64,000 bases of DNA from Botryllus schlosseri (Eukaryota). The stretch lies in contig CM119371.1 in the NCBI GenBank assembly GCA_051294905.1, positions 6,450,001-6,514,000 of the forward strand, written 5' to 3'. Both the position numbers and the translations under genes were made by a program. Positions 1 through 64,000 of this stretch are shown in pieces. Positions within the stretch are counted from its first letter, which is position 1; each line of letters opens with the position of its first letter. The notes under the pieces were generated by a model. It ran no database searches, was not told where the DNA came from, and saw nothing but the letters and a program-made list of their open reading frames with translations.

Positions 1-414
1 ACAAGAGAGAGCCTCGTGGATGCAGTTATCCACCGATTGCAGAAGTAGGCTAAGTAGTGAGAATACACCGACATGCTCATTGCTCATGTAAACCATTTTA
101 TTGCATTGTAAAATCAATTCAAGCACGTGAAGAATAATTGGTACACATGTCATATTAGAAACTACTTGCAATAACCAACTTGTATCAAAAACAAACTTGC
201 AGAATACAAGCTACGGCCATAAGTACCGGTAATGAGAATAAAATGCATCACCGAAGAATGCAAGCAACGTCTTGCTCAACTGTCGTTGTTTTAAAGTCCG
301 TTTTTAAAGCATTTTTCTCACAGAGGCATTAACTAGCTTCTGCTTGTTATTGCAATGATTTTGTCGTCAATTTCAAAGCTTGATCTCGATGATCATAACA
401 TGCAAAGTGCAAAG

Positions 415-427
415 CCCCCCCCCCCTC

Positions 428-458
<31 letters not shown>
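415..458 (+). repeat. poly-C then poly-A homopolymer tract
   Basis: A C-run followed by about 30 A, read directly from the sequence. Confidence 0.9.
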
Positions 459-459
<1 letters not shown>

Positions 460-539
460 GATGCAAAACTTATTCACTGTGACTTAGGGTGAGGGAAGAT
501 GATTTTATCAGAGCAATCTAGGATAAGAAAAACTGGATG

Positions 540-1597
540 AAACAAACACAGCAAGTGGTTCTGCGGGAGTAAGCAGTCCCCCACGATCGAGTAAGTCGGA
601 ATAGCATGAACTTGCTTACAATTTACCCAGCAACTACGCACGACACCGTCTCACTGTAAGGAGATAGAAATGATTCGGTAATTTCAATAGCCACTTCTTC
701 AATAACTTTTTTGAAATGGTAAAAATGACTTGAGCTTGACGTCAATTTTTAGGATGGAACAGAGCTGTTCAGAATTGGTAACTTCTGTTGCCCAACCAGA
801 AACCTCCCCCCACACATTAATCAGGTTCAAGAATGAAGCCATATCTTCCGTGAGAGGCAAGTAACTTTTGCAAGCTGCAATAGTCGACTCATAGAATGGA
901 GCAAGAGCTAAGTTGACATTCTGCTTGTTATTGCTTGGATGTAACGAGGCATATATATCACTTTTGGCGCTTTCCGCAAATTCGAATCATTATCATGAGA
1001 TTCCCTGATTTTGTGAAGATCGCTCCATGCAATAAATCCGCCGGGTGATGATGCACCTAAAAAGTTGGCTCGAAAAGTTCTTCCAGTAAATTGTGCTCGG
1101 ATTTGTCTAATAATACATTTTTGAGATATTTCGGGAAGTCCATAAGGTAGAAAATTACATATTGATTACCCTCTTCTGTATACGGTATATAGCTTTCTGG
1201 AGTGTGGGACACGGTCAAATCTTATAAACTCCTCATTTTATCAGACAGCTCAAAATCTTTCTACTGATCATTCTGAAATATCCTTCTCTTCGGTGGTTTT
1301 CTGCAAGGGGTCATAGTAGGGATCAATGAAGGCCGTTGCAGCTCAGGCTCCGATCGGATGATAGGAACTGGTTTTCTATCCAAGAGGAGTTTTTTTTCGA
1401 AAGCCACAGTCTTTATGTATTTTGATTCTTCGAAGTGCAACGCACAAATTACAGAATTCTTCGTTGGCTTCCAATCACGTCCATCCACGAAAGATATCCA
1501 TTTTTGTACCTCCAAATCCTCAAATGGAAATTGAAACTTTTTGTTTAGTTGTCAAATATCCAGCCATACAACCATAAACATAGCATTTATTGACCAT
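540..1597 (-). mobile_element. Degenerate P-element (THAP9-like) transposase remnant with N-terminal THAP domain
   Basis: The minus strand from ATG 1597 reads MVNKCYVYGC, then a frameshift, then FPFEDLEVQKWISFV...WKPTKNSVICALHFEES (THAP C2CH signature). About 1040-800 reads GFIAWSDLHKI..NLRKAPK/YASLHPSNNKQNVNLALAPFYESTIAACKSY, and about 600 reads LLDRGGLLTP; both resemble P-type transposase segments. Frameshifts and deletions are present. Confidence 0.8.
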
Positions 1598-2211
1598 TAT
1601 CAATTATTATACTTTAAGCTAAACCTGAGTCACCAAGTATATACAATACATACAAACAGTAACTGGAAGAAACGCCACATGAAGCTCGCCACCAATTCTT
1701 CACCACATACATAATACGCACCGTAAAGAATTATTAAACCACTGCATAGCGGTATCCTACGTCTCGCTGTAATCCGATCAAAACGACAGCTAAACGTTTT
1801 CCACTATACGGAATATCGTTCCTGGAGCATTTAGCAAATCACGGCATCATCCTGTAACAATTCAAACGCGGCGACGAGCTCAAAAACTTCAACTCAAACT
1901 TGAGGGGTCTGCTACAGAGTATTTCAATCGCATTACTATAGCCTGCCTAATAGTACAAGACGGTAAAACAGCAGCTTAAACATAGCTGTCAACCTTCAAC
2001 TCGAAAACTCGCTTCAAAATGCGAAGAGTCCGGAGTGAGAAGCGAAATAGAGACAATCGCCGATTGTCACGTTGAGAGCAATCGTCCTGTCAAAACTTTC
2101 GCCCATTATTACGTCAAGAGTAATAGCGAATTTCTGTTTTGTGAGCATCGGCCTGTTAGCTCTTGCAAGTGAAATGTACCAGATAAGGCCGTAAATATCG
2201 TAGGCCCCGGT

Positions 2212-2553
2212 GTGACTAATGCTCTTGCTCTTTTCGGTGCAGGTGAAGATATACATCATCACAAACATGGTGCAACACACCATGCTACATGGATGACAGC
2301 AATCCTTTATGCTCAGATGTTCATGTGGGCTTATCAGTTACATTACAAATCTGAAGAAGTGGTACTACTGCATCGCTTCAATTTATTTTTAGTTCTTTTA
2401 TATCCTTGCCTGGGTCGTGATGCAGCCGGTAATGACTTAAGATTAATCCAGGACATGTTGAGTTACAAGGAGCATGATGAACAAGTTTTCAAAGCTGCTT
2501 CACGAAAGCTTTTAAAGCATGACTGGTTTATTGAGGAGGAAACTGCTGTATAT
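2212..2553 (+). mobile_element. Transposase-like remnant, 5' part (continues at 9885)
   Basis: HGATHHATWMTAILYAQMF...AAGNDL...ASRKLLKHDWFIEEETAVY resembles the GAxHHARWM...HLWYLSEE motifs of a hAT-related invertebrate transposase family. It is cut exactly at TSD CTGTATAT (2546-2553). Confidence 0.65.
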
Positions 2554-3166
2554 TAGGGCTGTTCAAAAATAACTTTTCCATCTGGATTCCAGCCATTCAG
2601 GCATTAGAATTGCCAGGTTACCCTAACAAACGCTGCGCACCAAATTTGGTTCAATTCTAACAAGTATAAGGCTCCGCAGATCCAATTAAAATTTTTAATT
2701 TACAATAAAAAATTTAAAAACAAATAATTTTAAATTTTTTCGTCAGCCCGATTAAATTGTTGAGCTGTCTTCAGAGATGATGCAAAACAAATATGACTCA
2801 ATTCCATCACGTAGCAGCGGAGTTATTTGATTTTTTCGTTGATAATCCTCGGATTATCACCGATCAAGGATAATCCGAGGATTACCAACGAAAAACTCAA
2901 ATAACTCCGCTTGTACGGGTTGGAATCGAGACAAATTCGTTTTGCATCCTTTTTAAAGACAACTCGACAATTTCATGGAGTTGACAAAAAAAATTGATTT
3001 TTTTTTAATTTTACGTAACAAATTAAAAAACCTAATTGGCTATGCAGAAGCTTAGACTTGTTAGAATTGAATCAAATTTGGTATGCAAGTTTTGTTATTG
3101 TAACCTGACAATTTAATCAGTGAAATGGCTGGAATCCGAACAAAAAGTTATTTTCGAATAGCCCGA
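2554..3166. mobile_element. Palindromic hAT-type MITE (TAGGGCTGTTC termini)
   Basis: Left end TAGGGCTGTTCAAAAATAACTTTT and right end AAAAGTTATTTTCGAATAGCCCGA. The body is a long imperfect inverted repeat. 8-bp TSD CTGTATAT at 2546-2553 and 3167-3174. Confidence 0.9.
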
Positions 3167-3523
3167 CTGTATATCAGAGTTGGATCAATTGTAATTTGTA
3201 ATTGTAATTGAATGTAATTAATTACATTTTTCAATGTAATTGTAATGTAATTGTAATTGAAGCATTTTTATTTTGTGTAATTGTAATTGTAATTCTAATT
3301 TGACAAAAATTTTGCTCAATTACAATTTCAATTACATTAAATTGCTATTGAGACCTGACAAGCACAACATAAAATAATTGACTTATAATGCATTCTCTTT
3401 AAATGTCGACAAGGAATTTGGTGGATCCATTCGCGGAAGCCCTTGACTGCGCCCTTGCGGGCGAAGTTTTTTTTTTATTTTTACCGCTATGCTGGCCTCG
3501 GTTGCCATTGTATACAATATTTA

Positions 3524-4074
3524 GATTACTAACCAACGGATGGATTCGCAACACGTGACTCACGATTGAATACGCCTAGAAGCGAACTGCTGAGCCGGCT
3601 AAAAGCAGCAGAATTGATAGTCCCATAGCTGGCGATCCAAGCGTCGAAATTTGATATGTATGGTCCTAATCGAAAGCTAGTGTCGCACTGATTCCGCAAT
3701 AAAAGTATATTTCCAGGCAATGGTACCATCCCAAAATAGTCGTGAAAGTCTGGGAATCGGCATTGTTCTGAACAATCGCTGGGCGTAATTGGTAATTGTT
3801 GTGGTCATGCTGCTGCAGCGCTCTCACTTTTCAGAACAGTCGGCCTTAAACGGCTATTTTGGAGCAGTTACGTTGTCTTGACGAGATTTTATTTTGTATT
3901 TTCGGAATTAGTACATCAATAGCTTACGATAAAGACCAGATGCATCAAATTTGGACGCATGGATCGCCAGCTCTAGGACTACAAAGTTTGCTGCCTTTAG
4001 CCGGCTCTGCAGTAGGTTTGTCGGTGCATTCATCCGTGACTCACATCTTGCGCATCTATCCGTGGGTTGGCAAT
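3524..4074. mobile_element. Fold-back MITE with about 165-bp diverged inverted arms
   Basis: 3524-3690 is the imperfect reverse complement of 3905-4074, e.g. AGCCGGCTAAAAGCAGCA vs TGCTGCCTTTAGCCGGCT and AGCTGGCGATCCA vs TGGATCGCCAGCT. Confidence 0.75.
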
Positions 4075-6442
4075 CTACAATACGATTTCAGATCACGATG
4101 CTGCATCGTTACTTCGTCTGGCTAACTAACCAGACCACTGGATATTATATAACGTCTTATCTGACAAAGCACGGTTTTGTTTTTACTCCTCATCCTAATT
4201 CCTACGTCCCTCGATAAAAATAATATTATTTCTTTAATTATATACTATATACGCAAATCCAACACGTGCATATATTATAATACTTTTTCAACGACATACT
4301 ACACCCTATCCTTAATCCGAACCCATAGGAAATTAGGTAAATAACATTTTACATTTCCAATTACGTGAGCCATAATTACCGAGCATACAAAACACGCTTA
4401 TATTACGTCACAATGACATCTTACATAGCATACTATGTACGCACATAAACGCATTTATTACTACACAATCTGAACTAGACTTGAATTGTTGTTAAATACG
4501 ACGCTACAGTTGTCAAGGAGCATGGTTGAATTTATGATTATCCAATTACATGTTCAACAGCAGCAATTGTAATTGTAATTGTAATGTAATTGAAGCATGC
4601 AAGGAGTAATTATAATTGTAATTGTAATTGGATATTTTTAGCATGGAGTAATTGTAATTGTAATGTAATTGAAACATGCATCCCAGCAAACACTCGATTT
4701 CCAGTTGACTTCCTGCGGAATAGCCGCAGGGCGCCCAGTGTTACTTCCCTGGAGTGGATTTGTCGACAACTAGGAGCGTCCTAAACACTTCCTGAGTTCG
4801 TCTAAAATGACCTACTGTGGACGTGAAGTGACTCCATACGGATCTACTGTGAACGTGACGTGGCTCCCTATGGATGCGTCAGACCTACTGTGGACGTGAC
4901 GTGACTCCCTATGGACATGTCATTTGCCACCTGTTCTATTCCTCAGGATTACCAAATCAGGACTCCCTATGGAGACCGCTTTATCATCTTCATGACGACC
5001 TCCTCCACACCTGGTGCAACTACATGGAATTCAACATCATATAAGCTAACAAACTGTTTATATTGGGTTACTGGAAAACGACAATTCCAAAATACAAGTA
5101 CAATGTACAACATTAACTAATGAACTATTATTCGTTAACAAAGTTCAGGCTTACGTGAAATATCGATCTGGAAATCACTATCAATAAATGTGTCAGTGGG
5201 ATTTTGAATATAACAGCAAGTTCTAAGTCAATTTTAAATTACCATTACAAACATTTCAATTGAAGTGCATACGAGAAATTAGAAGGAAACGTGTCACAAG
5301 AATTTGAAAAAGTACAACTGCTAATACAACTAAAACAGGGATAAGCATGGAGCAATCATAAGTAATCATTTACTTTGCATATTACAAAACGATGCATCAT
5401 TTGCACCGCATCATGTTAAGAGCGGAAGCGCGTATTCGCAATAAACTTGGTTGCAACAACAGTTTTCTTCTTGGTCTTTGTATTACCTGAAACATATACA
5501 ACAATGTCAGCAAATCATTTGTAGAGCCACTCTGCTGACATAATTTGCGTCAGAGCTTCAATTTCTATTTCCTCATGCATTAATTGTGACATGTCTTGTG
5601 AACTGCTACTTCTACTTGTGCTCGAGTGATAATTTATGACGATACTACCATGTCTACTTGCGTGCGGAGAGCTTCTGACGTTGTGATACGGAGTATGCAA
5701 CCCGTCAATCAAATTAAATTGTGGAAACACCTCAAGTACATACTTCAGTACTTTCCAGAACTTCTACTTTCACCTAAAATAGTTTTGATAAGCCGTGTAT
5801 ATCGCTGTTTGAGTGATTGCACCCAAGTAGAAATACATTGCGTTACTCTTACTTCTACTAGACTACTGACACTACAAATATTTCTACTTGAGTGCTGAAA
5901 ATGATTACTTTCCCTATCTCTGTTTAACAGCATACAACTACGACATTCCACAAGTCTCCATATTTTGACCATGTCGACAGTTGGAAGTAGTTTGATGTCT
6001 TGTAAATCGCTATTTATACTGTCTAGTAAGATACTAACGATGAATACTTTGACCATCTTTATTTGGAAGTTACCACGTACAACTAGGGCTTGCCACGAAT
6101 CTGAATAGAGTAACGATAAGTCAAGACAGATGATATTTTCGGGTACATAAATTGTACGCTAATTCATCAACAAGAATTAGAATTTTGATTCTATGTACCA
6201 CTGCGAGGCCTAAAAACATCGATTGGTAATATCGCAGAACACGGCACATGCAGGACGTAGCTACGCACGATCGTGTGAATGACAAATGTATTGTCTCAAA
6301 GTACAATAAAATAGGAATTATCTCAAATCTAAAAAAATATTCTTCGATGTGAGGTAGAGCTGGTATTCATTTTGTTTGAAGTCGCATACGAGATAGATAT
6401 TTCAACTTTTACTTATTCATACTGTTGTCACATCATATACAG

Positions 6443-6900
6443 CAGAGGTTTCAAATTCAAATGTGGTCGCGGGTCAATTTCCGAATTTTTGACGACGCAG
6501 CAAAATAGGGATATTCAATGTATAATTTTTAAGTAGGCCTTATTTGACGGGAGCTTGCAGACAGGCATTCCACAAACATCTCGAGAATGTAATTTACTAT
6601 TGTATTATTCACTAAATCACATATTTGAATATTTCAATAAAATTATTTTTGTGCTGGGCATAATTTGTTAAAATAATGAGTTATAGAGATAATGAAATAG
6701 GATGCATCATGACATCGTCAAACTTTGAGTTAATGTTGCAGCTAGTGGACCTTTGACGTGTCACAGTTTAATGTGGAGTATTTTAAAATCTACTGAAGAT
6801 TGATCTGATAACAGTGCATTTGAGCGGTGTAGCCTAATCCGGGTTTTGATATAGTCGTGATAAGTAGGCTGTTGCTACTGTCATCGCCGAAGTCAAATTA
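6443..6900. mobile_element. Partial copy of the CAGAGGTCTCAAAC hAT MITE family
   Basis: Reverse-complement similarity to about 32640-33110, e.g. TTTGACGGGAGCTTG..GACAGGCATTCCACAAAC and GCAGCTAGTGGACCTTTGAC. A related end lies at about 60140-60215. Confidence 0.75.
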
Positions 6901-6954
6901 ATTCAGAATTAGGATGTTGCCTTCGATTATTATTGGAACATATCAATAACAGCT

Positions 6955-7446
6955 TAAATTTTTTCAATACAATATCCATTGTAAAATAATATTTATTGAA
7001 CTCGAAGACTTTTAGGGTGCCTCTTTTCAAGAGTTAACGGCACACTAAAGGGATTTGAACAGATTTAAAAGCAAAACCAAAAAGGTAAAGTATGATGCAA
7101 CAATGAAAATCACAGACCATGAAATTCGCATTGTACCAATGGCAACAATAACAAACTATGAAGTATACAGACATACAGTACTATAGTAACAGCGCAATTC
7201 ATGAATAAACAGTTACACGCACGAGACAACACGCACTAATGAGAAATTTGTAGGTTATAGAGAAAATTTTTTGTCTACATAAAATAGGTTTGTTCAACTG
7301 AATAATAGTAGACTCCAGCACTTTAAGATGAAACAAAGACCTACCACGCGCAATGACAGTGAACATATTGTCATCATAGTGCTGTGCACAGGCGAGGTTT
7401 TCACTCAGATGCTGACCAATTGCGCGTGGTAGGTCTTTGTTTCATA
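6955..7446 (-). mobile_element. 5'-truncated Penelope-like element (GIY-YIG C-terminus plus 3' pLTR)
   Basis: Reverse complement of about 44250-45355 without the MITE found there. It has a short inverted duplication at its truncated end (7328-7354 vs 7419-7446). Confidence 0.8.
6999..7035 (-). ncRNA. Atypical minimal hammerhead ribozyme motif (U3-A8 and G12U variant)
   Basis: The minus strand reads AACUC-UUGAAAA-GAGGCACCC-UAAA-AGUCU-UC-GAGUU. It has a 5-bp stem I, U3/A8 covariation and a UC cleavage site, and lies in the 3' region of a Penelope-like element. Confidence 0.55.
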
Positions 7447-9884
7447 TAAAATAATCTACTTCCATTTCGAGTAGATTTGACGCAACTTCAAATTTGTTAC
7501 CTGTAGGTGTGTATAAATCCATAACATTACATCTACTTCAGTTCAAAAGAAGATTACTTTCACAGCCTCTGGTTTCCATGAAGTGCATTCAATGTTTTAT
7601 ACCTTCAATAGTTTTTTGACTTTTTCCCCGAGGATGACGCAGCACCGATTTTGCAGCAATGGTTGTTCCATGTGGCAATAGTTCTTCCGAATGTTTTCGG
7701 TTCCAGTCAACAAGACATTCTTTGTACCGTGTTCTTGACGTTGTTGAACACTATCAATTGAAGACATTGCCGATCTAAATAATCAAAATTATTATAATGT
7801 TTGTAGTGAAGCCATTTGTCAAGAAGCCAAGCCATAGGAATCTAGAATATCCTGTAAAAAAAACAAAGACAATGAAGTTCAAGCTAGACTATTCCCACAT
7901 TCTACTCACTATAATGACTAATCAGTAGGGCTGAGCACATTGGTATGGTTACTCAAATCTCGAACGAGTATCAATTCTTATGATTCGAGCCAAGTATGTG
8001 ACTATTTTCAAGACAGCCTACTGAAATTACACGCTCTTTGCCACTATAAGAATGCAGTTGATAATAAAATTATAGTTTCACCCAGCACGTTTGAGCAGCC
8101 CGATTGCGAACCACCATCAATAGTATATTCCCGCATCATCGATGGCACTTTTTTCAGGGTAATAAATTGCTTATTAATGAACAATCATAAATCATCATAT
8201 ATAGTTCGTAACTTCAACTTACATAATTCAACATCTTGATCCATGAACAATGCACCACTGCGGCGCCTTCCTCTGAAGTTTAGAACTACATAACATTGCC
8301 TGTTCAATATCTAGTCTCCTGGTAGAAATGAAGTAACTTTGTATACACAAACACAGATATGTCCCATCCATATAGTATAATCCATTGATAATAAGGTTGC
8401 GTTTTCTTATCGATGGCAAGATGACCATGAGCAATCAGCCTTCCTTAGGGCCCATCCACAGCCTACTTTTATACTGTTGTGGTCACAAAAATACGAAAAT
8501 AAATGTTAATGTGATGCTACAATAATCTTCATGCATCCACAAATTCATGCAGCAATCTCACATTCCATAAAGGAACATTCCACATTTCTATTAGCCTACA
8601 TAACATTTCAAAATTCAGTATATAGCGGCATCTGGTTTGCTGATTGGATCCTGCAGCCCTAGGAAATCCTTGTAAAACTTTTCACAGGATGCACATAAAA
8701 TGTCAAGTTATTGCTTGTGAGACATTATGCAACAGAGCACAATAAATCAGACTTCTATGATCAATACATTATCGTATAGTATCAAATGTACTACAAGAAT
8801 TATCGGCTTGCATGAGTTACCGATTAGCAGCAGGTCGATCAATTTCGTTTGTAGGTGATATTACAGCCGTGTCACTATATAATCATATAGTCGAATTCAT
8901 AATATCGCATCAGCAGTTCATGATGATCGAGACCGTTGCTGTTTAATAAATATAGCACTCAAATACCAAGCTTCCTGCCCTTCCGGTACTCATGATAAAG
9001 AAATCTCACAATCCACGCTGTTAACGTTTCCAATTATGAACTAAACCATTACTGTGATAAATTCGTCCCTCCGCCATTGCTACATACGCTGATCAACTTG
9101 AATTACACGCGCATGCGCGATGCTCGCCAAATAGAAGAAGGCAGACTTCTTGTTTTATGGTCGAATGAATCTCAAACAACAGGCGTGTTCGACTCCATTA
9201 TCGAAATAGCCGTGAGGATTGCATACTGCGTAGTTCCGCGATTGGAATAGTCATCACAATCCCATCATGACGATGATCAAGTTCTGATGTGGGCATTTTC
9301 GTCCCAGTAATGTCATGATAAAATAAGCTGCTGTGTCTCTGTATCGCACATTACAGAGAGTCTCTTTAGCACTGTGCGACCGCAATGATCGATAGCCGGG
9401 CTTGTGAAGTTCCACGCGATGGGAAAGTCATCACCATATCAACATTCACGGCTTCACTCCACTAGATTTCACATGTATCATGAGTGTATTCACACAACTT
9501 ATTTAGCATTGACTGCATGCAGAATAATGCACATTTGAGTTAGAAACGATTTCCCAGCAGGGACATCCAAATCAACTCCTGTGTAGGTGGCATCCAGGCA
9601 TCACACTATTATGACATCCACTGGAATGGTCATTGGTGACTGGCATAGGAGCACTCTAAAATTTACTTCCTCTGGGGGTCACTTGGAGTTACATAATTGG
9701 ACGTCAATTTGTGACTTACTTAGCAAGTCCTCAGTCACTAAACGTGGGACGTGGGACGATTGGGCACAATTGTGGACGTACCCGTAAGTCCGTGGGAGAT
9801 CGGGTGTTTGCTGGGATGAAAGTAATTGTAATTGTAATTGTAATTGAACTGAAATAATGTAATTGATCCATCTCTGCTGTATAT

Positions 9885-10322
9885 GCCTTGTTTTCACCGA
9901 TTGAAAGCAATGTAACCCGAAAAAATAAGGCAAATACGCTCCTGCAGGTAGAGCGAAATTCAAGTTTCATAAGGGGCCCGCCCTCGTTAATGCAACTGAA
10001 CAGATCAACAAGGACACTACTTTGTCTGATTTTACTGGGCCATAGTCGTGGTACATATTTTATGTTTTTGAATGCTACGGGGCGTAGCTAACTCAACTAC
10101 ACCAGAATGAGCTCCTACATCAGTTCCGTCAAAGTCGTTAATGATGCCGCAGAACGAGGAGTAAAGCTAAGCACATACTATGCTGCAATCTTGACTGACA
10201 ATGAACAACAAAGAGACAGTCTGCTTCTTGCTTTGGAACAGCATAGGAAGACAGTTGGAGACAGCAAGAAGGCCAGGAAGTCAACTCTAATCAAAAGTCT
10301 GCAATCTGCAACTTGTGCCTGA
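9885..10322 (+). mobile_element. Transposase-like remnant, 3' part
   Basis: ALFSPIESNVTRKNKANTLL continues in frame from EEETAVY once the insertions are removed. VKVVNDAAERGVKLSTYYAAILTDNEQQRDSLLLALEQHRK is a C-terminal NDxAERGVKL motif. Confidence 0.7.
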
Positions 10323-11372
10323 CAATGCACAAGTGCTTTTTGCCTTCATTCAATCGTGAATAAAAAGTGTAATGTGTGTTCGCTTATGGGTGAGACTTCG
10401 ACTAGTCATAACAAGTACTACTAAGATATTGACTACTGGTGAGAAATTTTTGAGCTTAGCTCACGAGACGGCTCATTTTATAAGCTTAGTTTATAAGCAT
10501 TTTCATCCGAAATACCATAAGAACAGCGATACAATGAAACGATAGGAAGAGGTCGAAACGATCTGGCAGCGTCTCTATATCATATAAAACCACACAAAAT
10601 GATGTGAAGAGCATATATAAAAGGGGGATACGCTCTAAATAAAACAGGAAATAATGGCATAGAAAGCTAGAAGCAATGAAGACAGTATCAGAACTGGTAA
10701 CTGGTAAGTGTTGATTTGGATGTTTTTTTTATGTAGAAATAGACCCGAATATTTGGTTGACACTCGCCACGGTTATTCGTCAGCTACTGTGTAGGATTGG
10801 AAAGCAAAATTTATACCAAATACATGTCAGAAAATCTCTTTAAGTTCCCAAAAGCTGTGAAATTCACATGACATTCTGTGGCCGGCCACAGAACAGCTCG
10901 AAGCTCGCTGTGGCCGGTGCTTCCCCCGTTCTGATATTGATTTTCTACGGTTTGATGTGCATTGTGCGGTTGCAATCGATTGTATGGTTGGTTTTATTGT
11001 GTAAATATGCATACCTGCGAATATATAATATGAGACTGATAATATCCTTCATTTTCAACCATGTTAATCGTTTATGATAAGTCTGCTATGCGAAGTTATT
11101 CATACATATTTGATCATGTAGCTAAGGATTTAGGGGCAGTTTACAATCTTTCGTGAATTGCCCTGATGAATTTATCAATAAAACAATGCTCTACAGGAAA
11201 TTTGTCTTAATTCACTGCAGATTTTTTTCGATTTACGCTTAAGTAGACTCAACTATTGGTCCTAGAATGCATATGTAGGCGTATGTTTCATCGAAGTACT
11301 TGATCTGTCAATATTATGCGGTCATTTTACCTCTTTTCTCGTTCTCAGTACTAAATCCGGTAACCATATAGT

Positions 11373-13429
11373 CAGGGTTGTAATGACTCGAGTCATGACT
11401 CGACTCGAGTCAGACTCGAGTCACGATTTTTTTATGACTCGACTTGACTCGAGTCATTTTCTTGAAATGGGAAAATGACTCGACTCGACTCGAGTCAATA
11501 TTTGGATTGACTCGACTTGTACTCGAGTCATTACGCATGACTCGACCCAAGTCATTGACTCGGCTTATTTTATATGACTTGAAGATGAAGAAATTTGCGA
11601 ATCATAATGGCTAGATCAACGCATCCGACGAATTCTGCCGACATCGCTATTTGTCACCATTGCTTTCGTTGCACTTGTCTGATATATCAGATATGCCGCC
11701 GTAAAAACAACAGAAAATGATACATAGTAGCAATGCATTGTACAAAATCGTTCAGTGATGAAGAGGTAATAGATCCTCCGCAATTAAAGTACTCAAGACT
11801 TTTCAATTATACAAGCAAACAATTGAATCAAAGTTCAATTAGAGCCAATGAAATGACTCAGATGGTGAAGAGACTGATAAGCTCATGTGTAGATTTGAAG
11901 GCGATGATTCTTTGCATTTTTGGGCGACTAGAAAGAATGAGTATTCAATGCTCTTCAGTGTGGTTTAAAAATGCTTGTCAATTCCTGCATCCAGTGCACT
12001 AGTGGAACGTGTATTCAGTAGATGTGGATTCATTCTACGGCCATGCCGCTTTAACATATTTGAGGATCTCCTGTCCACATTAGTATTTTTGAGGTGCAAC
12101 TCATTGATTTGATCTGCTGTCTGTGAAAACACACAATGCCCTTCGTCCATTTGACGTTTTGTTAGGTATGTGCATTGTGCACGTGAGTAATAATGAATGG
12201 CTAATGTTGTGTGATGTTTGTACAATATGGCTGTTCTAAAATAACTTCTTTTTATTTTACTGAGTGGTTACATGATAAAATTGTTATGTTGCATAAAAGG
12301 AACACTGAATCTGGCTTAATTTGAAAAAAGTGGAATCAATGATCTGAGAGGAGAATATTCTGGATTTGAAAATAAATGGAGTATTTTAGTAAGAAATTCT
12401 TTCATATAATATATTTACATAGTAGTAAGCCGACTATTTTTTCATATCCAAAACATTCTACTCTAATAACTTCACTTTTTCTAGTTGGAATTGAGTCAAA
12501 TTTGCTATGAATCATATTTTTACACAATGTAACAATATCATGAGATAGCCGGTAAAATTCGAAAACCTCTATTTGTAATTAGTCTAAATTTTTCTTTCAT
12601 AGCATTGCTTTCTACTGGTTGGAATTGAGCCAAATTTGATTTTTAGGCAATCTAGCAATTCTAAGAAGTAGCCAGAAAATTTGAACAAATGTTTTTGAAC
12701 AGCCACATTGTACAATTATTTCTCCAATGCTGTAACTGCGATGTAGTCGGTAATGCAATTGGGAAAACCTTTAGTATAATCAAAAGGTATCTGTTCTGTT
12801 GTCACTGCACAATGCACATAGTTGCATGCACGCTTTAACAGCATGCTGGCCTGTTGTAAATACCTCTACATAAACATGCATCTATTGATTCTCTATCAAC
12901 TAGTATCTTGACGTGAATTTGTTGGTTCTCTATCAGATAGTATTTAGACGTGAATTCATTGGTTCTCTATCAGCTATTCGTGAGCTATCGTCGATGTGTT
13001 CATAATAAAAACTGAATGCTTGTATTGGTGATGTATCAGACTGACAAGAGAGATATTTGATTTTAAGTTCTAAGATTAGTAAAGTTATCTTTAGCATCGG
13101 TAAATGAGGCCAGGACCTGTCCGTTATCTGCCTAAATAAACATGCACGTGCCAAGACTCTGATAGGGACAAAATGAGCATGTTTCGCAAACAGGGAATTC
13201 GATATCACCCAAGCAGGATTGAAAACATGAGTTGAACATGACTTCAATACTGTGACTTGGACTCGACTCGAGTCATAACACCATGACTCGGACTTGACCC
13301 TTTAAACGGTGACTTGGACTCGGACTCGAGTCTGTGATGAATTGAAAATGACTCGACTCGACTCGAGTCAAAACCACAAAAGTATGATTGACTCGTGACT
13401 CGGAACCATGTGACTTGGTTACAACCCTG
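11373..13429 (+). mobile_element. Internally deleted hAT element with GACTCGAGTC subterminal arrays
   Basis: TIR CAGGGTTGTAA / TTACAACCCTG and TSD CATATAGT (11365-11372, 13430-13437). About 11978-12105 encodes a hAT dimerisation domain: SIPASSALVERVFSRCGFILRPCRFNIFEDLLSTLVFLRCN. Confidence 0.9.
12226..12707. mobile_element. hAT-type MITE related to 2554-3166
   Basis: Ends TATGGCTGTTCTAAAATAAC and GTTTTTGAACAGCCACA. TSD TTGTACAA (12218-12225, 12708-12715). Confidence 0.8.
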
Positions 13430-14970
13430 CATATAGTACCCGAACGAAACAATTATGGAATCAAAGAGCAAATAATATGTAGAAAATACTCTCTAAGTTC
13501 CAGAAAAGCTATGAAACTCGATCGCATAACATTCTGTGGCCGGCCACAGAGCAGCTCGCTGTGGCCGGTGCTTCCCCCGAACTGATATCTCTTTTCAACG
13601 GTATAGACATGATGTGTATAGTTGCAAACAAGTCCATACTTTGTCATCTTTCGTATAGCTGAATAGCTGCGAATTGAATAATGCTGGGCTGATACAATCC
13701 TTCCTTTCTGTATCGGGTCTATGAGAAGTCCGTGATATACAGTAATATACATATCAGGGTTGTAATGACTCGAGTCATGACTCGACTCGAGTCACGATTT
13801 TCGGATGACTCGTCTCGACTCGAGTCATTTTTCTCAAAATACGGAAATGACTCGACTCGACTCGAGTCAATCTGTGTATTGACTCGACTTGGACTCGAGT
13901 CATTGCGCATTACTCGAAGCAAGTCATTAGGCCCATTTACATGACGGTTTAAGTCAGCTTCGAAGCTGACTCGTCGATCCGACTCTCTCGTATTCGATGA
14001 AAAGTGAAAGGCAAACTGCTTCAAGTCGACTCGAGCCTCAAGCTGTTGTGTAATGTGGTTTACGATCGGCTTGAGTATTTAGTCATCGGCGTCCGGCGAT
14101 TTTCGTTCGACTGCGCTGTTTTTTGCCGCGCGGGCTCTTGGCATCGTAATTCATGTTTTTCATCTGATGTTGAGAAACTGGGCAAACATGGCAAGGAAAA
14201 GTGGGTTACTTTGTAAGTGCTCGCTTGTTTACGATGGAATATCATATGTAGTACACCAGGACCGGAGTAGCAACCATGCTCTTTAAGGGCAGTTTTATAT
14301 TTGATATTTGGCCGCGACGCTTCGATCTGTAGAAGCCTAGTTGCTGTCATCAGCTACATAAAATGGCTAACAAGGTAAAACGTTGCATCTGTGTTTCAAC
14401 TTCTCAGACTACAGTTCGGAAGGGATGTGGATTGTACCGGTACTACAATTCGACTACGACATGCATAGTGAACTTTTGGAAGAAGCGGCCTTGCAGTGTG
14501 CTATATCGACACGGGAATACGGGGACGATTGCTGCATTTCGTACATAGGCCTACTGTTCCACTGGATAAACTGGTGTGAGCGCGCATGTGATGGGATCGA
14601 GCTGGTGTCTCTCCCAGGTGGATGATATGGAGCTTTGTGACTCTCCTGGTGACGATGAAGCGCAGCGGTGTTAGGATTATTACTTTGTTTTTAGTTGTGG
14701 GTTATAGTGTTCTGCTGATATGATGCGGTCGTGCGGGTGTTCACGATTTTCAGCTTGCCGTTTTGATATTGTATTCATGGTAGCGTGTTTGTGAGGGTGC
14801 TGAAATTGGCACTTCTCAAAGTTTAATTGGTGGGTAGAAATTTAGTAGTAGTGCTCCATATTGCTCTTTAAGACAGTTTTTATCGACATTCTTGGTAATG
14901 TTAACTTCCTATTTGGTATATCATGCCGACAAGATGCTTCAATAAAATCTCTGCAGTAGTTCCTGTATCG

Positions 14971-16622
14971 CAGTGGTTCCCAACCTTTTTCCACCCACGT
15001 ACCACTTCGAGGTTTTATGCAATGTTAGCGTACCAGCTACATAAGTTACGCACGCCGTGGGCGGTCAAAAATCTTTTCATCATTTATGACGTCATAATCA
15101 CGTATTTGACATATGTGTCGTGTAATAACTAGGGCAGATGTGTCAAACATCAGGCCCGCCAGACCATTTCATCCTGCCCGCGATGCTATTTTGAAAATGA
15201 CTGTATTATCCAGCACATTTCCTACAAATGTTGAGATTTTGTACGAAATATTATCACCAAATTATACCTCGATAGCAAAATGTCGAGTATGTTTAATTGT
15301 TCATAGGCCACATTATAACCATCCGAAAGTGGTGTCGTGGTTTCACTTTAGTCACCACCAGCAAGTAAGAGCCATAATTTACGCCCAATTCTGAGAGGGG
15401 ATAAAATGCACTCTCAGTTCCGAGTTTAACGGAAAAATGGATTAAAAGTAGTTATTCACCGAAACGGAACCCCCTTTATAGTGAGAAACCGGTATATGCA
15501 AGTTACATGGATATCGGAGAATATAATTGTTACTTAAAATATAATTCCAATATCCGTGGACGCACCCCCAATTTCGCTTATGATTTACCAGCACCTCTGC
15601 ATACGGAGAAACTAGAATCGCGATAAAATAGTTGAACCAGTATTCTTCATACCGTATTCTTCATAACGCGTACGCATGAGGTATATCGTCGTTAAAGCTA
15701 CTCTTTTATCAGTTTATATTACCGTGTTTAACCGGCCATAATTTCAATTTTGCAAATTCCAGTGTTCGCTCATAAAGGTGTTGCTAGAGCAGAACCCTAC
15801 GACCGTTATAATGTAATATCTTATTGTGTGGGCTTAATAATATAGTATTCAAGCGAAAAACAAGGGTATGGAATTTCAATAATTTGATTGGTCTGGCCTG
15901 CGAGCGATCAGATGGCTCGAATCCGGCCCGCGACGTAATTTGAATTTGACACCATTGAAATAGGACGATTTTTTTACCTATAAATCGGAGGGTTTCGACC
16001 TAAAAAAATAATTTTGACCACATTTTGACCTCACGTATACGCAAATTAGGTGTTTTCGCACATACTGTTAAAATTGCACTACTTATGTTCATTTCTGGTT
16101 GTGACTGTCTGTCCTTACGAAGTAGTTTGCCCTGAAAAAGCGTTTTTGATTGAAAAATGAAAAATTTTTACATGAAAAAACTTTATTTCAACGATATCTG
16201 GCCCAGTAGTTATACCACGTATTATGGTAAAGTTAATTAAAATTTGTTGTAGTACAACAAAAGATACTTTCCTACATTCTCGGGTAGAAAATGTATTTCC
16301 TTACTAAGTAGCTTGCCAAGATTGGAGAAACACCGTTCAACAGCAGCAGTTGATCGCTGACAACACTGAAGCTCTTCGACTTTTTCAAAAAATTGCCCTA
16401 GTATCGATAAATTATATTGAAATTGGTATTATAAGCCCGGGTTGATGAGATGCATGGAATTCTTTTTTCAGCGCATGTCAAAAAACATCAAAAAATTCAA
16501 AATCAACCCCACCAGAACTATTAACTTCCTTCAGTCAAAAAAAAACAGAATCCACTCGCGTACCACCTGGAAGACCTTCGCGTACCACCGGTGGTACGCG
16601 TACCACAGGTTGGGAACCACTG
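14971..16622. mobile_element. hAT (Charlie/Buster-like) MITE
   Basis: Perfect TIR CAGTGGTTCCCAACC / GGTTGGGAACCACTG and TSD CTGTATCG (14963-14970, 16623-16630). Confidence 0.9.
15135..15957. mobile_element. hAT-type MITE nested in 14971-16622
   Basis: Ends CAGATGTGTCAAAC and TTTGACACCATTG with GGCCCGC motifs. Degenerate TSD AACTAGGG / AAATAGGA. Confidence 0.65.
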
Positions 16623-16939
16623 CTGTATCGTGACTGACGCTTAAGTCACCGGCATACATGGGGTAGTCTGTTACAGAGGAGCGGCCGAACAACTTGGAGT
16701 TTGCAAGTGGGTCACTTGAGTGTTGATGACCTTATTTTAATCGCATCGACAAGGGATATCAAAACAGTCGTTACTCCCGCCTATACTCATCTTCGTTGAC
16801 GCCGAAAAAGCTAGCTGATAACTTATATTTGTTTTTTTGTAGGGTATTCATGGTGTTTGTCGACTGCTATGGTCATTTACACCAGGCCGATATTATTCAT
16901 ATTTTCCGTAACTGCCGACTTATAGCACGGCCCACCTCC

Positions 16940-17085
16940 AGGCTTTTGTAAGACACCACTGTCGCGGATGAGGTGGCGAGGAGGAGCCTAGGTAAACCTC
17001 CAACACTTAGGTTTCGGAAGTCGGACTCGAACCCGCACCCATTGGTGTTGCAGCCGCGGATCATACCACTGCGCTATCTCGCCAC
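16940..17085 (-). mobile_element. tRNA-derived SINE
   Basis: The minus strand reads GGCGAGATAGCGCAGTGG (A box) ... GGTTCGAGTCC (B box). The acceptor stem does not close. The same head sequence recurs at about 25323 (+). Confidence 0.7.
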
Positions 17086-20000
17086 ACTTATATTTTTTGT
17101 TTTCCTCTACAAACATGATATGAACAAGATTATTTTCCTCTACAAATATCGTTATTATGAGTATCTCATCATCCTCGTTAATTTCGAGGATAAGAAACGT
17201 TTCAGAGTACCACCAAACACACATTGTCGTTGTACCTTTGCCCACCAAACTTACTACGAATATATATTTGTTAGGGTAAAGCGACACCGGGTCGTCCACG
17301 ATACAGCTTCCTGAAGGATCATGTAAACAGTGCCCTTTAACGAGTCAGCTTGTAGATGAGATGTGACGTCACTGGAGACGACTTGAACGCCAAGTCGAGT
17401 CGAACATGTAACCAGGCCTATTGACTCGAGATTCAGACGGCCAAGACCGACATCTCATCGTAATCTCAAAGCCAACACACTATTGGGATTTCGTTTGTTG
17501 GTACTGGTGCTTGAAAATGCGACCAGAAAGTGCTAAAAGTGAGGAAAATTGATATATTATAAATGCGAACCATTCAATATCACCAAACAGAGTTAAAAAA
17601 GTGGGTTTAAGAAGACTTTAACTGGAAACTGAGCAGTCAACACAATGACTTGGACTCGGACTCGAGTCATAATACCATGACTCGGATTCGATCCTCTGTT
17701 TGCTGACTTGGACTTGGACTTGACTCGGTGGGAATTGATAATGACTCGACTTGACTCGAGTCAAAAATATGAAAATGAGATTGACTTGTGACTCGGAGCC
17801 TTGTGACTTGGTTACAACCCTGATACATATTTGATTTTCATACTGCGATACATACGACATTCGCTATCCTCAACATCAATGGAGCTAGCACTCATATTGC
17901 TGGACAATAAGAATTGTGTCGATGAATCTATGAATATTTCCATGCATATATGCATGCAGCACTTGAACTGGACACACTGCAGACTTGCTGCATATGAGAA
18001 AAAGGCAACGATGTAGCCTAAACTACCGGTACTATTGATGAAATGTGGAGCTTTTTTCGCAGAAATTCGAGTTTGATCACGTTTCCGATCACATATAATT
18101 TGTTCATATATATATATATATATCCATATAGGTGCATCGATCGATAAAAAATGCCCATGTCAAGCCTTCCGATTGAATAATAGTCATGGTGTTTTTGTCG
18201 TTGATGCGAACAACAATGGAATGTTTCCCCCAATCAATGTTCAGGAACAATCTTAATGACACGGACAAGTTACAATCGTTAATGATAGTTCAACATCTGA
18301 ATGCAGTGCAAACACTTATCGTCGTCTAAAGTGCATCCAGGATCGTAACTGCCGCACCCCAAACCCCTAATTGGGGGAGGGGCGAAGTCGAAGGGACCCA
18401 AAATTATTTCGTGAATTAGGATAAAACACAGAGTATTTTTTGAAAATTTTGAGCTGCTAAATATCTTAATTTTGGGGTACTCTTCCCCAAGAAAAAATAC
18501 GCACGATTTATAGAAATGAGCAGATCGGCGTTGGCCATTACCGCGACACGACGGACAAAGCCATATATAGAGTTTTAGGCCATGTAACATGCTACTCCAA
18601 GAAGTGTGCCAGAACGAGCGGCAGCGAGAAAACCTTGGCCGAAAAGGACTGCCCTTATGCTGACCCAAAACTTCGTTGTATATATAAAATACTGTATTGG
18701 CAATCTGAACCTCACAAGACAAATAGCATACCGCAGAAAAAAGTTATATACCAGTCTTTTAGTTTAGTAGCCTACGTTTGGCCGATTCTTTATGTTTTGA
18801 TATAGCAGACTGGAGGTCTCAAAATAACACCGTGTCACGGAGTCATACCAACGGGCCCTACAGTTTCCAAGACACCTCACTCAGCTCTTCCGGTAAATTG
18901 ATTACTTGAGTAGAGAGGACAAGAAATTGATAGCAATATATATGCAATTCTCGATCTTATTGACCGATTTTATCATGAATTATCGAAGATTTTCGCAAAC
19001 AATGGGTTGGGGGTAGGTTTACCACCCTATGGGAGCCCGAGACTAAATTGACCCAACTTGTAGTTTTTTTTGGGGGGGGGGGCTGACGAAGTGCTGTTCC
19101 GTTCCTGCCAACGGGTATCGCCCGGAGATGTTTAATTATTATTGAGGGATCCTACCTTTTCAAACACGCCTCCCTCCACTCTGCCTGTAAATCTGATTAC
19201 GTGAACGGAGAGAGGATAAAAAATGATAGCAATATATATGCAATTCCCGGTCATATTGACAGATTCAATCATGAATTATAAAAATTTTCGCGCTTGGCGC
19301 GTTTACACGGGAAAAGCCGACCTATTAAACGGAGCCCAATGTAGAAAATAAGTAGCGGTAAACAGCGTCTAGCGTGAGGGGGGCTGGGGAGCAAAGCCCC
19401 CGAGAATTTCGGTTTATCATCATATGGAGGGCCCTTGACGTGTTCTGTGAAAAGCATATATTCGACATATTGCATTTAACTATACTTGTATATGAATGAT
19501 TGCGATCATATCTTCAGTTGCTTTCGATTTTGTGAAATTGGTAACGGAATAAACGAACTTTTTGAAGCAAAATATGACGGTTTCCTTATGTAAAAAATGA
19601 AGGAACACAGACAATAAACATGTGTGAAGTCATGGTAATTTACAACCCATACACGAACTACTCAATAAAGCAATAACGTAACTTAAGTACCTGCAATAAT
19701 AGTGGAAGTCGTCTACAAACCTAACCGCCAGCAAGTTCGTAGAGCAAAAGAAGAAGATATATTGGAGTATAGTCAAAGTGGATGCAAGGGGCGAATTTTG
19801 ATCCAACTAGATGTGCCAAAATCACGAACTGGCCATGAACTCGTGGCTGGCCACGATGAATTCGTATGGCCGGCCATGAAATTCACTGTGGCCGGCCACA
19901 AGACAACGCTTTTTCATGGCCAGCCACGAGATATTCGTGGCCGTAAGTGGCCACGGGAAAGCTGAGACCCCTACTGAAAAAGGATGCAAGACATCGCAAC

Positions 20001-20118
20001 TTGAAGTTCTTGACCATACTTGTTTTTCACAACTGTATTTGTAAAATGGTTTTAGTACAGACACGTGACAAATATAATCCTTCACACAGATTCTGAAGTG
20101 TCGATAAAGACGACTAAC

Positions 20119-20983
20119 CTCTGGCACATTTTAACAAGCGAAAGCTTGCTTTGTTCCGACTCCAGTGAGTTTAAAGCATTTGGCAACTACGCCTTTGCCG
20201 AGAAATGGACCTCTCGTGTATGGTTCCCAGTAGAGCAGGGATCCCCAACCTTCTTTTGGCTGTGGCCAATTTTCGGGTTTGAAATTGTTATGTGGCTCAC
20301 CTCTTATCCCAGAGTCATATTCCTGTTCAATGAGTGGTAATCGCCACCAATTTCTGTAAAATTTGCGCATTTTCTCTTAATAATCGTATCTAAATGTGGG
20401 CCTGTAGGGACAAGAAATCGCGCCAAGCGCGACGCAAATTTCCAGTTAAATAGATATCTTCCAACAAACAACCGACGATGTAATTTTGGGCCCCTTGGAG
20501 ATCACCCTCATTCGGGGGTTTAGGGTGCGACAGTTACGGTAATCTTGTGTACCTCAGCTGTTCCACTCACGTAGCGAAACCCAACAATCCAATGTCTAAT
20601 CTCTGCATCCACTCTGTGATTGGTGTTTTAGTTCCACTATGGTGGGAAATAATATAACCATTCTGGGATACTACAGAGATGCGGAAAAAGAACTTTCATT
20701 ATACTAGCTGTACAATTTGATAGTAAGTATTGTACCTATTGAAGTTGCAGTGTCAGAACATTAAATCCAATGATACAATCAATTCATGTACAATTGTACA
20801 TTATGTACAATGACTTCAAGGCCGGAGATTTTCAGACCACCTCCAAAGATTAAACTTTCACTATAAATCTACAATTCTTCAAATAGCCCTGTGGCCCACC
20901 TCCATTTACTCCTGTGGCCCATCCTTTGAGAATCCCTGCAGAAGAGTCATCTCTTTCGTGGCAAGGTATACTTTTTCAGACAT
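20119..20983 (-). pseudogene. PLK1: PLK1-like pseudogene exon 1 (unit A), split by a MITE
   Basis: PYTRGPFLGKGVVAKCFKLTGVGTKQAFAC*NVPE followed by a GT donor, compared with PLK1 [35 protein letters not shown]. A stop replaces the catalytic Lys. Possible ATG at 20983. Confidence 0.85.
20236..20938. mobile_element. hAT-type MITE inside PLK1 exon 1
   Basis: Ends CAGGGATCCCCAACC and TTTGAGAATCCCTG. TSD CAGTAGAG / CAGAAGAG. A related copy in the opposite orientation lies at about 31377-33746. Confidence 0.8.
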
Positions 20984-22010
20984 AATCGTGAAATCAAACG
21001 CTTGTCAACAAATGTACATCAATACTCACAAAATGTAGAACAATAGCTGTCTCTTTCATATTGTCCAGTGTTAATGCAATAGGTTGCATAAAATGTACAT
21101 GAAAAATATGTGGGCTCATACAGTATCATAGTCAGAGAGATGTAGTAATTGGTTCACCCTTCAGGGCAATCATTTGCCACCGCTAGCAGCGAAACAACGC
21201 TGAGGTATCTGCATCATGCATGACTCGAATCACTCAGGTAGGTACTGGATCATGCCTAGCTACAGTTGTCGACTTGAAATACATATAATTCAGCAAGTAT
21301 ATAAATTTTCAACTCGTTCAGATTCGATAAGTCACCAAGTATGCCTTTCTACATCAGCACATTGGTGATTGAACAATGAACATGTTCTAGGCAAAAATGA
21401 GTTTTTCATTGAAAGGACACCGGTACTGGAGGTCATTTCGAATTCTTCCAACCTTTTTTCCCCTTGATCGTGATTTTGCGTGACTTTCAAACTCAGCATG
21501 CTAATCCATATGGATATGATGCTTGTTTCAGAAAGTATCACATTTAAGATTTTTGATACCAACACGCAGAAGCATATGACGCTTGCAGTTAGTCTTCTTA
21601 GTACATGCTTCACCACATACCGTAATTTGACATGTATATTGCCCAAAATTTAACCTATTTTCTGTCCAAAAATCTGGGGATGCACTTCACGCATTGGTAG
21701 AAGTCTTGAAAAATCTATCTCGGAATGAAACTTGAAATCACACTTTTTTACATGTTTTTTGTCAATAACCCATCACATTCAGCCACCGTACCCAGTAATT
21801 TGTGATATAAGTGGTGCGTGTTGCCAATTATCGAAGAGAGAGGTGATGCATGCGCGCGCGCGCGCTAGCAATCATCGCTAATTTATAGCGTCAACGTCAG
21901 GCTTGAACAATCGCATCTCCAACAGGACATCTGCGCAAGATATAATCGCTAGCAGTAACAGTCGCATCTTCAACATGCCTGGTGCGCATGATATAGGCCT
22001 AATCGTTGGA

Positions 22011-23690
22011 CTATATTGTGGTGCCAGCATGCTCAGCCATATGATGCTTGAGGTGGTCCTTCCGAGTAAATGCTTTTCCACATATATCCCAATCACATGA
22101 ATGATTTTTGATTCCAGCATGCTTATTCATATGCAAATTGAGTGTACGCTTTTCAGTCACGGCTTCACCACATATAACACATGTATGATTTTTGATACCC
22201 GCATGCATATCCATATGAAGCTTGAGGGTACTCTTCTGAGTGAATGCTTTCCCACAGATATCACATTTATGATTTTTGATTCCAGCATGCATATACAAAT
22301 GAAGCTTGAGGTGAGCCTTCCTAGTGAATGCTTTACCACACACATCACATTCACGATTTTTTATTTGAGCATGCACACCCATATGACACTTGAGGGTCCA
22401 CTTCTCAGTGAAGGCTTTACCGCATATAGCACAAACATGATTTTTGATTCCAGCATGCATATCCATATGACGCTCGAGGGCACCCTTCCAAGTGAATGCT
22501 TTACAACATATAGCACATGTATGATTTTTGATTCCAGCATGCTTATCCATATGCAAATTGAGGGTCCACTTCTCAGTGAAGGTTTTACCACATATAGCAC
22601 AAACATGATTTTTGACTCCGGCATGCTTATCCATATGGCACTTGAGGGTACGCTTCTCAGTGAAGGCTTTACCACATATAGCACATGTATGATTTTAATG
22701 TCAGCATGCATATCCATATGACGCTTGAGGTGACCCTACCAAGTAAATACTTTACCATATACCTACATTCATGATTTTTTTATTCCAGCATGCACAGCCA
22801 TATGATGTCTGATGGAACCATTTGCATTGAATGCTTTACCACATATAGCACCTTCATGATTTTTGATGCCAGCATGCATATCCATATGAATCTTGAGGTA
22901 ACTCTTTCGAGTGAATGCTTTACCACATATAGCACATGTATGATTTTTAATGCCAGCATGCATATCCAGATGACGCTTGAGGGCAAGCTTCTCAGTGAAG
23001 GCTTTACCACATATAGCACATGTATGATTTTTAATGCCAGCATGCATATCCATATGACGCTTGAGATGACCCTTCCAAGTGAATGCTTTACCACATACAT
23101 CGCATTCATGATCTTTTATTCCAGCATGCACATCCATATGATGTCTGAGGGCACCCTTTTCAGTGAATGCTTTACCACATATAGCACATTCATGATTTTT
23201 GATGCCAGCATGCATAGCCATATGAAGCTTGAAGGTACCCTTCTCAGTGAATTCTTTATCACATATAGCACATGTATGATTTTTAATGCCAGCATGCGTA
23301 TCCATATGAAACTTGAGGTGACTACTTCGAGTGAATGCTTTACCACATATAGCACATGTATGATTTTTGATGCCAGCATGCATATCCATATGAAGCTTGA
23401 GGACACCCTGTCGGGTGAATGCTTTACCACATATAGCACATTCATGATTTTTACTGCCAGCATGCATATCCACATGACGCTTGAGGTGACTCTTTCGAGT
23501 GAATGCTTTACCACATATAGTACATGTATGATTTTTGATACCAACATGCATATCCACATGACGCTTGAGGGCAGCCTTCCGAGTGAATGCTTTACCACAT
23601 ACATCACATTCAACGTTGTTGACGCCAGCATGCATATCCATAAGATGCTTGAGGTAACTGTTCCCGGTAAATGCTTTCCAGTTTCCAATA
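22011..23690 (-). pseudogene. Tandem C2H2 zinc-finger array A (about 19 repeats), broken by frameshifts and a stop near 22690-22790
   Basis: ORFs 22769-23641 and 22011-22634 consist of 28-aa CxxCGKAFT.K..LK.HMDMH-AGIKNH units with an 84-bp period. The intervening unit has indels and a TAG. Further decayed fingers lie at about 21490-21650. The 5' ORF (9 intact fingers) could still be expressed. Confidence 0.85.
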
Positions 23691-24251
23691 TATTTCGAAT
23701 CGGCGTTTTTTCAAGTCGTGATCAATAGTTAATACTAGATCCACAGCAGGCTTTTCTTTATGACACTAAAAAAAGACCTACATATTTTCAGCATATAAAC
23801 TCAGTACAATTATAGTATGGCCACATCTGCAATGCATGAAAGTGTAGAACTATTTTAAACAAAGATCATTATAAGATTGTAGACAGAGCAATCACGATAC
23901 CCGGATTTTAATGTAGTCTTATTGTATCATTTAGTCGGACATCATCAATAGCACTATTGGATTGGTATAACAAGTTTCGATCATTTTAGTAACAAATAAT
24001 TCATAACACGAGAAATAAAACACAGCGCTGAGTGACAATAGCGCACTTTGATGCATATCTGCAATTGGATTATTAGTTGAATTTTTCTAGAACCATAAAA
24101 AAGTTATATATATACCTCTGACCATAAACATTGAGCAGCTTCAATCAATATGCCTTGAAGTAGTTTGCTCGGTAATAAAATTCACATTAACAATGCTACT
24201 TTTACTTTTTATATTGTTTGAAAATGGAATGGTATATTCGTATTGAAATGA

Positions 24252-24285
24252 ACCCGAATATTTTCGGCTGACACTCGTCAGGGGT
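24252..24285 (-). ncRNA. Minimal type I hammerhead ribozyme in an approximately 150-bp repeat (24232-24387)
   Basis: The minus strand reads ACCC-CUGACGA-GUGUCAGCC-GAAA-AUAU-UC-GGGU. It has the complete core, a 4-bp stem I and a palindromic stem III AAUAUU. Confidence 0.75.
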
Positions 24286-24491
24286 AATCGTCAGCAACTA
24301 ATAGAGAATAAGAAAGAACATTGTATATCAACAATCGTATCACAAAAAATGACGTCACCAGCATGAAACTTCGAATGAGAGAGCGTTCAGGGCACTATTC
24401 CTAGGTGGTACACGAGTTCCTTCTGTTGCAGTTTGTGACTTGACTTGATTCGACTTGACTCGAGTCCCTTCCAAAAATCGAGTGACTTGAG

Positions 24492-25006
24492 TAGGGCTGG
24501 GCAAAATCGAGTACCTGAGTGATTCGATTCTGAATCACGTATTTCGCTTCGAGTCGAGTCGAGTATTTGAGTATCACTCATTATGACGTCACAACAGAAT
24601 ATATTATGTCAAAGTTAAAATATGTACGTTTTATGCCACCACAAAGAATATAATGCCTGTTATCCGTCACAATAAAGATACTTCGGTATTTTTCCGACCA
24701 CACCGAGCTCATTGTACTTTGTAACAATGTTGTGGGATGATCATGACTTCGAAAATATGTTATTTCCGTTAACGTCCGTATCTTTGCACTATGCCTCGTC
24801 TGTAGCGACACCGCTTATCAAGATTTCAAGGCTTCCTCAGTGAAAAATAATATCGAAAGTATAATTGTCGTTAGTAAATTACCTCTTAATTGTCAGGAGC
24901 ATATAATTTCAGTACTCGATAAAATCGTATTTTACTACTCGACTCCAATCATCAAAATCAATACTCGATTCAGATTCGAGTACTCGAATCATTGTGCCCA
25001 GCCCTA
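24492..25006. mobile_element. hAT-type MITE (TAGGGCTGGGCA termini)
   Basis: TIR TAGGGCTGGGCA / TGCCCAGCCCTA and TSD GACTTGAG. Relatives lie at about 51223-51692, 59095-59521, 7926 and 57445. Confidence 0.9.
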
Positions 25007-25054
25007 GACTTGAGTTGACTCGTGTCACCTTCGAAAATCAATTGAATTGGTTGA

Positions 25055-25321
25055 TTGATTTATAAGACCGTCGAAAATTTTTTCAAGCAGAAACATATCC
25101 CCATGTCGAATATCATTACGTGTGCAACAAATGGCGCACCATCAATGGTTGGACGGCGTCGAGGATTCATTGCACATTTGAAAAGTTCCGAAGTTCCGAA
25201 CATATTCACGATACAGTGCGTCGTTCACAGACAACATCTAGCGGCAAAGCACCTCCGCGACAGATTACATGAGACTCTGCAGGATGTTGTTAGAGAAGTG
25301 AACAAGATGAAAGCTCGTTGA
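25055..25321 (+). mobile_element. hAT (Charlie/Buster-type) transposase fragment
   Basis: IITCATNGAPSMVGRRRGFIAHLK...FTIQCVVHRQHLAAK corresponds to the degenerate TDGAxxM and CxxH motifs. Confidence 0.85.
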
Positions 25322-26700
25322 TAGTGGCGAGATAGCGCAGTGGTTTAGCGTTTTACTGAACCTCCATCGTTCGATCACAAATCAATTGACCGCTAACGTA
25401 GTGGTCGGAGCCTACAGCCCACGTTGACGGTAACTAGTAGTAAAGTAAAAAAACAGCGAAGTATATATCTCTATCCTCTCTATATGATTATCCGCCAAAA
25501 TAGAGAATAAATACGAAACCTCAGAAACTAATTTATGAGATGCACTACCCATTTAGATATCAATGGGATACACTTTACGCCTGCGCCAATGGTCGACTTG
25601 TAAACTATATTCGGATTCCACTTCAACCATACATGCGGCTTAGTTAAGGTGAGAACCCAGCACCAACGACCAATCTATTATAGACTGAAGATATACAATA
25701 GTTACTTACTTACTTCAGCATTTTTAAGCATGAGTGAGCTATGCTATACAATGCTTTTTTGCATGTATATTTAATTCTATATTTGTTCCTCGATTTGAAA
25801 TGGCGATTTAATCTACCAGCTAGCAAAATGCAAGTTGACATATTCTTGCGTCGTATTTCGAAAAGACAACTTGACTTGAATTGTGACTTGACTCGACTTG
25901 ACTCGAATAACCTCCAAAAATCGGGTGACTTCACTTGACTCGATTCACTTTCAAAAATCGATTGACTTGACTTCACTCGAGACAAAATGTGAAATGACTC
26001 AAAATGACTTGTGACTCGTGTCGAGGGTAGCGCCTTGATCCCAACACTGCATTGATGTAAAATGAAGATAACGTACATCATGCTCCTGCTTTTAATCGCA
26101 AATTCGGCTTGAGCACACTTCGGTCACACAAAATAGGGTTGTTTCGTCGACATGTTTCGAACTAGTAATTGAATCTGCCGCGCAGAATGATTCGAAATCG
26201 GCACGGCATCACTTCAGGGAGAGCCCTCTGAAGCCTTTTGGACATAATGATAAACTGGTACTAAATCCATGCATTAGTGAGCTACAATATAACTTCCTAG
26301 TCGTACTATAGTGGATGATTTTATATTAGCGCCCGGAAGCACAACCCTGCATGTAGGTCATATACTAGGTTATAGACTAGATCTAGTCAGACAACTGGAA
26401 TTATCTAGTTGTCTAAGTCGGCCGTAGCGCTAATAAACAAGCAGTCACCCAAGTAAGCCAACCTAATGAGTTGAGGTTAAAACTCGCTGTGAATTCATTT
26501 GCATTTCAATTCATCATTTTTACAAGAATGGTCTTGTCAATATGAAAAATAGTACCATCAAATAGATATAGCCCTCATAATTATACAGATTCACAATAAG
26601 GAGCTGTTTGTATTTCAAATGAAATTCAGCTTGCAATAATAGCTGATTGTGTTACTTGCAACAAATTCAATCACTGGCGTATGGCAGTAATAATATAACT

Positions 26701-28190
26701 CTTGGTATCAGAGGGTGTCTGATTATTGATTACAGTAATACTGAGTTGAACAATTTTGCAGATAAGCAACTCCAAGCCGAATCTGTTGTATGTTATAACG
26801 AGTCTCTGCTTGGGTGATGAAGCACCTTCTTTTGTAAACCTCCAACTGGTAACAAAAATTGAAGCTTATTGGATTGAGGGAATGAAACCAATACCAATAT
26901 TTGTTGGACACATCTGAATCAGTGGTTCTCAAGCTCTTCGAATTCCCGGACAGGTAGAATTTGACAACAAATTTAGCAGATCGGTGAATATTCCAAGTTT
27001 GATACTTCATTTAATGCTGCCTTATTGATATTAGACACGATAAACGTACCGCTGGCAAAATCGAATGATTGAGTGATTCGATTGCGCATCGAGTATTAGG
27101 CTTCTGTAGTTGAGTGTCAGTTATTATGGGGCCATGCCAGTACGGATAATGGGAAAAGTATGTACCTAATAATAAAACAGGGCCATTTCTAATAAGCACG
27201 AAAATGACAAATGCCTGTACAGCAAGCTTGACTCATTTCGCACGATGAAGTTCTCCTGTAGAATTTTCAGGAAAACCAGAATTGAGATTAGAATTACAAC
27301 GAGCACAGAAATATCTCTCTAATCAGATTAGAAATAGATCAACAGCATTTCACTTCAATTAGTCTAATTGGAGAACAAGAATTAAATATTTGTGCGAGCT
27401 GTTAGTAATAAACTTGAGAGACATTGCCGTTGTAGTAAGGAAATGAGTGTGATTCAAACTGCGATGGAGACTGATCTCTTGACACATTTAGTGTCTCGTG
27501 ATCATTCACGAGCAGTACCTGAAATTAACATGAAATCACAGCACCGCCCATTGTAGGCTTGCCGATAACACCGTGTCAATATCACACTCCGATATCTTAC
27601 ATATCGGCATCTCACTATGAGAGACAAGAAGATGTCAGCTATTTTCGTGATGCCCGAACATAGTAGTAGGGAGTCAGAGAACTATAATTTACGACTGCTA
27701 GACTGGGGATATTGATAGACCTCTGATAGCTTACAAGTGTGTAGCTGCAGTCTTTCTAGTTTACTTCATGATCAATCAAAGTAATGACCGCGAACCTGTT
27801 CTTTTTTTGAAAATGTGCCCAACGCTAGAAGAATATTGAGGTTATCGGTGAAGGTACTAGGTATCGGTTTTATCAGCGCCAGCTCAGAAACTTGATATCG
27901 GTCAGGCTCTATTTATAATAGGCATGTAAGAATGGCAACTTGCAAGTTCTTGTCAATATTTATGATTTCACATGAGTATTTCCAAAAAGGCAATGGTAAG
28001 AGCAACAAATATAATCAGTCACATAAAGTCCTTATGTCTACAAACTTTGCTCACCTTTGGTACAATTTTACAAGCGAAAGTTTGTCTGCCTTTCAACAAA
28101 AATGGACCCCTCGTGTGTAGTTCCCCAGTACAGTCATCCAACAGGAGTTCGAAGATCTTTCTAGTAGTGACGTCTATTCTTTCAGCATTA
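26701..28190 (-). pseudogene. PLK1: PLK1-like pseudogene exons 1-3 (unit B)
   Basis: Exon at about 28190-28055 reads HTRGPFLLKGRQTFACKIVPK then a GT donor, with a deletion in the Gly-loop region. Exon at 27518 to about 27440 matches the plus-strand exon at 56655. Exon at about 26850-26701 reads LEVYKRRCFITQAETRYNIQQIRLGVAYLQN. Confidence 0.85.
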
Positions 28191-29525
28191 TCATGATATC
28201 AAATCGGCAAAGTGAAATATCGCATATTACCACATGTGCACAAGACTTGCACAAGCTACTGGATTTCAAAATGCACAACTAAACTAGAACGAACGACATT
28301 TAAAAATCCGCATCTAACGAAAACACAACGAAATATAATCAATTCCTAAGCAACTCATCAACTATGTATAACCGGAATTTCAACACGAACATCAGTATCA
28401 AATTACTGAAGAATCAGATAGACAGAACTAACATAATACTGGATAAACTAAGCAATTATCAATGGCCGCAAGACCATCACATGAAAGAACACTGATCACG
28501 TCGATATTCAAAAAATATACGACAGTCAACAAATGTAGGCTACATCAATACTCAACAAATGTAAAACTATAGCTGTCTCTTTCAGATTGGCCGAGTTAAT
28601 GCAATAGGTCGGATAAATATCATAAAATGTGCACGAAAATATGGGGCTCATATAGTATGATGATAGTCAGACAGATGTAGTAATACAGTCACTCCAGGAC
28701 AATCACCTAGCACAGCTGGCATCGTAAAAATGATTAGGTTGCTACCTACTGCACAGCACATACATTATTCATATTACCTCAGGTACTAGATCATGTCCCT
28801 CTCCCGTTGTCTTCTTGAAATATACATAATTCAGCAACTCAATAAATTTACAATGACAGTCATCTATTTAAGATTCGATAAGTCACCAAGAATGCTTTCC
28901 TACATTAACACATTGGTGATTGATCATTTTTACATGTTCTAGCAAAAGAGAGTTTTTGATTAGAAGGATACTGTAGGTCATTTCGAATTCTTCCGAACTT
29001 TTTTTCACTTCATCGATACCTTGCGTGATGTTTTCAAATGATGATATTATTAATTACCTGAACTAAACATGTCAGTGACATGACACTAGCATCATATGTT
29101 CAGAGTAAATACTTCCATACACATTTTGCATTCGGATGTGATCATTCCAGTTTGCATATCGGTATGAATCCTGATGTTGCGAGTCAATCTACACATTTTG
29201 TACAAACACCACATTTTCAATCAACGTCACCATATATATATATGACACTTTACTATTCTTTCAAGGGCCGTTCTTTTCCATAAACACCTCACGTTTGAAC
29301 TGATCATGTCAATCCATATATTGCTTGATGGTAGCCGTTTCAAGAAGTTTTACATTTCCTATTTTGATACCGGGATGCAGAACCATATGACGCTTGTAGT
29401 TAGTTGGTGTTCTTAGTAAATGCTTGCCCGCTTATATCACAAATATATTATTTGATGCCAGCATGTATGATAGAATGAAGCCTGATATGTTTCTTCTGAA
29501 AATATGCTTTTCCACATATATCACA

Positions 29526-30947
29526 CTATTGATTTTTGTTGCCAGCATGCATATCCACATGACGCTTGAGGCTCCTCTTGTCAGGAATTGATTTCTCACA
29601 TATTTCATGAACATGATTTTTGATATCAGCATGTATATCAGAATGAAAGTTGAGATGACTCTTCTGTGTAAATGCTTTTCCGCATATATGACATTTATGA
29701 TTTCTGATGCGAGCATGCATGTGGGAATGAAGCCTGAGATTACTCCTCTGTGTAAATGCCTTCCCACATATATCACATTTATGATTTTTGATACCAGCAT
29801 GCATATTCATATGATCCTTGAGGTCGCTCTTCACTGTAAATGCTTTTCCACATATATCACATTGATGATTGTTGATGCCAGCATGCATATAAATATGACT
29901 CCTTAGGCTTGTTCTCGCAATAAAATCTTTCCCACATATATCACATTCATGATTTTTAATGCCAGCATGCATATTAGCATGAAGCTTGAGATAGCTCTTC
30001 AGTGTAAATGCTTTTCCACATATATCACATTCATGATTTTTGATGTCAGCATGCATCTCCACATGACGCTTGAGGCTCCTCTTTCCAGTAAATGCTTTCC
30101 CGCATATATCACAAACATGATTTCTGATGCCAGCATGTATATTAGAATGAAGCTTGAGCTGACGCGTTTGTGAAAATGCTTTTCCACATACTTCACATTC
30201 ATGAATTTTTATTCCAGCATGCACATCCATATGACGATTGAGGCTACAATTTTCAGTAAATGCTTTCCCACATATGTCACACACATGATTTTTGACTCCT
30301 GCATGCACATCCATATGACGCGCAAGGCCACTTTTTAAGGTAAATGTTTTCCCACATAACTCACAAACATGATTTTCGATGCCGGCATGTATATGCATGT
30401 GACTCTTCAGTCGGGCTTTCACAGTAAACGCTTTACCGCATACATCACATTTGTGATTTTTGAGACCAGCATGTATATTATAATGACACTTGAGATTACT
30501 CTTTTGCATAAATGCTTTTCCGCATATATCGCACTCATGATTTTTGACACCAGTATGTATATTTGTATGCTTCTGGAGGTCCCCCTTCCGAATAAATGCT
30601 TTTCCACATACTTCACATTTGTGATGTTTGAGACCAGCATGCATATTATAATGACACTTCAGATTGCTCTTTAGTTTAAATGACTTTCCACATATATCAC
30701 ACTTATGACTCTTGACACCAGTATGTATCTTGGAATGCATCTGGAGGTCACCCTTCCGAATAAATGCTTTTGCACATACGTCACATTTGTGATGTTCAAG
30801 ACCAGCATGTATACTATAATGACCCTTCAGATGACCCTTTTGTATAAATGCTTTTCCGCATATATCACATTCATGATTTTTGATGCCAGCATGCATATCC
30901 ATATGAACCTTGACGTGAACTTTCTGACTAGATGCTCTAGCACACAC
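29526..30947 (-). CDS. Tandem C2H2 zinc-finger protein B (15-16 fingers; 5' end undefined)
   Basis: Uninterrupted 473-codon frame of CDICGKAF..K..L..H...H-AGIKNH repeats. The first in-frame ATG is about 30902 and an upstream in-frame TGA suggests a spliced exon. Decayed fingers continue past the stop to about 29050. Confidence 0.85.
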   Translation of the reverse strand: MCARASSQKVHVKVHMDMHAGIKNHECDICGKAFIQKGHLKGHYSIHAGLEHHKCDVCAKAFIRKGDLQMHSKIHTGVKSHKCDICGKSFKLKSNLKCHYNMHAGLKHHKCEVCGKAFIRKGDLQKHTNIHTGVKNHECDICGKAFMQKSNLKCHYNIHAGLKNHKCDVCGKAFTVKARLKSHMHIHAGIENHVCELCGKTFTLKSGLARHMDVHAGVKNHVCDICGKAFTENCSLNRHMDVHAGIKIHECEVCGKAFSQTRQLKLHSNIHAGIRNHVCDICGKAFTGKRSLKRHVEMHADIKNHECDICGKAFTLKSYLKLHANMHAGIKNHECDICGKDFIARTSLRSHIYMHAGINNHQCDICGKAFTVKSDLKDHMNMHAGIKNHKCDICGKAFTQRSNLRLHSHMHARIRNHKCHICGKAFTQKSHLNFHSDIHADIKNHVHEICEKSIPDKRSLKRHVDMHAGNKNQ

Positions 30948-31376
30948 TTCACAATTCTCAAAAAATTGTCACAAGGTGCATTCAGAACATAAAGCTTAGC
31001 GATATGGCAACAGCCCACACCCCATATGTATTAAACAGTATACTAATCTAAAGAAAGAGCACATAGGCGTGATTATTGTGGCTATGCGGCATACATCGAA
31101 TTTCCACATCAGCGTAATCAATAATAATTAAACAAACCGATGCAACAAGATAAAGACAAGACAATGTTAGAGACGACAAAATCACCATTTTGATCAGCAA
31201 ACAATTGCAGCGATGCGACCTACTCAATACGAAGTAAGACACCTATTGTCTTGGTCATGGGAACAATCACTGATTGGGTGCCTGCTTTCTCGTTTGTTTG
31301 ATAATTATTGTCTGCTTGCCACATTCGTATCCCACAATCGCAATCACTTCAGCATCAACTGATGACAAGCTAGTCG

Positions 31377-33746
31377 CAGGGGTTCTCAAAGGGTGGGCCC
31401 CAGGAGTATTTTGAGGTGGGCTACAGAACTATTTGGAAAATTGTAGAATTACCGCAGTGAGAGTTAATTTATATATGTTATGCTCAGTTATTGGAAAATA
31501 TATTCAATTATCGAATTATGCATATGCTACATAAAGCTCTTCATTTGACTCTGATGAGACTTCGTACAGATTCACAATGTACAACTCGAAAATGGGAGGG
31601 GAAATGGCAGCTATGACAACCTACAGCCAAAAGCACTGAAATTATTTTCGAATATATAATAACTGGAAGTTGATGCTGAAGTGATCAAGTCTTTTGGTCG
31701 TGGTATATGTCGCATTACCTTGAAAAGGATGCGATCTCGATATGCATTAAACTCACACTAAAGTGCATTTGATATAGATTTACGTAATTCGGTAGGTCGT
31801 ATTATAGTAACATAAAAATTGCCACAATTGTAATTTATTATCAATTTTCTACTTGTGGAAATATACGGCTCCATTGCAACGAATCGAAATGGATCGAGGA
31901 TTTAGAGCAGAGGTCTCAAACACGCGGGCCGCGGGCCGCATGCGGCCCGCAAGAGTATTTTGTGCGGCCCGCGACGGCATTTTGGAATGTCAAGTATTCG
32001 ACAATATATTCCAGTGCCACATATCTTTTTAGATATAAGAACTTGAAGTTCACCCTAAAACTGCTTTGAAAACATTGAAATCTCAACAAACTTCACTATC
32101 ACATCACTTTTAAAAGCTACCATGCGGTAGAAGATCAGCTATTACGTCACATATCTAGATTATGATGATAAAACATGATCCGTTAATGATTCGTGACTGG
32201 AAATTGTGAATTGATTTTGTGCGATCTTTCGTAAAATTACTCGATTTCGGATTGACTGGGTGATTAAACAAAAATTACTCGAGTCGAATCAAACGTTAAA
32301 ATCGGAGAAGGACTTGTGACTTGGAACGGTGACTTGGCAGTTCTACGGATGCAACAATCTATGAAACTGTCATGGGGAATAGTAATCTATCAAAAGATCG
32401 TAGATTGCGTTGCGTAGGGTGTATATAGCTATCTAATCAGGACAGTATGGCAACCATCGGCATTATGTTACTCCCGCGACGCATAGTTGGTTACATGCTG
32501 GGTGTTGTCCGATCTCTTTATCCTTGTTATTATTGGTGTCGAGTAAGGTAGTAGTACGCTCCACAGCCCTAACACCAATGAATTCATCGGCGATTGGACA
32601 TTTCTATTCCATGAGTTCTTGACTTCGGCAATGGCAAAGTAACAATATCCAACTTATCACGACTATATCATAACCCGGATTAGGCTCCACCGCTCAAATG
32701 CTCTGCTATCAGAACAATCTTCAGTATAGATTTTAGAATATTCTACATATAATTGTGGCAGGTCAAAGGTCCACTAGCTGCAATATTATAACCCGACATT
32801 TTGACGATGTGATGATCATGATTCGTCCTCTCGCATGATGTCTAGAACTCAATATTTGAACAAATAATGCCCGGCATAAAAACAATTTTATTCAAATATT
32901 TGAAAATATGATTTTTTCGTGTCAAGCGTGAATAACACGATAGTAAATTACATTTTCATGAAGTTTGTGGAATGCCTGTCTTCAAGCTCCCGTCAAACAA
33001 GGCATACTTGGAAATTCTGCGTTAAATATCCCTATTATTGGTGATGCGGCCCGCGGCGTCATCAAAACTATGAAATTGGCCCGCGAGCACATTCGAGTTT
33101 GAGACCTCTGATTTAGAGCAACACATTATCTTTGGAGTAGGTCTAAAATTGTCTGGTCTTGTAATCATTGTAGATAATGTAAGAGTCACATGAATTGATT
33201 GTATCATTGGATTTAATGTGCTAACACCGCAGCTTCAACAGGTACAAGACATACTATGTTGCATATTACAAAATTCTTCCTCCACTTCCCTAAGTATCCC
33301 ATTCACCAAAGAATTGTTTGAAGCGGGCCCAGAATGGCTATATTATTCCCAACCATAGTTGGGATTGGATCATTGGGTTTCGCGACATGAGTGAAACAGC
33401 GGATATACACAAGAGTTATACGATCTTCCAAAGCCGTAACTGTCGTACCCACAACCCTCAATTGCGGGGAGCTCAAACGGGCCCAAAATTATTTCGTTGG
33501 CTGGTTGTTTGTTTGTTGGAGGAGATTTACTCAACTTGAAAATTTATTTAGCGCTTCGCGCGATTTCCCGTGCTTGTAGGTCTGCATATGAATATGATCA
33601 TTAACAGGAAATTGCGCATATCTTAGAGAAATAGGCATATCGGCAGCGGCGATTACCACACGTTGAACAGGACTATGACTCTAGGATATGAGGTGGGCCA
33701 CAGAACATTTTCAAACCGGAAAATGGGAAACAGCCAAAAAAGGTTT
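31377..33746. mobile_element. hAT MITE of the 20236-20938 family with a nested insert
   Basis: It starts CAGGGGTTCTCAAAGGGTGGGCC. 33660-33746 is the reverse complement of 20245-20330. The right TIR is incomplete. Confidence 0.65.
31908..33110. mobile_element. hAT (Charlie/Buster-like) MITE
   Basis: TIR CAGAGGTCTCAAAC / GTTTGAGACCTCTG and perfect TSD ATTTAGAG. Confidence 0.9.
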
Positions 33747-33754
33747 AGCTAGTG

Positions 33755-35698
33755 CAGTGCTTCTCAACCTTTTTGAGCTTCATTCGCACTTTTTTGTAAA
33801 ATAAATTTTATTCGCACAAACTAACCGACTATTGTTATACAAAAAGAAGATGAAAATACAACATTTATTTGCTTTGATTTGCAACAAATTGGCTACTATG
33901 TATCTTAAGCTATTAAGTGTCTCGATTTTCTGAGGACTCGAGTCATTTTATCCAAATACAGAAATGACTCGAATCGAGTTAATCTGTGTGTTGACTCGAC
34001 TTGGACTCGAGTCATTGCGTATGACTCGAGACTCATACGGCCAAGACTGATATTTCCATGTAATTTCGAAGAAAAGAAAATAACCACACTATTGGGATTT
34101 CTTCTATTGTGTAGTATATTATGAATGCGAACCATTTGATATCACCAAACAGAGATATAGCAAGTGGGTTTAACAGGACTTTAACTGGAAACCGAGCAGT
34201 CAACACAATGACTTTGACTCGGACTCGAACCTATGCTCGCTGACTTGGACTCGGTGGTGAATTGAAAATGACTCGACTTGACTCGAAGTCAAAACTATAA
34301 AAGTGAGGTTTACTTGTGACTCGAAGCCTTGACTTGATTACAACCCTGTTGAAAAAGCTGCTATTCTCGAATCGTTTTGATTTCAATTATTTTACTAAAA
34401 CCATTTTACTAGTGCTGGGAGGGCCAGGTCTCGAAGTCTGTTCTGCACTCCTATCCAACATAGAGTGTATTTTTCACGAGTGAAAAATGCTTGCTGGAAA
34501 AAAAATCTATTTTGAGAGCCGACAAAAAGGTCTAGGAGGCTCCAGTGTGTCGAAAGGGTGAAACCCCACCTGTCTGTGTTGAGGTTTTTGCCCTATGTCT
34601 TGGAAAATAAGGGACAAATGATCACGGAGAGTAGGCACATTAGAGTTCGCTACTTTATGATACGTTGCTCCAACTGCTTTTTCGATTTCCCATTTTCTGT
34701 CTCGCAAGTATGTGGTAAGAGGAAATTAAGTTACGACACTGTGTGTTCTGCTCTTTAGCTCAATCTAACCTGAGAATTCATGACATTTCAATAGCGTTAA
34801 AGCAGTTTTAATACTACAGCCAAAATCTGAGTTCTTGTGGCATCTCACGATCCGAGCCTCACCCATGAAAAGGAATTCATTTTTAATATTACAGTAGTTG
34901 CTATGATTTTACGGACATGCATGACATACAGAATGAGCACACCACAATTCTATCCAACACAGCTCTACAAAATATGTCTGACGCACGCCATTTCAAATTA
35001 GGGTAAATTAAATTCCTTTGTCGCAGTTGTAGGCCTACTACTGTCTCCTCTACTCAGATTGCGATAACGGGACTATTCCGTGCCGACAATGGAGCATATC
35101 CATATCGAATGGTTTGGCCATCCAGTATCGGTCATTTTTGGCCAAGGTTTTGTCGACGCTTATGTTTGGCACCACATTTTATCAGCCGTTTGTTGGCCAA
35201 AACTTTCCGTCTTCATGTTGAAGGGTTTGGCCTCGAAATGAATGAGTCTCATAGTCTCGCTTTCTCACGGAAGTATGATGATTATTTTGCCAAAGTAAGC
35301 AGAAAGTCAATTCAACGTCATTTTCCCAGCCTGTCAGAGGCTCAGACTGGCTGATATACTATATGTCTGCCACTACACCATCTTCCAAACCAGGCTTTTG
35401 GTTACGTAATAATTGTAGTGCGAAGATATTAATGCACTACGGCTACGACTAATGGTGCGTCGTAAGTTAAACAAGTTTTTACGGTCGCGTCTTAACAACA
35501 AAAGTTACACTGCCCTTGAATTTCCTGTAAGGTTTATTTGAATTATTACAGGTCAGAAAAATTAACAATTATCATCCACGATTTTCATTCGCACTCATCC
35601 GGGATTTTCATTCGCACCGTTCGCACCACCTTTATCATTCGCGCTGCAATTTTTTTCATTCGCACAAGTATGAACCGTCTCACAGGTTGAAAGCACTG
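33755..35698. mobile_element. hAT-type element with TTCGCAC subterminal motifs
   Basis: Ends CAGTGCTTCTCAACCT and AGGTTGAAAGCACTG. Degenerate TSD AGCTAGTG / AGTTAGTT. Confidence 0.7.
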
Positions 35699-37599
35699 AG
35701 TTAGTTGATAGACGTTATTGTGATATCAGTGGACAGTGGCTTAACCTCAGCATGTCAGACACCAAAGCTCTTTCTCCCTCTCTCACTCACTCTATCCTGC
35801 ACGTCTAATCCTTTTTTTAAATAGATTTTGACGTCTCCTTCCCACATGTTGGGGTTGGGAGTTGTCCTAAAGACGATGCGGCCGTGGTCTGTTGGGTAGG
35901 CCTACGGGCTCATGCTCATACATCGGGTTCGAGCTCAATGTATGTACACTGTACTATACATTGTACAGGCTACACATTTCGATTCGATCCCTGCTGTTGG
36001 CGATGCGGTGAAGTTGTATTGGGTTTTGTTTTGCTTTATGCGACTAGTAAATCTAGGGTGTATGCTTACATTGAATTTAGTTAGGTAATAAAGCCGGAAT
36101 ACCACACCCTGTTCTCAACTATAACAAATATATATGTAGGTCAACTAATAACAACGCACACCATATTATACAACATACATGTAACCAGGTTCGTAGCCAG
36201 CCAAGAAAAAAGGGGCAGAACTGAATAAAGCTTTGGAAAGCCTGACTAATAGGCGAATCTAATTACTCAATGCGAGTTAGCATTCTTAGCAATCAACAAC
36301 TTGAACGGGGATCATGTTGCAAAGCGCAAGTGCAGCAGATCTCATTCGCATTCAAATAAGTAATCGGCCTTGAAACAATGCAAGAACACCATTTCATAAC
36401 TAACAATCTACAGATATTGTGACGAATTTTGAAGTGATTCAGTTCGCCTGTGAGTAACGTCTGTTCGGCGTTTTAATTCAATTGATTTCGAACATGGGGC
36501 ATATACTAATTATACCGGCATGTGAATAATGACTTATTCGCAAAGTGAGGAAATCGCGAACAAGTTTCGGTGCGGCTATTCGTGGCTGAATGGGTCCCGG
36601 TGGGATACCCATCACGAATGGTATAGTCTAGTCTAGTATGACAAATGGTCAATTTTAAAGATTGAGGTCGTTAAGAGAGTGCACACGGCACATCAATGGC
36701 GTCAACAAATAAAATGTTAATCGAAGGTATTGTTTCTCCGGGCTTGCAGGCTACTTCTTCATTCTTTGAGTTAGGCAAAGCACCTTAGCGATTAACATCA
36801 GGCCAGGGGCATATCTGGTCATCAGGTGGAGACCTCATCGACGGACATCTGCGTGGCTTTGACATCGGGGCATCGAAATATCCAAGTCGGATGTTTTGAG
36901 GGATTTCGTCTACAAATCTTTTCGCAGATTAAGGATTGATGTGTGATTGCTTTGAAATATACTTTCAATCAGGTGTTACTTTCATGTTATAGGCTACATG
37001 TTCCCTTACAATAAACTGTTGATAATAAAACCAACTCGGCGAGCGCGTGACAAATGTAATTATTGCTTGTGCGATACGCTCAGAATATAAGAGGATGAGC
37101 TGATTGAATTTATTACTCTCGCGGTCACGACGAGAAAACAATGAACTACAGTACTCGCATCGTTCGATCGACGTCCTTCGTAGCAAATTGAAATTTGGCG
37201 ATATCGGGCTTTATTGGGGCTTTTAAAAGGGGTTAGATTCGAGCTTGGAAAGGGGCAGAAAGTTCTGCAATTCTTCCCACTCTCTACTCCCCTAGTGTTT
37301 AGTGTTGTGACCAGCAAGTCGCAACCTAGAAGTGAGCTGGATATCGTCGCGGTAAAAACAAAACTTATCTCAATAAGTATCAAAATCCGTAACAACTATG
37401 TCACGAAAGCGCGTAGCCGTGCGAGGCGAAGAAAAGCTGCTTTTCCGTGCGAGGTAAAGATTGTCATTGCTCCAGATATCTTGGAATCCCTTGCCACCAG
37501 TCGAAACTGAAAAATATCCCCTTCTGAGAGATGAACATCATTCCAAATTTGCATTTCGACACGGGGGCTCATTATTTTCCTCGGCAGGTCTCATTTGAC

Positions 37600-39450
37600 T
37601 AATGCAGCTCCCTATCGCTAAAGCAGACCTGGACCCCTACATAATTCTAGCTGTCTGATTACAGTCATTAGAGCGAAATGCCGGTAATTTAATTTTTCAT
37701 CTAATTTGTTCGCTATAATTATAATTCTAAATGAATATGTGAAATGTTTCTATGCTCTCATTTTTTTGACTTAATTTCAAGGTTCTTCGAAATTACTGCA
37801 GGAGAACTGTATAGTGCGACACAATTCAAGTTTGCTGTAAAAACATTCGGCCTTCACATGCTCATGAGAATCAATTCTGAATTATATGAACTGAACTAAC
37901 TTGATTCAATTTTCAAGTTTTTGCGAATTCAGAAATACTAATTCTGATCTTATATGGAAAGAAATGTGACGGCTTAGCTATAATTCAATTCTAGTCTATT
38001 TAGAAAAGCTGAAAGTTCTCTGGTTGTCCAAGACTGCCCTAAACCAATTATAAATACCCCATGACTTCGACTAATTTGTGGGGAGCACTGATTGGTGATG
38101 GATATCAAGTAGGTATGAATAGGAAAAGGCTCGGAGATATTGACTTGATCCCAGCACTGGCTACAAAGGATGGTAAGACTGAACTTCAAGATTTTAGCAC
38201 ACTTTACACAGTCATTGAGAAAATAATAATAAAAATGCAAACAATCAAACAGCAAATATGCTACAACTACGAGAATATACAAACTGTCTGTCACAACACA
38301 ATATCAGGTTTTATCTAACATGATATTTTGAAGGTATCATTGGATATCCTTCCTAAAGTTCATTGTACATGTCATTTATTTACATGATAAAGGCCGAGGT
38401 GGGTGTCTGACTGAAGGATTGCTCCTATAGTAGTTCCGCCACCCTCGTATCTTTTCAGTATATCGCAAATTTGTGGTGTATTTTAATAAATGATTATGAT
38501 GACAATGTCGGAATATGATTATCACAAAAAATGGGCAGGTTCCAGCAAAAGTATATATGGGTGAGGCCTCCGTGAGCCATACGTCTGTTTGATAGGCGAC
38601 CTTCTGAAATCACGATCACTTGAATTTTATATAAAGCTCAAGACTTGTAGATTGCAGGAACTACAATTCTAGTTAGTTGATGGTCAACTGATTACGGATT
38701 TTACTGAATAAAGTCTAGTTCTAATCGAGACTCAGTAATTCTAGTTCCACTTCAAGTTGCGTATTTTCAAAATCCCGTGCTCAGTTAATTAGTACGTAGG
38801 CTACATGTCTGGAAAGCACTATTATCCCAATGCAAAATACACCACATACTAAATTATCTGAATGAGCCTGACTACAGTACTGACTGACAAATTCCCACAA
38901 CATCTGTGCTAAAGTCCAAAGCTTAGCTAATAATGCCACAATTGAACAATGGAGCAACCAAGAAGCAAGGCACGGTGGTAAAGCTTCCGAAAGCGCCGTA
39001 TTTCTAATTGACTGCCGGGCACAGACACACCTCCATCACACCCATTCACTAAGCGTAAAACGGCCTGGTTATAAACTCGGCTCGACAGTCGACAAACATC
39101 ACTTTCGAAAGCGATACGAATGGGGCAACTCTAAACGGCGGACCGCGGAAAAGCAGAACATGTAATACTAAACGATGGACCAAGCGGAGCTGCGGAGTGC
39201 GGACCGAGCGGGCCATAAGAAAAAAGCTCAATACTAAACGGCGGAACGAGCGGACCGCGGAACTAGTGGAACTTGCAATACTAAACGGCGGACCGAGCGG
39301 AACTGCGGAGTGCGGACCGAGCGGACCGTAACAAAATAGCTCAATACTAAACAGCGGAACTTGCAATACTAAACGGCGGACCGAGCGAACCACTACAAAG
39401 ACCACAATGTAAACAGCGGACCGTGGCTCAGGCGCAACTCGCAAATGTCG
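37600..39450. repeat. Left arm of a diverged inverted duplication
   Basis: Blocks 37610-37710, 38130-38270, 38800-38940 and 39120-39425 match, in reverse-complement order, 43290-43370, 42550-42660, 41585-41735 and 41380-41560. Confidence 0.75.
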
Positions 39451-40619
39451 CAATACTCCTAATTTCTGAAAGGGTGCCTTTCATTTTGGCAATAAGGAGC
39501 AAACAGAACATAAGGACATGGTGTATAGGGTAACTATGGGGTGTCTTCAAGTGTGGCAACGTAGTACCAACACCCCCAAACATACCCCAGACAGGTTGCA
39601 ATGCAGTACGACCACACCTCAAACATGATGTCCGGGTTGTACCACAGTACGAACACACCCCAAAAATTCCCCTGACATGATGTCCTGGTTGCAATGCAGT
39701 ATTCTACTAACACACCACAGACATGGTATATATCAGTGGTTCCAAACCTTTTTCGACTCATCGCCCCCTTTTGAAGCTCCACGCCGATCATCGCCCCCCA
39801 AATATTGCGAACCGAAAAATGGGCATACAAACTGGTATCACTGGCGAGTTGACTAATAAAAAAAGGTCAACTTTTCGGCTCGAACTCGATATTACACTTT
39901 TACAGCTAAATTTTCATGATTTGACTAAAAAAAGTGATTTTTTCGACTTCACTCCAATCAGGACCGTAACAACACTTCGTCAGTCCCACCCCCCCAAAAA
40001 ACGTTGGTCTTGGGCCCCCAAAGGGTGATAAACCAAACCCAAGACCCAAGGATAGGTGATCCAACAAAATGACTATCAGTCTTAGGCAGTTGTGAGGAGT
40101 TCTAAGGCAGTGTGGGACATGAAAATGGTGTCCTGAACTGACAATACTTTCTATAGTGAGGTCATGTAGCACTCCAACCGCAATAGCTACATAAAACCAG
40201 CTTATATATGACGTTTTACTAGCCTAGTCCGAATAGCGACAGTCAAATTTTGGGCGAATCCCCTATTTTTAGCCGATATTCTTCCAGCTCAATGAGCACA
40301 CGGATGCAAGGGATGAATTACGAAAAAAATACCTAGAATATGTTTTTATGGTATAAGGCATGGGAATCGGACTGAAAACCACGACATTTTGAAAGTCGAT
40401 CAATTCTGAACAGCCCTAATGAGCATACATTACAAGCACTTTTTCGCCTTCTCGGCATTTGGCAAGGTCACCGACGTGGTGCTTATGGGGACTAGAGTGA
40501 AAACTCAACACTGTAGTTGTATTACTACAATATGATATATTTACATTTTACCTAAATTTGCTGTCTTGAGTGAATCTTATTACATGAAAGTATATTTTTC
40601 TTACTAGAAATATCTCTAA

Positions 40620-40992
40620 CAGCTGAAGGATTGCGCGAAAATTGGTAGGGACCAAATACATTCTGTGGACCCAGTTCTACCATTACAAGTCAAGGAAAGG
40701 CTGGTGTGTGCTCGCTTTTAGCGAAGCGCATAGAAAAAGTATCAACAGCGCCACGCATCTCTGGAGCCCTACGCAACAAGCGGGCTAAGGCAATCCATAT
40801 CATAACAATCTGACATATCCAATGTAGACTACTTAGACGTAGCCTACATACCTCTATCAGCTGAAGGATATTGCGCGAATATTGGTAGGGCCCTAATACA
40901 TTCCGTGGACCCAGTTCTACCCTTACAAGTCAAGGAAAGGCTGGTGTGTGCTCACATTGTACCGAAACGCAGAGAAAAAGTATCAACAGCGC
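40620..40992 (+). repeat. Direct repeat of about 130 bp (40620-40750 and 40858-40992)
   Basis: CAGCTGAAGGA..GTGGACCCAGTTCTAC..CAAGTCAAGGAAAGGCTGGTGTGTGCTC..GAAAAAGTATCAACAGCGC occurs twice. Confidence 0.9.
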
Positions 40993-41369
40993 AGCGTTTC
41001 TCTGTGGCGCGGTTGCACATTGCTATTGCCGCGACGTCAGCTGATCCCACTCTCGCCGCTCGGCCGCATCCTTGCTCTTGAGCTAGTCTCTCGTTTCGCC
41101 AGACATCATTGTTGCGTCACACTGCCAATCTACTCGACAATGAATAATTTGGGGCAGATTGTGGGGGTTCCAGGGCCATGAGTGGAATAAAATTTATATT
41201 TTCGCAAGCAGTACAGCGTCAGCTTCCGATTGAAACCCGATTCATCAAATTAAATGCTCGGCCAAGTCGGTCAAAAATCACCGTCAAATTGCCTGTACCC
41301 AAATGGAAACTGTGACGTGATACAATTTCATTGAACCGTGCGATTTGCTTGTGTCGACACCAGATAGGA

Positions 41370-43370
41370 CACTATGATTGAGCTATTTTGGTATGGTCCG
41401 CCCGCTCGGTCCGCTGTTTAGTATTACATGTTCCGTGGTCCGCCGTTTAGTATTAAGCCATTTCGTTTTGGTCCGCTTGGTCCGCAGTTCTGCTTGGTCC
41501 GCCGTTTAGTATCGCAAGTTCCACTAGTTCCGCAGTCCGCTCGTTCCGCCATTTTGAGTTGCCCGACGAATGCGCTCGATGCGTGTAGTAATGGCTGTAG
41601 GCAAGGTTTGGAAATTAGCACAGACATTGGTATGTGGGTATTATGGGAAGTTGTCAGTAAATAGTAGTCAGGCTGATCTTGATAGCTTGTTGTGGAACGT
41701 TTTGCATTGTGATACAGTGCTTTCCAGTCGTGTACCAAGACAATCTGGTACTGTGCCTGTTTGCCTGTTATTCCACTGCATCACAAGAATGTAATCTAGT
41801 CAGCTGACTCAGCGTTTATGTACGGTACACTGCATTAACTCTAGATTGAATCAACAGTCAATTGAATATGCTATATGGGATCAACAATTCGGAACATTGT
41901 TCCTGATAGTATGATATTATCAAAGTTCTGGCTGGGCACGGATTAAAAATACCATATCTTGAATATCTTAATTCCTGCCAGGTACAGTGTTCCATGCTTT
42001 TGCCTCTGATTAGTGATGTCAACATTATATTGCTATGACTAGCACGTTGACACGACTGCTGTCTTGTTATTTATTTGTGTTTCTTCTATTACGGTAACAT
42101 GAGTGCACTGTGTCACTCCACTGTTATGTTTAGATGAGTAATACGGTCTTTACAGGTTATATCATCATCTTCATTCATATTCATTTATCTGTGATGAGTG
42201 TTAAATTGCCATCTGTCTGTTTACTGGCTTTTCAAAATCCGCAACTAGAACTACTCACTTTGAAATGCCGCAACTAGAACTGGAATAAGAACTGCCTAAA
42301 ACATAAATCAGTTTCCGTCAACTAACCAGGATGGTTGTTCGTACAAGTCTGGCACATTCTGTAGAGTTACAATGAACACGATTATAAAATAACAGCGATT
42401 TATTGTTTATGCTGGCCTGATATACTTTTGACGCAATCAGCCGATTCTGTGTGATGTTTTCGAGCAGTGATATCTTAAGACCTTTGGAATACAATGCACG
42501 GTGCAATCGGATTTTGTAATTTGAGAGATAGTTTTTCATGTTATCGTACCAGTAGGCCACCATATTTTGCTTGTTTATTTTGTAATTTGTGTGGGTATGG
42601 CAGAGTGTTGATAGTTAGTCCTGCTATCAGTTGTCGACATAGCATTGGGATCAAGTCAAAAGTCATTTCGAGTCACTGCTATTTTGAACTCAATTTGTGT
42701 TTGCCATTAAGAAAATTTTCAGTCAAAAGTCACGAGTCAAGTCACAAAAATGATAATTTCACTGACAGTCTTCAGCAATTCATCGGTATGCCCCTGACAT
42801 TGAGAAGTGTTCTCCCTGATCACTAATCGGTGTCTGCCGTGTTTCCGGCCAAAATACAGTGACTTTTGAATTTGTAACTCGCTACACGAAATATGTGTTA
42901 CTATCACAATCTTGTGTGGCAATCGGAAATGCTGTATTGTTTTTAAAGAAATTCGAAAAGGTGCATTGTATGTTCACAACGTGATTTCGACGACTAGAAA
43001 ATTTAAGGCTTTTCCCAATGAGATTAAAATCAGAAATATACTAACAGTTATATCCAAATTTGACTAGAATTAGAATGTCTGACTTTGAAAAAAAATTAGT
43101 AGCCTAATGGAATTGAATCAAACTGCAACCATAATCAAGTTCAGTTCATACCAAATCAAGAGTTCAGGCACGAGAATGGCTAACGTCTGTACACTAAGCT
43201 TGCCTCGTTCCGCATGATACATTTCTCCTGTAGTATTTTCAAGAAAACCAGACATTAGATGGGAATTAAAATAAGATGATACAAACATATTTTACAAATT
43301 AGATAAGAACTATATTACCGGCTTTTTTCTCCAATTAGTCAACTAGAATAATGTAGCTATCCGAGTCTGT
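41370..43370. repeat. Right arm of the diverged inverted duplication
   Basis: For example, the reverse complement of 41660-41735 (CTGGAAAGCACTGTATCACAATGCAAAA..AGCCTGACTAC) matches 38809-38872 (CTGGAAAGCACTATTATCCCAATGCAAAA..AGCCTGACTAC). Confidence 0.75.
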
Positions 43371-44487
43371 TCTCAAGATCACACCAACGGCCACTCACTC
43401 GACGAGATACACGCCAGAAATTGTCATGTCAACTGCGAGAAATGTCCGGGTGTAGTGAGTATAGCTGAAATAGTGAAAAGTCTTTCAATCCCACAAAACA
43501 CCATACGTGTCGGTATGTTCATAGGGAACACTAATTAGTCGCAGTCGCTGAATTAATTATTGTTCCGTAAAGTTTGCATCTCAGTCCGGTGTCAGGAAGT
43601 ATTGATGTTCGTCTCACATTTTGTTTGGGTAAAGTCACATTGTGATTTGTATTATACACCAACATAGAGCTGTTTGATTACTGTCTTTTTATCGTTGGTT
43701 CATATATTCATTTATTTATACTGTACAAATGTCATTAGCGTGTCTGGGTACAATGGTTCGAGTACCCGAATCCTAATCGGGTATTTTGGTAATGATTCGA
43801 AGTCAAGTAGTGAAAGATCATTTTTCAAGTACAGTAATCGTACACTCCTTGATATTAATAGATATATTATCACTACCATATATAGCTGATTCTATTTGTT
43901 GTGAGTAAAGCAATCAGTCATTGTGAGCTAAATTTTCTTCTGAAAATGCAAACACTTCCTTGTCATGTATCTATCTAATTAGGAGAGCTATTGCTATTTG
44001 AAAATTGGGTTGATATTTCCATGCTGCTAAGATAACGCTCGTTGTTTACCAATACAAGTGCCACTGTGATAGTAGGTATGTAGGTAGGACGTACATCTCA
44101 AAGATTGTTTAAGCGTATTAAGCAGCATATCCCAAAATTGATTCGGTCAAAAGCATGCGTAAATACTCGCACGGAGCTTACACGTCAGTGCGAATTGACT
44201 GCCAAAATAGACTGCTATGACGGTTACCAAGCATATGTTTCGTCAATCGGTCAGCATTTGATTGAAAATCTCGCCTGTGCACAGCACTATGATGACAATA
44301 TGTTCACTGTCATTGCGCGTGGTAGGTCTTTGTTTCATCTAAAAGTGCTGGAGTCTACTATTATTCAGTTGAACAAACCTATTCTATGTAGACAAAAAGA
44401 TTTCCTCTATAACCTACAAATTTCTCATTAGTGCATGTGTTTTGTGCGTGTAACTGTTTATTTACGAATTGCATTGCTACTATAGTA

Positions 44488-45130
44488 CGATTTCCAGTAA
44501 ACTCGGCCCCCGGTCACTTCGACCGTCGGTGAATTCGGCCAGGGCCAGAGTAACAATAAAAGTTACAATACCATTACCTAACCTGAACCCTAATCCTAAC
44601 CCTAAACCTAACCCCTAACCTCGAAATCACTTGATAATATTATAATTATGTAATCTAATACACATAATTAGTTCGTAATACAATTTCACACAAAGTTCTC
44701 CGAGGGCCGAATATACCGATTGAATTCGGCTGTCGGTAAATTCCGCCCCGTAAACATCGGCATATATATATACATATACATATTTATACGCATACCCTGT
44801 TCTCCAAATCACTTGATAATAATATAATTATGAAATTACATCACATTAATAGTTTTATTATAAAAAATTCTCCGAGGAACGAATTGACCGAGTGAATTCG
44901 GCCGTCGGTAAATTCGGTCCCCGTGAATATCCGCGCTATCTCCCGTGATTACGCGATCTACGCATACCCTGACATCCAAATCAGTTAATAATAATATAAT
45001 TATGTAATTAATTCATGTTAACGGTTGGTAATACATTTTAATACAGTATTCTCGGAGGGCCGAATTTACTGATGTCATGGGCCGAATTTATCTGGCTGAA
45101 TTTTCCGCGGGCCGAGTTTACTGGCAACCC
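44488..45130. mobile_element. MITE with telomere-like hexamers inserted in the Penelope-like element
   Basis: TIR core CCAGTAAACTCGGCCC at both ends and TSD TATAGTA(C). (CCCTAA)-like tract at 44575-44620. The copy at about 7175-7190 shows the empty site. Confidence 0.85.
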
Positions 45131-45279
45131 TATAGTACTGTATGTCCGTATACTTCATATTTTGTTATTCTGCCATTAGTACAATGCAAATTTCAGTGTT
45201 TGTGATTTTGATTGTTGCGTCATACTTTGCCTTCTTGGTTTTGGTTTTAAATCTGTTTAAATCCCTTTAGTGTGCCGTT

Positions 45280-45316
45280 AACTCTTGAAAAGAGGCACCT
45301 GAAAAGTCTTTGAGTT
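45280..45316 (+). ncRNA. Atypical minimal hammerhead ribozyme motif (U3-A8 variant)
   Basis: AACUC-UUGAAAA-GAGGCACCU-GAAA-AGUCU-UU-GAGUU, in the 3' region of the Penelope-like element. Confidence 0.55.
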
Positions 45317-46209
45317 AATAAATAGTATTATACAATGGATATTGTATTGAAATAGCTTACAGGCGAAAATCTTACAAAAAAACAATTTTGATTTGAAATA
45401 TATCAGTAATATTATCTTCCAACTGATTAATTGAAATTTAGAATAGGTGGTTGACGTAAAACTGATTGAATTAATGCCACGTTATTTGAGTATATAGGTG
45501 AATACTTATGTACATGATTGGAGTTTATTTATGTACATGATGATATCCTTGGAAATCTGTAACTATGATGAATCTATTACCCCTAAATATAGTGATGTTG
45601 CTGTATTGTGATTTAAAATAGTCTTCTGCGTGTAAAAATAACAAGTAAATTGATTTTCTAAACTTGATAGTACGACTGAGCCGATTTTATATCAGGTCAT
45701 TACCGCGAAAATGGGAGATTTTGGTCAAAATAGCCCCATGGGTTATCTCCACAACAATAGCCAATTTGAAAAAAACCAAGGTCATATTTGGAATCAGTGC
45801 CCTTCAGAACCCCCAAAACCACTCTTACGTTTGTCTGCCTAAAAATGTGTTGACCAGTGTAATATTTTTGTAATTTTGACGCTGTTGTTTATGCACAGTT
45901 GATTTTGGTGCACCAGTATTCTATAATAATTCATCAGTTGTGTAACGTGATAGATTTTGGTGTTCGTGATTATGCAAAATTTGTGATTTGCTGAAGGCTT
46001 GCAGATTATCGTATGGGGTATTGCTATTTATTACACTGGTCCGTTTTTGCTAATACCTCCTGTATTTTAGACCGGGTTGCTATAATATAGGAATTATATT
46101 ACCATGTAATAGCTCATTCCAAGCTATCGTTGAATACTCGTTTTCAAGCAGAGAGCGTTTGATGTGTGATGCTTGAAGAAGTAAAGTAATATACAGATAA
46201 TCCAGAAGA

Positions 46210-47637
46210 ATGACAAGGAAGATGTGCTGGATCTGTGGAAAGAACATCCATTGTAAGGACGGATTGAAAGCTCACTTGGGATTCCACCATATAGACAGAA
46301 ATACCGAATGTGAGATCTGCGGAAAAACCTTTGCTGCAATCACTTTATTGAAAAAACATTTAATATCGCACACTTATTTGAAAAATCATGAACGCAAGGG
46401 CATTGGCAAAGGGTATAATCCGATCGGTCACTTGAAAAGACATGCGGATACACGTACTGTTCACCTTGGAGTCAAAAACCACGACTGTGACATCTGTGGA
46501 AAGTCGTTTGTGCGGGTTGGCGACCTGAAAATGCATGGAAATATACATACTGGAAGATATGCATGTCAGATCTGCGGAAAAGCGTTTGCTCGGATCGGAG
46601 ACTTGAAAACACATGAAAATACACATACTGGAGTCAAAAACCATGACTGTCAGATCTGTGGAAAAGCGTTTATCCATCTTGGTAACTTAAAACAACATGA
46701 AAATACACATACTGGAGTCAAAAACCATGCATGTCAGATATGCACAAAAGCGTTTACCCAGCTTCGTGGCTTGAAAAGACATGAAAATACACATACTGGA
46801 GTCAAAAACTATGCATGTGAGATCTGCGGAAAAGCGTTTGCTCAGATCGGCCACTTGAAGACACATGAGAATACACATACTGGAATCAAAAACTATAAGT
46901 GTCAGATCTGCGGCAAAGTTTTTGCCCGGCTTGGTGACTTGAAAAGACATGGGAATACACATGCTGGAGTCAAAAACTATGCATGTCAGGTCTGCGGAAA
47001 AGCGTTTACCCAGCTTGGTGACTTAAAAAGACATGGGAATACACATACTGGAGTCAAAAACTATGGATGTCAGGTCTGCGGAAAAGCGTTTACCCAGCTT
47101 GGTCACTTGAAAGATCATGGAAATACACATACTGGAGTCAAAAACTATGAGTGTCAGATCTGTGGAAAAGCGTTTATCCATCTTGGTAACTTAAAACGAC
47201 ATGAAAATACACATACTGGAGTCAAAAACTATGCATGTCAGATCTGCGGAAAACTTTTTGCCCGGCTTGGTGACTTAAAAAGACATGGAGATGCACATAC
47301 TGGAGTCAAAAACTATGCATGTCAGATTTGCGGAAAAGCGTTTACCCTGCCTGGTTACTTAAAAAGACATGGAAATACTCATACTGAAGTCAAAAACTAT
47401 GCATGTCAGATCTGCGGAAAAGCGTTTACCCGTCTTGGTAACTTGAAACAACATGAAAATACACATACTGGAGTCGGAAACTATGCATGTCAGATATGCG
47501 GAAAAGCGTTTACCCGGCTTCGTGACTTGAAAACGCATGAGAATACACATACTGGAGTCAAAAACTATGCATGTCAGATCGGCAGAAATGTTTTTTCCCA
47601 GCTTGGTGACCACAAAAACCATGGACATACACATTAG
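46210..47637 (+). CDS. Tandem C2H2 zinc-finger protein C (15 intact fingers)
   Basis: Open 475-aa frame with an ATG start. Homogeneous 84-bp repeats encode CQICGKAF..LG.LK.H.NTH-TGVKNY. A candidate acceptor (ATACAG) lies just upstream and decayed fingers follow the stop. Confidence 0.9.
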   Translation: MTRKMCWICGKNIHCKDGLKAHLGFHHIDRNTECEICGKTFAAITLLKKHLISHTYLKNHERKGIGKGYNPIGHLKRHADTRTVHLGVKNHDCDICGKSFVRVGDLKMHGNIHTGRYACQICGKAFARIGDLKTHENTHTGVKNHDCQICGKAFIHLGNLKQHENTHTGVKNHACQICTKAFTQLRGLKRHENTHTGVKNYACEICGKAFAQIGHLKTHENTHTGIKNYKCQICGKVFARLGDLKRHGNTHAGVKNYACQVCGKAFTQLGDLKRHGNTHTGVKNYGCQVCGKAFTQLGHLKDHGNTHTGVKNYECQICGKAFIHLGNLKRHENTHTGVKNYACQICGKLFARLGDLKRHGDAHTGVKNYACQICGKAFTLPGYLKRHGNTHTEVKNYACQICGKAFTRLGNLKQHENTHTGVGNYACQICGKAFTRLRDLKTHENTHTGVKNYACQIGRNVFSQLGDHKNHGHTH

Positions 47638-47987
47638 GGACTCAAAAATTTGCATGGCAGACATGCGGAAAAGCGTTTACCCACCTTGGCGCCTTGGAAA
47701 GAGATGGAAATACACATACAGGAGAATAGCGGAACGCATGTCTTTTTCTTCTCACAAAGATGATCTCGAACATGATGCAGTGATATTGACAGAAATACCA
47801 AAATATGCTGTTACTTAGAGTGGACGTCTATTCACTCTGCTATCATATCAAGAGTATTGACAATACGATTTAATATTGCGATCAAATCTCTACGAGTACT
47901 CAACACATATATCTTTGAATCACCTTTACGGCTAAATGTTTAATGTGTCGGGTGTGTGTAAAAATGGCGGTGGACTTGTATCTCAGT

Positions 47988-48586
47988 AAGCCCATTTACA
48001 TGGTCAAGTCGTCTTGAAGCCAAGTCGTCTTGGAGTGACGTCATGAGACGGCTTGCCAAATTGATCGAGTTTACATAGTGTACAACATGGTCATGTTTAT
48101 CGCAGCTCGAGTGATACACAGCACTTTGGGATTCAGCTCGGGAATATGCTACGGCAGTTGAGAGATCCAGAAATACTTCAATACAATTCTAGAATGACCA
48201 AATACACCGTGTATACATTCTTTCTGATAGTGAGTTGGGCAAGTTATATTGTTGGCTGTACTCGCTTCATAAGTTGTGACGCTGAACAAATAAGACCACG
48301 TGCATATTATAAAAGCAGTATCATGTACTGATAGAGCTTTCATATTCACCCAGTTGAAATACGTCCCGGTCTCGTGAAATATGAACATGAAATGTTGGTA
48401 TGTTGCTGTAGTCTGGATTCGTTTTCAAGTACCGGTACTGTTCAAGTCGTCTCCAAGCGACTCTGCGGAACGGATTGAGCTCAAGACGGATTGAAGCCGT
48501 CTGCCTTTTTCTCTTTTTCAAAAACGAGAGAGTTGGATTGACGAGTCAGCTTCGAAGCTGACCCAAACGGCCATGTAAATGGGCTT
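47988..48586. mobile_element. PIF/Harbinger-like MITE
   Basis: TIR AAGCCCATTTACATGG / CCATGTAAATGGGCTT with flanks AGT / ATT. Same family as 13929-17419. Confidence 0.8.
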
Positions 48587-48710
48587 ATTGTTATTGAGAC
48601 TCTTGCACATATCCATTTATTACTGCCACAACAAATTTCTGTATATGTTGTTTTTCTCATTTGATTTTTTTCAGTTTCAAAATGTTTCTCCTAGCTTCAT
48701 ATTTTAATTA

Positions 48711-49514
48711 CCGTAATTTTCCGAATATAGTGCGCCCCCATGTATAATACGCACCCTTAAACTGGCGTTTAAATTCTGGGGAAAAGCCTGTACCCATGTA
48801 TAGTACGCACCCTGCATTCGCAGTACACGAATAGTTATGTTTTAGTATTCGATGTCATTCTGTTTTGCGATGTCACTGTTGAACAATCATGACATAACCA
48901 TCGCTAATCATTATACACTTAACGGCATTGTCTCTAACGATGATAGCAGCCAATGCCTGCGAGGCCCGCGAAGCGATAGTTCAGGCCAGGACGATATCTT
49001 GCGCACAAGGCCTACTGTAGATGCGACTGTTCAGGCAAACGGTTATGTCGTGCGCATTAGGCCTGTTGGAGATGCGACTAGTGGGTAGGCCAGCGGTTAC
49101 GTCTTGCGCACATGGCGTGCTGTTAATGCGATTGTTCAGGCCTGTAGTTGACGCGATCAATTAGCGAGAATTGCTGCGTGCGGGTGCAGCAATCCGGTGA
49201 CCTAATTTCGCTCGCGTACAAACGGCAACCAACTCACCAGGAGATCGCTTGCTGTTGCACAGCGGAACAGCGCAGACGCTAATCGGCAACAGGCTTCTCG
49301 CTAATTGGCAGCGCGTACCACTGATAATACTAATTACCGGGTATGTTGGCTGAATGTGTTGCGCGATTAAAACAAACATGAAGAAAGGGAGATTTCAAGT
49401 TATGTTTAGAGGTAGATTATTTTCAAGGCTTTTTGTACCCATACATAATACGCACTCCCGATTTTAGGCCAAAAATTCGGGAAAATTTTGCGCATTATAC
49501 ATGGAAAATTACGG
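48711..49514. mobile_element. Tc1/mariner (pogo-like) MITE
   Basis: TA|CCGTAATTTTCC...GGAAAATTACGG|TA. It has an internal degenerate tandem repeat of about 50 bp at 48985-49150. Confidence 0.85.
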
Positions 49515-50699
49515 TACTGCCTGAATCAGTTTCAATGAAGACTTCTTTGTGGGAATTTGCGCGGGGTATATTGGTCAGCGATGTTTGATTTGGATATTCA
49601 AATCTTTGTATCACAGTGCGATGAGCTAATACTATAGTTTATGTCACCTAAATTTTAGGCTTTGTGCGCATTATCCTTTGTCACATTCTCGGGTAATTAG
49701 CAATCTGCGCATATTATTTTCGATTTCGTTTCAAATTGTAATGTTGTGGCCATTTTGTAAATATGTGTTTCTTCCTGTCATTCATTTCAGGCAATTTGTC
49801 GACATTTTCACTTCCTCATTTTCAATCCGTTCATATTTATGGATAATCATGGAGCTGCAATAAGCTCCTTATAGTCTGATATGATGTTCTGTCAGCTTTT
49901 TACTAGTAGTATCTCCTAATTCCAGCAGCATGCCAGCATCCATGCAAAGACGACGTGAAATGGATCCCCGTATATTTGTGATACAGGTCATTAGCACATC
50001 ATTGATATCTATCCTTTGTGATATATGATTACCGTATGAACAGTCAGCCGCATCACATATTATTTTTATTCTGTTTCGCTTTAAAATATATTGAATACCC
50101 GATAAATTTTGTGTGTATTTCTGTGATGCACTCGCTGCATGTTGTCAACAATTTCGTTCCTATATATGATTTTGTTTCGTTCAGATTATTTGTAATTCAT
50201 ATTGCTACAACACTGCACCGCATTGCTCTTGACCTTGTTTTGTTTGATGAAACCTTGAAGCTGCTACGACGAACTCATGAGCCCTGTTCACTAAGGAGGC
50301 AAACTGAGGTAAATCGTGATATGAATAATCAGTAATAAGGCGATTTTTTTCGACATGTCAAAATTTGTCAAAATTGTTCACAAAGTCGAAAAATTTTTGA
50401 CGTATGCAGTTCATTTGTATCATAGATTTTGCACTGTTGGTGAACTTAACATTTGATATTTTACAACTTGTAGCCTACTTTATAGGCCTACCGTTGTAAA
50501 CGGCCAATCGTTTGCACATTGTGAATTATTAACGGTCAAATAAAACAAATAGGTAAACATGGTGTTTTGATCATGGTACCGCAATATCCTAAGTGAAGAA
50601 AGACTTCTTGGGCATTGCATCATTCTTATATTAAGGAGCGCATGATGAAAAATTGTTATGTAGACTACATTTTCAGAATGAAGCAACACGGTGTGTCAC

Positions 50700-50795
50700 C
50701 AACAGTGTACGCAGCCAACAACTGCTGCTGTTGAACGTTCTTTCTCCATTCTTAGCAAGCGTCTTAGTAAGGGAATGCACTTTCTACCCAAGGAT
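50700..50795 (+). mobile_element. hAT dimerisation-domain fragment
   Basis: TQPTTAAVERSFSILSKRLSKGMHF, abutting the truncated PLK1 exon at about 50812. Confidence 0.7.
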
Positions 50796-50811
50796 GTTTT
50801 TGTCGACGTCG

Positions 50812-53800
50812 TTCTTGAGTAGTGCAGAAGAAGGGTAAAAGTATTTCCTCATTATAAACGTAATGTACCTCTAACGGCGCCAGTCGAAAATGCATTAGAT
50901 CTGTCATGTTCATTACGAGCAGACTTGGATAACCAGATAATTGTTTTTCTATAATGTATTGGGCTAAATATGGCAAAGTACTTGTAATGTAATTCCAATC
51001 TAATTAATCAACTAATTCTTTATATATAGTGTGAAACGAGTCAGGATTGGTGAACTATTCTCATGCTTATGATAATCAAATCCAATTTGACATGAACTGA
51101 ACTTGATGATTTCTTTTCCCAACTGAGTAATTAAATTCTAATCTAATTTGGATGGGTGTTCAATATATTTCTAATCTACTTTGAATAATGTGATAATTTT
51201 CTGGTGACACAACTGTGATCACTAGGGCTGGGCACAATGATTTGATGACTCAAATCTGAATCGAGTATCAATTCAAATAATTTGAGTCGAGTAGTAAGAA
51301 ATGACTGTTTCGAGTGCTGACAATATACGCTCCATGTCTCAAAATGGAAAAATTATATTAACCATGAGCTGAATTGAACAATTGAGAATTATATTTCTTA
51401 CTGTGAAAAGTTGTGAACCTTGATTGGTCGTATCGCAGTATACGAAATATGTAATACAAAGCTATGCACGTTGCTGAAAATGACATGTCTGTGAAGTTGT
51501 GAGCAACCTAAAGCATTGTCCCATAGTGTGATGAAATAGTAATGGTAAAAAAAGTGCAAAATAATCTTTATAATATGACTAGAATAGGTATCATATTCTT
51601 TGTGGTGTTGCTATGAAGTTAACATGAGTGACTCAAACTCGTTACTCGATTCAGAAGCAAATCACTCAGGTACTTTATTTTAGCCAGCCCGATTTATTTC
51701 ACGTTCAGTATCAAAAAGCAAGGATTAAATAAAGTTTGGAAGGTTCACCGGTCTGCAAAAACTGTCTTCAAATTTGACTGTCCCTCTAACTCAGAAAGGT
51801 TGCGAACCACTGATTTAGATGATGTGTCTAACAAATATTATTGTTTTTCACATTCCAGCGATCCAATTACCTTTTATTTTTGTTGTCAGTCGCTGATGAA
51901 AGTTCACAAAAAAAGATGCGTCATCACAGAACCAGAGACTCGTTATCACACGCAACAGATTCTGCTTGGTGTTGTTTATCGTCACGATTGTAAAATCATT
52001 CACAGAGATATCAAGGTAACATTGTATGCAGTCGTGCTTTCGTAAATAATCTTCGAAAATTATGTCAGTACCAGAGCCGACCGATTATTGGTTTGTCAAT
52101 TTGGGGATAAAACTATGCACCTTATATACCACTAACGTAAATCATTGATTGCGCTACAAGCTCTCTAAAGTGATCTTGTACAAACTACTGTATTTTCAAC
52201 ATACGCAACAAGAATGAGAACTGCTCACTTTTCATAATTCTCCACTAGAACCAACGACCATTGAAAATCTGCTACTAGCTTACTGTAATACACAACTTGC
52301 TAATGATTTTTAGGTTGCTAATTTACAAATAAGCTGAGCTGTATCGGGGATAGAATTGACATCTCAAATTTGTGGGGTTTCGAGTTTGAAACAGGGGTGC
52401 TCTCGAACCGTAATACTCTTGGTTTGAGTCAATACACAATTTGACTCGAGTCGTGTCACTAGAAAATAAGGACTGGTTTCGAGTCATGAATCTAGCCATT
52501 ACAGCCCTGCCACTGTGAATATAATGCCGGTACTACATCTCATTATAAAGATAATTTAGTCATTTTTCGACCATATCTATTTCACTGTACTCTGTGACAA
52601 TGCTGTGGCTTGATCACAATGTAGGCAATACCGCCTATCGAGGTTTACAGCCTTGCACAGTGGAAATGCCATTGAAACTATAATTCTCATTGATAAATTA
52701 CCGTAACTGTTACTGACAACAAGTGTATATTTTCAGTAGATATACGAATATAGCGACACGATACCAACACTAACCTACCATGATTTTTTTTGTCCACAGC
52801 ATGTTGTCTATTGACCCATCTCAACGACCTTCTGCGCAATCGAGTTGCGTCCAGCTACATACCTCTACATACCTCAAAAACTACAGACCATCTGCTTGCC
52901 TATCACAAATGTCAACGCGAGACAATCTTCACCGGTGAGTTTTTACAATTCCACAGCAAGTTTACGATTAGATCTTAACCAAAATTGGATTTTTGAGCCA
53001 ATACCGATAAAATCGATAGCTATAGCACCTTCACCGATAAGCGAAGTCGGACAAATAAAAGATTTTCTTCTTTTCCGAATAAGATAAGCATTAGAATAAG
53101 AGCAGCCTTTTTTTATGCCAAGATATGGCTAACTGAGTTTATGCGAACTCGGAAAGTAGAAATAAAGTGAATGTTGATCAGCTTTTTACTCGAAAAATCG
53201 GCTCTCACTGCTTGGCGCAGAATCATTGCATTTGATATTGAAGTCGAATTGAAGTTGTGGATAGTTGTGGCCAGCCCTACTCATTGATGTTATCTTGTGG
53301 TCCCCGAAAGTAGGCTACTTTGTAAATTTTTGGTATTTTCTCTCTCTCTCAAAGTGACTTATGCATGAGACTGTCGTGTCATAATTCCTGGATCGGTTTT
53401 CAATTAACCTCCATTTGTTTATCTCTAAAGCATCAGCCAATTGGTTCAATCAGGTAATTGTAGTTGTGTAAGTTTATTTAGAAGAGCGAAATGTTGGTAA
53501 TCAGATTCTCATTTAATTTATGACATGTTGCTATGCTCTCATATCAAGCCTAATCTAATTTCTGGGTTATCCTTAAAATGCTACCAGAGAACTGTATCAT
53601 ATCATGCAAAATGAACCAAACTTGCAGTACCGACATTTTCCATTCTCACATATACGAGAATCAACTTTAACCTGATAAGAAGTTATATTGATTCAATTTC
53701 CAAATTTTCATGATCTCACTCATTCCAATTCTAATCTAATTAGGAAAAGCTGCATAGTTACGAATCTAAATGTGCTCTGGTTTGGAAAAAAGCTTTGTAG

Positions 53801-54913
53801 CTATCACAAAATCGTCAAATTCTAATCCATCTTTGAAATGAATGTGTAGCTATATTTTTAATTCTAACCGAAGCAAAAAAAGCTGAAAATTCTCTAGTTA
53901 TGCAACTCTGGCGCTAGCAATCTTGTAAGAAACCAAGCGGCCCAGGCTTGCAAGAACTCGTTTGATAGGAATTACCTTCATTGTGAATTTCTTATATTTT
54001 ACTATACTGTTTATTGTATATTTTAAAGTACCTCGTATTTCATTTTGCAGGCGCGCTACTACAGAGACACAAACCTGTTGGTGACAAGCCAGAGCGACTA
54101 TCATATGCAGCAACCAATCACCAGACTTTCAAGCTCTGCTCAAGAAATTGATTGATGCCAATCCCAGGCAGAAGTCTGCTGTAAATATAAGTTGGTATTT
54201 AGGCCTATATTATAACCACTGACAAGGTTTGATTTTAAGTTGAATTGCCATATGAAATGTAAGCTACTTCTACAAACCAGTGATTTTAATGTGCTGTAAA
54301 ATGGCGTTATATTGTATGTGGTCGTATAAAAAGCAGATACATAAACTTTCCACGTCATCCATACTGTTACGACGTGATAATGAGAGAATCTCGACTAGAA
54401 ACCTAACACCTGATTCAGAAATGACAAGATGCTACATATAAGTGATTATTAACAATGGACGTCGCTTGGAGCTAACCCCTGATAACCTCACGAACAGTCT
54501 TTACTGTGTGGCATGAAGATGGCTGATGTATAATTGCAGAATTGTCTGAAATTTTACCAAATGGTAAAATGATTAGGAATTCCATTCTCTTATCAAGTTG
54601 ACAGATATTAGAGAATAGTCCATTGAATATTCCCGTTTACAAATGTCAGTAAAAGTCAAAACTAATGTTGAAATTCAAAGTTATTAGGTATCCTCGGTCC
54701 ATATCGGTTTCCTCTAATATCATAGATGCAAGTAACTGCTCTCGCTCTTAAATGACATTGTCATTAAGATTGTTAGCACTGGACCAATGTGTAATTTATG
54801 TATATCAAAAATGCTTTCACTTCAACAGATGAGGCGGAAGAGCCACAGCAGCCGTACCACTACCAGTATTTTGATTAGCAAATGGGTGGATTATACGGAT
54901 AAAGTCGTGTTTG
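50812..54913 (+). pseudogene. PLK1: PLK1-like unprocessed pseudogene, partial copy C
   Basis: Exons: about 50812-50835 LE*CRRR then GT; 51890-52015 SLMKVHKKRCVITEPETRYHTQQILLGVVYRHDCKIIHRDIK then GT; about 52800-52935 MLSIDPSQRPS..YIPQKLQTICL; about 54051-54190 DFQALLKKLIDANP; 54829-54913 EAEEP/ISKWVDYTDKVVFG (start of polo box 1, frameshifted). Confidence 0.9.
51223..51692. mobile_element. TAGGGCTGGGCA-family MITE in a PLK1 intron
   Basis: TAGGGCTGGGCACAATGATT ... TAGCCAGCCCGA; a reverse-orientation relative of 24492-25006. Confidence 0.75.
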
Positions 54914-57900
54914 GTATGGCCACCCATGTTTCAGACATCAATTTATTAAAATTTCTATCAAATCAATGCATCACAAGATAGGAGGGGACCGAAACGACTT
55001 GGTGAAGTCTTTTAATCAGACACTCACCTTGCCTCAGCATGGCACACCTCCATGAAAGTGCGACGTCTCCACGGGATCTACCACAGTGTGTGCAAAACAA
55101 AACTTCCTTGGAGCTTGAATATAATGGCATTCATACGACATGTCCACCAACACCAATTCACCATTGTCTCCAATAACAAATTACCCTAATGCAATTCACA
55201 ACGTTTATAATGATTTATATTACCAAATTCACTATAGACCTAGTTTACCGAAGGATGAATTCATCGAGGGCCAAGTTCAATGGTCAGTGTGGTTCCAATC
55301 ATGATACTTGAATCTCTTCCTATCCAAATAAGGAAACAGTTCCCTATTTGAAATTAAAATTTTGATTCATATGATAGTTTTAAATCCATAAATCCTGGTT
55401 ACCAAACAATCTTACAAAATGTGAGTTAATGTCTGTGATTTTATTACTATTTGTGATTTTCACCAGAATGTTGGCGAGCGACCCATCTCAACAATCCTCT
55501 GTAAAGAAAGTGCGGGCCAGTGAATATTTCAAGGGCTTCATTCCACAGAAGCTACCCACAAACTGCTTGAACAGCTTGCTTGCCCATACTTTCAGAAAGC
55601 CAACTACAGCAAAGGAGTCCTCTGCAGAGTTTGATCAATAAGATTTTTTCGCAGGTCTTTGCAAAATCGAGTTCCTAAGTGATTCGATTCTGAATCGAGT
55701 CTCATTCATGATAACATGAGCCCAACCTATATCGTATTTTTAAGATAATAGCGATAAGTACCACTTTCACTGATATCTCCGACGTATTCATCTGTTATTG
55801 AAATAATATGGCAACTAGCTTAAGGCACATTTTCAAACCTTCAGATCATTTATTCAAACAACTGGCGGCTGTTACTATGATAAGACATGAATTAAACAAC
55901 AAAGGACGCTTGTAAGCAGAGGCAGTCAGTAACAATACTACTTATACTTACTCAGAGTACTCAAGTAGGTTTTGCCATATACTTGCATTATTTACTCAAG
56001 TCACTCAAATGATTTTAGACGACTTGTGTACTTCCTATGTAACAGTTCAGTGTTCATGCAAAACTAGGCGTATAATATTTACTTGATTACCTTCCTTGTA
56101 AATCGCAACTTCTGCTTATAATAGAGTAGAAATTACGACATTACTTCTATACTCGAGTTCGAACGACGACTATTTTAACCACTTGTAAGTTATAAGAATA
56201 TTCCACGTTAGTGCAGATTTCAGTCCTCTGACTGCACGCTACCATGTTGTCACGTCACGAAAATTGTCGATATTTTTACCTATAATGGGCAATACCTTTC
56301 AAACTCTACGATAGACTCGACATTTTTGGCCAATCCATATAATCAGTCGTGCTCTCATTACATGGTACCTTATTAAAATAACAGGTGAACATTCGTGAAC
56401 TGGTAATATCTCCTGATTGTACATTTCAGCTTCTTCCTAGTTCAAAACTCATTCCGCATATAAAACAGTATCTGAATACAATGCAAATTTCATCTGACTT
56501 GTGCAAACTGCTGTACATCAGAATGCTAGAAACTAGAAATAGAACTAGAACTACTCAGTTTTCAAAACTAACTAAAACTAGCCGTACTCAAAAACAGTTG
56601 GTTATTTGACCGTCTACTATCGAGCTCGGTAATTTGGACAAAACTGTATTTCAGGCACTGCTCGTGAATGAGCATGAGAAAGACAAAATGTGTCAAGAGA
56701 TTTAATCTTCATCGCAGTTTGAATCACAAGCATGTTGCTGGATTTCATGGATTTTTTCAAGACAATGATTATGTCTACATCGCTCTCGAGTTGTACAAAA
56801 GAAAGGTAAAAGTATTTCCATGATATAACTGTAATGTCTCCAAACGGTGGAGGTCACAATTCATCAGCCCTGTAACGTTCATTAGGCCTACTAGCAGACT
56901 TGAACAACTAGACAATTATTGTTGTCTAATAATACTAATTAGAACCAAATACTGGTAATCTACTTGTAATCTAATTTGTTGAATGTTTCTAAGCTCTTAA
57001 TTCTATTGTGATTAATTTTCTGGTTTCCTGAAAATGCTGCAGGAGAATTTTATAGTACGTAACTAGCAAAGCTTGGTGTACATACATTTTGTATTCCGTT
57101 ACTTTATGACAGGGAATATAGAACTGATGTCAAGTTACCTTGATTTTTGTTGTGTTGCTTTCATGAATTAAGCAATTCTAATCTAATTCACAACTTTCAA
57201 CTATGCATTCACAGTAACGTGTATTGACTCGGAAAACTTACCGCGTTCCTCTTATCAAGAGCGACCGGCATGATAAAGGACATAAAACAGGTTAGATTTG
57301 AAACCGAATCGCTGTGTTCAGGTTCTCTACCACCAATCCGTTATTCTTTTCTAATTTGAGGAAAATGTGTAGCTATAATTGTAATTGTTATCTAGTTTGG
57401 AATGTCCGAAAATTTTCTAGTTACATTACTCTGATCACTTGTCAAGGGCTGGGCACTCTGATTTCAGGACTCGAACTGAATCGTGTATGTACTATAATGA
57501 TTCGAGTTGAGTAGTGAGAGATTATTTTTTCGTGCAACACTGAAAGTATACGCTAATTGTCGAAACAGGTTGAGAAGTGCAGCTTTGAATGTGCCTGACA
57601 AATACTGTAGTTGTTTGCATTCTAGCAATCCCATGAGTGTTGATTTTTGTCGCTGATGGAACTCAACAAATGAAGGCGCGCCATCACAGAACCAGATACT
57701 CGTTCTTATATAGACCAGATTGTGCTTTGAGTTGTTTACCTTCATGATTGTAAGATCATTCACAGAGATATCAAGGTAACATGGCTTGCAGCGTTGCAGG
57801 AACCAGATATGTACAAACTACTCTATTTTCAAAACGCGCGATAAGAGCTATAATTACCGTAACGAACATTAAGAATCTGCAACTAACAAACATACATACA

Positions 57901-59094
57901 ACTAACTAATAACGTATAATGCAAATTACTGTATTGTAAATGAGCTGAGAAATATTGGAGATAGAATCGGCATTTCGACTTCTGAATGCACTGATTTTGA
58001 CCCCAGAAATTCACCCCCAGCCTCCCTCACTTATAGGAGTTATGTCTCTGATCTAGCAATGGCTGCAAGAACATCAAACAACAGAACACCGGTATCGCGA
58101 TTCACGCCAAACGTTGGCACATGTTTTGTAGCTGTTTGGCAACTAAATTTTTTGAAACTCTGCAACTAGAATTAGAACTGGAACTAGTCAAGTTAACAAT
58201 AGTTAGTTGACCTTCAACTAACTACATTATTAGTTTAGCTATATTGCCTACATGTTGAACTGAATGAGAAATTTGTCTTGACAACTCGAAAACCTATTTC
58301 TGAAAACCAACAAGATTGTAGATTTGAGTCCAGCCACAAACGTCGACTTTGACAGCCAAACTAAGAATGCATTTTGAGCCACACCCAAATAAATATCCCC
58401 GGAAATTTATGACAAGAATGGACATGGGTTGGGAGTGGACACCTAGTTGGGTTTCGTCATTATTTCTCAACATTGAACTTGGTATTTAAAAGGAGTCATA
58501 AAAAAATGACTCGAGTCAGACTCGAGTCGAGTCATCACAACCCTGATTTAAATAACTATACATGATTCAATCATATAATGTAGTTCCGCGCCTCCAACAG
58601 TCTTGTCAAATCCCTTCATTGTGACTTGTGAAAATTACTTTTTGGGGCCTTATTCAAGAGTTTTGTACTGTAACTTGATCGTTGATTTATTGCCGATGAT
58701 GATTTGTACCACATCAGGAGGTCGCCAACTAGCTATACAAATTCGAGTGATTGACTGGTTTTATTCTGAGAGTAAAGTACTACTTTTTATGTGGTCATAT
58801 GGAGGAAGAAAACCGACCAATCCACATTTCAACCTAATGCACGCTTGCAAAGGATTGATTTTTTTCCAACTCAACACAAATGTATTGCTATTGTGGATTA
58901 ATTGTATCAGTTAATTATTTTACTCGACAGGTGCTGCTAATACAGATGATACACGGAAACCTGTAGGTGACAAGCCAATCAACAGACTTTCCTATGGCAG
59001 AAATGGCAGCTCGGCTCAAGAAATCGATCGATACCAATCCAACCTTGAAATCCCCTATAAATATCTGTGAGTATTCATTTTGTGACAACTGATT

Positions 59095-59521
59095 GTATCA
59101 CTCATTATGACGTCATAAAAGAATGTAATACGTCATGTACCGTTTATGCCCCCACAAGGAATATAATGCCTTTTATCCATTTCATAAATGATAATTTGGT
59201 ATTTTTCCGACCATACCGATTTCATTCCACTTGGTGACAACTTTGTGGTATAATCAAGACTTCGGAAATGTGCTACGTCCAGTAACCTTCGTAGCTTCGT
59301 ACCATACGTTTCGTATGCTACGATACCGCCAATCAACGTTTCAAGGCTTCAGCAGTGAAAATTAGTATCGAAACTATAATTCTCGTTGATAAATTAACTT
59401 GCAGTGGCGAGAAGCTTATAATTTCAGTACTCGAAAAAGTCGTATTTTACTACTCGACTCGAATCATTAAAATTAATACTCGACTCAGATTCGAGTACTC
59501 GAATCATTGTGCCCAGCCCTA
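59095..59521. mobile_element. TAGGGCTGGGCA-family MITE, left end missing
   Basis: Colinear with 24570-25006 and ends CATTGTGCCCAGCCCTA. Confidence 0.85.
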
Positions 59522-60336
59522 GTTATGGCAATCATTGGCAATCTGTCAGTTACATCTTTAGTCGCTGAACCATGTTATTAAGGCGACTTACAGGTACCGA
59601 GTACCGTAGTGGTACGCTCCAACCATGTAACAACAATGGGCCGTTCGGCGTTCTGACATTTCAATCACTAGGACACATTCAATAATATATTTATAGTTTC
59701 TGCTCCTATATTTGAAGATATTTGGCCATGAAATTAATTGCCTACTGATCAGAAGTATACTCGAATCCAGGATTGGAATTACAATGCTCCACCTAAAAAT
59801 GTTTTGATATCAGATCAGTCTCTATTATCAATCTGAAATATTCAAAATATTCATAGTAGCTGCAAAATTATAACCCGATAGCTTTTATGATGGCATCATA
59901 CATTTGTCCGCCTATATGATGTCTATATGTTATGATTAATATATATCAAGTACAACAACAATTCTATTCAAATAGTTATAAACGTGATGTTTTTTTTTCT
60001 TACCAGGCCTAAATTTATACAAGAGTGAATCACATTTTGACGATGTGTGTTTACTGATAGTCTGGTTGATCGGCTTACTTTCAATAGTACAATTCATTCC
60101 CGCCGAATAATGCCTACTTGGAAAGACATAGAATACCCCTATAAATGCTGCGGCCCGCGGCGTCGTCAAAACGGGAAAACTGGCCCGCAAGCACATTTGA
60201 GTTTGAGACCTCTGATCTAAAAAATAGTACATTGAACGCTCTCGTATTCGACATTTCGTGCTGGTGACGTCATATTTTGTGTAACGATTGTTGATATACG
60301 CTGTTCTTCCGAATTCTCTACTAGTTGCTGACGATT

Positions 60337-60370
60337 ACCCCTGACGAGCGTCAGCCGAAAATATTCGGGT
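60337..60370 (+). ncRNA. Minimal type I hammerhead ribozyme in an approximately 150-bp repeat (60235-60390)
   Basis: ACCC-CUGACGA-GCGUCAGCC-GAAA-AUAU-UC-GGGU, one mismatch from the copy at 24252-24285. Confidence 0.75.
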
Positions 60371-61856
60371 TCATTTCAATATGAATATACTATTCAATTG
60401 TATATTGAAGTTCTGTACCTCAAAGAAGCTGTATAAAATATAATCAAAACTATAATTCCTGTAAATAAATCAAATCTTAATGGCAAGGGACGTATCATTT
60501 CAATTCTCCGAAGTCATCTCTCACTCGAATCATACCACTTGATACTCAATTTATATTGGAGTACTCGAATCATTGGTCACCTCTCTACTCATCATACTGA
60601 CTACTTTGAGCATCTACTGATTCCACTTAAATAGATTAGAAATAAACCAGCTTACCTCTACTTGAGTATCAACACTGACTATTGTGCACAATTTTTCGGG
60701 CGCTGTAATGCATTTTCTATCATGCAGGACCACACCAAAATGATTTTGTATCCTCTGATGGGAGCCTCGACTTGCATCTACCGAGAACACAGCTTCATAA
60801 CGTACAAGCAGAGCGTGATTGAGACATACGGATGTAGCTGAGAGCTAGGCCATCGATTTCGGTACTCCAGGACCATGCTGGAAAAACTCACCTCCAACCA
60901 TTCGTCTGCCGAGCAAAACTAACGTTTGCCAGAAGACGATTTATTGACATTGTGTATGATTTCCGATAGAAATGATTTGGGTGGTGTAGTACGTACTGGA
61001 TCAAAAACCAGGACTTTGTCAGCAGCAGTTTGAAAAGTGCGGCGTAGCGTTTATATTTGACTTGACATCTTTTTCCTACTTCATCTTCTCTCCCTCGATG
61101 GAGTTTCTTTTGCCTTTCCTTTGTAACGCGAGTTGATAATACCTATCAATAAATATCATCCGACGGATTGGTATCGTGTGCTCAATTTATGGCAGATACG
61201 TTGAGTGACAAGGCTTGTGTAAACCACCATTCTAGTTGACGGTTAGCTAACTACTTTTTTTAGTAGTTCTAGAGTACTGCTGTGGATTTTCTAAGACAAA
61301 GTAGTTTGGGGTTGAGTTCGCATAAGTTTTAGTGAAATTGTCTGAAAACAGGGCTACGAAGGGAAATTATTCATTGGAATGCCGTAGTTAGTATTATCAC
61401 CGAACTGGTAATATAATAGGACATTACCCCGCGGGCCACGCTAAACCCTCTTGCGGGCCATATTCTGAGCCACCCCTGATATAGACAGGACTGGTAAGCT
61501 GCTTTAAAACCAACCATATCGGTCAATCGCATGCTTTAGGATTAAAAGTCATAACACGTGTATAGGTCAGCTACGAGGGGTCAAAAGCGATATGGCGGAA
61601 CTATCAAGTCCTCAAGTATTGGCTAAATAAATTCTTTCTGCGCGAGGAAATAAGTTAATCGGTGTCGGCGAGTTCGTATTTAGGAAAATGAATGTTTCGA
61701 ATGATTCTTCGTACTGGATATGCACACATTATGAAACAAAAAATGTCGCTGTTCATTGAAAGTCATTGATGGGTATGACCATCAAGTCGTTCTGAAGCAA
61801 TCTCGAGAACACAATCACTGTGTTACTTTTGGCATAGTATGATAGTAGATGCCAAC

Positions 61857-63090
61857 CAGGGCTTTGGAGCAGCCGTAAATTGCAACTGCTCCAGCTCCGG
61901 CTCCGGAGCTCTCTCCTATCATACATTAGCTCCGGCTCCGGAGCCACCTTATAACCACTGCTCCGTTTCCAGCTCCGGCTCCGGCTCCAAAATTATCGAA
62001 TGGTCCTGTCTATATCAGGGGTGGCTCAGAATGTGGCCCGCAAGAGGGTTTAGCGTGGCCCGCGGGGTAATGTCCTTTTATATTATCGAAAATGAATTGC
62101 TCAGATTGTGAACTTGTAATGCCAACCAAAAATTATATTTCTGGCTGCAATACTTGGGATGATGATGACTAAAATATCAGTTCTGACGCTTTGGTAGATC
62201 CAGGGTCCAGTCACATTTTGAGTAAATCGTCGTACAATACAATAAACTAAAATAGTAGCGAAATTTTTCTTCACGCTTCGCAGGTTTAATTGTCACTCGA
62301 TTTCTTGCTTGGTAGCCTGCCCCCTTCTGAAAATAAAAAAAACGCCTAATTTATCCGATGAGCCTAACTGTATTCCCAATTAAGGAAGAAAGTCTTTTCG
62401 CGTTCGCGCTCGCATAAAATCGTTGACGGTGAAATGTAGGCACAAAATGATTGTCGCATATTATCGGAGACCTTCGATATCGATGTGTCCAGACGCCGAA
62501 TAGTCGTGTCCTTACAAACTGAGCCTAGCAGGTGGTATACGATAGACCCGCAATACAATCCTAGTTTATTTATAAACTTTGAAAATTTTACCCGCTTTGC
62601 GTGGCTAGTACACGCGCACTCGTTCGCCAATTTCCTGTGCCCCTTTAGCCGAAAAGGTTGGCCATTCCTGGTCTTTATAGATTACTAATCTACTAATAGG
62701 TTAGTTATCTATAGTAACAACAGTAACATCCGATGTAGCAACAAAGACATAAAAGTTCCGCCGTGCCGGCTTGTGACTTCATACTGAATACTTGTCAATT
62801 GTCGACAACATCATAGTTGCACTAGAACGCAATTTAATCCATGCCATTGCTGTGCACAGCATTAAAATTCAGGCCTGGTGTTCAATTATGATAAATCAAC
62901 AGATGTGGTTGTTGCATATATAATAGCATCTTATGAAATAGGTCGGAACCGGAGCTACTCCTCAAATAACCGGCTCCAGCTCCGGCTCCAGCTCCGGCTA
63001 AATTTTATGTGGAGCTCCGGCTCCGGCTCCAGCTCTGGTGAAAACGCTCGGCTCCGGGGCTCCGGCTCCGGCTCCGGCTCCAAAGCCCTG
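61857..63090. mobile_element. hAT-type element with (GCTCCG)n subterminal arrays
   Basis: TIR CAGGGCTTTGGAGC / GCTCCAAAGCCCTG and perfect TSD ATGCCAAC. Confidence 0.9.
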
Positions 63091-64000
63091 ATGCCAACGA
63101 AATGGTTCAAAGGTATGCTATTTCAATGTCGTTGGTATAGGAAATGTATGTATGTTAGGGTTGTCATACGTCCGGAATTGCATTGAAAAAGCTGCGTCCG
63201 GGAGGATAAATTCTAAAATATACCTAAATGTCCGGAATTTTGAAGGCTTGAAGTGGGCTCAAAATCTTTTCGTAAATCAATATGAACAATAGTCTTTTAA
63301 AACGGATATGCTGGTCGATTTTTTATCCGCGCTGGGCGCGAGTTAATGCAACTAATATTGATAATTGTATGGGCACCAGGCACCGCCCTCGCCAAAATGT
63401 AATCAAAATAAATATAATTAACCATCATTTACTGAAATAAGTCGAATTGTAATCGCAATGCCTAGGCTGACGCAGGTGTGTGTCTGATTTCAAAGAGTAA
63501 TCAAAGTCGCCTTAACACCTTCCTATCTTTTCATTGTATCGCAGCTTTGCCGCGTTTTGTAATGATGAAAACACTGAGCTATATAAAATGATTTATAAAC
63601 TGATACTGATTTGCAACAAATATGGTAGGGTTACCAAAATACCTCCTCTTTTTAGACTTTTTTAAAAGTGGTGTCGGAGCACGCCCAAATGTCCTCTTTT
63701 TTGAGAAATTCTGGCAAAAGATAGGTTAAAATTCGACTGAAATATAGCAAATTAATACTCAAGTAACGTTCGGGGGGAGGGGGGTGGGTATTTTGGGAGT
63801 TGAATTGGAAAGTTGGCCTCTTCTTTATTTTTTTGAGTCAACTACGGAGAATAAGGGTGGATTGCACAGATGCCGATTGAAAAGTAATCACCGATTGCCT
63901 TAATCGGCGATAATTTAATCAGCGAGCAAGGTCACCTGGTGACTCTGTGGTACAGATACGGATTCGTCTGTGAGTTATCTTATCGCGGATTACTGACGCA

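What the first reader, a model, noticed from the sequence alone, without database searches (positions are those of the whole stretch)
20119..60922. Repeated zinc-finger-array plus PLK1 cassette in tandem and mirror-image arrangement
Seen: three ZNF arrays are each followed on the same strand by intron-bearing PLK1 exons (A 23.7 to 20.1 kb, -; B 30.9 to 26.7 kb, -; C 46.2 to 60.9 kb, +). The spacers between ZNF and PLK1 exon 1 in A and B are homologous (21000-21460 vs 28525-29000). Every PLK1 copy is disabled, while two ZNF frames stay open and have diverged from each other. Inference: the duplicated unit is ZNF+PLK1, with a mitotic kinase gene carried along in a lineage-specific ZNF expansion. 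A former functional link (read-through or ZNF-kinase transcript, or a selfish amplifying cassette) is possible but not shown.
Basis: partly seen in the sequence, partly recalled or inferred. Interest (0 to 1): 0.8.

Follow-up and report, generated by a model that had tools for sequence, protein, structure and literature searches.

The report
Duplicated zinc-finger gene with dead PLK1 pieces
A zinc-finger gene and the broken remains of a neighbouring polo-like kinase 1 gene copy were duplicated together within this stretch of an animal genome, which is an ordinary by-product of zinc-finger cluster growth and shows no sign of a functional zinc-finger/kinase unit.

Summary
The window has three C2H2 zinc-finger arrays: A 22011-23710 (-), B 29526-30968 (-) and C 46201-47637 (+). 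All 48 of 48 intact C2H2 motifs lie in these arrays. All 14 of 14 PLK-profile hits lie downstream of an array on its strand, against 0 hits in reversed or shuffled sequence. The pieces match PLK1 best. They keep introns and are all broken.

- Copy A keeps one PLK exon only.
- Region C holds at least two partial tandem copies with scrambled exon order.
- C shares no spacer with A or B, apart from one probable interspersed repeat.

A and B are collinear over about 3.7 kb: array, spacer, PLK exon 1 and the start of its intron. PLK exon 3 is no better conserved than its intron (75.9% against 73.9%), so the kinase pieces drifted neutrally. The zinc-finger arrays show an excess of third-position change.

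Four RNA runs give almost no depth over A or B and no zinc-finger-to-PLK junction. Four reads show a spliced PLK1-like transcript from elsewhere.

Verdict: local tandem plus inverted segmental duplication with an unprocessed pseudogene passenger. The functional link is unsupported and interest is low.

The parts
22011..23710 (-). Zinc-finger array A. Two ORFs in different frames (22769-23710, 313 codons; 22011-22694, 227 codons). 16 intact and 3 broken fingers. Probably a pseudogene.
21604..22000 (-). Element X. It cuts the tail of array A directly after the last open finger, and finger-like remnants continue at 21536-21620. It is absent from B. A related copy lies at 49033-49530. Probably an interspersed repeat.
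21004..21491 (-). Spacer of unit A, homologous to the spacer of unit B (28525-29038) at 73.4%.
20247..20850 (.). Repeat inserted in the spacer of A, with no counterpart in B. An inverted copy lies at 33128-33745 (69%).
20119..20235 (-). PLK1 copy A: the glycine-loop exon only (about residues 42-75 of the reference PLK1 P0151). It has an in-frame stop and a GT after 20119. Homology to B continues to 19984 and then stops.
29526..30968 (-). Zinc-finger array B. 480 codons open, with 16 intact fingers and 1 broken. There is no in-frame ATG before the first finger. Degenerate fingers continue to 29298.
28525..29038 (-). Spacer of unit B, homologous to A.
28055..28133 (-). PLK1 copy B, exon 1 remnant. 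It has a gap of about 39 bp (13 codons by eye) relative to A, and a GT donor after 28055.
27443..27518 (-). PLK1 copy B, exon 2 remnant. An AG acceptor lies before 27518. It has a 1-nt deletion (frame change). About 120 bp, including the 3' half of the exon, is deleted relative to C2.
26734..26845 (-). PLK1 copy B, exon 3. It has 6-bp and 8-bp deletions and has lost the HRD catalytic motif.
46201..47637 (+). Zinc-finger array C. 478 codons open, with an ATG at codon 4 and 15 intact fingers. A degenerate finger continues to about 47724.
50797..50834 (+). PLK1 copy C1, 3' end of exon 2 with a stop and a GT donor. It abuts a repeat fragment at 50703-50797 that also occurs at 16274-16368.
51890..52015 (+). 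PLK1 copy C1, exon 3 (residues 126-167). It is open, with AG and GT boundaries. This is the best-preserved piece (profile i-E 6e-18).
52800..52917 (+). Weak copy of the kinase C-lobe exon (about residues 270-300), i-E 0.26. It is a paralogue of 55467-55623.
54838..54942 (+). Polo-box 1 fragment, out of order relative to the next piece.
55467..55623 (+). Kinase C-lobe exon (about residues 270-314), with an AG acceptor. It is open until a stop near 55638.
56655..56805 (+). PLK1 copy C2, exon 2 (residues 76-125). It has AG and GT boundaries and a 1-nt frame change.
57650..57775 (+). PLK1 copy C2, exon 3. It has two in-frame stops and its acceptor is deleted.
58282..58443 (+). PLK1 copy C2, exon 4 (residues 167-222). 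It has two stops and a 3-codon deletion.
60716..60898 (+). PLK1 copy C2, polo-box 2 and the C-terminal exon. It has one in-frame stop.

Best explanation
This is a local segmental duplication in a zinc-finger gene cluster. An ancestral block held a poly-C2H2 zinc-finger gene followed on the same strand by a DNA-level, intron-bearing duplicate of the PLK1 gene. That block was copied in tandem (A and B, both minus strand, about 7.3-7.9 kb apart) and most likely also in inverted orientation (C, plus strand). A further partial tandem duplication occurred inside C (C1 and C2, about 5.8-6.0 kb apart).

The kinase part is a passenger. It was already dead, or died at once, and has since drifted neutrally while repeats and deletions broke it up. 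The zinc-finger arrays kept evolving as coding sequence, and also by duplication of fingers within each array. B and C are still open and A has recently broken. An intact, expressed PLK1 lies elsewhere in the genome.

Shown: the anatomy, the A/B collinearity, the intron homology between B and C, the defects, and the equal identity of exon and intron. Inferred: that C arose from the same block, the order of events, and unequal or non-allelic recombination as the mechanism.
For: 1. All 14 of 14 PLK profile hits lie downstream of an array on its own strand. Controls gave 0 hits in the reversed window and in each of 5 shuffles.

2. A and B are collinear over array, spacer, PLK exon 1 and the start of its intron. 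The pairs are 22014-23608 with 29360-30953 (70.7%), 21004-21491 with 28525-29038 (73.4%), 20203-20235 with 28100-28133, and 19984-20148 with 27924-28084 (71.3%).

3. PLK copies share introns as well as exons. The pairs are 26750-27095 with 51643-51991 (71.4%), 27209-27407 with 56889-57089, 27448-27525 with 56648-56728 (86%), and 51822-52031 with 57589-57791 (76%). They are therefore unprocessed duplicates, not retrocopies.

4. B against C1: exon 3 identity is 85/112 (75.9%) and the 190 alignment columns of intron before it give 133/180 (73.9%). The exon shows no constraint.

5. Every copy carries stops, frame changes or deletions.

6. Zinc-finger differences by codon position are 0.249/0.232/0.340 for B against A and 0.378/0.203/0.483 for B against C. 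Open frames of 480 and 478 codons stand beside side frames of at most about 124 codons.

7. Relatedness agrees between the two parts as far as it can be compared. Zinc-finger proteins: B-A 58-60% identity, B-C 45-50%. PLK exon 3: C1-C2 80.3%, B-C1 75.9%, B-C2 68.5%.

8. Four reads of run X13 join 28054 to 27489 with 30 other letters between them (table 5c). 28054 lies one base beyond exon 1's last base (28055), and the 30 letters replace the first 29 bases of B's exon 2, which starts at 27518. This is a spliced PLK1-like mRNA from another locus using the same intron position. By eye, the 30 letters keep the frame open and match 27 of 30 bases of C2's exon 2 start.

9. The abstract of PMC2443715 (seen in the listing) states that C2H2-ZNF clusters are thought to expand mainly by tandem duplication.
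Against: The spacer of C shows no homology to that of A or B at E<=0.01. The exception is element X, which interrupts A's array and is missing in B, so it is probably an independently inserted repeat.

C has no recognisable PLK exon 1, and its PLK pieces are out of order. Descent of C from the same ZNF+PLK block therefore rests on order, strand and PLK intron homology alone.

The third-position excess in the A/B zinc-finger comparison is modest (1.4-fold). Array B has no ATG before its first finger and no RNA support.

The genome-wide distribution of PLK1 pieces is unknown because no genome is held.
Confidence: 0.75

Rival explanations
1. Mobile or selfish cassette. The ZNF+PLK block, or the PLK fragments alone, were picked up and spread by a transposon that captures host gene pieces with their introns (Helitron-, Pack- or hAT-type capture). 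The three units would then be insertions, not local duplications.
For: The window is rich in repeats, with families shared between the units' introns and other places. A repeat fragment abuts the 5' break of copy C1 at 50703-50797. Gene fragments with introns in one orientation are what such captures leave; this last point is recalled knowledge, not a call.
Against: No inverted repeats bound units A or B. No transposase, Rep/helicase or reverse-transcriptase domain was found in the ORFs scanned: 104 + 150 + 150 + 41 ORFs. Only zinc fingers, kinase and polo pieces and one THAP domain at 1264-1551 appeared. The copies are adjacent and about 27-30% diverged, and A/B homology fades rather than ending at a shared sharp terminus. 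No look-alike was found in the scan's other windows (which are empty look-ups).
Confidence: 0.07
2. Functional link. The zinc-finger genes read through into PLK-derived exons (a ZNF-kinase or ZNF with a PLK-derived 3' end). Alternatively, the oppositely oriented PLK copies yield double-stranded RNA that regulates PLK1.
For: All three units have the same strand and order, and the minus and plus copies stand mirror-wise. Some splice signals are kept: AG/GT at 51890-52015, 56655-56805 and 55467.
Against: Mean depth over 19.7-23.7 kb and 25.0-31.7 kb is 0-0.66 per bin in 4 RNA runs. No joint links an array to a PLK piece. 93-99% of laid reads run on into unlike sequence, so they come from repeats or paralogues elsewhere. 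All copies are broken. Exon identity equals intron identity. B and C copies are only about 70-76% alike over exon 3 and its intron, though one 81-column stretch of exon 2 is 86% alike; this seems too little for long duplexes. None of 10 long PLK relatives carries zf-C2H2.
Confidence: 0.04
3. Assembly artefact. The repeated units are mis-joined haplotypes or collapsed or expanded repeats, not real neighbours.
For: Tandem and inverted repeats are typical sites of assembly error.
Against: The units differ by about 27-30% and by large insertions and deletions, far beyond allelic difference. Contigs of 5 runs from 2 studies hold 72-87% of the sampled words of 26700-31000. One of these may be the source sample.
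Confidence: 0.02

Closest known systems
Tandem and segmental expansion of C2H2 zinc-finger gene clusters (for example mammalian KRAB-ZNF clusters; PMC2443715, abstract seen)
   Same: Poly-finger genes stand in a local cluster as diverged tandem and inverted paralogues. Identity is higher within an array than between arrays. Some members are decaying to pseudogenes.
   Different: No KRAB, SCAN, BTB or other N-terminal effector domain was found. The best database relatives are only 29-50% identical generic poly-ZNFs. The linker is an unusual H-A/T-G-I/V-K-N-H/Y. Here a piece of an unrelated gene travels with the unit.
Unprocessed (duplicated) pseudogenes, that is gene fragments carried in segmental duplications
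   Same: The copies retain introns with AG/GT boundaries at the position used by the expressed gene. The copies are partial. Stops, frame changes and deletions have accumulated, and exon and intron have diverged equally.
   Different: The source is a single-copy-type mitotic kinase. At least four partial copies lie within 41 kb, and the exon order in region C is scrambled.
Polo/PLK gene duplicates with retained function (Drosophila polo duplications; PMC11708218, abstract seen)
   Same: A polo-like kinase gene has been duplicated within a lineage.
   Different: Those duplicates are expressed and affect fertility. Here every copy is broken, and copies A and B gave no RNA depth in the four runs laid.

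Membership tests
Polo-like kinase 1 (as gene) | Protein kinase domain whose closest relatives are PLK1 | tested here: met
   The kinase piece 51632-52042 gives PDB hits with PLK1 first (E 8.9e-10), then PLK2 and PLK3. Pfam Pkinase hits are E 1.5e-7, 0.0015 and 0.0055, all under the curated cut-off because the pieces are short. The PLK profile gives i-E 6e-18.
Polo-like kinase 1 (as gene) | Two polo boxes at the C-terminus | tested here: inconclusive
   A polo-box 2 piece at 60716-60898 gives PDB PLK1 E 1.1e-8 and Pfam POLO_box E 0.0021, under the cut-off. A polo-box 1 piece lies at 54838-54942, i-E 6.9e-4. The two pieces belong to different partial copies.
Polo-like kinase 1 (as gene) | Uninterrupted reading frame with catalytic motifs | tested here: not met
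   All copies carry stops, frame changes or deletions, and B has lost the HRD motif. These are pseudogene pieces, not a PLK1 gene.
Unprocessed (DNA-duplicated) pseudogene | Introns retained at the parental positions; no poly-A tail or intronless structure | tested here: met
   AG/GT-bounded pieces are separated by 0.5-1 kb introns that are homologous between copies. Spliced reads from an expressed paralogue use the same exon 1/exon 2 junction (table 5c, 4 reads of one run).
Unprocessed (DNA-duplicated) pseudogene | Neutral divergence of exons | tested here: met
   B against C1: exon 75.9% (85/112), intron 73.9% (133/180). This rests on one exon only.
Poly-C2H2 zinc-finger gene | Tandem C-x2-C-x12-H-x3-4-H fingers with conserved linkers | tested here: met
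   Pfam zf-C2H2 E 9.5e-78 for B, 1.3e-77 for C, and 1.3e-54 and 6.1e-36 for A. There are 16, 17 and 15 intact motifs.
Poly-C2H2 zinc-finger gene | Complete, expressed gene (start codon, transcript) | tested here: inconclusive
   C has an ATG at codon 4 of the open frame. B and A have none before finger 1. RNA depth over A and B is about 0 in 4 sub-sampled runs.
Segmental duplication (tandem/inverted) | Collinear homology that includes non-coding sequence between the copies | tested here: met
   Met for A and B across 19984-23680 and 27924-30956. For C it is met only for PLK introns and exons (against B) and the array. The spacer is not homologous.
Gene-capturing transposon (Helitron / Pack-type) | Defined termini (inverted repeats or hairpin end) and spread of copies to unlinked sites | tested here: inconclusive
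   No inverted repeats bound the units. Helitron ends were not looked for. Spread cannot be tested without the genome.

The most novel reading that the evidence does not exclude
The ZNF+PLK1 block could be a unit that has multiplied well beyond this window, as a selfish or transposon-borne cassette. Alternatively, its mirror-image dead kinase exons could feed small RNAs that tune the real PLK1. Neither is excluded, because the rest of the genome, small RNAs and region C's transcription could not be examined.
Probability: 0.05. Interest if true: 0.55.

Novelty: new member of a known kind. Interest (0 to 1): 0.15.

Why it matters
Its main use is for annotation. The PLK1-like pieces here are unprocessed pseudogene fragments. 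They should not be called as kinase genes or fused into ZNF-kinase gene models.

The locus is a clean small example of how a growing zinc-finger cluster drags a neighbour's remains along. The shared dead passenger gives a neutral marker for the order and age of the zinc-finger duplications.

If the block proved to be amplified genome-wide, it would become a case of gene-fragment capture involving an essential mitotic kinase. Nothing seen here points that way.

Tried and rejected
- Whole-genome search: no genome is held for this window.
I sent stop-free ORFs instead.
- Pfam found no kinase or polo hit in the 104 minus-strand ORFs of units A and B. These pieces were found only with PLK proteins and a PLK profile.
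- A word-indexed protein search with the kinase exon found nothing. The exhaustive search gave 210 hits at E<=0.001. Many are short single-exon predictions, which I read as short contigs, not as evidence of amplification.
- The search with array B returned only generic poly-ZNFs at 29-50% identity, no close relative and no gene model of this locus.
- The look-up of sequencing runs: no RNA holder was listed for 26700-31000.
- Earlier findings of the scan: three look-ups, all empty.
- A weak kinase-like match at 457-528 (E 1.2) sits behind a poly-A-like run and has no flanking kinase motifs. I rejected it as chance.
- The labels 'hAT C-terminal fragment' for 16273-16368 and 50703-50798, and 'GIY-YIG/Penelope-like' for ORF 44084-44431, are resemblances I recalled. 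Pfam gave no hit for them, so I do not claim them.
- tRNA and Rfam scans of the window found nothing relevant: one doubtful ARAGORN call at 56529-56626 and 0 Rfam matches.
- Literature: 0 papers hold 'PLK1', 'pseudogene', 'zinc finger' and 'segmental duplication' together.
- I considered a Ka/Ks estimate for the arrays and replaced it with counts by codon position, because the finger register between arrays is ambiguous.

Full report
**What the window is.** The sequence is animal-like DNA, 35-44% G+C. No whole genome is held for it. Stop-to-stop ORFs show three long zinc-finger frames and little else. Pfam scans covered 445 ORFs in four calls:
- 104 minus-strand ORFs of 25 aa or more in 19.0-22.0 and 25.0-29.55 kb;
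- 150 of the 167 listed plus-strand ORFs of 28 aa or more in 47.5-60.8 kb (the array-C ORF and the 16 beyond 60.8 kb were left out);
- 150 + 41 ORFs elsewhere, mostly of 62 aa or more.

These gave only C2H2 fingers, kinase and polo-box pieces, one THAP domain (1264-1551, minus strand) and a few chance-level hits.

**The zinc-finger arrays.**
- Array A (minus strand) is split into two frames, 22769-23710 and 22011-22694. It has 9 + 7 intact fingers and 3 broken ones.
- Array B (29526-30968, minus strand) is open for 480 codons, with 16 intact fingers and one broken.
- Array C (46201-47637, plus strand) is open for 478 codons, with 15 intact fingers.

All 48 of 48 stop-free C2H2 motif matches in six frames lie in these arrays. 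B and A proteins are 58-60% identical, and B and C 45-50%. At the DNA level, fingers within an array are more alike than arrays are to each other: 78-82% within A and within C, against 71-73% between A and B and 63-65% between B and C. The arrays have therefore also grown or homogenised internally.

Differences by codon position are 0.249/0.232/0.340 for B against A and 0.378/0.203/0.483 for B against C. This is an excess of third-position change, as expected of sequence that evolved as coding. C has an ATG at codon 4 of its frame; B and A have none before finger 1. Database relatives of B are generic poly-ZNFs at 29-50% identity.

**The PLK1 pieces.** Pfam sees only four short pieces, all in region C and all under the curated cut-offs. 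PDB searches rank PLK1 first for the kinase piece (E 8.9e-10; PLK2 and PLK3 follow) and for the polo-box piece (E 1.1e-8).

An exhaustive search with the best exon gave 210 proteins at E<=0.001. Named relatives include an octocoral PLK1 and, in its cluster, a full-length 662-aa PLK1-like protein, P0151. P0151 has a kinase domain and two polo boxes.

I mapped the pieces with tblastn using seven of these proteins and P0151. I also used a profile built from 8 of the 26 hits of 280 aa or more. The profile gives 14 hits at i-E<1, of which 8 are below 0.01. It gives none in the reversed window or in five shuffles. The three minus-strand hits all lie at 20.1-27.5 kb, downstream of arrays A and B. The eleven plus-strand hits all lie at 51.9-60.8 kb, downstream of array C.

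**Anatomy of each copy**.
- **A:** one exon only (20119-20235, the glycine loop), with an in-frame stop and GT after 20119.
- **B, exon 1 remnant (28055-28133):** it has a 13-codon gap.
- **B, exon 2 remnant (27443-27518):** it has a 1-nt deletion and has lost its 3' half.
- **B, exon 3 (26734-26845):** it has 6-bp and 8-bp deletions and no HRD motif.
- **Region C, in order along the plus strand:**
  - the end of exon 2 with a stop (50797-50834);
  - an open exon 3 with AG/GT (51890-52015);
  - a weak C-lobe exon (52800-52917);
  - a polo-box 1 piece (54838-54942);
  - the C-lobe exon again (55467-55623);
  - exon 2 with a frame change (56655-56805);
  - exon 3 with two stops and no acceptor (57650-57775);
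  - exon 4 with two stops (58282-58443);
  - polo-box 2 with a stop (60716-60898).

Region C therefore holds at least two partial tandem copies, not one gene. C1 lies at about 50.8-52.0 kb and beyond, and C2 at 56.6-60.9 kb. The blastn pairs are 50794-51005 with 56765-56976 and 51822-52031 with 57589-57791. Some pieces are out of order.

**Homology between units.** A and B are collinear over these pairs:
- array, 22014-23608 with 29360-30953 (70.7%);
- degenerate fingers, 21490-21610 with 29298-29425;
- spacer, 21004-21491 with 28525-29038 (73.4%, E 1e-81);
- PLK exon 1 and the start of its intron, 20203-20235 with 28100-28133 and 19984-20148 with 27924-28084.

Below 19984, A matches nothing in B even with a 7-base word search. 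A carries an extra 0.6-kb repeat in its spacer (20247-20850; inverted copy at 33128-33745).

B and the C copies share exons together with introns. The pairs are 26750-27095 with 51643-51991 (71.4%), 27209-27407 with 56889-57089, and 27448-27525 with 56648-56728 (86%).

The only other A-C similarity is element X, 21604-22000 with 49033-49530. In A it starts directly after the last open finger, and finger remnants follow it. It is absent from B. I read it as an interspersed repeat, so it is not evidence that C's spacer descends from the A/B spacer. No inverted repeats bound the units.

**Selection.** Between B and C1, exon 3 is 75.9% identical (85 of 112 aligned bases). The 190 alignment columns of intron before it give 73.9% (133 of 180). 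The kinase exon has therefore drifted like intron since the copies split. This fits a passenger that was dead at or soon after duplication. It rests on one exon, and the other pairs have repeat-disturbed introns.

**RNA.** Contigs of 5 runs from 2 studies hold 72-87% of the sampled words of 26700-31000. No RNA holder was listed. I laid four bulk RNA runs of the same species label, of which about 6-13% of each was read, on 17001-37000.

Mean depth per bin over 19.7-23.7 kb and 25.0-31.7 kb is 0-0.66. The only well-covered bins (17.0-18.3 kb and 23.7-25.0 kb) are repeats. 93-99% of all laid reads run on into unlike sequence, so they come from other copies. No joint links an array to a PLK piece.

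Four reads of one run join 28054 to 27489 with 30 other letters between them. 28054 lies one base beyond exon 1's last base (28055), and the 30 letters replace the first 29 bases of exon 2, which starts at 27518. By eye, those 30 letters keep the PLK1 frame open and match C2's exon 2 start at 27 of 30 places. This indicates an expressed, spliced PLK1-like gene elsewhere with the same intron position.

**Interpretation.** The simplest account is local segmental duplication of a block made of a zinc-finger gene and an adjacent unprocessed PLK1 pseudogene. It was duplicated in tandem for A and B, probably in inverted orientation for C, and partly in tandem again within C. Neutral decay, deletions and repeat insertions then acted on the kinase part.

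Relatedness agrees between the two parts as far as it can be compared. A and B are closest for the arrays. C1 and C2 are closest for PLK exon 3 (80.3%, against 75.9% and 68.5% to B).

A functional ZNF-kinase link, a mobile cassette and an assembly artefact are each unsupported, for the reasons given under the rival explanations. None of 10 long PLK relatives carries zinc fingers.

**Comparison with what is known.** Cluster growth of C2H2 genes by tandem duplication is standard (PMC2443715; abstract only, seen in the listing). Polo duplicates that stay functional are described in Drosophila (PMC11708218; abstract only). No paper in the library holds 'PLK1', 'pseudogene', 'zinc finger' and 'segmental duplication' together. 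This says only that this particular pairing is not described, not that the kind is new.

**Verdict.** The unit reading is right for A and B and plausible for C. The functional speculation is unsupported. It is an ordinary pseudogene passenger in a zinc-finger cluster, of low interest.

Noticed in passing
window 24571-25007, 59095-59522, 51218-51605 (inverted), 57441-57554 (inverted), 7926-8045, 60427-60575: An interspersed repeat family, 68-81% alike between copies, sits in the introns and spacers of the PLK copies. RNA reads cover the copy at 23.7-25.0 kb (depth about 2-15) but nearly all run on into unlike sequence, so the family is transcribed from other copies.
   Followed up: partly
window 17020-17085: A stretch of about 65 bases is covered by many reads in all four RNA runs (86-269 loose ends before 17020 and 50-183 behind 17085, with a shared consensus on the left side). 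It appears to be a short piece shared with an abundant transcript elsewhere. There is no tRNA or Rfam match.
   Followed up: partly
window 1264-1551 (-): An ORF with a THAP domain (Pfam E 1.9e-7, above the curated cut-off). It may be a transposase-derived or THAP-ZNF remnant at the left of the cluster.
   Followed up: no
window 19840-19930: A cluster of short GC-rich inverted repeats (17 nt at 94%, 15 nt at 93% complementary) lies just beyond the point (19984) where unit A's homology to unit B ends.
   Followed up: no
window 16274-16368 and 50703-50797 (inverted): An 83% identical 95-bp repeat whose translation reminded me of a hAT transposase C-terminus; this is recalled, and Pfam gave no hit. 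The copy at 50.7 kb abuts the truncated 5' end of PLK copy C1.
   Followed up: partly
window 44084-44431 (+): A 115-codon ORF that by eye resembles a GIY-YIG endonuclease module of Penelope-like elements; this is recalled. Pfam found nothing at E<=0.01.
   Followed up: partly
window 6962-7422 and 44244-45352 (inverted): Two blocks, 90.7% and 93.1% identical, are the most similar repeat pair in the window. They lie far outside the cassette and are probably a young transposon.
   Followed up: no
window 39134-39387 and 41402-41554; 40610-40763 and 40848-41004: Local direct and inverted repeats (82-88%) lie in the relatively G+C-rich 38-42 kb stretch between the two mirror halves.
   Followed up: no

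What the first reader, a model, noticed from the sequence alone, without database searches (positions are those of the whole stretch)
20119..60922. Repeated zinc-finger-array plus PLK1 cassette in tandem and mirror-image arrangement
Seen: three ZNF arrays are each followed on the same strand by intron-bearing PLK1 exons (A 23.7 to 20.1 kb, -; B 30.9 to 26.7 kb, -; C 46.2 to 60.9 kb, +). The spacers between ZNF and PLK1 exon 1 in A and B are homologous (21000-21460 vs 28525-29000). Every PLK1 copy is disabled, while two ZNF frames stay open and have diverged from each other. Inference: the duplicated unit is ZNF+PLK1, with a mitotic kinase gene carried along in a lineage-specific ZNF expansion. 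A former functional link (read-through or ZNF-kinase transcript, or a selfish amplifying cassette) is possible but not shown.
Basis: partly seen in the sequence, partly recalled or inferred. Interest (0 to 1): 0.8.

Follow-up and report, generated by a model that had tools for sequence, protein, structure and literature searches.

The report
Zinc-finger genes dragging dead PLK1 copies
In this sea-squirt-like genome a zinc-finger gene and a broken piece of the cell-division kinase gene PLK1 have been copied together dozens of times within one 2.5-million-base stretch that also holds the working PLK1 genes; this looks like ordinary local gene duplication with a dead passenger, on an unusually large scale.

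Summary
The window has three C2H2 zinc-finger (ZNF) arrays, each followed on its own strand by intron-bearing, disabled PLK1 exons. A and B are colinear tandem copies; C faces the other way and carries two partial PLK1 copies.

The window is the right edge of a much larger structure. Of 88 genome hits to one PLK1 exon, 85 lie on contig C1 between 4.04 and 6.51 Mb. At least 37 ZNF arrays lie among them. ZNF followed by PLK1 on the same strand is strongly non-random: 13 of 37 arrays within 5 kb, against 0 of 37 for each other arrangement.

Two intact-looking PLK1 genes sit inside the cluster as a mirror pair. They differ only at 46 synonymous sites.

There are two cassette designs: ZNF, ZNF 3' flank, PLK1 exon 1; and ZNF, exon-6 fragment, exon 2. 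The misplaced exon 6 is shared by 32 of 82 pseudogene copies, so an already-dead copy was amplified.

Best reading: local segmental duplication of ZNF genes with a PLK1 pseudogene as passenger. No ZNF-PLK1 transcript could be tested. Interest is moderate.

The parts
22011..23710 (-). ZNF array A: about 16-17 C2H2 fingers with HAGIKNH-type linkers, broken into two ORFs (22772-23710 and 22014-22694) in different frames.
   Evidence: 84-bp tandem period. Homology extends over 21480-23797.
21004..21491 (-). Spacer of cassette A, derived from the 3' flank of the ZNF gene.
   Evidence: 73% identical to 28525-29038. Recovered as a hit of the B spacer (C1:6471004-6471491).
20116..20220 (-). PLK1 pseudogene A: exon 1 only (P0001 residues 24-58), with a stop directly after it.
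   Evidence: DNA is 78% identical to exon 1 of the intact gene.
29526..30968 (-). ZNF array B: a 480-aa open frame with 16 fingers. There is no ATG near its start, so an upstream exon is likely but was not determined.
   Evidence: dN/dS against A is 0.33-0.38. The chance of staying open under neutral change is 0.04-2.6%.
28200..29400 (-). Spacer of cassette B. Most of it is the ZNF 3' flank, shared with 12 other cassettes and with ZNF genes at C1:26.14 Mb that have no PLK1. A short dispersed repeat lies at about 28240-28397, just upstream of PLK1 exon 1.
26753..28174 (-). PLK1 pseudogene B: exons 1 (28031-28174), 2 (27371-27487) and 3 (26753-26845), degraded, with intron-sized gaps between them.
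46201..47741 (+). ZNF array C: a 478-aa open frame with 15 fingers, HTGVKNY-type linkers and a unique N-terminal part of about 120 aa. It belongs to a subfamily whose closest relatives (69-86% aa identity) all lie in C1:4.08-6.41 Mb.
   Evidence: dN/dS is 0.47-0.77. Neutral simulation.
47984..48590 (+). Young interspersed repeat of about 600 bp inserted in the C spacer. Not part of the cassette proper.
   Evidence: 94-96% identical copies on many contigs, 8134 first-look candidates.
48591..51886 (+). Rest of the C spacer, the exon-2 remnant (50772-50882) and PLK1 intron 2. It is shared at 87-95% identity with other C-type cassettes at C1:4.91, 4.94, 5.04, 5.05, 5.08 and 5.18 Mb.
51887..54936 (+). 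PLK1 pseudogene C1: exons 3, 6, 7 and 8. Exons 4 and 5 are missing.
   Evidence: Weak Pfam Pkinase match for ORF 51632-52042.
55456..61180 (+). PLK1 pseudogene C2: an exon-6 fragment placed upstream of exon 2, then exons 3, 4, 7 and 11 plus 3' flank. Stops in exons 3, 4 and 11. It carries the cluster-wide 'exon 6 before exon 2' rearrangement.

Best explanation
The window is the right-hand edge of a birth-and-death gene cluster of about 2.5 Mb on contig C1 (4.03-6.51 Mb), in a tunicate-like genome. C2H2 zinc-finger genes have been multiplied there by repeated local segmental duplication, both tandem and inverted.

Early in this history (inferred), a ZNF gene with about 1 kb of its own 3' flank came to lie directly upstream of a partial copy of the neighbouring PLK1 gene. 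From then on each duplication of the ZNF gene carried the PLK1 piece with it. The PLK1 pieces are passengers. They lack complete exon sets, carry stops, and many share a rearrangement that no working gene could have.

The ZNF genes are the likely selected cargo. Many keep long open frames, and their fingers vary mainly in the recognition-helix region.

Shown here: the anatomy, the clustering, the oriented linkage, the shared spacers, the shared rearrangement, and the intact parents inside the cluster.

Inferred: the order of events, and that selection acts on the ZNF genes and not on the PLK1 parts.
For: 1. Clustering. 85 of 88 hits to the window's exon-2 peptide lie on C1 between 4,039,937 and 6,506,820; the other 3 are on small contigs C93, C94 and C183. 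Exon 6 gives 77 of 84 on C1, exon 1 gives 32 of 35, and exon 9 gives 28 of 36.

2. Oriented linkage. I merged the rows within C1:4.0-6.52 Mb into 37 ZNF arrays. Of these, 13 have an exon-2 hit within 5 kb downstream on the same strand. The count is 0 of 37 for each of downstream-opposite, upstream-same and upstream-opposite. Within 15 kb the four counts are 23, 2, 5 and 4. In 2000 circular shifts the mean was 5.8 and the maximum 13.

3. Non-coding continuity. A and B are colinear through ZNF, spacer and exon 1 at 71-73%. The B spacer recurs at 69-74% over 430-820 bp at 12 other cluster sites. For example, ZNF 5050173-5051510 is followed by spacer 5052429-5053248, exon 1 at 5053277 and exon 2 at 5055075. 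The 5' part of the spacer also follows ZNF genes at C1:26.14 Mb, where no PLK1 lies, so it is ZNF flank. The C spacer and PLK1 intron 2 recur at 87-95% identity.

4. A dead founder. 32 of 82 pseudogene exon-2 hits have an exon-6 fragment 0.5-1.4 kb upstream on the same strand (median 763 bp). Controls gave 2 downstream and 0 on the opposite strand. In the intact gene exon 6 lies 5.6 kb downstream of exon 2.

5. Not retrocopies and not a transposon. Exon order and intron-sized gaps are kept, and the copies stay within one segment.

6. Parents inside the cluster. C1:6285475-6298495 (+) and C1:5790872-5807146 (-) each have 11 coding exons with no internal stop. They differ at 46 of 1764 compared coding bases, all synonymous. 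Aligned non-coding segments are 74-94% identical.

7. ZNF frames kept open. B (480 aa), C (478 aa) and neighbours of 567 and 645 aa are open. Random substitution at half the observed divergence leaves C open in 1.1% and B in 0.04% of 5000 trials. Variation among fingers is concentrated in the helix positions, while C, C, F, L, H and H are fixed.

8. Ongoing turnover. Cassette similarities range from about 70% (A/B) to 95% (C-type).
Against: 1. Crude constraint measures do not cleanly separate cargo from passenger. Pooled pN/pS among PLK1 pseudogene fragments is 0.59, and 0.38 against the intact gene. ZNF dN/dS is 0.33-0.77. The PLK1 values are biased downwards because only fragments still recognisable by tblastn were counted, but a past period of constraint on some PLK1 copies is not excluded.

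2. Linkage is not universal. 14 of 37 ZNF arrays have no same-strand exon-2 hit within 15 kb downstream. In the fully read 264 kb, 4 of 6 ZNF arrays have PLK1 exons within about 6 kb downstream, and four PLK1 groups (6305, 6360-6368, 6433-6447 kb and the intact gene) have no ZNF just upstream.

3. The intact PLK1 (+) has no ZNF, or ZNF remnant, in the 15 kb upstream. The founding junction is therefore inferred, not seen.

4. A PLK1 segment with exons 8-10 and their introns is dispersed outside the cluster. Five copies 98-100% identical lie on C8, C12 (two) and C16 (two), and one copy of 90-94% lies on C15. Isolated fragments lie on C13, C5, C17, C147 and C64.

5. Many hit pairs in mirrored positions have identical scores. 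Part of the copy number may come from uncollapsed haplotypes in the assembly.

6. ZNF lists are lower bounds: only 89 of 1102-1203 candidates were scored, and array A itself is missing from them.
Confidence: 0.75

Rival explanations
1. Functional link. The PLK1-derived exons are part of the ZNF transcription units, as read-through 3' UTR or as chimeric ZNF-kinase-fragment transcripts. Or they act as regulatory RNA (antisense or small-RNA source) on the working PLK1 genes embedded in the same cluster. On this view they are retained for a reason.
For: PLK1 exon 1 starts only 1.3-1.8 kb after the ZNF stop on the same strand in A and B, and this geometry recurs across the cluster. The working PLK1 genes lie inside the cluster. 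pN/pS among the fragments is below 1 (0.59). Copies occur on both strands, in 18 alternating strand blocks.
Against: Every window copy has stops or missing exons. The exon content differs from copy to copy. PLK1 exon identity between A and B (71%) is no higher than that of the non-coding spacer (73%). No opposite-strand exon-2 pair lies closer than 16 kb, so no short hairpin is evident. B and C PLK1 parts are only about 71% identical.
Confidence: 0.08
2. Transposon capture. A mobile element picked up a ZNF gene and PLK1 exons and spread them by transposition.
For: A short dispersed repeat sits just upstream of PLK1 exon 1 in B-type cassettes, at query positions 1004-1161, with hits on many contigs. 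A different PLK1 segment (exons 8-10) occurs as 98-100% identical copies on three other chromosomes. On C12 and C16 these are inverted pairs 41 kb and 25 kb apart, which could be the ends of a large element.
Against: The cassettes themselves are confined to one 2.5-Mb segment plus three small unplaced contigs. Similarities range continuously from 70% to 95%, with indels and mosaic exon content, as expected of local segmental duplication. No transposase was found in the cassettes. The dispersed exon 8-10 segment is not the ZNF-linked part.
Confidence: 0.04
3. Assembly artefact. The repeated, mirrored pattern is largely produced by uncollapsed haplotypes or mis-scaffolding in a highly heterozygous genome.
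For: Many pairs of hits in mirrored positions have identical scores, for example 4779381(-)/5055874(+), 4606639(+)/5265956(-) and 4076508(-)/4216446(+). The two intact PLK1 copies differ only synonymously. A 100-N scaffold gap lies 3 kb right of the window.
Against: The window's own cassettes are 64-80% identical to each other and lie within tens of kb on contiguous sequence without N, far beyond allelic divergence. Peptide identities of 40-75% among most copies are paralogous. The two PLK1 loci differ by many indels and have 74-83% identity in their 5' halves. At most this halves the copy number.
Confidence: 0.05
4. Selfish or arms-race amplicon. The ZNF+PLK1 cassette was amplified because a PLK1-derived product once distorted cell division or transmission, and ZNF genes diversified with it. 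This would resemble ampliconic drive-and-suppressor systems.
For: Very high local copy number of a mitotic/meiotic kinase fragment. Young copies at 87-95% identity indicate recent activity. ZNF dN/dS is high, up to 0.77.
Against: No open PLK1-derived frame was found in the window. 32 of 82 copies share a rearrangement incompatible with a kinase product. There is no expression evidence. The simpler hitchhiking model explains all observations.
Confidence: 0.04

Closest known systems
Tandem clusters of poly-C2H2 zinc-finger genes expanded by segmental duplication, such as the vertebrate KRAB-ZNF clusters (comparison recalled from general knowledge, not from a call)
   Same: Dozens of related multi-finger genes lie in one chromosomal block, on both strands. 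Open and broken members are mixed. The finger scaffold is conserved and the helix positions vary. Divergences range widely, as in birth-and-death evolution.
   Different: No KRAB, SCAN, BTB or other effector domain was found in the finger-exon frames; upstream exons are unknown. The linkers are HAGIKNH or HTGVKNY, not the usual TGEKP type. The host looks like a tunicate. Each unit drags a fragment of an essential kinase gene, and the working kinase genes lie inside the cluster.
Duplicated (non-processed) pseudogenes carried as passengers in segmental duplications (recalled concept)
   Same: Intron-bearing partial copies with stops and missing exons lie close to the parent gene and are co-duplicated with neighbouring sequence.
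   Different: The scale is unusual: at least 80 recognisable copies of single exons in 2.5 Mb. Two junction types link the fragments to two ZNF subfamilies.
PLK1 (polo-like kinase 1) of tunicates, e.g. Styela clava PLK1-like (P0001)
   Same: The two intact loci match P0001 exon by exon over residues 1-565 at 52-93% identity. The window fragments match the same exons.
   Different: The window copies are fragments with stops, and none could encode a kinase or a polo-box domain.
Pseudogene-derived or inverted-repeat small-RNA loci, such as hairpin-RNA suppressors of drive genes in Drosophila and pseudogene endo-siRNAs in mouse oocytes (recalled, a lead only)
   Same: Many copies of fragments of one gene lie on both strands, near the parent gene.
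   Different: No close inverted pair was seen: the nearest opposite-strand exon-2 hits are 16 kb apart. Divergence between the window's opposite-strand copies is about 29%. No small-RNA data were examined.

Membership tests
Functional PLK1 gene | Complete set of coding exons giving an uninterrupted kinase domain plus two polo boxes | tested here: not met
   Window copies: A has exon 1 only, B has exons 1-3, and C1 and C2 lack several exons and carry stops. No POLO_box match falls in the window. The two loci C1:6285475-6298495 and C1:5790872-5807146 do meet this at exon level: 11 exons with no internal stops.
C2H2 poly-zinc-finger gene | Tandem C-X2-C-X12-H-X3-H fingers in one open frame | tested here: met
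   B has 16 fingers in 480 aa and C has 15 fingers in 478 aa. Pfam zf-C2H2 E-values are about 1e-78. A is split by a frame change.
C2H2 poly-zinc-finger gene | Evidence of selection on the coding frame | tested here: met
   Under random substitution at half the observed divergence the frames stay open in 1.1% (C) and 0.04% (B) of 5000 trials. dN/dS is 0.33-0.77.
KRAB-, SCAN-, BTB- or ZAD-type ZNF family | N-terminal effector domain | tested here: inconclusive
   None was found in window ORFs of at least 75 aa, 115 of 131 of which were scanned. Upstream exons could not be defined without RNA data.
Processed pseudogene (retrocopy) | Exons joined without introns, with a poly-A tail | tested here: not met
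   Exons are 0.6-2 kb apart and largely in the parental order. Intron-flank homology to the parent is retained.
Transposon-captured gene fragment (Pack-MULE or Helitron type) | Copies dispersed over the genome | tested here: not met
   85 of 88 (exon 2), 77 of 84 (exon 6) and 32 of 35 (exon 1) hits lie in one 2.5-Mb segment.
Transposon-captured gene fragment (Pack-MULE or Helitron type) | Terminal repeats and target-site duplications at unit ends | not tested
   Unit boundaries could not be defined.
Segmental-duplication (birth-and-death) gene cluster with passenger pseudogene | Colinear homology through coding and non-coding parts of the unit | tested here: met
   A against B. B spacer in 12 further cassettes. 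C spacer and intron at 87-95% identity in 6 sites.
Segmental-duplication (birth-and-death) gene cluster with passenger pseudogene | Fixed order and orientation of the two components beyond chance | tested here: met
   13 of 37 against 0 of 37 within 5 kb. 23 of 37 within 15 kb, against a shuffle maximum of 13 in 2000.
Segmental-duplication (birth-and-death) gene cluster with passenger pseudogene | Congruent phylogenies of the two components | tested here: inconclusive
   The exon-3 tree of 13 copies is a star: 8 of 10 inner forks are unsupported. There was too little sequence for paired ZNF/PLK1 trees.
Hairpin or small-RNA locus | Closely spaced, highly similar inverted copies; small RNAs | tested here: not met
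   The nearest opposite-strand exon-2 hits are at least 16 kb apart. Small RNAs were not tested.

The most novel reading that the evidence does not exclude
The 2.5-Mb array is not inert. ZNF-driven read-through across the PLK1-derived exons, which occur in both orientations around the two working PLK1 genes, yields antisense or small RNAs that tune or silence PLK1. Alternatively, the array is the fossil of a drive-like conflict in which a truncated polo kinase and fast-evolving ZNF repressors were co-amplified. Either would make this a chordate example of an ampliconic kinase-pseudogene regulatory or conflict locus.
Probability: 0.07. Interest if true: 0.8.

Novelty: new member of a known kind. 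Interest (0 to 1): 0.4.

Why it matters
If the reading is right, this is a clear and unusually large example of gene hitchhiking. A fragment of an essential mitotic kinase gene was multiplied at least 80-fold only because it became welded to the 3' side of an expanding zinc-finger gene.

It gives a dated series of neutral PLK1 copies, with a shared rearrangement as a marker. That series could be used to reconstruct how a ZNF cluster grows in a non-vertebrate chordate.

It also warns annotators: exon-level searches in this genome will call dozens of false 'PLK1-like' genes. The two PLK1 loci that differ only synonymously need phasing before anyone calls them a gene duplication.

The four literature searches (listings and abstract starts only) returned no paper describing it.

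Tried and rejected
1. RNA evidence. The look-up of sequencing runs listed no holder on record as RNA. I laid one raw RNA-seq run (X23, about 6% of it read) and three contig sets guessed to be RNA (X15, X17, X18) on window 44001-62000. All 1187 laid X23 reads fitted only partly and piled on repeats at 59001-59600 and 60201-60800. Depth over ZNF C was about 0-0.2. The listed joints had non-canonical ends and lay at repeats. This says nothing about expression or about joined ZNF-PLK1 transcripts.

2. Tree congruence. The ML tree of 13 exon-3 copies was unresolved.

3. ZNF homologue search. It gave only generic poly-ZNF proteins at 52% identity or less, with no informative name or domain.

4. PLK1 homologue search. 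The nearest proteins, P0122 and P0123, are 76-97% identical per exon to the intact loci, so they are other species' PLK1 and give no expression evidence here.

5. Rfam scan of the window: 0 matches.

6. Earlier notes of this scan: none for this genome.

7. Literature (search listings and abstract starts only): 1, 0, 4 and 1 papers held all the terms. By title and abstract start, none concerns PLK1 pseudogene arrays or tunicate ZNF clusters.

8. Retrocopy and genome-wide transposon-dispersal readings were rejected (see membership tests).

9. Palindrome reading of the B/C mirror pair was rejected: there is no symmetric homology beyond the ZNFs and scattered repeats.

Full report
**What the window is**

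The window is G000:C1:6450001-6514000, from a 495-Mb, 219-contig eukaryotic assembly. It has about 39% GC and no N. The nearest named protein to its kinase fragments is PLK1-like of the ascidian Styela clava (P0001). The intact PLK1 loci of this genome are 52-93% identical to P0001 exon by exon. The host is therefore a tunicate-like animal, not that species.

**Check of the observation**

Stop-to-stop frames show three C2H2 arrays:
- A at 22011-23710 (-), split into 313-aa and 227-aa frames.
- B at 29526-30968 (-), 480 aa open.
- C at 46201-47637 (+), 478 aa open.

All three are confirmed by Pfam and appear as 84-bp tandem repeats.

tblastn of P0001 against the window finds PLK1 exons downstream of each array on the same strand:
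- A: exon 1 only, 20116-20220.
- B: exons 1-3, 28174 down to 26753.
- C: two partial copies. C1 has an exon-2 remnant and exons 3, 6, 7 and 8 (50772-54936). C2 has exon 6, then exons 2, 3, 4, 7 and 11 (55456-60907).

All copies are disabled by stops, gaps or missing exons. Exons are separated by intron-sized gaps.

Self-comparison shows that A and B are colinear copies of one unit:
- ZNF: 22014-23608 to 29360-30953, 71%.
- Spacer: 21004-21491 to 28525-29038, 73%.
- PLK1 exon 1: 19984-20148 to 27924-28084, 71%.

B and C face away from each other and are different cassette types. Their ZNFs are 47-49% identical in protein. This is not a palindrome.

**The larger structure**

The peptide of the window's exon 2 has 88 matches in the genome. 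Of these, 85 lie on C1 between 4.04 and 6.51 Mb and 3 on small contigs. The other exon searches gave:

| Exon | Matches | On C1 |
|---|---|---|
| Exon 1 | 35 | 32 |
| Exon 2 | 88 | 85 |
| Exon 6 | 84 | 77 |
| Exon 9 (first polo box) | 36 | 28 |

The exon-2 query was the window's pseudogene copy. The others used exons of the intact gene, so the counts are only roughly comparable.

ZNF C's close relatives (69-86% aa identity) are confined to C1:4.08-6.41 Mb. A second, PLK1-free group at 49-72% identity lies at C1:21.9-22.15 Mb. ZNF B's relatives (60% or less, apart from two partial matches of 65-70% at C1:26.14 Mb) are spread along C1, including the cluster.

I read 264 kb around the window. It holds, in order:
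- the intact PLK1 (+) at 6285475-6298495;
- a partial PLK1 duplicate at 6305-6308 kb;
- six ZNF arrays;
- several groups of PLK1 fragments.

There are no PLK1 fragments in the 20 kb to the right of the window. A 100-N gap lies at 6517065-6517164. The window is therefore the right edge of the cluster.

**Is ZNF-then-PLK1 the repeated unit?**

I merged the rows that fall in C1:4.0-6.52 Mb into 37 arrays. This is a lower bound: only 89 of 1102-1203 candidates were scored, and array A is absent from the lists. I used 84 C1 exon-2 hits, dropping one overlapping row.

| Distance | Downstream, same strand | Downstream, opposite | Upstream, same | Upstream, opposite |
|---|---|---|---|---|
| Within 5 kb | 13 of 37 | 0 | 0 | 0 |
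| Within 15 kb | 23 of 37 | 2 | 5 | 4 |

In 2000 circular shifts of the ZNF positions, the same-strand downstream count within 15 kb had a mean of 5.8 and a maximum of 13.

The non-coding spacer confirms continuity. The B spacer (window 28200-29400) recurs at 69-74% over 430-820 bp at 12 other cluster sites, each between a ZNF array and a PLK1 exon 1 where both were listed. Its 5' part also follows ZNF genes at C1:26.14 Mb, which have no PLK1. Most of the spacer is therefore the ZNF gene's own 3' flank. The last 200 bp or so before exon 1 contain a short repeat found on many contigs.

The C spacer and the adjoining PLK1 intron 2 recur at 87-95% identity at C1:4.91, 4.94, 5.04, 5.05, 5.08 and 5.18 Mb. 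Amplification therefore continued until fairly recently. A repeat of about 600 bp at 47984-48590 is a young insertion present genome-wide.

**Two architectures and a dead founder**

B-type cassettes run ZNF, spacer, exon 1, exon 2. C-type cassettes run ZNF, about 1.2 kb, an exon-6 fragment, about 0.7 kb, exon 2. Examples are 4661082, 4662195, 4662905 and 5001375, 5002638, 5003362.

Across the cluster, 32 of 82 pseudogene exon-2 hits have an exon-6 hit 0.5-1.4 kb upstream on the same strand (median 763 bp). Controls gave 2 downstream at that distance and 0 on the opposite strand. In the working gene, exon 6 lies 5.6 kb downstream of exon 2.

A shared derived rearrangement of this kind means these copies descend from one already-broken copy, not from repeated duplication of the working gene. 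The window's C2 copy carries it (55456-55569 before 56640-56805).

**The parents**

Two loci have all 11 coding exons without internal stops: C1:6285475-6298495 (+) and C1:5790872-5807146 (-). They stand head to head, 478 kb apart.

Over 1764 compared coding bases they differ at 46 positions, all synonymous (pS 0.12, pN 0). Aligned non-coding segments are 74-94% identical with many indels. Both are therefore under strong purifying selection.

I cannot tell whether they are two genes or two very divergent haplotypes kept in the assembly. No ZNF or ZNF remnant lies within 15 kb upstream of the (+) copy.

**Selection**

Pooled pN/pS for PLK1 fragments is 0.38 against the intact gene and 0.59 among the fragments. 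These values are biased low, because only still-recognisable pieces were counted.

ZNF dN/dS is 0.33-0.77. These averages do not separate cargo from passenger. The frames do:
- B, C and two neighbours are open over 478-645 codons.
- Random substitution at half the observed divergence keeps C open in 1.1% and B in 0.04% of 5000 trials, before counting indels.
- Variation among fingers is concentrated in the helix region, while the zinc ligands and hydrophobic core are fixed.

In the cluster, roughly half of the C-type ZNF rows with 69% identity or more show stops. That is a birth-and-death pattern.

**Mechanism proposed**

1. Inferred: a rearrangement placed a ZNF gene with its 3' flank just upstream of a partial PLK1 duplicate near the PLK1 locus.
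2. Shown by the pattern: repeated tandem and inverted segmental duplication multiplied the joint unit within 2.5 Mb, producing 18 alternating strand blocks.
3. Inferred from open frames against decayed exons: ZNF copies were retained or lost under selection for new DNA-binding specificities, while the PLK1 parts decayed.
4. A second junction type (ZNF|exon 6-exon 2) arose by further rearrangement and was itself amplified.

**Rivals**

- A functional ZNF-PLK1 transcript or a small-RNA role is not excluded, because no usable RNA evidence was obtained. Nothing requires it, and no close inverted pairs exist.
- Transposon capture is unlikely for the cassettes, which are confined to one segment. A different PLK1 segment (exons 8-10 with introns) does occur as five 98-100% identical copies on C8, C12 and C16, plus one of 90-94% on C15. 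That deserves its own study.
- Assembly artefact cannot explain copies that are 64-80% identical on contiguous sequence. It may inflate the count, since many mirrored hit pairs have identical scores.

**Comparison with what is known, and novelty**

The structure works like the segmental-duplication ZNF clusters known from vertebrates and like passenger duplicated pseudogenes; both comparisons are recalled knowledge. It is not a retrocopy family, and no effector domain was identified.

Four literature searches (listings and abstract starts only) returned no paper on PLK1 pseudogene arrays or tunicate ZNF clusters.

I rate it a new member of a known kind. Its notable features are the scale, the clean evidence of hitchhiking, and the working PLK1 genes embedded in the array. 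Interest is 0.4.

Noticed in passing
G000:C1:6285475-6298495 (+) and C1:5790872-5807146 (-): Two complete-looking PLK1 loci stand head to head, 478 kb apart. They differ at 46 of 1764 coding bases, all synonymous, with introns 74-94% identical and many indels. They are either two selected paralogues or very divergent retained haplotypes.
   Followed up: partly
L003-L007: C8:20709684-20712842, C12:20418600-20421758 and 20459780-20462938, C16:22462891-22466049 and 22487652-22490810; also C15:163568-166293: A PLK1 segment with exons 8-10 and their introns is present as five copies 98-100% identical to each other (79-86% to the PLK1 locus) on three other chromosomes. On C12 and C16 they are inverted pairs 41 kb and 25 kb apart. 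An older copy (90-94%) lies on C15. This could be the ends of a large mobile element or recent inter-chromosomal duplications.
   Followed up: partly
window 47984-48590: A repeat of about 600 bp with 94-96% identical copies on most contigs (8134 first-look candidates): a young, high-copy interspersed element inserted in the C spacer.
   Followed up: no
window about 28240-28397: A short repeat of about 120-160 bp lies directly upstream of PLK1 exon 1 in B-type cassettes. It also occurs at 72-86% identity on many other contigs and may mark the ZNF-flank/PLK1 junction.
   Followed up: no
window 1264-1551 (-): An ORF with a THAP domain (Pfam E 1.9e-7, above cut-off), possibly a remnant of a THAP-type or P-element-like gene. 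The neighbouring 127-aa ORF at 2173-2553 (+) has no family match.
   Followed up: no
window 2543-3177 and 3518-4082: Two stretches that match their own reverse complement (77% over 644 columns, 68% over 587): long imperfect palindromes of unknown nature.
   Followed up: no
window 59001-59600 and 60201-60800: RNA reads and contigs pile up here but fit only partly and run on into unlike sequence. These are members of repeat families expressed from elsewhere, not evidence for transcription of the PLK1 fragments.
   Followed up: no
G000:C1:4.0-5.5 Mb: Many hit pairs in mirrored or shifted positions have identical scores, e.g. 4779381(-)/5055874(+), 4606639(+)/5265956(-), 4662905(+)/5420482(-), 4076508(-)/4216446(+). 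These are recent large inverted duplications or uncollapsed haplotypes, and the pairs have different centres.
   Followed up: no
G000:C1:21.9-22.15 Mb: A second cluster of ZNF-C-type genes (49-72% aa identity) with no PLK1 exon hits. The ZNF subfamily therefore also exists without the PLK1 passenger.
   Followed up: no
G000:C1:6517065-6517164: A 100-N scaffold gap 3 kb beyond the right end of the window, close to where the PLK1 fragments stop. The true right boundary of the cluster may be affected by scaffolding.
   Followed up: no
G000:C13:20219844-20220014: An isolated PLK1 exon-1 copy (67% aa identity, 2 stops) on another chromosome. Further isolated exon-6 and exon-9 hits lie on C5, C17, C147 and C64.
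   Followed up: no

Follow-up and report, generated by a model that had tools for sequence, protein, structure and literature searches.

An array of zinc fingers with a homogenised scaffold and variable base-reading residues raises the question of what kind of gene it is, and whether such a pattern by itself records rapid evolution. One such array (gene A; plus-strand open frame 46201-47637, ATG at 46210) was analyzed together with two sister arrays (B and C) in a stretch of 64,000 nucleotides, referred to here as the window (Table 1). At a probability of roughly 0.6, gene A was taken to be a member of a lineage-specific cluster of zinc-finger-only poly-C2H2 genes in an invertebrate animal, with contacts that have been retuned.

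Table 1. Zinc-finger arrays of the window and parts of gene A (positions are those of the window).
Feature	Position	Strand	Remarks
Sister array B	22011..23710	-	16 canonical fingers in two frames; 82% unit identity
Sister array C	29403..30968	-	480-codon open frame; 16 canonical fingers; 71% unit identity
Probable 5' untranslated stretch of gene A	46140..46209	+	read from sequence
Gene A	46210..47637	+	475 codons and stop; from codon 6 on, zinc fingers and no other domain
Fingers 1-3	46225..46563	+	divergent, N-terminal; shortened linker before finger 4
Fingers 4-15	46564..47571	+	homogenised 84-bp units; variable contacts
Finger 16	47572..47637	+	decayed; second cysteine lost; ends in stop codon
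Finger 17	47655..47729	+	out-of-frame relic behind stop

Gene A encodes 15 canonical C-x2-C-x12-H-x3-H fingers in tandem, joined by 7-residue linkers as in poly-C2H2 (Kruppel-type) proteins, and was matched to Pfam zf-C2H2 with an E value of 1.3e-77. An 84-bp period was detected at 46467-47724 (15.1 copies; Tandem Repeats Finder). Across fingers 4-15 the linker is TGVKN(Y/H)x, and the helix residues read RHQQRQQHRLRR at -1, DNGHDDHNDYND at +3 and TQRTRRDRRRQT at +6; the residues given in the original prediction were exact. A degenerate finger without cysteines sits between fingers 2 and 3, and decay is under way at both ends of the array.

The units of fingers 4-15 were compared at the DNA level and had a mean pairwise identity of 84.7% (range 75.0-97.6%); the 84-bp repeat is thus real, and its earlier description as near-identical was generous. 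Identity to arrays B and C was 59-60%, and a tree built from 44 fingers split the 12 core units of gene A from every finger of B and C at 100% bootstrap support, as expected of the homogenised scaffold that had been proposed. The pair of fingers 5 and 11 shows 2 differences in 84 bases, against 11-14 for the flanking pairs, and has in common a patch of 78 bases with one mismatch; gene conversion in patches or intragenic unequal exchange would fit. Within gene A, the 84-bp units have undergone duplication and patchy homogenisation. A three-finger higher-order repeat was ruled out, since mean identity hardly changes over lags 1-11 (0.79-0.84). In all 12 units the two cysteines, the two histidines, Phe and Leu are unchanged at the protein level, with synonymous changes present at the second Cys and at the Leu codons; the zinc-finger fold is under constraint.

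Diversity was then ranked by position over fingers 4-15. The triple -1/3/6 was the most variable of all 3276 triples and of the 1330 formed by non-structural positions, so the claim that variation is concentrated at the contacts held, but in part: these three positions carry only 32% of amino-acid diversity. Variation also occurred at -2 (0.61), at the position preceding the first Cys (0.53) and at that following the first His (0.49). Extra alleles numbered 5/5/3 at codon positions 1/2/3 of contact codons (3 sites each) and 14/9/15 at those of non-contact codons (25 sites each); the even spread over codon positions that the original prediction had named as evidence against itself was absent.

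A codon model with the contact class (-1/3/6) fixed in advance returned an omega of 3.56 at the contacts of gene A versus 0.46 elsewhere (p=0.0012 against omega=1), and contact values of 3.23 in array B and 1.92 in array C. Gene conversion is described as undermining tree-based codon tests (PMC5519329). Because it breaks the tree assumption of the codon test, a tree-free ratio (contact pN over overall pS) was also used, and neutral contacts were simulated under gene conversion. The tree-free contact ratio of gene A was 2.0-2.4, and contact dN/dS overall came to about 2-3.6. Four diversity-matched neutral scenarios reached the observed ratio in 10-23 of 2000 runs (kappa 4) and 51-62 of 2000 (kappa 2), and a fifth scenario, in which CpG mutation was strong and diversity lower, did so in 102 and 193 of 2000; overall, neutral simulations matched the observed ratio in 0.5-10% of runs. 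Two results were discarded: an omega of 8.55, obtained on a tree built from non-contact codons and inflated by the poor tree, and a first simulation (0-3 of 500 runs), which had excess synonymous diversity and was replaced by one less favourable to selection. Positive selection on the contacts of gene A is likely, not proven, and the diversity and dN/dS check proposed beforehand came out in its favour, with the contacts most variable. Selection at -1, 3 and 6, a feature of KRAB-ZNF and FiNZ-ZNF transposon repressors, was thereby found in gene A with moderate support.

The contact differences might instead be old or unconstrained, the scaffold having been gene-converted while the contacts were preserved, as in ZNF180, or drifted with CpG mutation, with the arms race not ongoing. 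This was considered unlikely. In its favour, at the middle base of codon -1 the units read CG or CA (5 and 6 of 12), synonymous divergence at the contact codons of array B is raised (0.47 vs 0.21), and a stronger form of the pattern is found in a conserved gene. Of 164 proteins retrieved, a query-biased set, 153 had at least six fingers, and 13 of these outscored gene A for the share of diversity at -1/2/3/6, and seven of the 13 were mammalian proteins named ZNF180, with shares of 0.42-0.48 versus 0.36. Like gene A, ZNF180 has a homogeneous scaffold with its top diversity exactly at -1, 3 and 6; unlike gene A, it has KRAB, and among mammals its contacts have stayed frozen (identical in six of the seven, with one change in the seventh); it served as a control. 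A uniform scaffold with variable contacts in one gene therefore does not by itself demonstrate fast evolution and is no evidence of an arms race, a caution that the control supplies; the earlier reading of the within-array pattern alone as rapid diversification or as PRDM9-like was not supported as it stood, ZNF180 being stronger yet frozen and the array about twice as diverged as human PRDM9. Against old or drifting contacts, synonymous divergence in gene A is not raised at contact codons (0.22-0.25 vs 0.18-0.21), one scaffold CpG remains CG in 10 of 12 units with TG and CA absent there, all four bases occur among units at the first base of codon +3, and the neutral simulations mostly fall short of the observed ratio. 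Retuned contacts remained the preferred reading. The broken array B has a contact signal as strong as that of gene A, with the strongest tree-free ratio (3.0), so the signal records past selection rather than present function, and selection on the contacts of gene A may likewise be past rather than present.

Arrays A, B and C lie within 26 kb. Frameshifts and a stop near 22700-22790 disrupt array B, and decayed fingers lie behind the stop of array C; this is a cluster with turnover, as seen in ZF271-like expansions, and the family with turnover that had been foreseen was borne out by two sister arrays, one of them broken. One of the breaks in array B falls within an A homopolymer and may be an artefact of assembly; further lesions follow it. 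A fourth array was not found in the window by tblastn. The 3' flanks of B and C are common to both (73% over 530 bases). CpG observed/expected ratios were 0.41 for B (22011-23710), 0.48 for C (29526-30968), 0.75 for A and 0.92 for the whole window, and the low values in B and C may reflect gene-body methylation.

The DNA upstream of gene A is repeat-rich: summed contig depth, a quantity that differs from copy number, exceeded 1000 in 24 of 30 bins, with 42 in the lowest. Long, imperfect inverted arms were seen at 38800-39390 and 41400-41735, separated by some 2-2.9 kb; GC-rich motifs recur inside the arms, and other repeats are nested between them (38800-41735); the element is presumably a relic of a foldback- or Mutator-type DNA transposon. 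Palindromic or inverted-repeat elements at 2543-3177, 3518-4082, 11388-11545 and 61409-62085 are likely miniature transposons, and a sub-threshold match to a hAT transposase dimerisation domain was recorded at 11969-12109 (+; E 0.0017). The DNA that carries a kinase-domain fragment (51632-52045, +; Pfam Pkinase, E 1.5e-07) recurs several times in the window, with similar pieces near 24570-27525, 43170-43850 and 56650-60575. A 650-base skip at 44479-45130, with 9 bases that fit both sides, was observed in RNA and DNA runs alike and is a presence/absence insertion or an empty form of a repeat, not splicing.

Expression was assessed by mapping four of 24 RNA/DNA runs (3-6% of each raw run read) on 30960-46460, with the core array outside this interval; reads from repeats dominated the mapping. 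The 5' end of gene A falls in the final bin (45953-46460), where bulk RNA reached a depth of 0.15 on one strand and 0.13 on the other, and single-cell depth was 0 and 3.34. RNA reads in this bin may be derived from paralogs or repeat ends, because its DNA contig depth is 1286. Single-cell run X21 contains 41 molecules that end at 43216 and more than 300 reads that continue into other sequence behind 43258-43259; these are probably transcripts of a paralogous locus elsewhere.

These depths bear on whether gene A could be a copy that died recently or is dying and is expressed no longer, a reading judged improbable. The slight bulk RNA depth at its 5' end would suit such a copy, as would the fingers decayed at both ends, the relic finger behind the stop and the broken neighbour. 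A dead copy is harder to reconcile with 475 open codons, with zinc ligands intact in 12 of 12 core units and an omega of 0.46 outside the contacts; the single-cell depth of 3.34 on one strand (0 on the other) also speaks against it, although those reads are possibly from a paralog or repeat end.

An effector domain was sought in two ways. Pfam effector families were matched by none of 142 plus-strand frames of 30 or more codons in 31000-46200, where two sub-threshold, unrelated matches occurred, and by none of 138 frames of 42 or more codons in 1-31000, where the sub-threshold hAT match was the only one; the reach of this search was frames of these lengths, in the window, and domains known to Pfam. 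In addition, 120 finger-masked zinc-finger proteins bearing KRAB, SCAN, SET, BTB or ZAD were used as tblastn queries against the 64-kb window, and all seven rows outside the arrays fell on one weak BTB-like stretch (14134-14259). This stretch (best E 4.5e-4, 25 residues, 32 kb away) was rejected, as it lacks a Pfam match and is followed by a stop. KRAB was found neither in the window (tblastn) nor in the upstream frames (Pfam), and PR/SET, KRAB and SSXRD as in PRDM9 were found neither by SET-bearing queries in the window nor by Pfam in the upstream frames. The impression that no KRAB, ZAD, SET, SCAN or BTB domain is visible was accordingly upheld, with none confirmed by either search. The product of gene A is most likely a zinc-finger-only, sequence-specific DNA-binding protein encoded by one coding exon; a zinc-finger-only product would be the simplest reading.

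It is doubtful that the array is instead the last exon of a spliced gene, with a small N-terminal effector exon that Pfam does not know, in the manner of KRAB or FiNZ genes. KRAB and FiNZ genes are as a rule laid out in two exons, and FiNZ itself was once absent from domain libraries, as stated in PMC10547256. T-rich, acceptor-like sites lie just upstream of arrays B and C, and in gene A four AG dinucleotides (46204, 46207, 46216 and 46220) lie between the in-frame stop and finger 1. These follow purine-rich sequence, however, and the better, T-rich candidate acceptors (46147-46151) are upstream of two in-frame stops (46174-46176 and 46198-46200), the first of which closes a 4-codon upstream frame with its ATG at 46162. 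The upstream stretches of A, B and C also have no significant similarity to one another, and a read joint into the gene A exon was absent among the 15 joints listed of 325. One coding exon remained the preferred structure.

For a zinc-finger-only gene of this kind, the following course is proposed. The 84-bp units have duplicated and homogenised within gene A, the ends of the array are decaying, and selection probably favoured amino-acid changes at the base-reading positions with the fold held. By analogy with other animals, such turnover may give the proteins new targets, of which transposable elements are the most plausible; these might be repressed by occupancy or through partner binding in trans. 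A far-reaching extension, held to be a long shot, is that a KRAB-less chordate lineage maintains a megabase-scale zinc-finger-only battery in which PRDM9-style conversion reshuffles fingers into polymorphic specificity subunits that recruit a separate chromatin enzyme in trans, silencing transposons or positioning recombination.

A zinc-finger recognition code was used to predict targets. It gave a 15-base motif for fingers 8-12, of which 8 matches at 3 mismatches were counted versus 1.14 expected, and 7 of the 8 fell in the repeated arms of the transposon-like element at about 38800-41735, 5-7 kb upstream. Shuffled finger orders scored as well in 108, 48, 64 and 27 of 150 cases for 3, 4, 5 and 6 fingers, respectively. 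The local transposon was therefore rejected as a target and its matches ascribed to chance, in a test that is weak and limited to one window; the comparison of predicted motifs with local elements suggested at the outset gave nothing better than shuffled orders.

Gene A resembles PRDM9 in its 84-bp coding minisatellite, concerted evolution and variable contacts. The contact-diversity share of fingers 4-15 was 0.415 with published columns and 0.363 with -1/2/3/6 (0.31 and 0.28 for all 15 fingers; 0.362 for array B with -1/2/3/6). Values given in PMC5519329 are 0.687 for human PRDM9, 0.910 for mouse PRDM9 and 0.33-1.0 for full-length vertebrate PRDM9, and 0.29-1.0 is given for full-length cnidarian PRDM9 (bioRxiv 10.64898/2026.09.07.749791). 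Compared with the human and mouse proteins, gene A is less homogenised and less contact-focused, and KRAB, SSXRD and SET were not found in the searches above. A PRDM9 gene positioning meiotic recombination hotspots, with the array as its zinc-finger exon, has next to no probability: the minisatellite, a first finger that is divergent and stands apart from the core, and a share of 0.36-0.42 at the low end of the full-length range would fit, but similarity to SET, KRAB and SSXRD is absent from the 64-kb window and upstream frames, an in-frame stop lies just before the ATG, unit DNA diversity is 0.153 versus 0.079 in human and 0.034 in mouse PRDM9 (PMC5519329), and the neighbours are similar SET-less arrays. 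On present evidence gene A is not PRDM9, and its pattern is known from many animal zinc-finger families.

Close relatives or alleles above 55% identity were absent among the matches listed from protein collections, where the best identities were 50%, 41%, 55% and 48% among the best 120, 45, 120 and 150 matches, respectively; two of these searches scored 8000 candidates only, and long arrays dominate the rankings. Among the open-licence literature listed, no study dealt with selection at contact sites or homogenisation within genes in the zinc-finger clusters of ascidians; the size of the C2H2 family in tunicates is reported to range widely, from 72 to 310 genes (PMC8122590).

The lineage expansions described in PMC2604467, KRAB-less fish included, show positive selection at -1/3/6 and share with gene A the C-x2-C-x12-H-x3-H fingers, 7-residue linkers, single exon and clustering; many members are described there as lacking an annotated N-terminal domain, as gene A apparently does. 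Those comparisons were made between paralogous genes, whereas the signal of gene A is among the homogenised fingers of one gene, and the linker is TGEKPYK there versus TGVKN(Y/H)x here. Effector-less tandem clusters with pseudogenes are reported from bugs (PMC6444547), where the ZF271-like/APEZ genes of aphid and milkweed bug are like gene A in their tandem fingers, lack of KRAB, clustering and turnover by pseudogenes; they belong to a separate lineage of apparently independent origin and are supported by expression, whereas gene A is known from sequence. Across animals, the number of zinc-finger genes is reported to track that of retroelements (PMC10547256). In the same source, the FiNZ-ZNF genes of cyprinid fish form clustered KRAB-less arrays in repeat-rich DNA with variable base contacts, as gene A does, and differ from it in their conserved upstream coding exon and in transposon repression backed by knockdown. 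How KRAB-less arrays act is posed as an open question in the accounts of bugs (PMC6444547) and FiNZ (PMC10547256), and gene A would weigh more heavily on it if its family were expressed, polymorphic and effector-less; public bulk and single-cell RNA runs exist for its organism. Set beside these systems, gene A adds one lineage to the known rule that animals repeatedly expand and retune zinc-finger arrays, with KRAB or without it.
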